A stretch of DNA of 64,000 nucleotides, from contig MU008170.1 in NCBI GenBank assembly GCA_010909165.1, forward strand, positions 682,001 through 746,000. The letters are read 5' to 3'. Position 1 is the first letter of the stretch. Each line of letters begins with the position of its first letter. Under the pieces are notes generated by a model. It was given only the letters and a program-made list of their open reading frames with translations. It did not search any database and was not told the DNA's origin. Source of the stretch: Anthoceros angustus (Eukaryota; Plantae; Anthocerotophyta). Both the position numbers and the translations under genes were made by a program. Below, in pieces: positions 1 through 64,000 of this stretch.

Positions 1-307
1 CAGCTCGAGTCGGATTCGACGGGAGCGATTCGCATTCCAGGCGGGAGCAGGAGAGGAGGAGGAGAGGGGAAGAGCTTCCAGAAAGCCCCGATCTTCACAG
101 CTTTGCATATGGGGTGCAGGCGCCGGGCTGGAGTTAGGGAAGTGGCTCGCTTCGTGGCGATCGTGTGTCTTGTGCAGAGGGATACTTCGGCGGTGCAGTT
201 AGCTCTGTTGTGCGCACCTAGGGCCATAGATCAGACCTAGGGATTAGGTTTGGAAGGCAGGCGTCGTGGATTATTCGGCCTTCCGGCGAGGAGGCCAGGG
301 TCCCGGG

Positions 308-3021
308 ATGGCGGGACGGCATGTCCCGCAAGTGAGCCATTATAATTTGAATGCTCAGAACACGGGGGGTGCGTATGTCACCAGCGCGCTGCACGACTTG
401 AACACCGTGGACAACAGGAACGGGGACATTGAGGGGCTCGGGGATGCGGACGGGGATGCTGCAGGGGCGGACAGTTTGGACAATGAGGAGGAGGAGTCCA
501 ATTCCGGGGTGAGTACGTTTTCTTTGACTCGGCTACGTGTGGAGGGGGGTGGTTGAAGGCGAGGTCTTGTCTCACCGTGGTGCGCGTTCTTGGGACTGGC
601 AGGACGATGGTGTGCCTGGTCCGTTCGGGAATTCCATGGCTTTGCAGGCTATTGGGCCTGACCCTAGTCACCTGCATCTTCAGAGCCATGAGCCGGCTCG
701 GGCACCGTATGGCTCCATATCTTTGAGTGGTAAGTTCGGTGCTTCCTTGTTCTGTGATTGTAGTGCCAAGTAGCTCTAGCCATGGCATGTGGATTCTGTT
801 TCCTAATGTACGGACGTAGGTGGTGCTGCTGTCTTCTTGACAGTGGGCATGCCCCGCATTCTTGCCTTATGCTTCCTTTGCTCTCCGTACTGTCTCCTTT
901 TCCAGAAAGGCACTTCGTGTGGAGAGTTTGTGGGTAACTGTTGCTTCTGGGAACAGATGTGAATCCAATGGAGACAGCCAAAGCTCGGTTTTTGAATCTG
1001 CTCATCGAACATTTTATCACGCAGCACACTGTGCCTGCCATGGATTCCCCTGAAATGTTGTACAATAATACCAACTCCAAAGAGAAGTCTAGAAAACGGA
1101 AGCCAAGAGATAATCAGTGGGAGGGAGATCCAAATTATCTGCTACCTTTGACATTCGTTGCAAATTTGTATGAGACCCTCATCGCAGAAATCAACCAGCG
1201 TTTGGCCACGGTTGATCACATTCCTGAGAAGACAATGATGGTTGCGCTTGAAGCTGCTGGAGGGCTTTATAGGAGGTTGATCAGAAAATATCCAAAATCA
1301 GGTAATGAATGGTGCGCTCAACAGTGTAGCACATGTTCCTTGTCTCATGACCCCTGCAGCTTTATTCCTACCTTCATCTCTATGCTATTTGCTGTCCCAT
1401 TGTATGAGCGACATCCATCTCTCTAAAGCTTCGGGTGTGGCAGGGGCTTCTACAACTTTCAAAAGGCGAGAGATGGCATCTGCGTTGGAGGCCCGTAACA
1501 AGTTTCCTCATCTCGTCACAGGGGAAGAGAAGCGTGTCCGGTTTGTTGTTGTTCATGGATTGGAGCTGGTTGAACGCCCTGACACGCTCTCCCCCGAAGA
1601 TGCCGAGTGGTACAGTTCGAGTGATTCTTCTCTGAAAGAACCACTTTTGGTCTCCAGGGTGTATGGAAATGACTGTTTCTGAATTCTCCTCAGGTTTAAG
1701 CGGCTCACTGGAAGGCATGAGGCAGCAATAGAACGGAAAGATTATGACTTTTTCGCTGCCCGAGTGAAGCATCGGCGGTCTTTAGTGGGCTCATTGGGAT
1801 CTATACCTTCTTTACCTCCAGTAATGGGCTCACCAGAGTTTCACACTCTTGCTATCTTATGGATATCTGTTTGACATTTGGTATATGCCTGATTTTCTGG
1901 TTTAAGTAGAGGCAATGGTGAATTTGGGGACTGGGGAAGCGCACTTACAGAGTATGGTGAGGTCCACGCTCTGGCTAACATCTTTTTGCTGGGCACTTGT
2001 GCAGCCATTTGTGAGCAGTGAAAGTTTGCAAGGTCTACCTGCAGCTGGTCATGGACATCTCCGGGCTCCGGTGCGTTGCATTCTAGTGTGAAACATAATT
2101 GCTGTCGGATGTGAGCAGTGAGGGAATGGCATTCCTCCGTCCCACGTAGAGGCTATGCCTGTAGATCGATTGAGTTTGTGCGTGTGTTGGCAATCTGTAT
2201 ATATACATGTAAGGGTGTTGACTGTCTGCTTTTATGTGACGGACAGCATTTTACAACTGGAGAGTCTGCAAGTGTGCCAGCTCGATCACCGGTATGTTGC
2301 AGGCAATATTCTGAGGACTTTGTTTCGCAGGCATAGGCATTCTGTGTCTTATTCTTTGGTTTCATATCTGATTTAAATTGTTGGTGGTGAATCTCAGCAG
2401 TTTGGTATTGTGGAGACTTCAGCAGTTGAAACTCAATCTCCGGTTAGTGAGTTGCTCCTATGCAAAGACGGAAACTTTTCGCTTAACATTGTGCTGCTCA
2501 GCACACAGCAGCATTCTGCAGATGGTTCTGAGTCATGTAGAGGACTGTGTTGTCCGTAACTCCTTGTACTGATGTGGGACTTTTCGCTTGTTCAACAGAC
2601 GAGGCATGCACCTGGTGTGCAACACACTCCACCTCCACATCCAGGACTAGTACCGATTGCCCCACGACCTCAAAGTACTCAAATTCACGCCCCACACTCA
2701 CACCTCTCGAATCATGGCATGCACCTGTCACATCTACAACATGGAGCAGGACCTCACGCTCAAACCTCCCAGAAGAGGGATAATCGTGCTCTCGCCCTCT
2801 CTGTTAATCTGGTTCGTTGCTTATGTTTCTTTCAGCCGTGTGAGCTTGAGGACTCTCCTTGCCGCCAATGCTGACGGACATTGTCAATGCAGACACCTGG
2901 GCCGGCAAAGTTCTGTGACGAATGCGGCGCACAGTATCTTCGAGAAGCCTCAAAATTCTGCTCCGAATGCGGGACCAAGCGTCTTGGAATATGTACAGTT
3001 TCCTCCAACCAGACAGTTTGA
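308..3021 (+). CDS. Conserved plant protein, At2g02148-like, multi-exon, with C-terminal double CxxC zinc ribbon
   Basis: ATG 308 MAGRHVPQVSHYNL..SALHDLNTVD; exons with TAKARFLNLLIEHFI, EGDPNYLLPLTFVANLYETL, VALEAAGGLYRRL, EEKRVRFVVVHGL; last exon PAKFCDECGAQYLREASKFCSECGTKRLGI..TGA 3019-3021. These blocks match my recollection of Arabidopsis At2g02148. Exon borders not all resolved. Confidence 0.85.
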
Positions 3022-3244
3022 TCAAACTTGTGCAGATAGAAACCATCAGTGAAGCAGGTGCATGCCCCTTTACATCCACCCTGATGCGCTTTGCATTTCC
3101 TTGCAAGTAGGAACGGGCGTGCTTGGGGAAGGAGACTGCGGAGATGGTCTCTCACCGGTTGCGTCCATGCCCGTCCTCTATGTAACTTGTAACAAAGTTT
3201 TGTGCAGGCATGGAAGTCCATGCAAACCCCAGAAAATCTGGGAT

Positions 3245-3790
3245 AACATTTCTCAGATGCAGCCCTGCTAGCCTGGGCTTTTAGTTCGAAGATTGTTTCC
3301 GATCCAAGTAGAAACTTACTGTCCTAGATTGTACTAGTTTGATGAACAATCAACAAGTAGAATTACTGGGCTGATGTAGATGTTGGTTATTTGCTAACCG
3401 TAGCTGTAGGCAATTGCTGGAGCGTGATCATGAGTGATCAGCGATAAAGTTCTCGGGTGCTGCATCTATTTTCTGTTGCTGCCGAGGGTAGATCAGACTC
3501 TCCTGGCACGCCAAGCTGACCTTTTGTAACATGTCAAAGAGCTCCTGGTGCTGCGGATGATTGCAGTTTCCAACCATGAATTGAAAGCGGGCGTGCTGAG
3601 TCCAAGGTCTTTCTAGGCATCTTCCTTCTTCCTCCTCTGCCCAAACCGCTTCGCCCAATTCCAAGCATGAGCAGAGATGTGTAACATGAATTCGTGTGCT
3701 GCAGCGTGCGACTACCTGCTGTTGCTGCAGCTAAACTGCACAATCTAGTTGAACTGCACAACCAAAGGCATGTTCCCAACCTGAGTATGG
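3245..3790 (-). pseudogene. 3' remnant of a PLS-E PPR gene (E/E+ region plus 3' flank), paralogous to 15183-18359
   Basis: ORF 3428-3664 ..HARFQFMVGNCNHPQHQELFDMLQKVSLACQESLIYPRQQQ aligns with the PPR C-terminus QARFFMVGNCKLPQDQEVYDMLRKVSLTCQENLIYPQQQ; DNA similarity extends into the flank (gatgcagccctg..tagcctgg at ~3257 and ~15060); frameshifts; no upstream repeats. Confidence 0.85.
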
Positions 3791-4593
3791 GCTGAATGAA
3801 TACTTCTCCCTTTTCACAGCCAGACCTTTGGAGACAACCAGCTTATGGTACACAAGCAGGGGTAGGCTCAGATCGTAACCCCTCCTCACCAAGTAGAACT
3901 TCTTTGCTCGTGAAGGGGGATTTCCAAGAATGAGAAGTCCTCTATGAAACTCCGACTTGAGCGGCTAATGGATCGGCTCGGAGCCGCTGGGTTCCTCACA
4001 GCCCCTTTCGCGCAGGAAACTCCAGCTGGCTCTCCTTCGCCAAGAAAAAACAAAACAAAACAAAAGGTTATTTATCAATGCCATGACCGAATGGACACAA
4101 CAACGTGCTTATTCAGCATCAAGCGCTTCGATCCGTACTTAGATGGATGCCTTGGTGCTCGTAGCTTATGCACACCATGGTATGAGTATGAGTCCCATGA
4201 TACAAAAAATTCCATCCAAGTGAACCATAATATATTTATTCGTCTATGGGGGGTATAATATATAATAGTATATATGAGTACAAGTTAAGGATATCTACGT
4301 ACACCTTCATTAAGTAACTCCAACTTGAGCGCCTAATGGATTGGGTTGGAGCAATGGAGTTATTTTTTTGAGCCAAACTTCTCGGCGCAAATATCTTGGT
4401 ATGGTCTTCTCTAGAAGAATATGGTATGGTATTAATTCATTGAAGGTTGTTTAAAAACTTTGAAGTAATATAAAACCTTGATGTTTAGAGTTGAGTTTTC
4501 TATAATCATTGATGAAGACATGATATTTTTTGCTCAGTTCTTTTTATTTATAGAAATATTATATATATATTGAGAATTATATATCAAGAAATT

Positions 4594-6416
4594 TTAGTAC
4601 CCATATTTCCATAAATTAATAGAGCCATCAATAGCATCAGCTGTAAAGAATGACCCAAAATCTAAACCTGAAGGACCTTGTGCTATGGCAGTTATGGGCG
4701 TGAATGAGCGCTGTACTCTTTCAACAAAACTGTATTCCGAATCAAGTTGCAAATTAGTTAGATCCAAGAGCACAAAGAGTTTCATAAAGTCTGCGATGAT
4801 GCAAAGAATTAACATACTCACTTTGGTAGGTCATATAGCCTGAGCGAACCATCTTTGAAGTTGCATACTAACATCTGTTGTGTATAGAAATATGTAAAAC
4901 TTTGCATGTGAAGAACTCCCTCTCGATAAAATACCCTCACTAGAGCCAAAGTCCGTGAATTAGTTATGATCCATAATTTGATAAATCCGTCTAAAGAGGA
5001 TGAGATTAGGAATTCATTCCAAATTTCGATGTTGGTGATGATCTTATCATGAGCCTTAAAGTCTTGTCGAACTCTTCCGAAAGCCACATCCCACACCTGG
5101 ATATGGTGATTTGTGGATGCTGAGTAGAGCGTACCATGCCCTGTTATAAGCTTGGTAATGGTAGTTTCATGGAACATGTAACTTGGTGGATGTTGAAAAG
5201 AGTTGGTCAAGACATTGTACCTCCAAGTTAAAATCCCAGGTCTTAACCTATTGTTAGTGCAAGCAAATACCCTCCCTGGATTTTTCAGTATTGCCATTGA
5301 CAATAGGTAGTAACTGCTGTTTGTATGTATGTTTTGTTGTGTAGGGTAAACAAAAAGTTGTGTTTTATTCGTTCTTGTGTCCCATGCCTACACATATCGC
5401 GCATCATGTCCACATCAATCATGTCCACATCAATCATTATAAGTACACAATTTTGTATGATGAATACATAAAAATCAGCTCATAGCATAGTTTTAACATA
5501 TATCAAAAGTCGCATGTCTCATCAAAATATTTCTATTGGACATGACAATACCTTGATGTTGTAGCTTTCCATTATAAACCTCCAGCTACCTCCACATTGT
5601 AAGGACCCTACAACACCTGCCATACGTGTGACATGTAGACATTTCGCGGCTGCATGATCCCACATCCTCACGGTACCATCTATTCCTCCAGTATAAATGT
5701 AATTTGAGCTAGATGGAAAAAGAATTGCATTCACTGACTGTTACAGAAGTCCACAAATCATAAAAATATTATTTAAATAACATACTTTAGAACTACATAA
5801 TATAATTTACTTATGTATTTATATAATGGTTTGAGCTAGATGGAAAAAGAATTGCATTCACTGTCTGTTACAGAAGTCCACAAATCATAAAAAATATTAT
5901 TTAAATAACGTACTTTAGAACTACATAATATAATTTACTTATGTATTTATATAAAAATAATAAAATAGTTAAAACATAAAGGTATAAAAAGTGACATGTT
6001 ACCTGATGGTGCCCTATCAACTTTTTGTGTAACGTCATTTTTCTTATCGTAGTGATGGGAGGCGGATAAACATCTTGAACAACTTGAGGCTCCGACTCAT
6101 CCTCGTTATCCACATTGAAAGGACCATTAACTTGTGACTCATCCTCGCTATCCAGATTGAAAGGACCAATAACTTGTGACTCATTATCACTATTAATGTC
6201 GTCATTGTTACTTCTCCTCCCATCCATGGCGTGACTACGATATTTGCCTTCTGATTGTTTTGCGTTCTCAAATTTCAGGGCCTTCGAATTTTTGGTTTCT
6301 GTTTCAGGTGTAAGAACTAACGCATTCAACTTGTCGAGTCCGAAGTCCCTGTACTTGTGCCATGGCAACACATCAGTCCACTCACTCATTGAAAAAGCTA
6401 GTGCGGGTCTGGTCAA
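4594..6416 (-). pseudogene. Divergent ZFWD-like (C3H48/63-type) WD40 gene, CCCH fingers not seen; gene or pseudogene
   Basis: Exons read KKLIGHHQ|TVNAILFPSSSNYIYTGGIDGTVRMWD, ILTWRYN..HHIQVWD..WNEFLISSSLDGFIKLW..LRLYDLP, SFVER..GPSG..FFTADAIDGSINLWKY, in the same order as the ZFWD1 WD40 region; donor CAG|GTAACA at ~6002. Confidence 0.7.
5703..5955. repeat. ~127-bp direct tandem duplication spanning an intron/exon boundary of the WD40 gene
   Basis: ttgagctagatggaaaaagaattgcattcactg..atgtatttatataa occurs at ~5703 and ~5830. Confidence 0.9.
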
Positions 6417-9400
6417 TCAGCAAGGCATCTCTCAACACCTCTCGGGAGGCTTGTGAAACAAAAGAAGACTCAATAGTAAAGTAAACACACCCTAGCAGCC
6501 CTAGTTCAGTCAATAACAGCACTGGTCAATCAGCAAGGCATCTCTCAACACCTCTCGGGAGGCTTGTGAAACAAAAGAAGACTCAATAGTAAAGTAAACA
6601 CACCCTAGCAGCCCTAGTTCAGTCAATAACAGCACTGGTCAATCAGCAAGGCATCTCTCAACACCTCTCGGGAGGCTTGTGAAACAAAAGAAGACTCAAT
6701 AGTAAAGTAAACACACCCTAGCAGCCCTAGTTCAGTCAATAACAGAACTAACGCATTCAACTTGCCGAGGCCGAAGTCCCTGCACTTGTACCATGGCAAC
6801 ACATTAATACACTCACTCGTTGAAAAAGCACTAGTGCAGGTGTGGTCAATCGAAGGCATCTTTCAACACCTCTCGGGAGGCTTGTCAAGCGAAGAAGACC
6901 CAATAGAATAGTGAACACACGCTAGACGCCCCGGTTGAATAATAGAATTAACGATTCCCGGTTCGGTAATAGAACTAACGCATTCAACTTGCCGAGGCCA
7001 AGTCCCTGCTTGTGCCATGGCAACACATCATCCACTCACTCATTGAAAAAGCTAGTGCGGTCCGGTCAATCGCCAAGGCATCTCTCAACACCTCTCGGGA
7101 GGCTTGTGAAACAAAAGAAGACTCAATAGTAAAGTAAACACACCCTAGCAGCCCTAGTTCACCAATAACAAAAGACCGGTCAATCAAGGCATCTCTCAAC
7201 ACCTCTCGGGAGGCTTGTGAAACAAAAGAAGACTCAATAGTAAAGTAAACACACCTAGCAGCCTAGTTCACCAATAACTAACGCATTCAACTTGCCGAGG
7301 CCAAGTCCCCGCACTTGTACCATGGCAACACATTAATACACTCACTCGTTGAAAAGCACTAGTGTGTGGTCAATCGAAGGCATCTTTCAACACCTCTCGG
7401 GAGGCTTGTCAAGCGAAGACCCAATAGAATAGTGAACACACGCTAGACGCCCCGTTGAATAATAGAATTAACGCATTCGGTAATAGAACTAACGCATTCA
7501 ACTTGAGGCTCAGAGCTCATCCTCGTTATCCACATTGAAAGGACCATTAACTTGTGACTCATCCTCGCTATCCAGTTGAAAGGACCAATAACTTGTGACT
7601 CATTATCACTATTAATGTCGTCATTGTTACTTCTCCTCCCATCCATGGCGTGACTCGATATTTGCCTTGATTGTTTTGCGTTCTCAAATTTGTGGCCTTG
7701 AATTTTGGTTTCGCTTGTGTAAGAACTAACGATTCAACTTGAGGCTGACTCATCCTCGTTATCCACATTGAAAGGACCATTAACTTGTGACTCATCCTCG
7801 CTATCCAGTTGAAAGGACCAATAACATGACTCATTATCACTATTAATGTCGTCATTGTTACTTCTCCTCCCATCCATGGCGTGACTATATTTGCCTTGAT
7901 TGTTTTGCGTTCTCAAATTTGTGGCCTTGAATTTTGGTTTCGCTTGTGTAAGAACTAACGCATTCAACTTGCCGAGGTCAAGTCCACTTGTGCCATGGCA
8001 ACACATCACCACTCACTCATTGAAAAAGCTAGTGCGGTCCGGTCAATCGCCAAGGCATCTCTCAACACCTCTCGGGAGGCTTGTGAAACAAAAGAAGACT
8101 CAATAGTAAAGTAAACACACCTAGCAGCCCTAGTTCACCAATAACAAAAGACCGGTCAATCAAGGCATCTCTCAACACCTCTGGAGGCTTGTGAAACAAA
8201 AGAAGACTCAATAGTAAAGTAAACACACCCTAGCAGCCCTAGTTCACCAATAGTAACTAACGCATTCAACTTGCCGAGGTCAAGTCCCCACACTTGTACC
8301 ATGGCAACACATTAATACACTCACTCGTTGAAAAGCACTAGTGTGTGGTCAATCGCTAGGGATCCTTCAACACCTCTGGAGGCTTGTCAAATGTAAGAAG
8401 ACCCAATAGAATAGTGAACACACGCTAGACGCCCCGTTGAATAATAGAATTAACGCATTCCCGGTTCGGTAATAGAACTAACGCATTCAACTTGAGGCCG
8501 AAGTCCCCACTTGTGCCATGGCAACACACACACTCACTGCGTTGAAAAGCACGAGTGCGGGTGTGGTCAATCAAGGCATCTTTCAACACCTCTCATGAGG
8601 CTTGTCAAACGAAGGAGACCCAATGGAAAAGTAAACATACCTAGCGCCAATTAAAAGTACAAGCTCAGTTTTTATAGCCCTAGAACATAAGCCAACAAGG
8701 AGAGTGGTTTTCCACATGCCACATTCTTTTCTCTCCCTACAAACCCTAAACCCTAAGTCTCAAGCTCTACACACATAGTTCAATATCTAGAACTCCATGA
8801 TCATGGATAAGATTATTAACCAAGCTATGTTTGAACTTATATAGATAATCGATTGTTAGTTACTAAAAAAAAAATTATGATAGAAAATTCTAATCCTTAC
8901 CAATAATTTGTTATTTTCGTGAGCCCAACTCCTCAGCGCAAATATCTTGGTAAAGTCTGCTTTAGAAGAATATGGTATGATATTAATTCATTGAAGTTGT
9001 TTGAAAACTTTGATGTATTATGCAAACTTGATGTTTAGAGTTAAGTACTCTAATAATTCTTCAGGGAGGCATGATATTTCTTGCTCAATTCTTTCTGAGT
9101 TATAAAAACATTACATCTCGATGAAATTCCCTTAATAAAGCTAAAGTCCGTCAAGTAGTTATAATCCATAATTTAATAAATCCTTCCAAAGAGGATGACA
9201 TTAGGAATTCATTCCAAATTTGGATGTTGGTGATATCTTATTATGAGCCTTAATCTCTTCCAAAATTATAAAAATATAAAAATAAACAATTGAAAAAAAA
9301 AATACAAGGAAAAAATGCAACCAAACACTTGGAAAAGAATACAAGAAAATTTACATGGAGAAGGAAATTGAGAGTAAATTCATAGTTGAGAAAATGTACA

Positions 9401-10880
9401 AGGAAGAATATGAAGAAGGAAACTTCCAAAAGAAAAACACAATCTTGAAATGTAGTCTTCACTCCATTAAAAATTTGAGGATAAATTTGAAGGAGATAAT
9501 AAGTAATATAAAACTCTCAATTTGATTAGTGGAGATATACCTAGTAGCTAGTTGAAAGGACCAATAACTTGTGACTCATCCTCGCTATCCATTGAAAGGA
9601 CCATTAACTTGTGACTCATCCTCGCTATCCAGTTGAAAGGACCAATAACTTGTGACTCATCCTCGCTATCCAGTTGAAAGGACCAATAACTTGTGACTCA
9701 TTATCACTATTAATGTCGTCATTGTTACTTCTCCTCCCATCCATGGCGTGACTACGATATTTGCCTTGATTGTTTTGCGTTCTCAATTTGGGGCCTTGAA
9801 TTTTGGTTTCGCTTGTGTAAGAACTAACGCATTCAACTTGAGGCTGACTCATCCTCGCTATCCATTGAAAGGACCATTAACTTGTGACTCATCCTCGCTA
9901 TCCAGTTGAAAGGACCATTAACTTGTGACTCATCCTCGCTATCCATTGAAAGGACCAATAACTTGTGACTCATCCTCGTTATCCACATTGAAAGGACCAT
10001 TAACTTGTGACTCATCCTCGCTATCCATTGAAAGGACCATTAACTTGTGACTCATCCTCGTATCCACATTGAAAGGACCATTAACTTGTGACTCATCCTC
10101 GTTATCCACATTGAAAGGACCATTAACTTGTGACTCATCCTCGTTATCCACATTGAAAGGACCAATAACTAACGCATTCAACTTGCCGAGGCCAAGTCCC
10201 CGCACTTGTACCATGGCAACACATCACCACTCACTCATTGAAAAAGCTAGTGCGGGTCTGGTCAATCGAAGGCATCTCTCAACACCTCTCGGGAGGCTTG
10301 TGAAACAAAAGAAGACTCAATAGTAAAGTAAACATACCTAGCAGCCCTAGTTCACCAATAACAAAAGACCGGTCAATCAAGGCATCTCTCAACACCTCTC
10401 GGGAGGCTTGTGAAACAAAAGAAGACTCAATAGTAAAGTAAACACACCCTAGCAGCCTAGTTCACCAATAACTAACGCATTCAACTTGCCGAGGCCGAAG
10501 TCCCTGCACTTGTACCATGGCAACACATTAATACACTCACTCGTTGAAAAAGCACTAGTGCAGGTGTGGTCAATCAGCAAGGGATCCTTCAACACCTCTC
10601 AGGAGGCTTGTCAAACAGAAGAAGACCCAATAGAATAGTGAACACACGCTAGACGCCCCAGTTGAATAATAGAATTAACGCATTCCCAGTTCAGTAATAG
10701 AACTAACGCATTCAACTTGCCGAGGCCGAAGTCCCTGCACTTGTGCCATGGCAACACATTAATACACTCACTCGTTGAAAAAGCACGAGTGCGGGTGTGG
10801 TCAATCAGCAAGGCATCTTTCAACACCTCTCATGAGGCTTGTCAAACAGAAGGAGACCCAATGGAAAAGTAAACATACCT
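6080..10880. repeat. Compound tandem array of 42-bp and ~113-bp units plus larger cassettes, interrupted by 8640-9550
   Basis: 42-bp unit gactcatcctcgttatccacattgaaaggaccattaacttgt (minus strand: 14-aa DNEDESQVNGPFNV); ggtcaatcagcaaggcatctctcaacacc unit at 6411, 6524, 6637 (period 113); a gcattcaacttgccgagg..ccatggcaacac cassette recurs many times. Confidence 0.95.
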
Positions 10881-11808
10881 AGCAGCGCCAATTCAGTAAA
10901 AGTACAAGCTCAGGCTTCTTTATAGCCCTAGAACATAAGCCAACAAGGAGAGTGGTTTTCCACATGCCACATTCTTTTCTCTCCCTACAAACCCTAAACC
11001 CTAAGTCTCAAGCTCTACACACATAGTTCGAATATCTAGAACTCCATGATCGCGGATAAGATTATTAACCAAGCTATGTTTGAACTTATATAGATAACTG
11101 ATTGTTAGTTACTAAAAAAAATTATGATAGAAAATTCTAATCCTTACCGTTTAAGGCCAATTTGTTATTTTCGTGAGCCCAACTCCTCAGCGCAAATATC
11201 TTGGTAAAGTCTGCTTTAGAAGAATATGGTATGATATTAATTCATTGAAGTTGTTTGAAAACTTTGATGTATTATGCAAACTTGATGTTTAGAGTTAAGT
11301 ACTCTAATAATTCTTCAGGGAGGCATGATATTTCTTGCTCAATTCTTTCTGAGTTATAAAAACATTACATCTCGATGAAATTCCCTTAATAAAGCTAAAG
11401 TCCGTCAAGTAGTTATAATCCATAATTTAATAAATCCTTCCAAAGAGGATGACATTAGGAATTCATTCCAAATTTGGATGTTGGTGATATCTTATTATGA
11501 GCCTTAATCTCTTCCAAAAATTATAAAAATATAAAATAAACAATTGAAAAAAAAATACAAGGAAAAAAAATGCAACCAAACACTTGGAAAAGAATACAAG
11601 AAAATTTACATGGAGAAGGAAATTGAGAGTAAATTCATAGTTGAGAAAATGTACAAGGGAAGAAATATGAAGAAGGAAACTTCCAAAAGAAAAACACAAT
11701 CTTGAAATGTAGTCTTCACTCCATTAAAAATTTGAGGATAAATTTGAAGGAGATAATAAGTAATATAAAACTCTCAATTTGATTAGTGGAGATATACCTA
11801 GTAGCTAG
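7575..11808. repeat. Head-to-tail duplication D0 (~7575-9551 / 9552-11808), each copy with an internally deleted WD40 remnant
   Basis: 8640-9550 is near-identical to 10880-11808; junction cctagtagctag|ttgaaaggacc; 9115-9255 and 11310-11505 match 4922-5060; 8920-9050 matches 4370-4495. Confidence 0.8.
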
Positions 11809-12044
11809 CAGCTTGATACTGGGACGTTCGATTTCATTTCAATCATTAGGTAGGTGTTTCAACTTTCAACCCCGTGATAAAAAGTAGCTGGTGTCCTAGT
11901 ATATACATTATATAAGTCATCCCTTGAGCAAAACCCTAGAGGTTTAGGGTTCGGAATGAATGTGGATTTGTCGATTTGTCATTCATTTCAGCAAAGCGAA
12001 GGAAGTTTGACACACCATGTGTTGCACCAAAGCTAGGGCCTGAG

Positions 12045-12283
12045 ATGGATGCGAATGCAAATGTGGAGAACGTTGTCCATGGCCAGTGGAGCAGCAGCCT
12101 GACGATATAGTGGCCCAGGTACTTACTAAGCTACCGCTCGTGAGCCTGGTGCGATTTCGCGCGATTTGCAAAGGTTGGAAGGAGGCCATGGCATCGCCCT
12201 CTTTGTTGCGGGAGCAGCGGGCATCGATATCCCAAGCAGGCGCCAGACCATGGATGATGAGAGTATCAAAATTGTACCTCTAA
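12045..12283 (+). pseudogene. F-box gene fragment, frameshifted
   Basis: ATG 12045 MDANANVENVVHGQWSS then a frameshift into PDDIVAQVLTKLPLVSLVRFRAICKGW (F-box consensus); no downstream substrate-binding domain. Confidence 0.75.
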
Positions 12284-12449
12284 CAATATCAAAATGCTTA
12301 AAGAGTACTTGCTCTCTCTACGATTTTTGAGGCTTCTTGTTTACAACTTAATGCATATAATTTTGTCCTTTCAAAAGGTAGATCTGAATCCATTTTCATA
12401 ATGGTAGGCTCGTCCGCATCTTCACCCACATCCACATTTACTCCAGCAG

Positions 12450-14180
12450 CTACATTTGTATGGGCCCATCCTTGCAAGGCATCTTGGAAATGGGCAACTT
12501 GTTTTCTTTTTTCCTTAAATGAGGGTGTATTGCTATTAGGTTCTCTCGGAGCTTAGAAGCTCCATCATCATTGTCGCTGTCATTAGAATCCTCCTCCTCA
12601 TCATGACTTGTATCACTGAGATCATAACTCTCTTCTGAAGAGCCCGAGTCACTTTCTGATGTGGATTTGTCATCGTATTTAATGACCACATGTACATCAT
12701 TTAATCCCACTTGTGAGGTAGATCCATCCATCCATGCAACTTCAACATCCCCATTTTTTGATAGCTGCCCGATGATAAACCCAAACCATGCAGTTGCAGA
12801 CTGTGACTTAGGAATATCGTGCTCCTTTGGGAGTCGAACGACGACATCTTTGATTCTGAAATCATATTGAGCATGCTCACAAAGCTCAAACACACTAACA
12901 ACTTCTTCTTTGAATGTTACATCTCCATTTAGAGGACATCCCAACCACCTTACAATAGCAGTGCGTTGCTTGAAATCCACCCGTTGTATAATGCCACCTT
13001 GGCCATGCTCAACAATGCTTGAATTTTCTTCGTCATCAACATCTTGAAGAGTTACATATTGCCTTGGCCAAAAATTGTGCTCTCCGAACATATCAACGTG
13101 AATAAGTTGGCAGGAGTTCACATCCTTGCTTATTGTTCCATCCTGCCAAAGCACATCAACTTTGGTTTTAATGCCTACAACTTTGTGACAGCCTTGAATA
13201 ATGCCTTCCTCCTCTTCATGTTTTTGGCGTTTTGGTTGAGATTCTAAACTTGCGCGTCTTCCTTTTGATCTTTGCTTCTTGTTTTCACACATGACATTAG
13301 CGTCCTCGCAGCTAGAGCTCACAGCAATTGCTCTATTGTTTTTGAGACATTTCATATGTTCATGCAAAAGGCATCGGTCACCTAGCTGCCAATCTGTGTG
13401 AGAAAATTGGTTCATCACAATCAAATCCTTTGGCTTCTGTTGCCTTCTAGGCTTCCTCCGGATCCCAGATACATCACCACAATTAGCAACCCATTCAACA
13501 ACAACCATGTTTGTATCAATTTGTGAAATGGTCCCACGTTTCCTTCGCTTATTGTAGTTTCCAACTAACCATGTCGCCTTTTCTAGAGTTTTTTCATGAC
13601 TTGCTACAACTTTTTGACCAATAAATAATGGTATACCTTTCTCATCCTTGTTTTGACATCTTAGGTGGTTAGGGTTTGTTAGCTTAAGCTGACACTTTGC
13701 CCCATCGTTAAACACCAATGTCACAAGCTCAATGACTGTGTCTACTTTTCCCACCCATCTAGCACGAACGACAAAGTCTCCCACTTGAAATGAGCCTATT
13801 CTCCTTAAGCTTTTACTATCTACATCCTTCATGAGCATACCATTTGTAAGTTCTAAGTCCACTGTAATCATAACGTTTATCACGATGCCCATTTGCCCTA
13901 ACGGGTCTAATGTACATGCCACTACATCATTATGTCTCAAAGTTCTATCCACAATATGGAGATGTTGTGGATTGATATTGCTCTCGTTCAAATCCATCCA
14001 CAAAACTCTTGTTTGCTTGTCAGTTTCTTCTTCCTGCTCCTTATCGCTATAAGATTCTGAGTCTGAACCTGGATCTCCAAACGTTCGTTGTACAATTCCT
14101 AAAAGAGAAGGATTAGATTTCATAGAAACCACATCATCACGAAACACTCGATGTTCTTTCCCTTCCCCTTCTACTTCCAT
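12450..14180 (-). CDS. N-terminal region of a UBC23/UBC24(PHO2)/UBE2O-like E2 enzyme, no UBC catalytic domain
   Basis: Uninterrupted ORF (first ATG 14180) with GIVQR..RVLW..DRTLRHNDVVA..DPLGQMGIVINV..VDL, SFQVGDFVV..WVGKVD, DWQLGDRC, TKVDVLWQDG..VDMFGEHNFWPRQYV, RTAIVRW, EVVSVFELCEHAQYDFRIKDVVVRL, VEVAWMDGSTSQV; stop at 12450 with no UBC core after it. Confidence 0.75.
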   Translation of the reverse strand: MEVEGEGKEHRVFRDDVVSMKSNPSLLGIVQRTFGDPGSDSESYSDKEQEEETDKQTRVLWMDLNESNINPQHLHIVDRTLRHNDVVACTLDPLGQMGIVINVMITVDLELTNGMLMKDVDSKSLRRIGSFQVGDFVVRARWVGKVDTVIELVTLVFNDGAKCQLKLTNPNHLRCQNKDEKGIPLFIGQKVVASHEKTLEKATWLVGNYNKRRKRGTISQIDTNMVVVEWVANCGDVSGIRRKPRRQQKPKDLIVMNQFSHTDWQLGDRCLLHEHMKCLKNNRAIAVSSSCEDANVMCENKKQRSKGRRASLESQPKRQKHEEEEGIIQGCHKVVGIKTKVDVLWQDGTISKDVNSCQLIHVDMFGEHNFWPRQYVTLQDVDDEENSSIVEHGQGGIIQRVDFKQRTAIVRWLGCPLNGDVTFKEEVVSVFELCEHAQYDFRIKDVVVRLPKEHDIPKSQSATAWFGFIIGQLSKNGDVEVAWMDGSTSQVGLNDVHVVIKYDDKSTSESDSGSSEESYDLSDTSHDEEEDSNDSDNDDGASKLRENLIAIHPHLRKKENKLPISKMPCKDGPIQM

Positions 14181-14370
14181 GTTGGCCTTGAAAGATGCAG
14201 AGAGCAACAAGAGGGACAAAACTTCCAAACTAGCTATTTCACCTAGAAAGACTATCTCAGTAAAAATTTAAATATATGACCCAATGAGATCACAAGGTCG
14301 ATCATGCCCACAACATTTAAGTTGTGGTCACAATATTAATCCTAAAATGAGGTGAGTACGATTGTTCATA

Positions 14371-14530
14371 TTTTGAGTAGTTTGTATACCATATCCCAAA
14401 GGACGGTTATGTTGAGCAGTTTGTATACCGGATCCAAAAGGACGGTTATTTTGAGCAGTTTGTATACCGTACCCCAAAGGACGGTTATTTTGAGCAGTTT
14501 GTATGTGTATACCTTATCCCAAAGGACGGT
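14371..14530. repeat. 39-bp minisatellite, 4 copies
   Basis: ttttgagcagtttgtataccgtaccccaaaggacggtta repeated. Confidence 0.9.
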
Positions 14531-14743
14531 TCAATAGGGTACCTAGTGCTGAAATAATTATTAAAAAGGAAAAGAATTTCAAGACTCAAATATTTAATTT
14601 CTAAAATTTTAATATATTATAAACTAAATAATTAAAGTAGAAATAAAATTATTACACTAGTCAGATCATTTCCGAATCCCCAACCATCACCTTCCTAAAC
14701 TCCTAAAGCCCTATCCTCTATTCCTTCCATTCCTCATGCCGCA

Positions 14744-14950
14744 TCCCCATCCGTCCCCATCCGTCCCCCATCCGTCCCCCATCCGTCCCCATCCGTCCCC
14801 ATCCGTCCCCCATCCGTCCCCCATCCGTCCCCCATCCGTCCCCCATCCGTCCCCATCCGTCCCCATCCGTCCCCATCCGTCCCCCATCCGTCCCCCATCC
14901 GTCCCCATCCGTCCCCATCCGTCCCCCATCCGTCCCCCATCCGTCCCCCA
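14744..14950. repeat. 10-11 bp C-rich satellite (CCCCATCCGT[C])n
   Basis: About 19 near-perfect units read directly. Confidence 0.97.
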
Positions 14951-15182
14951 TTCCAAAAGCACAATCTCCCCGAAGTAAATAGTTGGGGTCCGGGTTAAGT
15001 ACTAAACCGGTGGCCCTTCTTCGTCGGGTCCTGCTTATCTGAGAACTTCTGCTCGAACAGATGCAGCCCTGTTAGCCTGGTCGAAGGATGTTTCAGAAGT
15101 CGAAACTTTCTGTCCAAGGCTGTCCTAGTTTGCTAAATATCGTGGGTATAGGCAATTGGTGGAACGCGACCATGAACATGAG

Positions 15183-18100
15183 TTACCAGCGATCAAGTTC
15201 TTGAGTCAGGTTGCTGCTATTTTCCTGTTGCTGCTGCGGATAGATCAGATTCTCCTGGCAAGTTAAGCTGACCTTTCGTAACATGTCATAGACCTCCTGG
15301 TCCTGCGGAAGCTTGCAATTTCCAACCATGAAAAAGCGGGCCTGCTGCCCATGCTCAATCCAGCTGAGGCCAGGCTCTTTCCAGGCACCTTCCTCCTTCA
15401 TCCTCTGCTCCACCCTCTTTGCGCAATCCAGAAGGCCAGCATCAGCATAGATGTGTAACATCAATTTGTATGCTGCAGCTTGTTTTGGCTGCAGTTGAAT
15501 TGCAGAAGCAAAGGCCTGTTCTCCTAACACAGTGTTGCCATGCTTCCGACAGGCACCCAGCACACACAACCACGTAGCCAGATTGGGCTGCATTGGCATC
15601 GTCGACAACAAAGCTTCCAACTGGGTGAAGTATCCTGCACGCCCAAAGAGGTCCAGCATACTTACATAATGCTCAATCCCTGGACTGATGCCATAATCTC
15701 GATGCATTGCTTCGAAATACTCAACTCCCTTGTCCACAAGGCCAGCGTGGCTACAAGCAGCAAGAAGTGATAGAAATGTCACTTCATCAGGATCGAATCC
15801 CTCGAGCTGCATTCTGTTGAAGCATTGCAGGGCTTCTTCGACGAGTCCATGTTGAGCATATGCAGCTATCATAGCATTCCATGTCACCACATCCCTTGTG
15901 GCTAAGCTCACAAACACGCTGTGTGCAGCATCTAAGCTTCCGCATTTTGCATACATGTCCACCAGGCAGCTCCCCACAGCAATATCAGACTCCAGCTCCC
16001 TCTCCTGAATCTGGAGGTGCAGTTGCTGTCCCTGATCTAGTGATGCAATGCTTGCACATGCCTTCAAGAGGCACAGAAATGTGACATTGTCAGCACAAGC
16101 CATTCCTTCCTGCTTCATACGTGAATACAGAACAAGGGCCTTCTGCCCGAGCCTGCTCTTAGCATATGCTGCCAGTATGGTGTTCCATGTCACGGTGTCT
16201 TTTGTTGCCATATTGTCGAACACCTTGCTGGCCTCATCTAAGATCCCGCATTTTGCATACATGTCCACTATGCAGTTGCCCACAGCTACATCAGCTTCCA
16301 GTCCCAGCTCCACGGCGTGGGTGTGCAGAAGTTTGCCTTCACGTAACGCTCCGATGCTGGCACAAGCTTTAAGGAGGCACACAAGGGTAATGCGGTCAGC
16401 TGGAATGTTGCCCTCTTGCGACATGCTTGTGTAAAGAGCAAGGGCTTCTTGCCCGTGACCATGCTGGGCATATCCTGCAAGCATGACATTCCAGGTTGCG
16501 CCATCCTTTGCAGGCATCCTGTCGAACACTCGTCGTGCTTCGCTTAAGCTCCCACATTTGGCATACATGTCAACCAAGGAGTTGCAAACCGCCACATCGG
16601 GTTCCAGTCCTGCTTCCTGTACCAAAGCATGGAGTTGCCTTCCCTGATCTAAGGCTCCAATTGTGGCACAAGCTTTGAGGAGGCACACAAATGTCACATC
16701 ACCTGCCGGCATTATGCCCTCGAGCTGCATGCTTGCGTAAAGAGCAAGAACTTCCTCGCCGAGCCCATGCTGAGCATAGCCTGCAAGCATGGCATTCCAA
16801 GTTCTTACATCTCTCGTGGCCAACTTATTGAAGAGCTTGCGAGCATCGTCCAGGCTCCCACATTTCGCATACAGATCCACCAGGCAGTTGCCAATAATCA
16901 CATCAGATTCCAGCCCTCTCTCTTTTACCTGTGCATGGAGCTGCTTTCCCTGGTCTAGTGCTCCAACGCTGGCACATGCTTTCAGGAGGCACACAAAAGT
17001 CACAGGAGTAATGGCCACCTGCTGTTCCATTGTTGCGTACAAAGCAAGGGCTTCCTCTCCAAGTCCATGCTGAGCATATCCGGTAAGCATGGCATTCCAT
17101 GTCACCACATTCCTGCTGGACATGCTTTCAAACACACTGCGCGCATCAGCCAAACTCCCGCATTTTGCATACATGTCCACCAAGCAGTTGCCCACAATGA
17201 CATCAGCTTCTAGGCCCCTTTCCTGGATTTGAGAATGAATCCGCTTGCCCTCATGCAATGCTCCAATGCTTGCACATGCTTTTAAGAGGGAGACAAATGT
17301 AACATGATTAGGTGAAGGTATCCCCTCTTGTTGCATGTTGGCATAAAGACAAAGGGATTCTAGCGCAAACCCAAGCTGAGCGTATCCGGCAATCATGGTA
17401 TTCCATGTCACGACGTCTTTAACAGCCAGAGTGTCAAACACCTGGCGGGCATCATCTAGTCTTCCACATTTTGCATACATGTCCACCAGACAGTTTCCAA
17501 TGACCACGTCATTTTCATGTCCTGTTTGCTGCGTGTGCATATGGAGCTGCCTCCCATGATCTAATGCTCCCACAAACGCACAAGCTCGCAGGAGGTTCAC
17601 AAATGTGACCTGACCAGGGATGATGCCCGTCTCCAGCATGCCGGAATAAAGAGCCAGGGCTTCCTCATGGAGCTCTTCACGTGCATATCCTGTCAGCATG
17701 GCATTCCACGTAACTACATCTCTTTTGGCCAGGTTGCTGAACAACCTGCGGGCCTCCTCCAAGCTCCCGCACTTGACATACATGTCCACCAGGGAGTTAC
17801 CCACAAACAGGTCCGGCTCTACCACACTCTGCAAAACATCAGCGTGCACTTGCCTGCCTGAGTTCAGGTGTACTGCAGCAGAGCACGCCTTAAGGACTGC
17901 CACAAATGTATGGTTGTCCGGCACCACTTCTGACTTTTGCAGCTGCCAGTACAGGTTAATGGCCTCCAGAGGCTGTCCATGTTCTGCATGTGCCAAAATG
18001 ATGGAGGACCAAGAATAGGCATCTGGAGCAACCAGTCTGCTGAACACCTGTGACGCTAACTGCAACCTCCCATGAGAAGTGTACATGCGGATGATGTGGT

Positions 18101-18359
18101 TGCCGAAGTAAGTATTGGACTCATACCCACTTTTGACAAGAAGAGCGTGAATGCCCCTGCCAACAGCCAGACTCTTCTTTGCCACTCGCGTCGTGAGAAA
18201 CTGGCAAAATATAGCTGTACACACGTAAAACCCTCGCTGCACCAGCACATCCAAAGTTTGGACAGTCTCGGTAAGCTGTCCGTCCTCACATGATTTGCTC
18301 CAGGTTCCAACCTCCGAGTCTGCTTCCAGACCTGGCACCCTGGAAGATCCAGGGAACAT
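15183..18359 (-). CDS. PLS-class pentatricopeptide repeat protein with E/E+ extension, no DYW domain (organellar RNA-editing factor type)
   Basis: 1058-aa intronless ORF with ~8 PLS triplets (LVDMYAKCGSL..A..VF..DVVTWNAM..YAQHG..TFV.LLKACA); E domains and PG-box PGLSWIE; ends ~45 aa later without HxE..CxxC/DYW. Confidence 0.95.
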   Translation of the reverse strand: MFPGSSRVPGLEADSEVGTWSKSCEDGQLTETVQTLDVLVQRGFYVCTAIFCQFLTTRVAKKSLAVGRGIHALLVKSGYESNTYFGNHIIRMYTSHGRLQLASQVFSRLVAPDAYSWSSIILAHAEHGQPLEAINLYWQLQKSEVVPDNHTFVAVLKACSAAVHLNSGRQVHADVLQSVVEPDLFVGNSLVDMYVKCGSLEEARRLFSNLAKRDVVTWNAMLTGYAREELHEEALALYSGMLETGIIPGQVTFVNLLRACAFVGALDHGRQLHMHTQQTGHENDVVIGNCLVDMYAKCGRLDDARQVFDTLAVKDVVTWNTMIAGYAQLGFALESLCLYANMQQEGIPSPNHVTFVSLLKACASIGALHEGKRIHSQIQERGLEADVIVGNCLVDMYAKCGSLADARSVFESMSSRNVVTWNAMLTGYAQHGLGEEALALYATMEQQVAITPVTFVCLLKACASVGALDQGKQLHAQVKERGLESDVIIGNCLVDLYAKCGSLDDARKLFNKLATRDVRTWNAMLAGYAQHGLGEEVLALYASMQLEGIMPAGDVTFVCLLKACATIGALDQGRQLHALVQEAGLEPDVAVCNSLVDMYAKCGSLSEARRVFDRMPAKDGATWNVMLAGYAQHGHGQEALALYTSMSQEGNIPADRITLVCLLKACASIGALREGKLLHTHAVELGLEADVAVGNCIVDMYAKCGILDEASKVFDNMATKDTVTWNTILAAYAKSRLGQKALVLYSRMKQEGMACADNVTFLCLLKACASIASLDQGQQLHLQIQERELESDIAVGSCLVDMYAKCGSLDAAHSVFVSLATRDVVTWNAMIAAYAQHGLVEEALQCFNRMQLEGFDPDEVTFLSLLAACSHAGLVDKGVEYFEAMHRDYGISPGIEHYVSMLDLFGRAGYFTQLEALLSTMPMQPNLATWLCVLGACRKHGNTVLGEQAFASAIQLQPKQAAAYKLMLHIYADAGLLDCAKRVEQRMKEEGAWKEPGLSWIEHGQQARFFMVGNCKLPQDQEVYDMLRKVSLTCQENLIYPQQQQENSSNLTQELDRW

Positions 18360-20151
18360 GCTTCGGAGAGAGTCCAGGCTGCCTCACAGTCTTCAAAAAT
18401 GGAAAGAAACCTCTGAGAAAAGTCCCAAGTTCTCAACATGACGGATACCGCATTTGTGACATAAGAAGGGCATGCCTCTGTAAGAGAGCAAGCAGAAACA
18501 AGATCGACATCAGCAATACATGTAGCTAATATTGCATGTGCAGCTCTGAGACGCATCACAAATGCAAAATTATGTTCACTTGCTGATTCGAGAACTCGAC
18601 CACCCAGAGCTCTCGTGACACTACAGGCCAAATCAATTGCAAACATGGCAAACCCACAACGTCTGCCTGGACGCACAATGAGTGCCACAAGAGACCGCAC
18701 TTGTCCAAGTCACAAAACACTGACGTCAGGGGCTGAGGCATGTGTTGCGCAGTCAACAATTCTATCAAGATACTCTACCCAGTGATCGTCCGCAGAGCCC
18801 ATTTCGCCCACATTTCTTTCCCAGTCCTACGCCTGGTCGGTTTCCTTATCTGAATCCTATATATAAAGTACATCAGCCTGCGAGCAGCAAATCAGATTCC
18901 CATTCCTCGGTAAGATCTCAGTGATCGCTGTGACTCTAAATGTGGCAAAGCTGCTTGTTGGGTGCCTTCCGATGTTAGCCCTTTCCTCAATTGCCATGTA
19001 TGTGCTCCTTGGGAGACCAGTCAAACAAGATGTCTAAATGAAGCAATGAAGCCAGGGTTCACGAGCAAGAATCTATGTACATACATGTGCCCTGCTGTCA
19101 GGAGTCTCAAAGTCACTGTGGTATCTCAGCTACGTACATCGATGATTTGTCATAGGTCCTGTCAAAGTGGCAGAAAAGCAAGGGGGATCAAAAGCGCGGC
19201 TGTTAGCCAGCATTTTTATTAGAGCTCGTTGATGGAGGCCCTGGTTTCCTCGGGTTGAGCGGAGGGCGGCTGTGGAGTCTGCCGATGCCGTATTGCGATT
19301 TCTGTCTGCCGCCTGCATCTCACGTGTCTTACAGCCACGCTCCCGCCTTTCCTCCACTCAGGACTGCTCCGCTCTGTTGCTGTCTACTGTGCTTTGCTCT
19401 TGAGCTTCCCCCGATCTTGACGCCCAGCCAGGAAGGTTTGCCGGGGTCACATCACAGCACGCCTGCCGCTACAGGCTCGGCGCCATCACTTCCGGATCGC
19501 AAGTTTAGTGGACTCGCTCACCGGGCTGAATTTGCAGCCAAGTGCCTAAGGTTTATGTGAGGTTCTTGCACACGGCCGACGCAGATCTGTCTGGCATTTG
19601 CTGATTCGAGTTTTGCGTGCATTCGCTTCCCGATTTGTGCGCATTCAAGCTGCCTCGGTCGGGTCCTTTCCAGCGAGCTGTGGGTGCGCTGCAGGCTGCG
19701 GATTGGTCCTGCATGCTTTCTTCTGCGGAGCAATCTCAGCAGTGGGCTGCGTGTGCAAATGCTGGGCAAAGCACGTTCTTTGCAGTGCAGGGCAGACAAG
19801 CTCAAGATTGTGCCTGCTTCCCACATTGATTTCGGGGAGACGTGGAAGCAGAGGGAACAGCAGGCACGTGTGGGAAATGTTGGGTTCCTGCGTTGTGTCG
19901 TTTCGGCTCCGGCAATCTGGATTCCGATCAATGTGATAAGCATCGGAGAATAGGTAGTTTGTGGGCTTTGCTCGATCTCTGCCGGAGCTGAAGTGGCCTG
20001 GCCTTCCCTGCTTAGGGATTTGGTGCCCAAGAATTTCGGGAAGGTTCAGCAGCTGTGGGATGCATAGCTGCCGCATACACCCAGGTGCTCGTAATGTATG
20101 GCCTTGCACAGGCAAGGCAGTGCCAGTCATCAGCCAAGGTTTGTTCCAGAG

Positions 20152-23100
20152 ATGAATGGAGATCACAGGCCGTCCGGTTCTCAGCGGACGGTCCCCATGT
20201 TTAGACATGAAGGGAAGGTGGAGCATAAGGCTGCGGTTGGATCTAGATTAGGGAGGCAAGCAGATCCAGGGTATGATTATGACGGTGGCAAAACTTCGCA
20301 GAGAAAGGACACTGCCAAGGCCAAGAGGGCTCTGCGGACTGTAAAGACAAGGAAATGTTCGCTGGGTCTCTTCACACTGTTGCTGCTCTTTTTGTTGGGC
20401 GTTACCATTTTGTTTGGAGACTATTTCTTCATATTTGGCCGTCCCTCAGGAGGTGAGGAATCAGTATAATTGCACCTTCTCTTTTGCGGAGCAGGTCTTT
20501 GCGGGGTGCGCGTTCGGGATAGCTACACTGTCATGGATTTATGTCTCTGTCTTGTAGGTGTTGATATGCCCAAGTCGGCGCTGTGTATGATGTGTGTGTA
20601 GGTGGCAAAAATTCTGGATTGTCAAGTCTTTCGGAGCAGCAGGTAAGCCTGAAGCATGTTATGCGAACTCGTTTTCTGCATCCGTGATGTAGCGTAACAG
20701 CAAACGTGCACTTGGCCAGCTTAGTGTGGCTGTTGGCACTGTCGTTTTACTCTCCTCTCATCAGCCTATGTCCATGTGATAGATTCAAGCTGATCATCAA
20801 CATGAAGAAGATGTTGCGCGTGACAGCAGGACCAAGGTCGAACAACGGACTCAAGAAGTTTCGGGGGGTAATGCAGCACAAAGTACGTTTGTGTGCTATT
20901 AATGTTTGGTGCTGGTCAGTTTAGTTGGTAATATGGGGTTCTGATTCACTGTTCTCTGATGCAGCAGGTGTGCAGTTTCTACGAGGGCATTCTGAGAAGC
21001 GTCTGAGTTTTGGGCAGAATGTCAAGGGACAGGAAGATCTAGGTCAAGATTCTCGGGCTTGGGACTCTGATGACAGGGATAGGTCCTCCTTGACCTCTAT
21101 TGTTGAAAGCAAGGACAAGCTTCGTACAGTCGATAAGGACCAGGTGAAACTCGATCGTCAGGAGACTGGTAACAAGCAGAGCAGTGGTGGAAATGAGCAT
21201 GAGCAGGACCAGGTCCAGGACCAGGACCAGGACCAGGACCAGGAGGAGGTGGAGGTTGAGGTTGAAGTGGAGTCTTTGCAACATTCACAAGATTCTGTTG
21301 GCAGCCTAAACTCAGGACTGTATAATGAGAAAGGCAGAAAAGAGCTCCGGATGTATGAAAAGCAGTTTGAGGCTACATTGAAAAAGGAGTTGAGTCTGCG
21401 ATCAGGTACCAATGTCAAAACGGAATGGGATGGGGACACGTCGGTGGAGGACAAAGAACTTCCTGAACCCAGAGAAGTGGCAGAAGCTGTCAACCCAAAA
21501 GGTTTGAGGCAGACTATACACACTGCAAATGATCGGAATACATCTGTATCAAAATCCTCTGCTAGTGAGGAAGACGAATATGATGATTATGGTGGAGAGG
21601 CGGGAACCATTATTAGGAAGGGCGTTGATGATGACCAGGACGAGGAAGAGAAAAGTGAAAGTGATGCAGAGAAAGGTGATGAGGTCACCGGAGGCGATAC
21701 ACTGGTCACAGGTGATCTCAATAAAAGCGTAAACTTGGAGTCTGTGAACGTGAAGGTATCATCAAGTACCGAACTGCAATGATGCTTTTTTGTCGGAGGT
21801 GCCTGTTGCGATGGGTTTGTGCCATCTCAATCTGGACCAAGCACATGCTGTAGCTAGAGGTGAGCTAACGCAGTTTTATGTGTATCCTTCCAGGAGGAGC
21901 GCTTAGAACGGAGTAAGAGTACTACTGAGAAGCCACTGAAGCCAAAGAAGCGGCGAATCGGTATTCATCTGACCAGTATCCTCTCTGGATATACGTGTGG
22001 AATTCTGTCTAGAGGCTTACCAGCATTATCAGTGCAATTAATAGCTATTGCTTTTTGCAGTGCCTTGTGAGATTCCGTTTGCCAATTCTACTTTGGAGAT
22101 AACCGAACCTGAAGATACTTCAAAGTTTGCAAATTTCAGTCTCCAGTATATTCACAGAGAGGAACGTCCAGCAGATGACCCAGATTGGGAGCCAAGATTT
22201 GCTGGGCATCAGAGTATGGGTGAGAGGGAGAAGTCCTTCTATGCATCGAGTCAAACCCTCCATTGTGGGTTTGTCCAAGGGCCGGAAGGATATCCAACCA
22301 CTGGATACGAAATAAGTGATGCTGACAAGGAATACCTGAATTCATGTCGGTATGCAGTCTCATCAGGCATCTTCAACAATTCAGACCACATCAGATCACC
22401 CATAATGAAGAAAGTGAGTATGGAATTTTCACTCATTTGCTGCATCTGCATCTTTTGCTGCATTTCTGAAGCATGTCCACCTCTGTTTGGCAGGTATCCC
22501 TGTATTCAAAGAACAACGTATGCTTCGTAATGTTTGTGGATCAAAGTACACTAGATGTCATGGTAGAGGAGAAGCAAGGTCCGAACTTGAAAGGCAGAGT
22601 TGGCTTATGGAGGGTTGTGTTGGTGAAAAACATGCCATTTAACGATGGGCGGAGGACGGGCAAGGTGCCAAAGCTTCTAACTCACAGACTATTTCCATCT
22701 GCAAGGTTTGGGAGTCTCACCCATGTACTTGCTTTACTCAGAGTGAGATTTTATGCTGCTCAGCTGCAAGCATGGTGCTTCTCAAATACATTGTGCCCGT
22801 GCCTAAATTTCTTAGCTGTGCGATGGCAGATATTCCATTTGGCTGGATAGCAAGTTGCGGCTCCAAACGGACCCGATTCTCATCTTCGAGTATTTTCTGT
22901 GGCGGAGAGGAGCTGAGTATGCAATATCGAATCACTACGATCGGCATGACGTCGGTGAAGAAGTCTTGCAAAACAAGAAGCTCAACAAGTTCAACCATAC
23001 TATCATCGATGAACAGTATCGGTTCTACCAAGAAGATGGACTCACCAGATTCAATGCTTCGGATCCAAAGAGGCTCTTACCAAGTTGTAAGTGCGTTCCC

Positions 23101-23566
23101 ATATGTGTTGCCAGTGAAGACGGCCCTTGTTCAAGTGAAGCTCACAATAAATGGTGTGTTATGCCAGATGTTCCAGAAGGATCCTTCATTGTAAGGGCAC
23201 ACACCCCCATGTCCAATCTTTTTTCCTGCCTTTGGTTCAATGAAGTAGACCGGTTCACGCCAAGGGACCAGCTGAGTTTTGCGTACACCTACATGAAGCT
23301 CGTGAGGATGAACCCGCAGATTCCATTCGCTTTCCACATGTTCAAGGTAAGAAACTTCCCCATGCCCATCTCATGTGCCTCAGGATGCCCTGTCCGAACG
23401 CTGCATCTGCTGTGAGACGTCAAGGGCCTTCCACTGATCCGTCCTACCGCTCCTTCTGTCACAGGATTGCGAAAGAAAGTCCCTGGCCAAGCTCTTCCGC
23501 CACAGACACGAGGACAAACCAGCCGAGGTGACTGGAGCTACAGAAACCTCCTCCCAATTGCGGTAA
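20152..23566 (+). CDS. DUF616 (MUCI70/EMB2756-like) putative glycosyltransferase, type II membrane protein, multi-exon
   Basis: N-terminal TM LFTLLLLFLLGVTILFG; acidic stem exon; EPRFAGHQS..EREKSF..LHCGFV, CFVMFVD, GLWRVVLVKNMPFNDGRRTGKVPKLLTHRLFPSAR, YSIWLDSKLRLQ.DP, VPEGSFIVRAHTPMSNLFSCLWFNEVDRFTPRDQLSF, DCERK; TAA 23564-23566. Confidence 0.92.
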
Positions 23567-24781
23567 TTTATTAAGCCTGAGAAGTCTCAGACCCCAGGGC
23601 TCTGGGCACCAGAAATCATTTTTGGGTTTTGTGGAAGAAACCCACCCACCCATGCAGCATGATGTCGTCATGCAGGCTGCTGGACCCATGATCGGCAGCC
23701 GCTGGTATGCACTGTAACAGACTGTTGTTAGGTTGGTGTGGTGGGGCAAGGAGAAGCAGTGCAGGACTGATCAGGAGTGTGGTGTGTGGACGAGGTATAG
23801 TACCTCCTTGTTGCTCATAATGCCTGCCCAGTATGGGCTCAGGATGTGGCAGGGTCCGTCAGACGTTGTAGGAATGCATTTCCACTTCATAGGTCTCTGT
23901 CAGACACTGAATCACGTGACCCCTCCTTATTAATCAGGAGCTCCCGGTGCCTAGGGTTCGAATTCCTCATGGCCTCGCAACCGTAGATGTACAAACGCAG
24001 CTCTGGCTTTCTCGAAATCGCGGCACGCCACGTCCAGCCAAGGAATGTCTTGATCAAAGCGACCGGGATAGGCCTGGAGTGTGCCGGGCGCATCATGTCT
24101 GGCCCAGTTTCAACTCCCAAAATTCTCATCTCCAGTCTCGGAGGCCTGGCTTGGCCTTGAAGAAAGCTCAAGCCGACGACTTGACGCGGATCGTCTTGCG
24201 CAGTAGTTTCGTCCCCCGTTCGGCAAACCACAGCGCTTTACTGGGCTGTGTGCTACAGGAAGACGGGCCTCTTCGCACACCTCAACGCGGATTGGAGTCT
24301 GGGTCCCGCGGTCGGCTCGAGTCTGGCCAAGCCCACTCCAGCCCACCCGCTTTCCCGCCATCTCGCCTTCCCTTTACGATCCACACACGGTCCGGTTCTG
24401 GCTCTTGCCCGGCTGGGCATGTTGTGGGCAGCAGGACAAGCGTATGTTGGCGCGGATTTCGCTTGGAGCAGGGGGCAGGCTTGCGGTGGAGCGTGACGTT
24501 TTCCCGCACGGATTTCCTGGATGCAGTGGTTTGCATCTTGCTGTGTGCCGTGCTGGGAATTGGGTTTGGGGGATACTGGGTTCTAAGGATCTTGCTGCCG
24601 GCCAGCTTTGCTCTATTTGTGTTGTGTGTTGGCAATAACGTCGTCCACAGCCCAGAGAAAGTGAGTGGGCTGGGGACCTCGGCGCTCTCCGCTTGCATCT
24701 TGAGATCCTCCCGCTGTGTGCGCTCTCTGGGTTCGAATCCCGCTAACTGTTGGGGTGGCTCCTGTAGAGCCTTCAATTAAG

Positions 24782-27693
24782 ATGGGAGCGGGTCCATCGA
24801 AGGACGAGCAGCTGTACACTGCTGTGCAGAGTAATAATCACAATGCGGTCAAGGCGTTGCACCGGGAGGGAGCCTCCTTGGAGGTGGGTGTGTCTCGGTC
24901 AGCATGGCCTTGGCCTGGGCCTAGGTACATGTTTTCTGTGCTTTGGAGGAATATGGAATTCTGTTGAATTCTCTTGTCTCTGTATGATGCGCAGTGGGTT
25001 GATAAGGAAGGAAGAACACCGCTGATTCTGGCGTGCTCACGAGGAGACTTGTTCGATATGGTCATACTTCTTCTCAGTTTGGGTGCGAATCCAAATGTGT
25101 ACAGACCTGGTAGGGATCCTTCCTATGCTTCCTGTGTCCATAGAATTCATGCCGCCGGATGTTTGTCGTGGTTTAATGTGATGAGAGTGCCCTGTGAATC
25201 TGCAGGGACGTATGGAGGCTTTCCTCTCCATCATGCTGCTAAAAGAGGCCTTGACAAGACTGCACTGCTACTTCTGAGGAATGGAGGTGAGAGGGGTTTT
25301 TGTTGCGGGAAAGTGCAGGCTTCGGCACCACATGCTCTGTGCTAATCAGGTGTATATCTCCTGAATCGGTTTGCTCTTGTGCACAGCTGACCCCTTGGCA
25401 ATCAATGATGATGGATCAAGTCCCTTGGATATGGCAAGGGCTAGAGAGCATGTGACGATTGTGCGAATAATAGAGGTATGCACTTGAAATTTCAGAGGAT
25501 GGGACAGAGCTAAGAGTTTTGGTACTTATGTATGTTGCGCACATAAGTGATGTCCACTCTGCTCGTGGTAGCAAGCTGACAAATCCCGTGCTCCTCAGGA
25601 CAAGATTTGCTTGTTCAGTGGTATTGTGCGAGAGCAATCAGGTCCTGGATTCCTGGAAGTCATAGCCCCTCAGTGGGTCACTAAGAAAGTGTGAGACTCC
25701 GACACATCATGCCTTCTGTTCGATGGATTGTGCCAAGTTGGCATCTTCTAGTCCTGCTTCAAAAAAAAGTGTATGCTGGCAGTTATAAGTAGCTGAAGTT
25801 GGTGCCTGGTTGCAATGCAGTTGGGCTGTTGTGCTACCAGCGGAAACCCCCGACCCAAGAAGGCCGCCCAAGTTTGATCTTGTCATCTACCAGTCGCCAA
25901 AGGTTGGTTTCTCGTCACTAAAAAAACTAGCTTCATAGTTTTGGACCTTAAGCACGTCTGTGGGTTTGGTACAGCTGAATCTGCATTCTTGAAGGCAAGC
26001 AGTCCATTTCCAGCTTTCCATCTCAAAAGCTGTGGAGCTTGTGCTGGTGTTTTCTGTGGCTTGATGTATATACTGTGCATTTGTGCTAGTTCAGGTGAGC
26101 CTATGGAATGGAGTGAATGCCACACCTTCGTATCATCCTGCTGGGCCGTGCAATGTTAGTAAATTATTACCGCTTCCATCTTGTACCTCGCCTAGTTAAG
26201 ATCGTGTCGTACAACAACATGTGTGTTGTACTCGTGATTGCAGCTTCTGCTTGGGGAAATGGATATATTTTTTTTAGAATGGCTGTTTGTGCTAGCTTGT
26301 TGTGTTAGTTCAGCATGGGGACTCATCTTGCAACTCTCTCGCTTGTCAGGTTGCTGTTCCAAGAACAGTAATACACCTTTCAAAGTGTGAAATTGAGGAA
26401 CCAAAGTTCAACACGGCATCACCACAGCTGATGATCACTGAAAGGAGCACAAGTATGGTTGCACTGCTACCTGTCAAGTTCCGGGCTACTTCCATCTCTG
26501 GTTCCGGAATTGCTGTGCCTTGCTGCTGGCTTTGCATGCCCAATGTCTAACATTGCTGGCCTTTTCCGTGGCTATTGTTAACAGAAACAAAGCACAAGTT
26601 TCTTTCTGAGATGGAAGGCGACAAAGCTCAGCTGGAAAGATTCTGGATGGCATGCAAGGGCATACAACAGGTATGTTGTAAGACTGCGGTTGTTTTCATA
26701 GTCCGGGCTCCAACTTCTTGCTTTGGCCTTTCTACTTTGTACGGTGCGTGATTATCTGTGAAATGTTTTGACCAGGCAAGGATTCCAGGGCACTCGCCAC
26801 GTCCTCCACCTCCTGCAGCCTTAGTGCAAGGGCCACCACAGGTCCAAGGTCCCAGGGGGTCCTCAGATTTTGCGAGGCCAGCTCCAGCTCCAGTTAAACC
26901 TTCTGGACAAACGAGTGCAGGGCCAGCAGCAGGGGCCAAGCTGACTGCGGACCCTGCGGGTCGGATAACAGAGGATGTTGCATTGTCCATGGCAATTGAT
27001 GCATCTCTTCGCACGGCGTCTGAAGAGGGGATTCCACTTTCTCCGAATGCACGCCGCCAGTCTGTTGACTCTAATGGCTGGGGTGATACTGCAGAAAGTA
27101 GCTATTCTGGATGGGGACCTCCTGAAAGCAAGAAATCCAGCCCCCCTTCCAAAGCCAGCTACGGTGGTTGGGAGGCTGAAAAACAGAGTGCATACAACGG
27201 TTGGGCATCTCCGGAAGTAGCAGGGCCAAGCAGAAGAGATTCTGGAGATGCGCTGCCTCATGTTCCTGAAACGGTGCAAGAGGCTGATCAGCTGGATAGC
27301 CCACAAACCAGGATGCAGAGCTCTGCAGCAAGTCCTTCAGCTTCCCTATCCTCTCCATCGGCTCCACCCCTACCTTCAGAATACATGCCTCCTGGAGGGT
27401 ATGATGGTCCAATTCAGTATCCGTCCATTGACACCTCTCCAGTGCAGGTCAACTATGCTCCAATTGCTGGTGCTGTTGAGAAAGTCCCTGATGAGAGTGC
27501 CAAGAAAATCGAGCAGGAGAAGGCTGGAGGGCAATGCGTCGTATGCTGGGATTCGCCAGCTGTTGGTGTGTGTATCCCTTGTGGTCACCTTGCTGGCTGT
27601 ATGGATTGCCTCTCTGAGATCAAAGAGAAAAAGTGGGGATGCCCTGTTTGTCGAGCTTCAATTGATCAGATAGTAAGGGTGTTTCAGGTTTGA
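24782..27693 (+). CDS. XBAT35: XBAT34/XBAT35-like ankyrin-repeat RING E3 ubiquitin ligase
   Basis: MGAGPSKDEQLY..; ankyrins GRTPLILAC, GFPLHHAAKRGL; C-terminal RING CVVCWDSPAVGVCIPCGHLAGCMDCL..WGCPVCR. The symbol denotes the XBAT34/35 clade, not proven one-to-one orthology. Confidence 0.9.
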
Positions 27694-27997
27694 GCTTGAC
27701 CGGAGATCTCGGGGAGGCAACTCTACTGCCCTTCACCAGGAGGAGGCCGATGTCCACCTTCACAGATCAAACGGCCTCCTCATGGACTTTGACCAGTGGC
27801 GCTCAGTAGCTTGTGTTTTGTAATTATGTAACTATGACAAAATTACAGTCCTGAACATCACGCCAGGCCTAACTCCTCGAGTAGAGTCACGAAAGGATCC
27901 TCTAGAATCTAGGGTCTGAGGGGTCTCAGAAGAGACCTGATACTTTGTGACATGGTTCCTGCTTGGCAAGGCTTGCCCTGGCCACCTCACTTTGCGT

Positions 27998-28600
27998 TCA
28001 CAGAGCATCAATCATTCTTCTCATTTCCTTCCTTTTCTGCTTATCTGGCTCTAGCAATACTCTTTCTGTCAGCACTTGCTTAATACGGCACATGGATCTC
28101 CGAACCTGCACCACAAGAACAGGGCGTCGGTGTCCTGTCGAACTCCCAAACACCGCTTCAATCCAGACAAGGCAGAGGCGATATCCAAACCTTGGGCATT
28201 CGTTCCGGATTCGGCATGCGGCTTTCAGTTTGGATGAAAAACCGGCGTTGAGTAAGCAGAACATTTTTCTCCTTCAGCAGCACGTACCATAATTTTTGTA
28301 AGTCATCCCACGACTTCAATCTCAACTCTGACGCCTTCCAGCCCCTTCCTAACCACGGGCAACACTAGGCTTGGTCATCATGGCAGGCCAGGGAGCCAGT
28401 TCCAGCACAGGGGAAGAGCTCATAAACAACTCACCATAAGTTACCGGCGTAGACTTGTCATGCAGCTCCTCAGATTCGAAAAAGTCGGCCAAGCCAGCAA
28501 AGCCTCGAACAGAGCTCTCACAACCTAGCCTGGAGGAAGCTGTTACCGGAACCGCAGTATTCCTCAGCAGAAGCCGCTGTATTGCCCGCATAGCCATCAT
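27998..28600 (-). CDS. MRPL47: Mitochondrial ribosomal protein L47 (uL29m), 3 exons
   Basis: Transit-like N-terminus; [37 protein letters not shown]|[24 protein letters not shown]. Confidence 0.92.
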
Positions 28601-28936
28601 CTTCACCAATTGAGCTCATAAATCCGTCGCCGATCTCCAAAAGGGCTGCATCAACAATGCCGATCCTGGTGAGCTGCCTTTGCCTGTCGAACAAAGGCCA
28701 AGAACACGAGCCAGAGAGGGCAAGTACTTCCACCTGGTAAGCCAAACTCCAAAGATAATCGATAACCAGCGGATCCCGCGGAATGAGACTATTGAGATTC
28801 TCGGCGTACTGACTCCCTGAACCCTAATTCGGACACTTCGTGAGAATCTGTCTCCGCTTGGACGGCTAAATTTCTGCTGCAAGTCCGAAGAGCCTAAAGT
28901 ACGCTACTGGATTGTAAACCAGATTACCAAAACAGG

Positions 28937-31900
28937 ATGACAGGACGCTCGGGCAAGGTGTCGCGCAGCCCTACTCCAGCCTCTGAGGATGACCACGAAG
29001 AGGGAGATGCCGATCTCAGTCTCCACATTGTTAATGAAGCACAGCACGGCAGGATTTCTGTGAACCGAGACGCAGCCGTGGGACTGGTGGAATCTCAGTT
29101 GGCTGGCTACTCTGGGAAGTGGCAGGATCTCTACTCCTCTGCGTCAGCGTTGGAGGGCGTTGGCCAAGCCTTACCAGCTCATAGCGGTCAGTCTGATCCA
29201 GGACGTGGAGACGGGGCACGGGCTTGTAGCTCTGGTAGTCCGTTGCAAGCCACAGAGCCTGCCATAGGCAAAGATGTGAAGGGCAGCGTGAATCAGTTGA
29301 AGAGACACCCTGTGCGGAAAGGGCTGGGTTCAAAGGAGGGGCAGCCTGTGGATGACGAGGAGGGGGTACTGCAGGTTGGTTTGTTTGAAGCAAAATCTAG
29401 CAGCTTCGAAGTTCCGTTGTTGGGTCCTTGGAAGCTTGGCAACCCATGGATTTTGAATTACAAGGTACATCAATTGTATTTTTTGCACAGGAATCTGAGG
29501 GTCCGTCTGCAGGGATGGATGATGATGCTACGGCACTCCATCTCGTGGCCGACAATGAGGTTGAATGTTTGACCACTAACGAGGTCGCCAGTGCTGTGGG
29601 CACTAAAGAAACGGAGCAATCTATCACCCAGGATGAGGTGGTGGAAGAAAGTGCTGTCATGCGCAAGTTACTGGTGAGTCTGTTTGCATCTTAGCAGCGG
29701 TGACTGAAAACTGACGGCTAACCATCCAGATTTTTTTATGTTCAGCGTGGGCGTCGCTACTTTGACCCGCCAGATGAGCACGAAGCAACTTGTTATAACT
29801 GTGGTAAACCTGGACACCAAGAGGCCAACTGCCGTGAAGAACGTCGGATACGTCCATGCTATATCTGTGGTGATTTGCAACATGAAGGATGGCAGTGCCC
29901 TCAGGTATATGTAGTGATGATATCAGGAGACTTTTGCGAGCGTTTGCAACGGGTATTTTATCTAATCCTACAAGCTCGGTTTTGACTGTGCAGAAAATAA
30001 AGTGCTTCTCCTGTGGAGGGTTTGGGCACATTGCAAGGGCTTGTAATGTGAGACGTGGTAAGGCGATGTGCCTGAAATGTGGGGACTACGATCATGTTTT
30101 ACCAAGATGTCGCAATCAGTATAGCAGAGAAGATCTGCGGGTTGGTGCCTAGCTCATACTAAAACTTCCTGAAGTGGGATAAAAGGTCCGCCGCAAGGCC
30201 TCTGATTGTGTTCCTGATGGCTGCAGCAAGTTAGGTGCTATATTTGCAAGGCTTATGGTCATTTGTCCTGCAAGACTGTATTGGATGATCAACCGACAAG
30301 GTTGTCATGTTATAAGTGCGGTGAAGTGGGACACGCTGGCAATGTAAGTATGTCTTGTTCAATACCTAGGTGCTCTTTGGATTTGCTGCCTCAGGTTCCT
30401 TCTGAGGAGCTGGCTTAGCGGAAAGTATCTTTCTGTTTTCCAGGACTGTAGAGGGGACGGGTCGGGACATGGCCGAAGAGAGCCATTGTATGGAAGTGAG
30501 GACGAAAGGTCTGGACGGGATTTTAGGAGACAGCATGTACTATTTTCTGAATCCTTAGCTTCGCTGCAGTGGTTCGCTTGTCAAAGATATTATTGTGTGA
30601 ATATCAATCTATGCAGCAGCTACAAATTTTGACTTAGAACAAATTTCCATGCTTTGGACCTGCTGGCTACTCTGGGAAGTGGCAGGATCTCTACTCCTCT
30701 GCGTCAGCGTTGGAGGGCGTTGGCCAAGCCTTACCAGCTCATAGCGGTCAGTCTGATCCAGGACGTGGAGACGGGGCACGGGCTTGTAGCTCTGGTAGTC
30801 CGTTGCAAGCCACAGAGCCTGCCATAGGCAAAGATGTGAAGGGCAGCGTGAATCAGTTGAAGAGACACCCTGTGCGGAAAGGGCTGGGTTCAAAGGAGGG
30901 GCAGCCTGTGGATGACGAGGAGGGGGTACTGCAGGTTGGTTTGTTTGAAGCAAAATCTAGCAGCTTCGAAGTTCCGTTGTTGGGTCCTTGGAAGCTTGGC
31001 AACCCATGGATTTTGAATTACAAGGTACATCAATTGTATTTTTTGCACAGGAATCTGAGGGTCCGTCTGCAGGGATGGATGATGATGCTACGGCACTCCA
31101 TCTCGTGGCCGACAATGAGGTTGAATGTTTGACCACTAACGAGGTCGCCAGTGCTGTGGGCACTAAAGAAACGGAGCAATCTATCACCCAGGATGAGGTG
31201 GTGGAAGAAAGTGCTGTCATGCGCAAGTTACTGGTGAGTCTGTTTGCATCTTAGCAGCGGTGACTGAAAACTGACGGCTAACCATCCAGATTTTTTATGT
31301 TCAGCGTGGGCGTCGCTACTTTGACCCGCCAGATGAGCACGAAGCAACTTGTTATAACTGTGGTAAACCTGGACACCAAGAGGCCAACTGCCGTGAAGAA
31401 CGTCGGATACGTCCATGCTATATCTGTGGTGATTTGCAACATGAAGGATGGCAGTGCCCTCAGGTATATGTAGTGATGATATCAGGGAGACTTTTTGCGA
31501 GCGTTTGCAACGGGGTATTTTATCTAATCCTACAAGCTCGGTTTTGACTGTGCAGAAAATAAAGTGCTTCTCCTGTGGAGGGTTTGGGCACATTGCAAGG
31601 GCTTGTAATGTGAGACGTGGTAAGGCGATGTGCCTGAAATGTGGGGACTACGATCATGTTTTACCAAGATGTCGCAATCAGTATAGCAGAGAAGATCTGC
31701 GGGTTGGTGCCTAGCTCATACTAAAACTTCCTGAAGTGGGATAAAAGGTCCGCCGCAAGGCCTCTGATTGTGTTCCTGATGGCTGCAGCAAGTTAGGTGC
31801 TATATTTGCAAGGCTTATGGTCATTTGTCCTGCAAGACTGTATTGGATGATCAACCGACAAGGTTGTCATGTTATAAGTGCGGTGAAGTGGGACACGCTG

Positions 31901-32537
31901 GCAATGTAAGTATGTCTTGTTCAATACCTAGGTGCTCTTTGGATTTGCTGCCTCAGGTTCCTTCTGAGGAGCTGGCTTAGCGGAAAGTATCTTTCTGTTT
32001 TCCAGGACTGTAGAGGGGACGGGTCGGGACATGGCCGAAGAGAGCCATTGTATGGAAGTGAGGACGAAAGGTCTGGACGGGATTTTAGGAGACAGCATGT
32101 ACTATTTTCTGAATCCTTAGCTTCGCTGCAGTGGTTCGCTTGTCAAAGATATTATTGTGTGAATATCAATCTATGCAGCAGCTTACAAATTTTGACTTAG
32201 AACAAATTTCCATGCTTTGGACCTTGCCAAGCTACAGATCTCAAGACGTGAGCGGTGGAGGGATGCTGAACGTTCTCGATCTCCTGAAAGGGTGGATCGG
32301 TCTCACAGATCATTGTCAGAGACCCAGAACTATTCCTCAAGACGTGGAGGAACGCAGACTAACTCAGAACCTGATAAGGATGATGATGTTGGTCCTTCTA
32401 GGAAGCAGAGCCAGCATGAATATAAGAGGCAGCGCCACTATGAATGGAAGAAACAGCGCCATCATGGACGATCCCCGAGTCATAAATCATCAGAGCATGG
32501 TGAAAGCCGTAGGTCCCCAGGGCATGGCCGCCAATAG
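28937..32537 (+). CDS. Multi-CCHC zinc-knuckle protein (AIR1/2-like, At3g43590-like), internally duplicated in this assembly
   Basis: RYFDP..CYNCGKPGHQEANC..CYICGDLQH..C, CFSCGGFGHIARAC, CLKCGDYDH..C, CYKCGEVGH; RS-rich last exon ending TAG 32537. Confidence 0.8.
29102..32223. repeat. Head-to-tail duplication D1, ~1560 bp (29102-30661 / 30662-32223)
   Basis: gctggctactctgggaagtggc begins at 29102 and 30662; the differences I spotted are homopolymer-length only. Confidence 0.95.
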
Positions 32538-32684
32538 CAAGTCAGTCTGGTTGATCCCGGTTCAACAGTTTGGTACGTCAAACGGTTCGAAGCTCCGCCA
32601 TGGAACAGAACATCTCTTCTATTTATTATCTAGCTCAGGCCGGTTGGTTGAGAATGAGTCGCAGAACCTTGATGGAATCCATCA

Positions 32685-32810
32685 AGAAGAAGGAAAGAAG
32701 AATTTTATTTAAGTCCACTAAGGACGGATTTCAGTCATGGGACTTAGTACTTAACAACTTGTACCATGTGTGCCTAAGCTACTTCACCAAGGGTATCCAC
32801 TACTTTTAGG
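32685..32810 (-). mobile_element. Short non-LTR (LINE/SINE) 3' end with (TTC)n tail
   Basis: Minus strand gtcccatga..tccgtccttagtggacttaaataaaattcttctttccttcttc shares its terminal motif with the LINE end at 53025. Confidence 0.45.
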
Positions 32811-33109
32811 CACCCCATCCACTACTTTTAGGCACCCCATCTAAGTACTGATCTAAGCTCAAGATGCTCAGGATGCTTAATCACGACATTCTTATAAATG
32901 TGTGTCTATTTGGCCTAAGCCATTTGGACACACATTTATCCCAAATATTTGAGGCACTATCCCAACTATGTTATTGGTGGCAAACATATGTCCCCTTTCG
33001 CAAAGATACACCTATTCTGCTTGTAATACAGCCACACTGTATAGCTGATAAAATATATGAAGATAAAATATATGAATAATATTATAATGATTGGTGTTCT
33101 TTGCTTCAG

Positions 33110-35150
33110 CATACTTAACAACTGAAAACGAAGAGTTTTCAGTTGTTAAGTATGTTAAGTTGTCAGTTGCTTCAGCATACTTAATGTATTCTTTGAAACG
33201 AGAGAAACATTCACTCTTGTTCTTCAAGATATAAGATGTAACAAATCGTGTCTTGTCATCTGTGAATGTTAGGAAATATCGACCACCTCCTATGGACTCT
33301 TGTGAAAGGGGTCCACATAGGTCAGTATATACAAGTTCAAGCACTTCAGAGGCTCGATGAGGAGCCTGGTTTTTGAAAGCTGCTTGATGTCGCTTGGACA
33401 AGACACACGCTTCACACAGAGGTAAAGGAACAAGGATGCCTATTGGGCCATCCTTGTATAACTCACTGATTGCTAGTTTCTGCAACTTAGCACTATGAGG
33501 ATGACCTAGTCTAGCATGCCACAACTGAGACTTAGCTATTTGTTGTGCAGTAGCTGGAGAGGTATCCTTAGCAAGATGAGTTTGAGCTATACCACTCTGT
33601 GTATGAAGACGAAACAAATCACGATCTGATGATCCACAGGCAAGTATCTTCCTATGATCACAAGAATCTATCACCTGGCATTCTGTGTTAGTAAACAGGA
33701 CATGTGTGTTATTGTCTGCATTTAGTTTCCTACCTGAAATGAGATTCCTCGTCATGTCATGCACAAAGTACACGTTCAATAACTACAACATGACTCCTCA
33801 TGTTACTGATAAACTTACTGTGCCTAGGCCAGGGAACGAAAGAGATCTGTCATCTCCAAGGTAAACATACTGATCTTTAGCTGACCTGTATGTGTTGAAA
33901 GCATTTCTATCAAAACAGATGTGGGCAGTAGCACCTGTATCTAGATACCACTCCATCTATGGTCTGACATCTGCTTTTGTTGACAGACAAGTGGGGAGTA
34001 ATAGTGGACTAGCAAACTCCCTTATCCCAACTGTGAGAGCTAATGGAGTTGGCTGTTTCTTGACCACCACGTGAGTTTCTGCACCAGATGATCCCTCCTT
34101 GCGAGGTACACCGGCTTGCTTCTTACGACACTCACGTTCCCAGTGTCCAGGTAATTTACACTAGTTGCAGGTACCTGGTTTCTTAGCTTTCTTATCGGCA
34201 GGAGCTCCTTGCAAGCCTCCTCCTTTCTTAGAGCTACAAGAACCTCGGAAGTTCGGTCTTGCACCTCTTCCTCGATTAGACGTGTACACGGCTTGTTGTT
34301 TACCTGCACGCATGTGTTGGCTTCTAGTTTCTTCTTCTTCAAGCAATGCTCCCACTAGCTCTGCGAAGCTCATTACTGGGAGAGGGATATTCGCAGCTTC
34401 AGCTAACTTCTTAGCCTATGTCTGTCCAGCTGTGTGGGATGTCACAAAATATGACCATGATTCAGGTAAGGAGATGAGGAGTCTAACTGTCAACTCTCCT
34501 TCAGAAAGAACGTCTCCTGAAGATCCTTCCACCTTCGAAGCTAAGGTTCTGAACACTCCGACATGTTTTTCAATTGAGTCACCTTCCTTCATTCTATAGT
34601 TCTGAAAATGTCTCAACGCGGCCATCACACTCATGTGATTACGTGCTGCATACAGGTCCTTCAATCATTTCCAAATCTCTGCTGCTGACTTAGCCCCACC
34701 AGTCTGCCTCAACATGTCAGATGTTAGGCCATTGCGTATAAGGTACATGGCTGCGTCATTCTTGACTGACCATGCTTCAACAGCATCCGAATCAGAAGCT
34801 CCCGTAGGTATGGTTTCACCACCACTTGTGATTCTCCACAACTTGCGGTTTTGAAGAGCACCTTGCATCCTCATGACCCAGATGTCGTAGTCGGTTCCTC
34901 CGAACCTATCTTTCTCCTTGAACCCATCTCCAGTGACACTTGACGTATCTGCCATGTTTGATGCAGGCTTGTGTACGCCTTCTGAAGATGTCTTTGATTC
35001 TTATTCGTCGTTATTGAAGAGTCCTCCAAAGATCGCTGCTACCATACAGCGATTCTACAATATGTAGGGAAGATTGGGCTCCACATCCGGAGCTCAGAGA
35101 GCATGCCTCTCTGAGATCCTTGTGTTCCTCATTTCCCAGCGATTATAGGC
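33110..35150 (-). mobile_element. Ty1/Copia element 1, gag-protease-integrase part, 3'-truncated, degenerate
   Basis: KDRFGGTDYDIWVMRMQGAL, gag YRMKEGDSIEKHV..LLISLPESWSYFV, CCHC remnant, protease WYLDTGATAH, LWHARLGHP..CEAC, LELVYTDLCGP..YFLTFTDD; ends at ~33110. Confidence 0.9.
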
Positions 35151-35183
35151 AACAACATAATATTTGAAGCGGCTGAATATACA
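35151..35183 (+). repeat. Left terminal inverted repeat
   Basis: AACAACATAATATTTGAAGCGGCTGAATATACA, preceded by AGGC (35147-35150). Confidence 0.88.
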
Positions 35184-35587
35184 AAGCCGCTTCTGCAGAA
35201 AAAAAAACCAACTGCGGGAAAACCTGGTGGGCACTGAATTCCGCGATTCAGACGTTTTGGTTTTCTTGGAGATGGTTCATTCCTTCCCTTCCCTTCGGCA
35301 TCAGCTACTTTTCTCGTCGAGTGCACACGGTATCAATGTACGTCTTGTGAAAGCCCCAATGGTCTTTTGGTGATATTCGATCGGTCTTTGGTTGTCATTG
35401 CTTTAACACCTACTTGGAAAGCAATACACAGCACTAAAAAGCAATAAAAGATTAAAGAGGATGTTTGCGGACGCCAGCATGCCGGCGCCACGGAAATTTC
35501 TAATTTGGCTAAGCGAGCGTAAAGTTTCCAATAACCTAACTACCAAAATCTTAGCGGCTTGAGTCTCGGGTGGGCATTGCCCGGTCG

Positions 35588-37560
35588 CTATCCAACACAA
35601 CATCGGCGTTTACGAGGAGGCGTGGGGTCCTCGAAGTTGTCGTTCTCCTGCATGGCATTCTCCACATCTAAAAGACCAGGAGGACTGCTTTGTTGTAGTC
35701 TGGATGCCACCGCTCGAGTTCTGCCGTCATCAAGGATTTGCCCGTTTTCTCTTTCATCTGTTGAACCCCAAAGTACGACACAGCTTGCAGTGACCCTTCT
35801 CGGACAAGCTTAATTCCTTTGCCAGGTGGGCGGTCCTCGTCGGTGTGGCTCATGATTCAATTCCTCCTCAGCGTTTGGAAGTACCTCATATCCATGTATC
35901 CTTTGGGGAATGAATTCCGCACATCGTTTGTCCAAGTCCACGGCGATGCAATTGCGGATAGCATTTGCTAGTGTCGTCGTCACTTCACTGCGCATCTAAT
36001 ATCCAATCTCCTTCTTGGAGAAGTTGTTGATCATCTTACGCATCAACCCTAGTGGCCTATGATAAGCACATACCACGAGCTTGTCCAATGACATATAAAG
36101 AAGCTTCTTGGCAGGTGTTGTGCCCAATGACCGACCATTGTTGAGCGAGCCAAGGGCGGTGTTAGGTAACATTGAAACCTTGTTCTTCTTCTATGGTTAC
36201 CCCCACCCTACCGTGATGTACTCGGCGGTATCATATCCACCTTGATCATTATGCATGTTAGTTTTGTCCCACGAAGGAGACCATCCCTCCACGGTGCACC
36301 ATCGCAGCCTCCCTCACAAGCAGTGCGCCTTCCACCCCATGCATAACTATCATGCGATTTCCTCACAACTCGTCATGTCATGGAAAGAGTGAAACATCGT
36401 GCCCATCCGTGTTTGGTCCATCTTTACATCATGCTTTCCTTTGTTGAATCCCCTGGGCACATCCATAACCAATAAAGTGTAATTCCTCTTCGTAAAAAAC
36501 CTCGTATGTCCAACACATCTCTCGCAACCACTTGGTATTTCACGATACACTTCGTCGTTGGAACAGTGAACGACTGCAGGCCTTCTTCCATGTCCATGTC
36601 AGCTAGGGTCCTTTGTTCGTTCTCCAGACCCTTCCATGTGTGCACTTCCAGTATGAAAGCCTGGAAATCCTCTGGTAGTTTTTTCAAATCTTGCACATCT
36701 TTCACTTGCCGCACAGTCACGTCGGTCGATTGAAAACATTAGTGACAAGTGAGGTAGGGCGGCATGCGGTAGCCTTCCCCACGCCACGCATTAAGCAGCA
36801 AATGATGGGGAGGCGCCGGCATGCGGTGCCCATCCTCAATAGTCTTAAAACAAATGAAATGTACCTTTCCATTGAACTGTTTGAAACCGTGCAATAACAT
36901 CATCCGAAGAGTGCATAGGGTATTCCTGCCTAACCATCTCGAAGAAGTCACATCCTAAATGTTTCGCCATCGCCACTTGGATGACATGAAGTTTCTTCCG
37001 CAGTATCACCTCCTTGGACATACCATTCAGGTCCAGTAAACCTGTCAAAACCTTTTCCGTCACACTAATCAGCATTTTCTGACCCGTCTCTCCTGGTGGA
37101 ATTCCTTGGAAAATGTTCTCTCACTCTGTCCATCACAAGCAGCAAGCACACTGTTAGACTGCAACACTACATCCAAGGATGATGGAGAATGCACTGTAAG
37201 CAAGATGTATACTCACATTCTCAGCTCTGAACGCTTCTCGAAAAGTGCTGGACAACTCCTTCGGTTCACATTTCTTCCTGTGCAGACAGGCCACTTTCAA
37301 CAAACACACAGTATAGTCATCTGACGATGCCGGCAATGTGTCCACTTCATGAGGCCTTGAAGTGCAGAATCCTGATTCACAGGTCTCGCTGCCTCCATCC
37401 AAAGTTGCCCACAGGACCCATCCCCTTGCCTTTGGTTTGCAAGTGCAGATTGAACCCAAAACCCAAAGCTTCAAAGATAGGCGTCCATACCAGTTCTTCT
37501 CCTCTGTTTGTGTCAATAGCCATTCCTACGCGGAAGCATAGTGTCCTCAAGCTGGTTCAT
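35588..37560 (-). pseudogene. Beta-class amino (N4C/N6A) DNA methyltransferase-like gene with N- and C-terminal extensions; frameshifted in this assembly
   Basis: YQVVARDVLDIRG..NYTLLVMDVPRG (motif IV-like, 36452-36463); YHRPLGLMRKMINNFSK (motif X-like); EGDWILDA..TTT (motif I-like, 35991-36014); RNCIAVDLDKRCAEFIPQRI. The order IV..X-I-II is the N6_N4_Mtase beta arrangement. Tail ends PPRKRRCCVG*. Confidence 0.75.
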
Positions 37561-37672
37561 GTGCCTCTGGAAGACCACATGTACACTAACCCTCCCTGGA
37601 CTATTGGTTTGAATGTTTTTTTGTTTTCTTATGTTTTGTGTGATGGAGTGCTTAGGAAATGTCAGGCAAGGC

Positions 37673-37811
37673 CTTTTATACTAAAAATGGTCCTTGGCCC
37701 ATGACAATATTACTTTTACAAATAATTAGTCCTTGGGCCTCGAACATGAATATCGAGGCCGCTAGAAGGTCCTTGGACCTTGGGATTTTAGGAATAAAAT
37801 TGTCTATATAA
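37673..37811. promoter_or_regulatory. Putative divergent promoter with opposed TATA boxes
   Basis: TATAAAAG on the minus strand at 37673-37680, ~120 bp upstream of the MTase ATG; CTATATAA on the plus strand at 37804-37811, upstream of ATG 37831. Confidence 0.4.
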
Positions 37812-37830
37812 GGTGGGGATCCTTCATTCA

Positions 37831-38312
37831 ATGAGGCCGGGAAGAAGTGGAGCGGCACCTCTGGAGAAGTTCGGGAAGCTAGCGGAGAGGTATAAGCGGA
37901 GAGAGGTGAGGCTAGGGCCGGGGTCAAGGGAGGCGAGCAAGCGAAGAAGGGTAGAGCAACGACCACCACGGGTGGCGGAACCACCACGGGTGGCGGAACC
38001 ACCACGGTGGTGGAGCCGCCATCGTCGCGGAAGAAGGACCCAAGGTGGGGAAGCCACCACGGTGGTGGAGCCGGCCATCGTCGCGGAAGAAGGACCCAAG
38101 GTGGGGAAGCCACCGTCGAGCGTAGGAGGATGCAACTCCCTCGAGTTCGAGCGGCCGGCCAGGATTGTCCACGGAGCCGGGCATACCCTTCACGGGTTGT
38201 GCTCGAGGAAATGAGCAAGGCGGAGGCTAGAGCATGGACGAAGGAGCGCCGCAGTTTGGCTGTCAGCGATGAGGCGAGAAGCGTCTTGCGCGAGGCGATG
38301 GGCGCCTCCTAG
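37831..38312 (+). other. Small cargo ORF-like region of unknown function (TTVVEP repeats); coding strand uncertain; second copy ~40660-41125
   Basis: MRPGRSGAAPLEKFGKLAERYKRR..TTVVEPAIVAEEGPKVGEAT..VLEEMSKAEARAWTKERRSLAVSDEARSVLREAMGAS*, with frameshifts; the minus strand is also open. Confidence 0.3.
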
Positions 38313-41300
38313 GAGTGAAGGGACCTCGGATAAGCGGGAGTGAGGTGGAGATATTAAGGGAGGATCTTTGGATCGGGCGTGGTAGGAGGCGGGGAACACC
38401 CATGGGCCGGGCTAGGCGGCCACCAGCGGAGGCGCGATTTTAGAGGGCGGCATCAGGTCGCTTTCACTTGGATTAGAGGATAAGGTGCTAGGAAGCTTGT
38501 GAATTTGTAGATACCAGAATTGGTAGGCGCTTGTGGTAAGTTAGCCATCTTTAAACCTTTGGAGGTAGGTTAGCCATCTTTAGACCTTTGGGAAAGTGAG
38601 CTATGGCGCTGCGACGGATGTATAAGAGACCCTTGAGTGTCTCTCTTAGACAATTTGGTGTGAGCTCCGTGTGAATTTGTGCGCGTGGTTGGTTGGAGAC
38701 ATCCGATCGATGATGGGCTGATTCGGTGTCTTGTCCTCTCGTCACAAGAGGGGAGATCCTGGATGGTCGAGTGAGTGACCAAGCTCACGTGCAGGGTGAC
38801 TAGTGGTGAAGGTGCTCAATGCATGCGGGAGGAAATTCCAGAGGGCCGGTGAGATCGCTGTGGAGCCGACCACTGTTTTCCTTTCCCAACCCATGTCTAA
38901 CAGTTGTGTCTAATCCCAAGGGAGGGTCTGTGTGGCCCAAGGAGGGTCATGTGGCCCAAGAGAGGTGCATGTGTGGCACAGGAGGGTCATGTGGCCCAAG
39001 GAGGTGCAATGTGGCCCAAGAGGGAGTGCAGCTGGGAGGTGTGGCCCAATGTGGCGAGGAGGATCTGTGGAACATCTTGTCGGTGGTGGTGTATGAGGTC
39101 CTGGAAGAAAGGGGTGAGTGAGTCGTTGTGTGAAGTCTAGGAAGTGGTGGCGAGAGTGGAAAATGCGGAGCCGAGGAAGGTTGGGAATAAATTGTGGGGT
39201 CGAGGAGGAAATTAGGCGGAGTGAGGTGCCGCGTGCGTGGCCATGGTGTACATCCACCGGTGAGCTGGGTGTGAATCCACAGGCACATCCATAACCAATA
39301 AAGTGTAATTCCTCTTCGTAAAAACCTCGGATGTCCAACACATCTCTCGCTACCACTTGGTATTTCACGATACACTCGTTGGAGCGATGAGCATTGCAGG
39401 CCTTCTTCCATGTCCATGTCGCTAGGGTCCTTTGTTCGTTCTCCGGACCCTTCCATGTGTGCACTTCCGATGAAAGCACGGAAATCCTCGTAGTTTTTCA
39501 AATCCTGCACATCTTTCACTTGCCGCACACGTCACCCGTCAGGTCAGTGCTCAAAAACGATGTGACAATGGTAGGAGTGGGAAGGCGCGGCATGCCGGCC
39601 TTCCCCTACGTAACAAGCGAAATGATGGGGAGGCGGCATGCGGTGCCCATCCCCACTCCTATTAGTTTTAAAACAAATGAAATGTACCTTTCCATTGAAC
39701 GCTGTTTGAAACCGTGCAATAACATCATCCGAAGAGTGCATAGGGTATTCCTGCCTAACCATCTCGAAGAAGTCACATCCTAAATGTTTCGCCATCGCCA
39801 CTTGGATGACATGAAGTTTCTTCCGCAGTATCACCTCCTTGGACATACCATTCAGGTCCAGTAAACCTGTCAAAACCTTTTCACACTAATCAGCATTTTC
39901 ACCGTCTCCGGTGGAATTCCTTGGAAAATGTTCTCTCACCTGCATCCATCTGACAAGCACCGTTAGATCGCAACACTACATCCAAGGATGATGGAGAATG
40001 CAATCGTAAGCAAGATGTATACTCACATTCTCGCCTCGAACGCTTCTCGAAAAGTGCGGACAACTCCTTCGGTTCACATTTCTTCCTGCGCATGTGCCAC
40101 TTTCAACAAACACATAGTCATCGGCGATGCGGCAATGTGTCCACTTCATGAGGCCTTGAAGTGCACAGAATCCGCAGTTCTGGGTCTCGCTGCCCTCCAT
40201 CCAAAGTTGCCCACAGGACCCATCCTGCCCTTGCCCTTTGGTTTGCAAGTGCACCGTTGAACCCAAAAACCCAAAGCTTCAGCATAGGCGTCCATACCAC
40301 AGTTTCTTCATCCGGCTCCTCTGTTTGTGTCAATAGCCATTCCTGCTGCAGAAGCATAGTGTCCTCAAGCTGGTTCATGTGCCTCTGTGGAAGACCACAT
40401 GTACACTAACCCTCCCCTGGACTATTGGTTTGAATGTTTTTTTTTGTTTTTCTTATGTTTTGTGTGATGGAGTGCTTAGGAAATGTCCGAGGCAAGGCCT
40501 TTTATACTAAAATGGTCCTTGGCCCATGACAATATTACTTTTACAAATAATTAGTCCTTGGGCCTCGAACACATGAATATCGAGGCCGCTAGAAGGTCCT
40601 TGGACCTTGGGATTTTAGGAATAAAATTGTCTATATAAGGTGGGGATCCTTCATTCGACAGGGGCCCAGGAAGAAGTGGAGACGCTGGCACCTCTGGAGA
40701 AGTTCAGGAAGCTAGCGGAGAGGTATAAGCGGGAGAGAGGTGAGGCTAGGGCCAGGGTCAAGAGGCGAGCAAGCGAAGAAGGGTAGAGCACACCACGGTG
40801 GTGGAGCCACCACCGTCATGAAGCCACCACGGTGGTGGAGCCAGCCACTGTCGCGGCAGCCACCACGGTGGTGGAGCCGGCCATCGTCGCGGAAGAAGGA
40901 CCCAAGGTGGGGGAAGCCACCGTCAGGAGCGCTGTAGGAGGGGATGCAACTCCCTCGAGTTCGAGCGGCCGGCCAGGATTGTCCACGGAGCCGGCATACC
41001 CTTCACGGGTTGTGCTCGAGGAAATGAGCAAGGCGGAGGCTAGAGCATGGACGAAGAGCGCCGCAGTTTGGCTGTCAGCGATGAGGCGAGAAGCGTCTTG
41101 CGCGAGGCGATGGGCGCCTCCTAGGAGGAGTGAAGGGACCTCGGATAAGCGGGAGTGAGGTGGAGATATTAAGGGAGGATCTTTCGGATCGGGCGTGGTA
41201 GGAGGCGGGGAACACCCATGGGCCGAGGCTAGGCGGCCACCAGCGGAGGCGCGATTTTAGAGGGAGCGCATCATAGGTCGAGGCTTTCACTTGGATTAGA

Positions 41301-42306
41301 GGATAAGGTGCTAGGAAGCTTGTGAATTTGTAGATACCGAATTGGTAGGCGCGCTTGTGGTAAGTTAGCCATCTTTAAACCTTTGGAGGTAGGTTAGCCA
41401 TCTTTAGACCTTTGGGAAAGTGAGCTATGGCGCTGACGGATGTATAAGAGACCCTTGAGTGTCTCTCTTAACAGACAATTTCAGGTGTGAGCTCCCGTGT
41501 GTCGAATTTGTGCGCGTGGTTGGTTGGAGACATCCGATCGATGACGGGCTGATTCGGTGTGCTGTCCTCTCGTCACAAGAGGGCCGGGGAGATCCCTGGA
41601 TGGTCGAGAGCTGAGTGACCAAGCTCCGCGTCTGGGGTGACTAGTGGTGAAGGGTGCTCAATGCATGCCAGGAGAGGGAAATTCCCGCAGGGGACCGGGG
41701 TGAGATCGCGGGTGTGCGAATCGCCTGTGGAGCCGACCAGCTGTTTTTTTCCTTTCCCAACCCGCTGTCTAACCAGATTGTGTCTAATCCCAAGGGGGTC
41801 TGTGTGGCCCAAGGAGGGGTCTGTGTGGCCCAAGGTGAGGTCTGTGTGGCCTGAGGAGGGGTCTGTGTGGCCCAAGGAGGTCTGTGGCCCAAGGAGGGGT
41901 CTGTGTGTGGCTGCGGCCCAAGAGAGGTCATGTGGCACAGAGGAGGATCTGTGGGAACATCTTGTGCGGTGGTGTGAGGTCCTGGAAGAAAGGGGTGAGT
42001 GAGTCGTTGTGTGAAGAGGAGTCTAGGAAGTGGTGGCGCGAGGAGTGCAGGCGAGCCGAGGAAGGTTGGGAATAAATTGTGGGGTCGAGGAAATTAGCGG
42101 CGGAGTGAGGTGCCGCGTGCGTGGCCATGGTGTACATCCACCGGTGAGCTCGGTGTGAATCCACATGAGTGTGACTTGGTGTACATGTGAACTGCGGTGC
42201 ATAGGACCATAACCCTTAGCAGGCGTGGCGGGGGCCGGGCGCCAAATAGTCGATCGCGGCAGCGTCGCCCGGAGTGGGTCCCACCACGTTGGTTGAACTG
42301 AACTCA

Positions 42307-42886
42307 CCGCGGTGGCGGAACCCTGCAGCGGTGGCGAACCCCACCGGAACCCTGCAGCGGTGGCGGAACCCACCACAGCGGTGGCGGAACCCACACGGCG
42401 GTGGCGGAACCACCACGGTGGCGGAACCCTGCAGCGGTGGCGGAACCCACCAGCGGTGGCGGAACCCACCACAGCGGTGGCGGAACCCCACGCGGTGGCG
42501 AACCCACCAGCGGTGGCGGAACCCACTACGGCGGTGGCGGAACCCACCACGCAGCGGTGGCGGAACCTGCACGGCGGTGGCGGAACCCTACGGCGGTGGC
42601 GGAACCCTGCAGCGGTGGCGGAACCCCACGGCGGTGGCGGAACCCACCACGCAGCGGTGGCGGAACCCACCACGGCGGTGGCGGAACCCACCACGCAGCG
42701 GTGGCGGAACCCACCACGGCGGAACCACCACGGTGGCGGAACCCCACCGGCGGTGGCGGAACCCCACGGCGGTGGCGGAACCCTGCAGCGGTGGCGGAAC
42801 CCTGCAGCGGTGGCGAACCCTGCAGCGGTGGCGGAACCCACAGCGGTGGCGGAACCCTGCAGCGGTGGCGGAACCCTGCAGCGTGG
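42307..42886. repeat. 18-21 bp GC-rich quasi-palindromic array, copy 1
   Basis: (GCGGTGGCGGAACCCACCAC[G] / GCGGTGGCGGAACCCTGCA)n. Confidence 0.95.
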
Positions 42887-44544
42887 TCGAACTTCGCCAT
42901 GGTCGTGGGCTCCCAGCAGTAGTTGATTATGTTGTAGGAGGAGGACTAGAATCCATAGTTTTGGAACATCTTGACACAAAACCATTCCCTTGGGATCGAA
43001 TCCTAGGACTATAACGACATAGAGGGTAAATGTGGCCTCTTTTGTCTTGGATGCAAAACCCATTCCGACCTCACATTGCATTGCATTCTCTCATCACAGT
43101 ATGGGAGGGAATTGGATATGGATTTCCACCCTCAATGCTTTGGACAAGCGGACTTCTCTCCACCACCATTCGCCTTTGTGGTGCTTGCCTTGGCAGGGTG
43201 AGTGACCCGAGACTTTGTCGCCTTCCGTTCCCCTCCACGTGCTCAAGTGGTTGGAAAGCATGGCCGGCCAGGCGAGGACCGGCATCGGGCGTGGAGGATC
43301 TGTGGTTATTGATTTCGCCTCCTTCTTCTAGCTTTCTTCGCCTCGCGGCTTCTCAACAAGTCTCTGTGGTTTGGCCACGCGCATCGTGAGGTCAGTCTTA
43401 CTGCGGCGTCCGGCTCGCCATCGTCTGCGGGCAACATGGGGATCAAACACGCTAATGCGGATTAGGGCAAGCACCAATTCCATTGCAACCAAGGGATTCC
43501 TCACGCAGCCGTGAATGCGATGGATGGAGGCTGGTGGCGGTCTCTCACGCCAAATTCACAAAAACCACGCGCGGCCTCGCAGATCGCAGAGATGCTCGCG
43601 TTGGAAGAGCTTGCGTTCGCCCATTGTTAACTTTCGATTTGGGTTGAACAAGGACTTCAACTCGGTTCGGGTTTTAAGGAGCCGACATCAAACCCTAATT
43701 TCGATGCATGTAACCATGTATAGCAGGTCCAGTTATTGTCCTTATCGTGTATGGAGGAACATGGACTGGAATATGTGGGTGTCGCGTTTTGTTGCATTAA
43801 ACCACGTATGGTTGAACCGTGATGGGTATACCAGTACGGTTCGGCGTTCGCGATGTCGCGCACTATCCATTCCAGCTCGGTTTGCAGGCACTTTGACTCA
43901 ACTACATTTGTTTATGTATCTTTGCATGCGAGCAAGCCTAATATGAAATGGGTGTGTAAGAATGCGTTTCATAACGTTCCGTGCACCCTTATTTTCCAGC
44001 CGCTATTGATGGCTTCCGCCATTTAGTTTAACCTATGGCATCGCTTCACGGTGGCGGATAGTAGCATAATAGCACCGGGCCCTCCATTACTTGAAATCTA
44101 TTTAGGATTTGGCAATCAAGTGTTTTGTCTCTCAACGGCTTCCCGCCTCCTCCGAGGTCAAGTCATGTACCACAAGACCACGGCTTTTATCAGCACTTGA
44201 CGTGGAGGTTGTAGCGCGGATGTATAAGAGACCCTTGAGTGTCTCTCTTCAATTTGAGTGTAAGCTCCGTGTGTCGAATTTGTGCGTGGTTGGTTGGAGA
44301 CATCCGATCGATGATGGGCTGATTCGGTGTCTTTGTCCTCTCGTCACAAGAGGGCCGGGAGATCCTGGATGGTCGAGAGCCGAGTGACCAAGCTCCGTCT
44401 GGGGTGACTAGTGGTGAAGGGTGCTCAATGCATGCCAGAGAGGGAAATTTCAGGGACCGGGGTGAGATCGCGGGTGTCTGAATCGCTGTGGAGCCGACCA
44501 TTGTTTTCCTTTCCCAACCATTGTCTAACAGTTGTGTCTAATCC

Positions 44545-44690
44545 CAAGGAGGTCATGTGGCCCAAGGAGGGTGCATGTGGCCCAAGAGGTCTGTGGCCCA
44601 AGGAGGTGCATGTGGCCCAAGGAGGGGTCTGTGGCCCAAGAGAGGTCTGTGTGGCTGCGGAGGTGCATGTGGCCCAAGAGAGGTCTGTGG
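44545..44690. repeat. ~21-bp array AAGGAGGGGTCTGTGTGGCCC (also ~38930-39050 and ~41800-41940)
   Basis: Repeated gtggcccaaggagg units read directly. Confidence 0.85.
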
Positions 44691-44778
44691 CTCGAGAGAG
44701 GAGGATCTGGGAACATCTTGTGCGGTGGTGTGAGGTCCTGGAAGAAAGGGGTGAGTGAGTCGTTGTGTGAAGAGGAGT

Positions 44779-46216
44779 CTAGGAAGTGGTGGCGCGAGAG
44801 TGGAAAATGCGGAGCCGAGGAAGGTTGGGAATAAATTGTGGGGTCGAGGAGGAAATTAGCGGCGGAGTGAGGTGCCGCGTGCGTGGCCATGGTGTACATC
44901 CACCGGTGAGCTCGGGTGTGAATCCACATGAGTGTGACTTGGTGTACATGTGAACTGCGGTGCATAGGACCATAACCCTTAGCAGGCGTGGCGGGGGCCG
45001 GGCGCCAAATAGTCGATCGCGGCAGCGTGCGGCCAGGTGGGTCCCACCACGGTGGCTGAACCAGCCACGCGGTGGCGAACCCACCACGCAGCGGTGGCGG
45101 AACCCACCGCGGCGGTGGCGGAACCCTGCAGCGGTGGCGGAACCCACCAGCGGTGGCGGAACCCACCAGCGGTGGCGGAACCACCACCGGTGGCGAACCC
45201 ACCACGCAGCGGTGGCGGAACCCACCAGCGGTGGCGGAACCCACCACAGCGGTGGCGAACCCTGCCACGGTGGCGGAACCCTGCAGCGGTGGCGGAACCC
45301 TACGCGGTGGCGGAACCCTGCAGCGGCGGAACCCACCAGCGGTGGCGGAACCCCACGGCGGTGGCGGAACCCACCAGCGGTGGCGGAATCCACCACGGCG
45401 GTGGCGAACCCACCAGCGGTGGCGGAACCCCACGGTGGCGGAACCCACCACGCGGTGGCGGAACCCACCACGTGGCGGAACCCTGCAGTGGCGGAACCCA
45501 CCACGGTGGCGGAACCCACCACGGCGGTGGCGGAACCCACCACGGTGGCGGAACCCCACGGTGGCGGAACCCTGCAGCGGTGGCGGAACCCACCACGGCG
45601 GTGGCGGAACCCACCACGGCGGTGGCGGAACCCACCGGCGGTGGTCGAACTTACCATGGTCGTGGGCTGCCGCGTAGTTGATTATGGTCGGGTAGGAACC
45701 CGGTTGTAGGAGGACTAGAATCCATAGTTTTGGAACATCTTGACACAAAACCATTCCCTTGGGATCGAATCCTAGGACTATAACGACATAGAGGGTAAAT
45801 GTGGCCTCTTTGCGTCTTCGGATGCAAAAACCCATTCCACAGCCTCCGCAGCTGCATTGTCTCTCATACGAGTATGGGGAGGGAATTGGATATGGATTTC
45901 CCACCCTCAATGCTTTGGACAAGCCAGACTTCTCTCCACCGTCTACCGCTGCCTTTGTGGTGCTTGCCTTCGCAGAATTGAGTGACCCAGACTTTGTCTG
46001 CCCCCTTCCCGTTCCCCCTCCACCGTGCTCAAGTGGTTGGAAAGCATGGCCAGCCCCAGAGGCAGAGACCGGCATCTGGCGTGGAGGATCTGTGGTTGTT
46101 GATTTCGCCTCCTTCTTGCTTCTAGCTTTCTTCTGCCTCCGCGGCTTCTCCAACAAGTCTCCAGGGTTTGGCCCTGCATCAGGGAGGTCCGTCTTACTGC
46201 GGCGTCCGCTCGCCAT
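44779..46216 (-). CDS. Putative spliced cargo gene of unknown function; the repeat array lies in its predicted intron
   Basis: 5'UTR intron CAG|GTGAGG..GCTGCAG| followed by ACGATGG start at 46216; ~187-aa exon MASGRRSK..IINYAAAHDH; donor G|GTAAGT at 45654, acceptor CCGCAG| at 44955; exon 2 VHMYTKSHSCGF..RATTS*. Confidence 0.45.
45068..45645. repeat. 18-21 bp GC-rich quasi-palindromic array, copy 2
   Basis: Same unit as 42307-42886. Confidence 0.95.
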
Positions 46217-48178
46217 CGTCTGCAGCAGGCAACATGGGGATCAAACACGCTCAATCTGGATTAGGCAAGCACCAATTCCATTGCAACCAAGGGATTCCTC
46301 ACCTGTTCGTCGTCTGGAATGGATGGAGAGCTGGCTGGCGAGGGTCTCTCACGCCAAATTCACTGAAAAACCACGCGGCCTCGCTTGAATCGCAGATGCT
46401 CCGCGTTGGAAGAGCTTGCGTTACGCCCGCTGTTGGCAACTCGGACTGGGTTGAACAAGGACTTCAACTCCGGTTCGGGTTTTTAAGGAGCTGACATCAA
46501 ACCCTAATTTCAGTACAGTCCGTAACAAACGCGCTGTAACGAGGTCCGAGTTATTGTCCTTATCAGCTATGTATGGAGGAACATGGACTGGAATATGTGG
46601 TCGGTGCGTTTCGATGTTGCATTAAACCATACGTATGGTTCGAACCGTATTCTGGGTATACCCAGAATACGGTTCGACACACCCGCGCGTTCGCGATGTC
46701 CTTCGCACTATCCATTCCAGCTCAGTTTGCAAGGCACTTTGACTCAACTACCTGTTTGTTTATGTATGCTGCATGCAGGCAAGCCTAATATGAAAATGGG
46801 TGTGTAAGAATGCGTTTTCATAACGTTCCAGACACCCTTATTTTCCAGCCGCTGCTATTGATGGCTTCCGGCCATTTAGTTTAACCCTATGGCATCTGGC
46901 TTATGCGGCTGGCAGCATAGTAGCATAATAGCACCGGGCCCCCCTCCATTACTTCGAAATCTATTTAGGATTTGGCAATCAAGTGTTTTGTCTCTCAACG
47001 GCTTCCCGCCTCCTCCGAGGTCAAGTCATGTACCACACAGCACCAGCTTTTATCACACTTGACGGGAGGTTGTAGCCGTGGATAACCTTCGAGCTACGAG
47101 TCCAACACAATGCTCCAGTTCACACACTCCGAAGACGCGGGCGATGTGATGCTTCTATATTCTGTGCCATTTCATTTCTTGACCAATACCAACGATTGCA
47201 ATGTCATTGACAAATCAGATGCAGGTCCGTGGACCAAGATTTGGGCAAAATCAAGATGTTTCACAGTTCCAAAGAGTACCTGATCCCCGTAAACAGAGTG
47301 AAAGGCAAGCGCGGTGGCCCCTCCGTCTCGCCAGGCAGTTTCAAAGTCCTTGCCGCTATCTCTGCCACAAAGTATGGATTCTTTGTCACTAGCTGAGTCG
47401 TCGGAGCTGTCGTCTTCGCCCCCGTCATACTCATTGACATAGGTTTGTGTTGGTGGCTCTGATCCCAGGATGTTCGTGTTGCAGGTCCAGGGTGGAGAAG
47501 AACTCACACACAGTCCCGTATGCCCAGCTATGTTCCCCCGACTTCCAGGAACCTAAACCTCTACTCTGCCATAGATAGAAGCCCGTCTGGAAGGAGGAAA
47601 GTAGGTGTCGGTGCGGTTGGATCAGAAGCGCGCACCGCGAGGGGATTGTTCACTACTATTTCCAGCACTGAAGATGAGGGGACGCCCAATGCAGATGAGG
47701 ATAATTGATGAAATATATCTATTTTAGGGCACTATTCATTAGGCCCACATCACTTAAACATTATTTTATCATCTAGGGCATTAGGTAGTTATCTATTTAG
47801 TTGCTTTAGGTAGTTAGTTGTTAGTAGTTACAACAACTTGGTAGTTACAACAACATATTGTTATAACCACCTAACCACCTCAACCACTTAGCCTATATAA
47901 AGGCTTGTACTTTACTCTTTAATTCATTCGTTGCATTGTACTACTTTGCATCTAAGAGCAAGACGTGATTTTCATCATGGTATCAGAGCATCTTGCTCTC
48001 CACTATGCGTGTGCAGCTTCAAGCATCTAAGGAGCTTATCTAGGAGGCACTTTTCTATCTAGCACCTTGCTAGATGGATTGTGTTCATTCTAGAATTGCT
48101 GCTCTTTTATGTTTTCTTCTCATGCGAATATATCTTTTCTTATAATGCTTTTATGCACTAATTCCTTGTCCCCCCTCC

Positions 48179-48757
48179 ATGGATTCCCTTAGTAAGAGGA
48201 GGCCTAGAGTAAAGAAAAGAGATTGCCCTGCAAGACAACAAGAACAAGTTAGGAGCAAGAACATTAGAAGCAATAGAAGTTCACACATCATAGCAGGAGA
48301 GATTGATGAAACCTCTTTCTGCATAGCTAACTTCATTGCATCTATTCTAATTTCTAAACCAGATCAAGGGAAGTTGATTGAGCTAGCTAGACGTGATTTG
48401 CTAGAATTTCTTAGCCCAATTCACGTCAAAGCATTAGAGCTAGCAATCCAACATATCCCGAATTTGAGAGCCGGTACTAACACTCCTAATTCTTATAGTC
48501 TACAAGGCCAAGACATAGAAACTCATAAAATTGACGACCTAGATAGACAACTATCATCTCTTAGAATCCAACATCTTGATCTCAAGGGAGAGCTAACTGA
48601 ACTAAGGACAATGGTGTCCAGTCTCTCTAAGTTTATAGATGTGCAGGAATTTCCAAGCAGGTCGTCATCTCCTAATGCAGGTTATTACCCAAGGGAGGAG
48701 TTTCGAGCATGCAACAGAGAAGATGAAAAGCTATACCACCGAGGCTTAGTCCTCTAG
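48179..48757 (+). CDS. Extra ORF between PBS and gag of Copia 2, coiled-coil-like C-terminal half
   Basis: 192-aa open frame ending 11 nt before MAGVFNDEEE (gag); IDDLDRQLSSLRIQHLDLKGELTELRTMV has a heptad pattern. Confidence 0.55.
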   Translation: MDSLSKRRPRVKKRDCPARQQEQVRSKNIRSNRSSHIIAGEIDETSFCIANFIASILISKPDQGKLIELARRDLLEFLSPIHVKALELAIQHIPNLRAGTNTPNSYSLQGQDIETHKIDDLDRQLSSLRIQHLDLKGELTELRTMVSSLSKFIDVQEFPSRSSSPNAGYYPREEFRACNREDEKLYHRGLVL

Positions 48758-51700
48758 ATCGCCTTCTATGGCTGGAGTATTTAACGACGAAGAAGAAGTT
48801 TCAGCGTCACCAAACACACCCAGGATGGATCCTCCTGGAAATACTAATCATACTTTGATTAATCATTATGGTGACAGCTTTGAAGAGAAGGACAGGTTCA
48901 ATGGAAAGAATTATTATGTTTGGGCTATATGGATGAAAGGAGCCTTACGACAACGAGATCTCTGATAAATAGTCGAAGGAAGACTTCCCAGACCCACTGA
49001 AGGTTTTGAAGCACACCTTCGAACTTCCTGGGACGCCAGGGACGAGAAGGCGCAAGACCTTATTATCAGTGGACTTTCGGAGCAGATGGTGATACAAGTA
49101 GGTCATGCAAAGACCTCCCACGACATGTGGACTCAGCTTGCTCAACTCTACTCCTCAATGGATGTTATGAGTATCGTTGCCGCCTCCCGTAATTTCCGCA
49201 ATCTTCAAATGAAGGAGTCTGATTCCATTGAACACCATATAAGTGCTTTTCGACTGGCGAGATCTCAACTTGAAGCTGCAAGTGGCATCCTTGTCCATGA
49301 GTTGGAAGCATATGTTATCCTTCTATCTTCTTTGCCGCCATCATATAGAGCTTTTGTCACAACTCAAAATGCTGTCTTGCGTAATGCAAGAAGGGAGGCA
49401 GACGAGAATCCACAAGCAGACATTAAGCTCAGCATCGCCGAACTCATAGGAGCATTGATGCAAGAGGAATCAAGTCGGCAACACTTCAGAACCAATAAGC
49501 AACAAGTGACGTTCACTGGAAGGGGCAACGGAAGAGGACGAGGCAGAGGCCGAGGTTCTACTTCCCAACGACCCCAGAGTTCCAATGACAACTCTCGGAG
49601 ACGAGAGACTTCTTCTTCAACACCTGCAAGAGGTACCAAGAAGAAAGGCATCATTTGTAATTGGTGCAGGATCCCAAATCACATGGAAAAGGACTGTTAT
49701 AAGAAAAAGAATGGCGAGCCTAGAAAGGAGGCCGCACCTGGAGCTCATGTTGCTGTGAAGAAACAATCTTTCACAACACCATCAGCTCTCACTGTATGTT
49801 TGGCATCATCGAAGTCAACAAATCCAAATTGGTACTTGGACAGTGGAGCTACGTCACACATCTGTCACAGCAGAAACTCATTTGAGTCCTATTCGCCAGT
49901 ATCAGGATACCAAACTGTTCTGCTGGGCGATGACCACAACCTCCCATCTCTGGTGTAGGTTCAGTCGCTCTCAGATGTTCTTCAGGCCAAATTCTCTCCC
50001 TCAAAAATGTCCTTCATGTACCATCCATGTGTAAAACTTTAGTGTCAGCTGCTAGTTTATGTTCACAACATACTTTGCAGGTTATCCTAGATGCAGATAG
50101 TTGTATCATCTCTTATTTCCCGAGTGAGTCACTAGTCATCTGCACAGGCACTTTAGAGGACGGGTTATACAAACTGTCTGTCCGAGTGGGAACTACACAT
50201 GATAGGATACATGTAGCTTCTCAAAACTCTGTCACTTCTAATACAAAAGCACTCTGGCATTGTAGATTAGGTCATCCTAATAGCCAAAAACTTGTACAAA
50301 TGTCTAAGGGAAATTTATATAGAAACCCTTCCCTTACAAAGATAGAACCTCTATCATGGTGTGAATCTTGTGTCGTCACTAAAAGACATCAGGCACCCTT
50401 TCAAAACCACTCTCCCCAGCGGGCTAAGGGACCCCTTGAGTTAGTTCACACCGACATTTGCGGCCCAATCTCTGCACCATCCTTTAGCGGTTGCAGATAT
50501 TTCCTTACTTTTATTGATGATTTCTCCCGCTTTACCACAACATACACCCTTAAACACAAGAGTGAAGCTTTCCAGCATTTTAAGGATTACATGATGTGGG
50601 CGGAGAGACTTACAAAGAAGAAACTCAAGACACTGCATAATGAAGAGTTTATTTCAAGGCTTTTACCGACTTTTGTCGAGCACAAGGAATAGCTCAACAA
50701 CTTACGGTGGTTTATACACCCCAGCAAAATGGTGTAGCCAAAAATAAGAATCTCCGCCTTCAAGAAGTCACAGCTGTTGCTCACCCAAGCAAGGTTAGCT
50801 AAACCATATTGGGCGAAATGATAATAAAGAACCTACATAATTAATCGACTTCCAACCTCAGCGGTTAAAGGTATAACACCTTATGAAGCATTCACTGGCA
50901 GAAAACCTTCCATCGACCACCTTCGGGTATTTGGCTATACGGCATATGTTTATATTCCTAAATCACAGCGCAAAAAGTTAGATGACAAGGCTGCCAAGTA
51001 TACCTTTATTGGTTATACCGAAGGTATCAAAGGATACAAATTATTTGATCCAGTTACCAGGCGACTCATATATGCAAGGAGCGTTACCTTTCATGAGTCT
51101 CCCCTCCTATCACCGGTGGACTCTAGATCTCTTGTTTTCGTCCCCAACGATAATAATACGGCCACATCTTTTGATGATGATGAATTCATCAGCCTACATT
51201 ATTCTCCTTCCTCTACTTTGGTTGAACCCATAGTGCAGGAGGAGGAGGAGCCACCTTCTCCAAGACGACCAACTACTCCAGATCCAGATATGCAAATTCC
51301 TTTACACATTGAGGATTATCTGGATGAAGAGGAGCGTGCCTTAGAAGATATGGACAATGAAGAGCCGGTTCCCCCCTTAAATGAATCAGCTCTTGAAGCA
51401 CCTCCTGAAGACCCTGAAGCAGTAGATAACACTTCAGAATAAGTCGTCAACGAAGATGTACAACCTGCACCAAGGTACAACCTAAGAACCAGACCTGCTG
51501 TCTCAGGGCCCGCAAGATGGAAGGAACCACCATTAGGATACCTTACCACTTTTGATGATCCCTCTTCACCTTTCTCCCTTTTTCATCAAGTGTACAAAGA
51601 AGCTGATCCAAGAGCCTACAACCTTAAAACAAGCTTTTTCCTCTCCTGAGAAGGATCTATGGAAAGTTGCAGTGGACTCTGAGTATGACCCCCTAGTTAA

Positions 51701-52696
51701 GAACTCTACATGGGAATTGGTCAAACCTCCCAAAGGGAGAAAAATAGTTGGGAGTAAATGGGTATTCAAAATTAAACGCAAGGGTGATGGTTCCATAGAG
51801 AGATATAAGGCAAGACTAGTAGCCAGAGGTTTTACCCAGATACCCAGGTTTAGATTACATACCCTGGGCTACCTATGCTCCAGTAGCAAAGTTTGCCTCC
51901 TTTAGAATTATAATTGCCTTGTCTGCTCAACATGGTTTACATCTTCATATGATGGATGTCAAAACCGCTTATCTGCATGGCCGAATCCAAGAAGAAATAT
52001 AAACCTGAGGGTTATGAAGTCAAAGGCAAAGAAGACATGGTATGTAGGCTAATCAAAGGTCTCTATGGCCTAAAACAATCTGGAAAGGAATGGAACAAGG
52101 ATATACATGACAAGCTCATCAAGTATGGCTTTATACAGTCAAAGCAACGCTGATGCAAGTATGTATATTTTAAAGACAAAACATAACACAATTTACCTCT
52201 TACTTTATGTGGATGACTTATTTTTAGCATCATCCTCACTCTCCCATCTAGCTGAAGTTAAAGCTTGGTTAAGAAGTCACTATGAAATGACAGACTTGGG
52301 AGAACTCAATTATGCTCTTGGCGTGAATATTATAAGAGATAGAGGTAACAAATCCATTTCCTTAGTTCAGACAAAATATATAAAGGAAAGTTTAGCCAAG
52401 TTTGGACTTGAGGACGCTAAACCAGCCGCTACACCATTTCCTAGTGGCACAAGGCTCACATCAGAGATGAGCCCTAAATCAAATGCTGAAAAAGAAGAAA
52501 TGTCAGCTGTACCATATAGACATGCTGTTGGTACATTAATATACTTAAGCAACTTCACAAGACCTGACATATCTTTTGAAATTAGTGCTGTCTCACAATT
52601 TTTGGAGAACCCTGGACTACAACATTTGCAATGCGTCATGAGGATATTCAGGTATCTAAAAGGGACTATGCACACTGGCTTAATGTATAAACATAC

Positions 52697-55600
52697 CCAA
52701 GGCATATCCAAGCTAAATTTAATATCTTTGATCATATCGGAGACCCAGACTGAAAATCAGCCCGCTATGTTCTATTCTTTGGGAGGAGCTCCCATTTCAT
52801 GGTCAAGTAAAAATCAGAGAAGCTGCTTATCCGTTCCCAACCGTCCACAGCCCGCGGCGGAATGCGGCGGCCGTTGGCCCGTCTGCCTCGCACCACCAAT
52901 GGGGTGGCAAGGGACGGTTGGGAGCAGATAACTTTCGGTTTATCAAAACATAGAGGTTCCCCATCTAAGCCGATCCGAACCTAGGGCGCTTAACTCCGGA
53001 GTTTTGATGGAGCTACGTGGCACAACAACAACAACAACTTTATTTATGTCCACTAAGGATGGAAGAACCATCATGGGACGAGAGATAGTCTGTAAAAAGA
53101 GGTTTAAAAACCGAGTACACTTACGTGCGTCTGAACTAGAAGGCGACTGTATGAGGGAAGGCAGGAAAGAAGGCAAAGACTACTAGGAGTCCAACAAGGA
53201 TGCCGAAGATCAAGAAGCTCGAGAGACATAGTCCAGAGCCTAGGAATGTGGAAGAGAAAATCTGCGCAAGCGAGAAGGCACATTCAAAAGGTACCAATCC
53301 GTTAGACCACTCCATTGTAAGGTTTTGTATATTATCTTCACCTTTTAGCTTTAGTTTATGGTTTTAAGCTAATAGCTTTAGATTAAGTGGGAGTCTATTG
53401 ATGTTTTAGACCTCATTTTAAAGCTAGAGTTCACCCTACATTCATAATGAGTGGGAGTGATGAAATATATCTAGTTTAGGGCACTATTCATTAGGGCCAC
53501 ATCATAAACATTATTTTATCATCTAGGGCATTAGATAGTTATCTATTTAGTTGCTTTAGGTAGTTAGTTGTTAGTAGTTACAACAACTTGGTAGTTACAA
53601 CAACATATTGTTATAACCACCTAACCACCTCAACCACTTAGCCTATATAAAGGCTTGTACTTTACTCTTTAATTCATTCATTGCATTGTACTACTTTGCA
53701 TCTAAGAGCAAGACGTGATTTTCATCGATACATCGAATGAGAAGTTTGGATCGGGCCGATCTGCCGTCACTTACCATCCGAAGCCTTTGGGCGATACCCT
53801 TCAGCCTAGCAGCGATGTGGGCTTCCGTGTGCAGAAGCGCCGAGCGGCTGGTGTGTCTTTGAGGAAAAGTGAAGGCGATTCTGTGGGAGAGGATTTCCGA
53901 AAGCCTTGTTGCAACAAATTGTGCATCCGCAAGTTCACAAAAGAAGCTTTTCATGAGGCAGTGCGGGTTTTCGAGAATGGGCGAGCCGAGCAAGAGACAT
54001 TTACGCAATCGCCGGCGATTTCTAGGGAACAAGGGACGGTTTTCACTCACCTCATGGGTCGATTCCTATGCAATGTTGTTTGAAAGCCTTAGGCGTGTAT
54101 CATAGGGTCCACAAGGTACGAGGAGTTGAAGCGGATAGTTATTAGATGCACCATGGGACGCTAATAAGGCCAACCCTGTGTACAATCCTCCCATGCTTTG
54201 GCTACAATTGCACGGATGCCACTTTCCTTCACTTGGCCGGCGACTATCGAATGTGGAGGTATACAATCTACCGCTTTCAAGCATGAGGTTTGGATACAAT
54301 ACAAGAGTGGAATGGAGTCGAAGGTGAAGCGCTTTGTGTCGTATGCATATTTCTTGCTGGGGTCGAATTTCAAGCGGGTGAAGATACCCAAGTCAAACAG
54401 TTCTCAACTTGTTCCATGCGCTGGGTGAAGTTCAACATACGGAGCACCGATCAAATACCAAGGTAGGCCTCCTCCCAGCGGTCATCGTATGCATGGCGGA
54501 AGCATGTGGAGTAATGAAGGAGTTAGCGATGGATGGTGCCCGTACTGGGTGGCGGTGACATATCGGGAGCCGCCGTGCTGGCACCGCGTTGCTTTGTATG
54601 CGGGCGGTCGCCCTCCACCGCACGTAAAAAGCAGCCGGCATGGCGGCACCATAATGTCTGATGAAGGGCAGCATGGCGCCTCAAGTGACAATGGCGCCCG
54701 TGAAGAATCGGGATGGCCTTGCACTCCAATGGCGAGCCCTCGTGGTGCCCTCATTTGTGGCGGAAGGCGGCCATGGCGGGCATCCACTCCACACTTGAGC
54801 GCGGCATGCCGGGCTCTCATGTGGAGTGGATGGATAGGGCATGGCGCGCCCCAAACCGCAGTAGCGGTGAACTACGGTGCTTTGTCTCTGGAGGCGTTTG
54901 CACCTCCTCCAGGCACTGATGTGCTTGCATGCCCGTGCCCTCCAAGGTGCATTGGAGGTTCACTCCAACGTTGGAAGGGGGGCATGTCGACAGCCTGCTG
55001 TGGTCAGGGAATCCATGGTTTGGGTACTTGCCGTAAAAGCCATCAAAGGAGCGGGCCCGATGACGGTGTCTGGAACAAAAGTCAAGAACTCAAGCCCATC
55101 TTCAGATTCCCACAAGGGGGAAGTGGAGTATTGCTTACGCAGTAACCTTTCCCGTCCAACTTTGTCCTCATGTAATTTTGAGCTGTCTTTGAAATGAAAG
55201 GTTGTTCAACTTAGGAGCTTGTTGTATACTTACGCCGTTCACTAATTGTAATGGCCATACATATGTCCAGGAAGTCAGCCACCTCATCAACACTTTCACC
55301 TCTGGATTGGCGTGAGCAGACTTCAATATGTCCTCCATAGTTAGCAATGACCGGCCTCCTTATGTTTTAAATGCTTAGAGAAACAAGAAAACATTTGATC
55401 CACTTGGTCGCGTGATCGTGCCCCACGAGGAGGAATCCAACCTTCACCTTCTTGAGCGTCCGAGTTCAACAAGTATTCCGCAAATAGAAGGCGCTTCTTG
55501 TTCTCTCCATGTATTTGCGGTATAAGACTTGGGAAGTATCCCTGCGTGTGTATAACGTCATGGATAATAGTTATTGTTAAATTTGCATCATTCCTAAGAT

Positions 55601-58600
55601 TGGCATAATGCAAATCGCCCGAGCGATGTAATTATGTATCATGCATCCAACAACATGCCTTTGTGATCAGAACTATCCTCCTTCAAGTCCTTTGGCCACC
55701 TCAAAATATCTTATGTGATGTTTTACGGTCCATGCCGTCGATAGATAACAACATATATTTTTAAGGCTCCTTATGACGACCGATGCTTCGTCAACTTCTT
55801 CCGTTCCTCCATCGATCGTGTCCGATGCTTGTTGAATGCCTCTTGATACATAGCTGTATGGTATGTCATGGAACACCAAGGCATATCCAAGCTAAATTTA
55901 ATAGCATATGCCGATGTCGACTATGCCGGAGACCCGCATAAACAAAATCAGATCCGGCTATGTTCTATTTTGGGAGGAGCTCCCATTTCATGGTTTGGTC
56001 AGAGGCCGCTTATCCGCTCCCAACCGCCCCAGCCTGCAAAGGGGCCGCCGCTGGCGACGCCCCCTCGCACCCACCAATGGGGTGGCAAGACTGCTTGGGA
56101 AATAAGCGCTCCGTTTTTATTCATCAAAACATAGAGGTTCCCCATCTCGCACCGATCCGAACCTAGGCGCTTAACTCCGAGTTTTGATGGAGCTCTGTAC
56201 AACAACAACAACAACAACTTTATTTTATGTCCACTAAGGATGGAAGAACCATCATGGGACGAGAGATAGTCTGACGTAAAGAGGTTTAAAAACCGAGTAC
56301 ACTTACGTCTCAACTAGAGAAGCGACCTGTATGAGGGAAGCAAAGAAGGCAAAGACTACTAGGAGTCCAACAAGGACTGCCGAAGATCAAGAAGCTCAGA
56401 GAGACATAGTCCAGAGAGCCTAGGAATGTGGAAAGAGAAAAATCTGCGCAACGAGAAGCCGGCACATTCAAAAAGGTACCAATCCCGTTAGACCACTCCA
56501 CGAGCTGTAAAGGTTTTGTATATTATCTTCACCTTTTTAGCTTTAGTTTATGGTTTTAAGCTAATAGCTTTAGATTAAGTGGGAGTCTATTGATGTTTTA
56601 GACCTCATTTTAAAGCTAGAGTTCACCCCTACATTCATAATGAGTGGGAGTGATGAAATATATCTAGTTTAGGGCACTATTCATTAGGGCCACATCACTT
56701 AAACATTATTTTATCATCTAGGGCATTAGATAGTTATCTATTTAGTTGCTTTAGGTAGTTAGTTGTTAGTAGTTACAACAACTTGGTAGTTACAACAACA
56801 TATTGTTATAACCACCTAACCACCTCAACCACTTAGCCTATATAAAGGCTTGTACTTTACTCTTTAATTCATTCATTGCATTGTACTACTTTGCATCTAA
56901 GAGCAAGACGTGATTTTCATCGATACATCGAATGAGAAGTTTGGATCGGCCGACCGTCACTTACCATCCGAAGCCTTTGGCGATACCCTTCACCTAGCAG
57001 CGATGTGGGCTTCCGTGTGCAGAAGCGCCGAGCGGCTGGTGTGTCTTTGAGGAAAAGTGAAGGCGATTCTGTGGGAGAGGATTTCCGAAAGCCTTGTTGC
57101 CACAAATTGTGCATCCGCAAGTTCACAAAATAAGCTTTTCATGAGGAACGGTACAGGTTTCTGAGAATGGGCAGAGCCGAGCAAGAGACATTTCTGCAAT
57201 CGCTTGTGCGGCCTGATTTCTAGGCCAGAACAAGGGACAGGGTTTTCACTCACCTCATGGGTCAGATTCCTATGCAATGTTGTTTGAAAGCCTTCCGACG
57301 TGTATACTGCATAGGGTCCACAAGGTACGAGGAGTTGAAGCGGATAGTTATTCTGAATGCACCATGGGACGCTAATAAGGCCAACCCTCGTGTACAATCC
57401 TCCCATGCTTTGGCTACAATTGCCTGGATAGATGCCACTTTCCTTCACTTGGCCGAGCGACTATCGAATGTGGAGGTATACAATCTACCAGACACTTTCA
57501 CGAAGCATGAGGTTTGGATACAATACAAGAGTGGAATGGAGTCGAAAGGTGAACGCTTTGTGTCGTATGCATATTTTTGCGGCCGGGGTCTAATTTCCGG
57601 TGAAGATACCCAAGTCAAAGATTCTCAACTTGTTCCATATGCGGGTCAAGTTCAACATACGGAGCACCGATCGGAATTGACCAAGGTAGGCCTCCCGCTA
57701 TTGCGGTCCGTCATGGCATGGCGAGAAGCATGTGGAGTAATGAAGGGAGTTAGCAGTGGATGGTGCCGCGGGCATCTGTGGCGGCGTGACATATCGAGCG
57801 CCGCATAGCACCCGACACGTTGCTTTGTACGGCGCAGTGCCGGAGCCCTCCACCGCACAGAAAAACGAGCCGGCATGGCGGCACCATAATGTCTACAGTG
57901 AAGGGCACTGGCATGGCGCCGCCTGACAAACTGGCCGGCCGCCGCCGCTTTTGCCGTGAAGGGCTCCGGGATGGCCTTGCACTCCAATGGCGAGGCCCTC
58001 GGCTGCCGGTGCCCTCATTTGTGGCGGAGAGGGGCGGCCATGGCGGCGCCATCCACTCCACACTTGAGGGCGCCGGCATGCCGGTACCCTCATGTGTGGA
58101 GTGGATGGATAGGGCATGGCGACGCCCCCCAAGGCACTGCAGCGCGGTGAACTACGGGTGCTTTTTTGTCTACAGAGGAGGGCGTTTGCACCTCCTCTCG
58201 GCACTTCAGTGTGCTTGCATGCCCGTGCCCTCCAAGGTGCATTGGAGGTTCACTCCAACGTTGGAAGGGGGGCATGTCGACAGCCTGCTGTGGTCAGGGA
58301 ATCCATGGTTTGGGTACTTGCCGTAAAAGCCATCAAAGGAGCGGGCCCGATGGCGGTTCGGAACAAAGTCAAGAACTCAAGCCCATCTTGATTCCCACAA
58401 GTGGAGTATTGCTCTGCTAATGGTAACCTTTCCCGTCCAACTTTGTCCTCGCGGGTAATTTTGAACTGGTGCTGAAATGAAAGGTTGTTCAACTTCCGGA
58501 CCGCAGCTGTATACTTCCGGCCGCCGTTCACTAATTGTAATGGCCATACATATGTCCGGAAGTCAGCCACCTCTGTCAACACTTTCACCTCTGGATTCGG

Positions 58601-59206
58601 CGTGAACGAAGACTTCAATATGTCCTCCATAGTTAGCAATGACCGGGCCTCCTTATGTTTTAAATGCTTAGAGAAACAAGAAAACATTTGATCCACTTGG
58701 TCGTGCGTATGCCCCACGAGGAGGAATCCAACCTTCACCTTCTTGAACGTCCCGAGTTCAACAAGCATGTTCAAGTACGCAAATAGAAGCTGCTTCTTGT
58801 TCTCTCGGCATGTATTGTCCAGCTGCAGGTATAAGACTTTGGGAAGTATCCCTTCGTACGTGTGTATAACGTCATGGATAATAGTTATTGTTAAATTTGC
58901 ATCATTCCTAAGATTGGCATAATGCAAATACGCCCGCGCTCTGAACGTGTAATTATGTATCATGCATCCAACAACATGCACTGTGATCCGACTATCCTCC
59001 TTCAAGTCCTTTGGCCACCTCAAAATATGCGGCAGAGATGTTTTTTTCTGGTCCATGCCGTCGATAGATAACAACATATATTTTTGCGGCTCCTTGTACG
59101 ACTTCGACCGATGCTTCGTCAACTTCTTCCGTTCCTCCATCAGTCGTATCCGATGCTTGTTGAATGCCTCTTGATACATAGCTGTATGGTATGTCATGGA
59201 ACACCA
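52697..59206. repeat. Head-to-tail duplication D4 (~52697-55878 / 55879-59206), creating a third LTR at 56651-56922
   Basis: aaggcatatccaagctaaattt recurs at ~52699 and ~55878; cca microhomology; both copies end at gtcatggaacacc. Confidence 0.9.
53025..53350 (-). mobile_element. 5'-truncated LINE 3' end with (TTG)n tail inside Copia 2 (second copy ~56205-56530)
   Basis: Minus strand ends ccttagtggacataaataaagttgttgttgttgttg; degenerate YLFEC..LIFG..TGRF resembles the C-terminal end of LINE ORF2. Confidence 0.55.
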
Positions 59207-61056
59207 TTGTCAGACTTGTGGGCACCGAAATTCAATATCTTTGAAGACAGCACAGCTATTTGGGAAGACTGAAGTGACGTGCATTGAAACTGAGATCAGA
59301 AACTAGGACATAGGCATACTGCTGCCTATTATTCCACAGTCCAAATGCATAGTGATAGTAATGCATACAATCTGACAGCGCCTGCAGGAAGTCAGGCGGG
59401 CGAAGGACAAGAAAGCTAGTGATTGGGGTTTGACCGCACGTGAAGGCGTGGATCACTTGAAAAAAGGACTGGTGAAGCTACCAACATATTTGACTGCTGT
59501 GGAGGAAGAATGGTGGATGGATTTCTGGAATGATCAACACGAAATCGCAAATATTGTGGATCATAACATTGGGCTTGTTCTGCAAAACCCCTGGAGATGG
59601 TACGATAGGGCTGCCATCAAGCCCGAGTCCCCTTTGCACATACCTAAGAAGTCAGATCGACGAGGCTCTTTTGCGTGACATACCACACAGGGACATGTAT
59701 CTAGGGGCCTACCAAACTATTGAACGCCAAGAAGAGGTGGCAAGAAGGATGGATGGCGATATAATGGAGATACAGAAAGGAATGTTTATTGTGACACCGT
59801 GCGAGGGTGACACACACAATAGGGCGTTCTGGGTAGCGAAGGTTGTAAGTGTGCACCTTGGGGCCACTGAACCGTATTTGCTTGTGCACTGGTGGCGAAC
59901 TGAGCACACGGATGCTTATGAGGGCAAGTATGTTGGAGAATTTTTTCAAAGGACTGAAACTGACATTGGACCACCTGCCAAAAAAAGGTCAGGGAAAGTG
60001 CAAAGGGCCCCCAACATCCAAAAGGTTTTTGTGCGAAAAACCGTTATTATATACTACGGTTTCACTCACTTCAGAAACATCAGTACGCAGCAGATAAGAA
60101 AGCTATAAAGGAAAAGCTGAGTGCGCTCCGTCCTCACATTCAACCAAACACTTGGATGAGGCAATGGAGAGTGATGAAGATGGAGATGAGGCCTGTGTGG
60201 ACGGGGACAAGGGTCTCGATAAAGTAAGAGTAATGACATGTGCTAAGCAATCAAATAACAAGGGAACCTTATGTTTATCCCTAATTTCTCTTCATGGCAT
60301 AGGGTTTGAAATTCGGACACGAGGTGTCGGACATAAGTTTCATGTTCTTGTCATACATTGTTTTTAAGACATGCAGGACCACCATGCCGGCGATGAGTAC
60401 ATCTTAAATGTCACCTTGTAGCGTCTACCAGCTTTTGTCATGCTGCAATACACTGGCGCAATACATTGCTTCATTACACATATGCACTAGTCATAAACAT
60501 TTGCCGTTATAGACAGTAACCGGTGATGGCGGACATGGACTGGTTGTGCTCCACTTTCCACCCTCTAGACGTCATATGCTCCCATACTGTGTTAGTTTCA
60601 CAATCGATAACATGTATACAACTGCCGATTCATGCGCCGCGAGCTCGCAAAGATCGCCGCCCATGCCACACCTAACAATCGCCGCATACATTTTCAGCTG
60701 ATATGACAACCTCTACAAAACCCATACCATAGTTGTCTCCATATGTCTCCATGTGATTTTAAATGCAATGAATTGCTGTTCTCGGCCACAATGATTGCAA
60801 CACAAGCCACCGGAAACTCGAACGACCAGCTTTTTTCCCCGCAGGGAGGGGGAGAGAACATGGGTACTTTTCTCGGCGAAACGCATGATAAGCCAGGGAG
60901 AGCACCGTTTTTCCAGTATTGTGGTTGGCACAACTGTGTCTGACCGTGATGTTCACCCTTATTTTCTGTCGTTTTTTGCCGCCTACTCCCAAACATGCCA
61001 TTTTCATAACCATCTTAAACCCGGATCCACGTATATAGACCCCTGCAGCCGCTTCA

Positions 61057-61089
61057 TGTATATTCAGCCGCTTCAAATATTATGCTGTT
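61057..61089 (-). repeat. Right terminal inverted repeat
   Basis: TGTATATTCAGCCGCTTCAAATATTATGCTGTT followed by AGGC (61090-61093). Confidence 0.88.
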
Positions 61090-62412
61090 AGGCGTAGGTT
61101 GTGCAGGAAGAGCATGAATTTGGAGCATCAAACTTGTGTTTACCGTCTGTTTTGCGAACGCTTTTCTGTGCTGTTTCTCTACAAGCAGGATTATTCAGCA
61201 AAGCGGGCTGCAACAAGGAAATTAGTTTGTAATCCAAATGGTTGATTTGTTCTCGCATATCCTGGATATCCACGCTAATTGTAGCAACGCTTCTTGAAAC
61301 GTTTTCACAGCGCCGATCTACAATTTGCTTTGTTGCCTCTAATCTCTCCACAATCGTATTAACACTAGGGTTTGGTGTTATCTGTATTGTGAGGAAACCA
61401 CGCTGCTGTCCATTTCCGTCAAAAGCTCTCTGGACGCGCAATTCTGGCAAATTTTGTGGATTTCGGGGAGGAAGAGCAAATGTAAGCCCTATGTCTTCAG
61501 GAAAGACAAGTTCTATTATTGTGTTAAAGGCTTCTTTCACATCTGCTATTTGCATAGGCTGACCCTGATTTCTATGACTCCATTCATAGATTCTACGATG
61601 CAGATGATCTGCAGTAGATAGCCTATCAACATTCTTGCGTTTATTTTGCCTATTTGGGATGAGCTCAGCAGGGCGAGGTTGCCACTGCTGGCCATCTACA
61701 CTGGCCATGTCATTTGGCCTGAACTTTTGCTATTTAGATGCAAATGCTTTGCATTCTGTTTTTCCTTTATAATTCTATATGCTATCTGCCGATTAGGTAG
61801 TTGTCCTAGTGTATTCCCACTGAAATTGCTTAGAAACAGCAATTCAGGGGGAGTGCACTAGGGCCTCTACCTGATTCTGCAGATCTGATATAGATGCTTT
61901 AAGAAAACAGCAAAAAGTTCATCTTCTTGATTTGTATTTTGTTTTCTTAAAACTAGAACTGATTTCTAATCAAGAAACAATAAAACTTATATTTTTGTGC
62001 ACATCTTCTAATGCACAAAATTATGTGCATCTTCATAGATGCAACCTACATAGGATGCTCTGATACCATAACGATTTAAGAGGACTATGTAGATCCATTA
62101 AACATATAAATGAATAATTACATTGTGTCAATCAAGAAAAAAAGAGTTAATTAACTAAACATGAAAGACAACTTAACTTAAACCCAAAAGCTACGTCTAT
62201 TCAACCTAGGGAAACAACCCTAATGAAAAGGTATGACTATTGGTATTCTACCCTAGGTAGATATCATTCACTGTGCCGTAAATGGTCAGCACTCATATTC
62301 TCTTCAAGACTTATACAATGTGACGACTGTGAATGAGGAGGTGGGTTGTGTGGCCCTATCGGCCCTACTGGCTAATAGGACTTCTAACAGAGGCTGTTTA
62401 TATACTTCAATA
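61090..62412 (-). mobile_element. 5' part of Copia element 1: 5' LTR (~62069-62412), PBS (62057-62068) and leader ORF (61708 to 61090)
   Basis: GCTCTGATACCA is a minus-strand tRNA-iMet PBS; 206-aa leader ORF with coiled-coil pattern; orientation and order fit gag at 34955 once the TIR element is removed. Confidence 0.75.
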
Positions 62413-62479
62413 TAGGGCCCAACAAGGCCCAGCAAGCTTTCTTGCCTTAGGGTGTGACACTGTGGGTGTGTTAAGGGAC

Positions 62480-63420
62480 TCAAAATCATATCAAGTGGTG
62501 TATGTGCGGCTCCTGAATGCGGGGCTAAGGGGTGAGGCCTAGGTGACACCATTGCTCCTCACCTTACCTTTCCCCACTGACCTTCACCTCTCCAACAATA
62601 GCTTAACAGCTTTTTCTAATGTGCTTTACGTTCCTCACTTGAGTAGGAATATCATATTAGTCGGTCAAGCTATTGAGTCCGGCTATACCTTTTCATTTGC
62701 TCCGGACCGGTGTAGCTTTTTCGATTCCTCTCACCACCTTATTGTCACCTATCCCCCGTCCGGTAGGCTCTTTGGTCTTGATTCTAATCTTCCTTCCAAT
62801 GACATCACTAACTTCTCCCTTTTTCCGAGTTATTCGCCAGTCCCGCCTCGTTCGTTCCAGTCTTTGCTTGGCTTTCCTTCGGAGGAGGACTCTAGAGTCA
62901 ATGCTTGGGGGGAGGTAGCACGGGAGGAGGCACCTCTGCAAGTGAAGTAGCAGCAGCTTGTTGTGCATGTGCACCTCTTCATCCTGGCCATCGACCTGAG
63001 GGGGAGATACCCACTTAAGGAGAAGACGAAGACCGAGAGCCTATGGCATGATCAGGACTTTGCATCCTCAGCTACGAGGCAGGAGACCAATGACTATTCT
63101 TCTAACATGCTGCATCTGAGGGAGAGTATTGGAGTATACAGAGTCCCGCCGTTAAGAGCTCTGTTAGGCAATAGGGCAGTTAAGGCCACACACCCCATCA
63201 CGAGGAGACACACCCCCCTCATCCACAGTTGTCACATTGTATAAGGCTCATTGTGAGCCCATCGTGATCTAATTATTCTCTCTTCTATCCTCCCTGTTGC
63301 ATTCTAGCCTGCCTAATTTCCTACAGCCTAGGCCCCGTTGCAGGTTTTATAACTGTACATGTCAAAAGCATCCTACATGCCATCCCTATGTAACTCCTAT
63401 TTGCATGTTCTCAAGACAGT
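62480..63420 (+). mobile_element. Heavily deleted Copia remnant 3 with PPT and 3' LTR from 63127; right end approximate
   Basis: FSNVLYVPHLSRNIILVGQAIESGYTFSF (pol linker); TGAGGGAGAG PPT; 63127-63245 resembles the reverse complement of 62308-62412. Confidence 0.6.
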
Positions 63421-64000
63421 CTTTGTACTTCACTTGCAAAAAGGCGATCATGTGACTTGACTTGCGTTGGTCTCATTAGTTCAGCAGTATGCCAAAAAGA
63501 GTTCTCCCACCTTCGCATACCCGTACTATTTATGCATAAAGCAAAAGGAGGGGCGCATATTATTTGGTTGGTTCTCCCATATTCAGCAAATGAAACAGGA
63601 AACGAGACATTCCACACTCCAGCTCTTCCGCCACTCGACATAAATTCACTTGATCAGTACATCAATTGCAACCATGTTGTTGTATCCAGGGAAAAATGCT
63701 TCCTATTAAAAGATCTGAGTATCACATGTCGTGAACATGTCTTCAGACTGTTGGCTCTCGGAAATTGAATCCTAGCCTATGCCGTTCTACACCAGCCAAG
63801 AAAACTATACAATGCTGTACATCTAGAAGGAAAAGGACTATCAGCCATTGCCAAACTCAAGCGCTTTTCGATATGAAAATGATTCAATAAAGAGGATAAG
63901 TGGGTGTCATACAACTCTTGCAATCTTCATGAGATATTTGATAGACAACCCACTGAAATGAACTATAGTACCATATTTTCAAGCATAAAATATAGTATAA

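Follow-up and report, generated by a model that had tools for sequence, protein, structure and literature searches.

Remains of a probable Sola1-type transposon with a methyltransferase-gene relic in the hornwort Anthoceros angustus

DNA transposons that carry a DNA methyltransferase (MTase) gene of their own have been described in algae. Among the closest described systems is the Sola1 element Sola1-1_Ec32 from Ectocarpus (Genome Biol 2025, PMC12477816), in which a ParB-like/N4C-N6A MTase gene runs opposite to the transposase. It is an autonomous family of elements longer than 20 kb, with nested transposable elements, 282-bp terminal inverted repeats (TIRs) and a 1104-aa protein joining the ParB-like and MTase parts; its authors assigned the class from a best blastp match to Repbase Sola1-1_PPa, and they cite earlier green and red algal cases (PMC12477816). 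Eukaryotic genes of the bacterial amino-MTase type are also known from Marchantia (MpDN4MT1) and bdelloid rotifers (N4CMT) (10.1101/2021.02.12.428880). Here we analyse a 64-kb stretch of Anthoceros angustus DNA (the window, always meant at its full length), in which an initial annotation had seen a giant Sola-like transposon with an amino-MTase gene and had known of no earlier description of such an element, an impression superseded by the 2025 report and the algal cases cited there. With a probability of roughly 0.85, we interpret this copy as a real but dead and rearranged Sola1-type cut-and-paste element, from a family that carries an MTase gene. The element is delimited as follows:

33126-35146, minus strand: host Copia, gag (PF14223) and integrase part, forming the left flank
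35147-35150, no strand: left target site duplication (TSD), AGGC, same letters as 61090-61093
35151-35183, plus strand: left TIR, beginning 5' AACAACA
61057-61089, minus strand: right TIR, pairing with the left one
61090-61093, no strand: right TSD, AGGC, a perfect copy of the left one
61094-62074, minus strand: host Copia leader, with a 213-aa pre-gag ORF and primer-binding site (PBS), forming the right flank

The TIRs are 33 nt long and 97% complementary (32/33), and no third match occurs anywhere in the 64-kb window, against 0 matches expected by chance. Directly adjoining them is a 4-bp TSD, as in Sola1 elements generally, which reads AGGC here and TGTT in a relative from the liverwort Riccia sorocarpa. 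Because the left flank holds Copia gag and integrase and the right flank a matching tRNA-Met PBS (62054-62074, minus strand), the two are parts of one minus-strand Copia split in its leader. The ends are therefore as first annotated (33-bp TIRs about 26 kb apart, a perfect AGGC duplication, flanks from one Copia), and the assignment to a single TIR-bounded Sola element, of Sola1 type, stands with them. One could suppose that two partial copies came to face each other by chance and that no single 26-kb element exists, as the heavily rearranged interior might suggest, but this is hardly credible given that the 4-bp flanks are identical, that the outer flanks join as one Copia leader, and that each end has the outward-reading gene expected from the Riccia layout.

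The interior of this single element is occupied largely by later additions:

36445-47083, no strand: two overlapping tandem duplications in the order X Y X' Y' Z Y'' Z', at 85-88% identity
47706-53726, plus strand: nested Copia retrotransposon with an LTR pair, PBS, gag, integrase and reverse transcriptase
52697-59206, no strand: tandem duplication with a 3.2-3.3-kb unit (52697-55878 and 55876-59206)

The 26-kb length is secondary. Its 25,939 nt resolve into 10,983 + 6,021 + 3,328 + 2,827 + 2,780, that is, an element of about 11 kb, a 6.0-kb Copia and three tandem duplications, with some 15 kb extra; the element, first annotated as a giant, owes its size not to cargo but to a nested retrotransposon and local duplication. 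The nested Copia has 271-bp LTRs that are 97.8% identical and a tRNA-Met PBS, and it sits within the N-terminal coding region (5' exon) of the transposase. Each 3.2-3.3-kb unit comprises the 3' end and LTR of this Copia, the N-terminal part of the transposase and an inverted catalytic core, and the units meet at 55878/55879 with CCA microhomology. In the overlapping duplications, 36445-39281 pairs with 39272-42165 and 41437-44215 with 44217-47076, and 19-bp minisatellites lie at 42309-42883 and 45043-45644. A Pfam search of the middle region (37.6-47.7 kb) returned no protein family.

The transposase gene is distributed over the right-hand part of the element:

53706-54400: N-terminal part, copy A
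54781-54832: copy-A counterpart of the 84-nt palindrome below
55353-55841, minus strand: decayed second copy of the catalytic core, with 4 stops
56993-57805, plus strand: N-terminal (CC..C) part, copy B, with 2 stops, by tblastn
58037-58120, no strand: 84-nt palindrome adjoining the left breakpoint of the inverted core
about 58253-59227, minus strand: catalytic core with DDD triad, DUF7869 (PF25273), open frame of 319 aa
59376-60105, plus strand: C-terminal part, split over two frames, by tblastn

The core ORF (58253-59209, minus strand) matches PF25273 (DUF7869) at E 3.1e-48. Alignment of 77 homologues places a triad at D50, D131 and D173, with the spacing D(80)D(41)D; the three residues are kept in 53/57, 76/77 and 72/76 sequences, respectively (at least 93% of those that have any residue at the site), and would form the DDD triad of an RNase H-type transposase, as expected of Sola1. 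The N-terminal part was recovered by tblastn with P0048 (E 4e-16) and the N-terminal ORF of locus L089 (E 4e-14), with the Riccia loci matching as well, and the C-terminal part with P0004, P0007, P0017 and P0019 (E 1e-7 to 1e-11). The DDD transposase noted earlier near the right end is thus well founded in its core, and its description needs one correction, namely that the core and the remainder of the gene are on opposite strands: the N-terminal part is on the plus strand, the core on the minus and the C-terminal part on the plus, whereas the Riccia parts are colinear. The inversion junctions lie near 58.1-58.3 and 59.2-59.4 kb, the inverted arrangement is seen in both duplicate units, and a complete transposase is encoded on neither strand.

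Near the left end lies the second gene:

about 35801-36700, minus strand: relic of the PF01555-type amino-MTase domain of the accessory gene, found with a family HMM

This HMM was built from 30 PF01555 MTases that are carried by transposons and belong to relatives found in this analysis, and the broken frame was read through with X put at each stop. Its sole match in the whole window runs from 36700 to 35801 on the minus strand (E 2.1e-11, 38 bits), colinear over 227 positions (86-312 of 367), with about 24% identity to the relatives. An open frame, as a beta-class amino-MTase would have, is lacking: six in-frame stops fall between 36598 and 35813, and there is at least one frameshift. Motif IV, expected as (D/N/S)PP(Y/F/W), reads DVPR in the relic against D[V/I]PY in relatives, and motif I is degenerate (X-MRSEVTTT against LCCGTGST), the FxGxG-type SAM-binding loop being gone. 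Judged from these letters, the MTase is demonstrably a pseudogene with neither the catalytic aromatic residue nor the SAM loop. The beta-class amino-MTase gene of the initial annotation therefore survives as a relic and fails as a working gene, and the further proposal that this copy writes a non-5mC mark falls with the six stops, DVPR and the lost loop. As an accessory gene should, the relic does run antisense to the transposase (minus, against plus for the N- and C-terminal parts). The accessory N-terminal domain was absent from the window at E<=1 with HMMs of the relatives, which find it in Riccia at E 6e-33; in the relatives this domain is blank in Pfam, has Spo0J as its best PDB match at only E 0.22, and is modelled with a pLDDT of 40.

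Generic searches gave a different picture of the MTase segment. Ten stop-free pieces of the region had no PF01555 or other Pfam match at E<=10. The piece containing DVPR had no PDB match by phmmer and no homologue among 1.84 billion proteins searched exhaustively with phmmer, where its single match, a bacterial repeat protein, was judged spurious. Two pieces found nothing in the ESM Atlas; a tblastn search of phages with the motif-I piece was uninformative, as were E. coli YhdJ alone and a YhdJ-family HMM against the region; a phage ParB HMM was blank or uninformative there; and a 58-sequence HMM of phage and bacterial beta-MTases scored -0.9 bits, at noise level. Since these searches are blank, the MTase homology rests on one family-specific profile. 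The blanks would also suit a segment that had inserted on its own, or that resembles an MTase by chance, without being cargo of the TIR element, as would five loci at which a DUF7869 transposase has no MTase signal nearby (L001 and L002 in Riccia, and L003, L085 and L086, three contigs from one JGI metagenome). We nevertheless consider this very improbable: the family match (E 2e-11) is colinear and unique in the window, the segment lies by the TIR and reads outward as in the TIR-bounded Riccia element, and the two genes are linked at four other, independent loci (L087, L088, L089 and Riccia L090).

This linkage confirms that the pairing of transposase and MTase extends beyond the Anthoceros copy. 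An intact relative of the relic, P0199, matches PF01555 at E 9.6e-9, and the solved structure closest to the relatives' MTase is M.RsrI (E 0.035). The Riccia sorocarpa element (CM100800.1, locus L090, 2730-12314, 9.6 kb) is bounded by TIRs at 2730-2766 and 12279-12314 with the TSD TGTT; it holds two divergent genes reading outward, with motifs intact, and is apparently an intact element.

Together, these observations suggest a history for the Anthoceros copy. A Sola1-type transposon of about 11 kb would have inserted into a Copia leader, creating the 4-bp AGGC duplication. Its ancestral layout, that of the family, would have been two genes facing outward toward the TIRs, a DDD/DUF7869 transposase and an accessory gene whose C-terminal half was a divergent beta-class N6/N4 amino-MTase (PF01555). 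Once the element was in place, and in an order only partly resolved, a Copia would have entered the 5' exon of the transposase, three local tandem duplications (2.8, 2.8 and 3.2 kb) would have arisen, the catalytic core would have flipped, and point and indel decay would have built up. On this sequence evidence, the copy is predicted to be unable to move itself or to methylate DNA, and its intact TIRs could at most be used in trans.

Assembly errors could account for the inversion and the duplications, and for some of the stops and indels. Taken to its full extent, such a view would hold that the element is basically an intact, autonomous, MTase-bearing giant obscured by noisy long-read assembly. 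Uneven polishing would indeed fit the 3.2-3.3-kb units, which are 91.8% identical without gaps yet differ at 265 gap positions in 3.4 kb, including many small indels, with their LTR part 98-100% identical. We regard this as improbable, however. The differences between DVPR and D[V/I]PY and between RSEVTT and CGTGST involve substitutions of several bases rather than indels; the accessory N-terminal domain is missing throughout the window; the nested Copia comes with a PBS and a pair of LTRs of its own; and the inverted core is in both duplicate units.

The reading of a dead but genuine element extends the record of Sola1 transposons with an amino-MTase from algae to land plants, through the Anthoceros copy and the bounded element of a liverwort. 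It also yields a family profile that recognises divergent transposon MTases missed by Pfam, and a D[V/I]PY motif that is family-wide. Palindrome arrays in intact relatives offer a candidate binding or methylation target: all 20 Riccia copies of the 17-bp palindrome CCCATGCGNCGCATGGG lie within the L090 element, and L089 contains 22 copies of another palindrome. From these arrays comes a speculative and on balance unlikely reading, in which the accessory protein of intact land-plant relatives may recognise element-specific palindromes and mark or coat its own element DNA, like ParB on parS; the hornwort-type DVPR lineage could then have given up catalysis and kept only binding at a time when the family was still transposing.

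In the order of its motifs, the relic resembles bacterial and phage beta-class N6/N4 MTases (PF01555; M.RsrI, YhdJ/CcrM type), in which motif IV precedes motif I, as here. Those enzymes have DPPY where the transposon family has D[V/I]PY and the Anthoceros copy DVPR. MpDN4MT1, set beside the transposon family by description, is a sperm-expressed host gene whose motif reads TSPPY. The Anthoceros copy has in common with Sola1-1_Ec32 a 4-bp TSD, AAC termini, an opposite-strand MTase-domain gene and nested transposable elements, and the two transposases share a signature, judged by eye and at the motif level only, of CC..C near the N-terminus, (L/V)DNT..ENK.. and VGHTH.Q(V/I)DQ(M/I)FSCF. It differs from Sola1-1_Ec32 in that its TIRs measure 33 nt, its MTase is dead, its transposase gene is rearranged and its host is a land plant; nor could an N-terminal or ParB-like domain be detected in it. 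The Riccia L090 element differs in its 903-aa transposase, its retained DVPYGF and CAGSGTT motifs and its N-terminal accessory domain, but it shares with the Anthoceros copy a divergent two-gene layout, TIRs beginning AA.AGCCGC, a 4-bp TSD, one MTase family and a transposase that is 41-45% identical.

The element is bounded by two terminal inverted repeats (TIRs) that are 97% complementary and abutted by AGGC, immediately before the left arm and immediately after the right:

35151-35183, left TIR, 33 nt
61057-61089, right TIR, 33 nt

These arms are the only matches to the TIR sequence in the 64-kb window, where chance predicts none. On the minus strand, the left flank carries Copia gag (PF14223) and integrase, and the right flank carries a tRNA-Met primer-binding site (62054-62074), matching that of a second Copia nested in the element, along with a pre-gag ORF of 213 aa. 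Hence a single Copia was interrupted in its leader when the element inserted. The initial annotation had described the TIRs, the AGGC duplication and flanks forming halves of one Copia, and every part of its observation is present in the window. Just inside the TIRs (35184-35198 versus 61042-61056), both ends share a 9-nt block (AGCCGCTTC / GAAGCGGCT), oppositely oriented at the two ends and followed by CTGCAG; AGCCGCT also occurs within the Riccia TIR. Both Copia elements contain a roughly 200-aa ORF between primer-binding site and gag (48146-48754(+) and 61091-61729(-)), neither with a Pfam match.

The ORF at 58253-59209(-) matches Pfam DUF7869 (E 3e-48) and has 77 homologues; those named include fern, liverwort Riccia and Branchiostoma, and the remainder are mostly assembly or metagenome contigs. 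D50, D131 and D173 are nearly invariant across their alignment, which gives a D(80)D(41)D spacing and agrees with the DDD transposase annotated here. Alignments to homologues revealed that its parts are not colinear, with the strand switching between them:

56993-57580, plus strand, transposase N-terminal part
59227-58274, minus strand, transposase core
59397-60102, plus strand, transposase C-terminal part

At two Riccia loci, the same three parts are colinear on one strand. The window N-terminal part contains two stops, and the C-terminal part is spread across two frames. Each duplicate unit has a GC-rich palindrome with a perfect centre next to the point where the core is inverted: an 84-nt one at 58037-58120 (42-nt arms), adjoining the left breakpoint, and its counterpart at 54781-54832 (26-nt arms).

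Near the left end, where a methyltransferase (MTase)-like gene had been proposed, 36598-35813(-) forms a single reading frame with six stops. This region gave no match in Pfam (searched in pieces), PDB or Atlas, in tblastn against phages, against YhdJ or against two HMMs made for beta-MTases from retrieved sequences, and exhaustive phmmer failed to recognise an MTase. After these generic tests had failed, the family was identified through gene context, at loci pairing transposase and MTase. Three contigs with a DUF7869 transposase (L087 and L088 from ENA ERZ22866046, L089 from ERZ27311014) carry an opposite-strand gene ending in PF01555 N6_N4_Mtase; one such protein, P0199, matches PF01555 at E 9.6e-9, with M.RsrI as the nearest solved structure. 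An HMM built from 30 proteins collected with P0199, including one from Riccia sorocarpa under the name DNA methylase N-4/N-6, has its sole match within the 64 kb at 36700-35801(-) (E 2e-11, 38 bits), colinear across profile positions 86-312 of 367. Aligned with stops read through as X, the relic is about 24% identical to its relatives, and reads DVPRGFN versus D[V/I]PYGF in all relatives, HRP where they show QKP, and X-MRSEVTTT where they show LCCGTGST. The domain is a true family member, but its catalytic aromatic residue, SAM loop and open frame are missing: the proposed MTase holds as a relic, not as an intact gene. An accessory domain with a GGNHGARA motif, conserved at the N-terminus of the relatives' proteins and detected in Riccia at E 6e-33, was not found anywhere in the 64-kb window.

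The initial annotation had suggested looking for another TIR-bounded copy with both genes, and Riccia sorocarpa CM100800.1 (L090) supplies one. Between its inverted repeats of 34-37 nt (2730-2766 and 12279-12314), which TGTT flanks on each side, one strand encodes a DUF7869 transposase of 903 aa and the other the accessory N-terminal domain plus an MTase with DVPYGF and CAGSGTT. The genes read outward in both the Riccia and window elements, whereas they are convergent in L087-L089. In each intact relative examined (L090:2730-12314, L089:1-9404, L087:1-7424), a short motif specific to that element also recurs many times: CCCATGCGNCGCATGGG in Riccia (20 copies, all within the TIR-bounded element and 0 in 12 kb of flanks), GATACCGGTATC in L089 (22 copies) and the 16-mer CCGATGTTTTGATCGG in L087 (12 copies). 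The accessory protein could bind or methylate DNA at such motifs; no element-specific repeated motif of this kind was found in the window copy.

The 26-kb length of the window element is explained by a nested Copia and tandem duplications:

47706-53726, nested Copia with 271-bp LTRs (97.8% identical), within the transposase N-terminal coding region
52697-55878, repeated at 55876-59206, tandem duplication with CCA microhomology at the junction
36445-47083, two overlapping tandem duplications, 2.83 and 2.78 kb long, that surround GC-rich minisatellites

Without these, 10,983 bp remain, close in size to the 9.6-kb Riccia element. The duplicate units differ by many small indels, yet their LTR part is almost identical. 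Misassembly could account for the inversion, the duplications and part of the indels, but is an unlikely source of the motif changes, which span several bases, and of the absence of the accessory N-terminal domain.

Other repeats lie elsewhere in the window: a perfect tandem duplication directly left of the host Copia fragment (29102-32224; 1.56-kb unit, 99.7% identity), an extensive array whose repeats measure roughly 200-320 bp (6080-11808; 81-99% identical), with a duplicated 1.6-kb block in the same region (7950-9551 / 10164-11808), and diverged periodic repeats (15799-17806; about 70% identical, recurring at offsets near 300, 600, 900 and 1,200 bp).

In Ectocarpus, the 21.5-kb Sola1-1_Ec32 has a gene on the opposite strand that combines a ParB-like domain with an N4C/N6A MTase (PMC12477816, 2025), and ParB-HTH/MTase fusions are described in chlorophytes and chytrids (Iyer et al.). 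The supplement of PMC12477816 prints the Sola1-1_Ec32 transposase, classified by its authors through best blastp to Repbase Sola1-1_PPa, and lists a 4-bp TSD (target site duplication) and AACCG termini; the window and Riccia elements begin with AACAACA and AACAGCC, respectively. Compared by eye, the Ectocarpus transposase and the window ORF share the CC..C, DNT..ENK and VGHTH.Q.DQ.FSCF signatures; we file the window element as Sola1. The window copy is a new, dead member among the already known Sola1-MTase elements.
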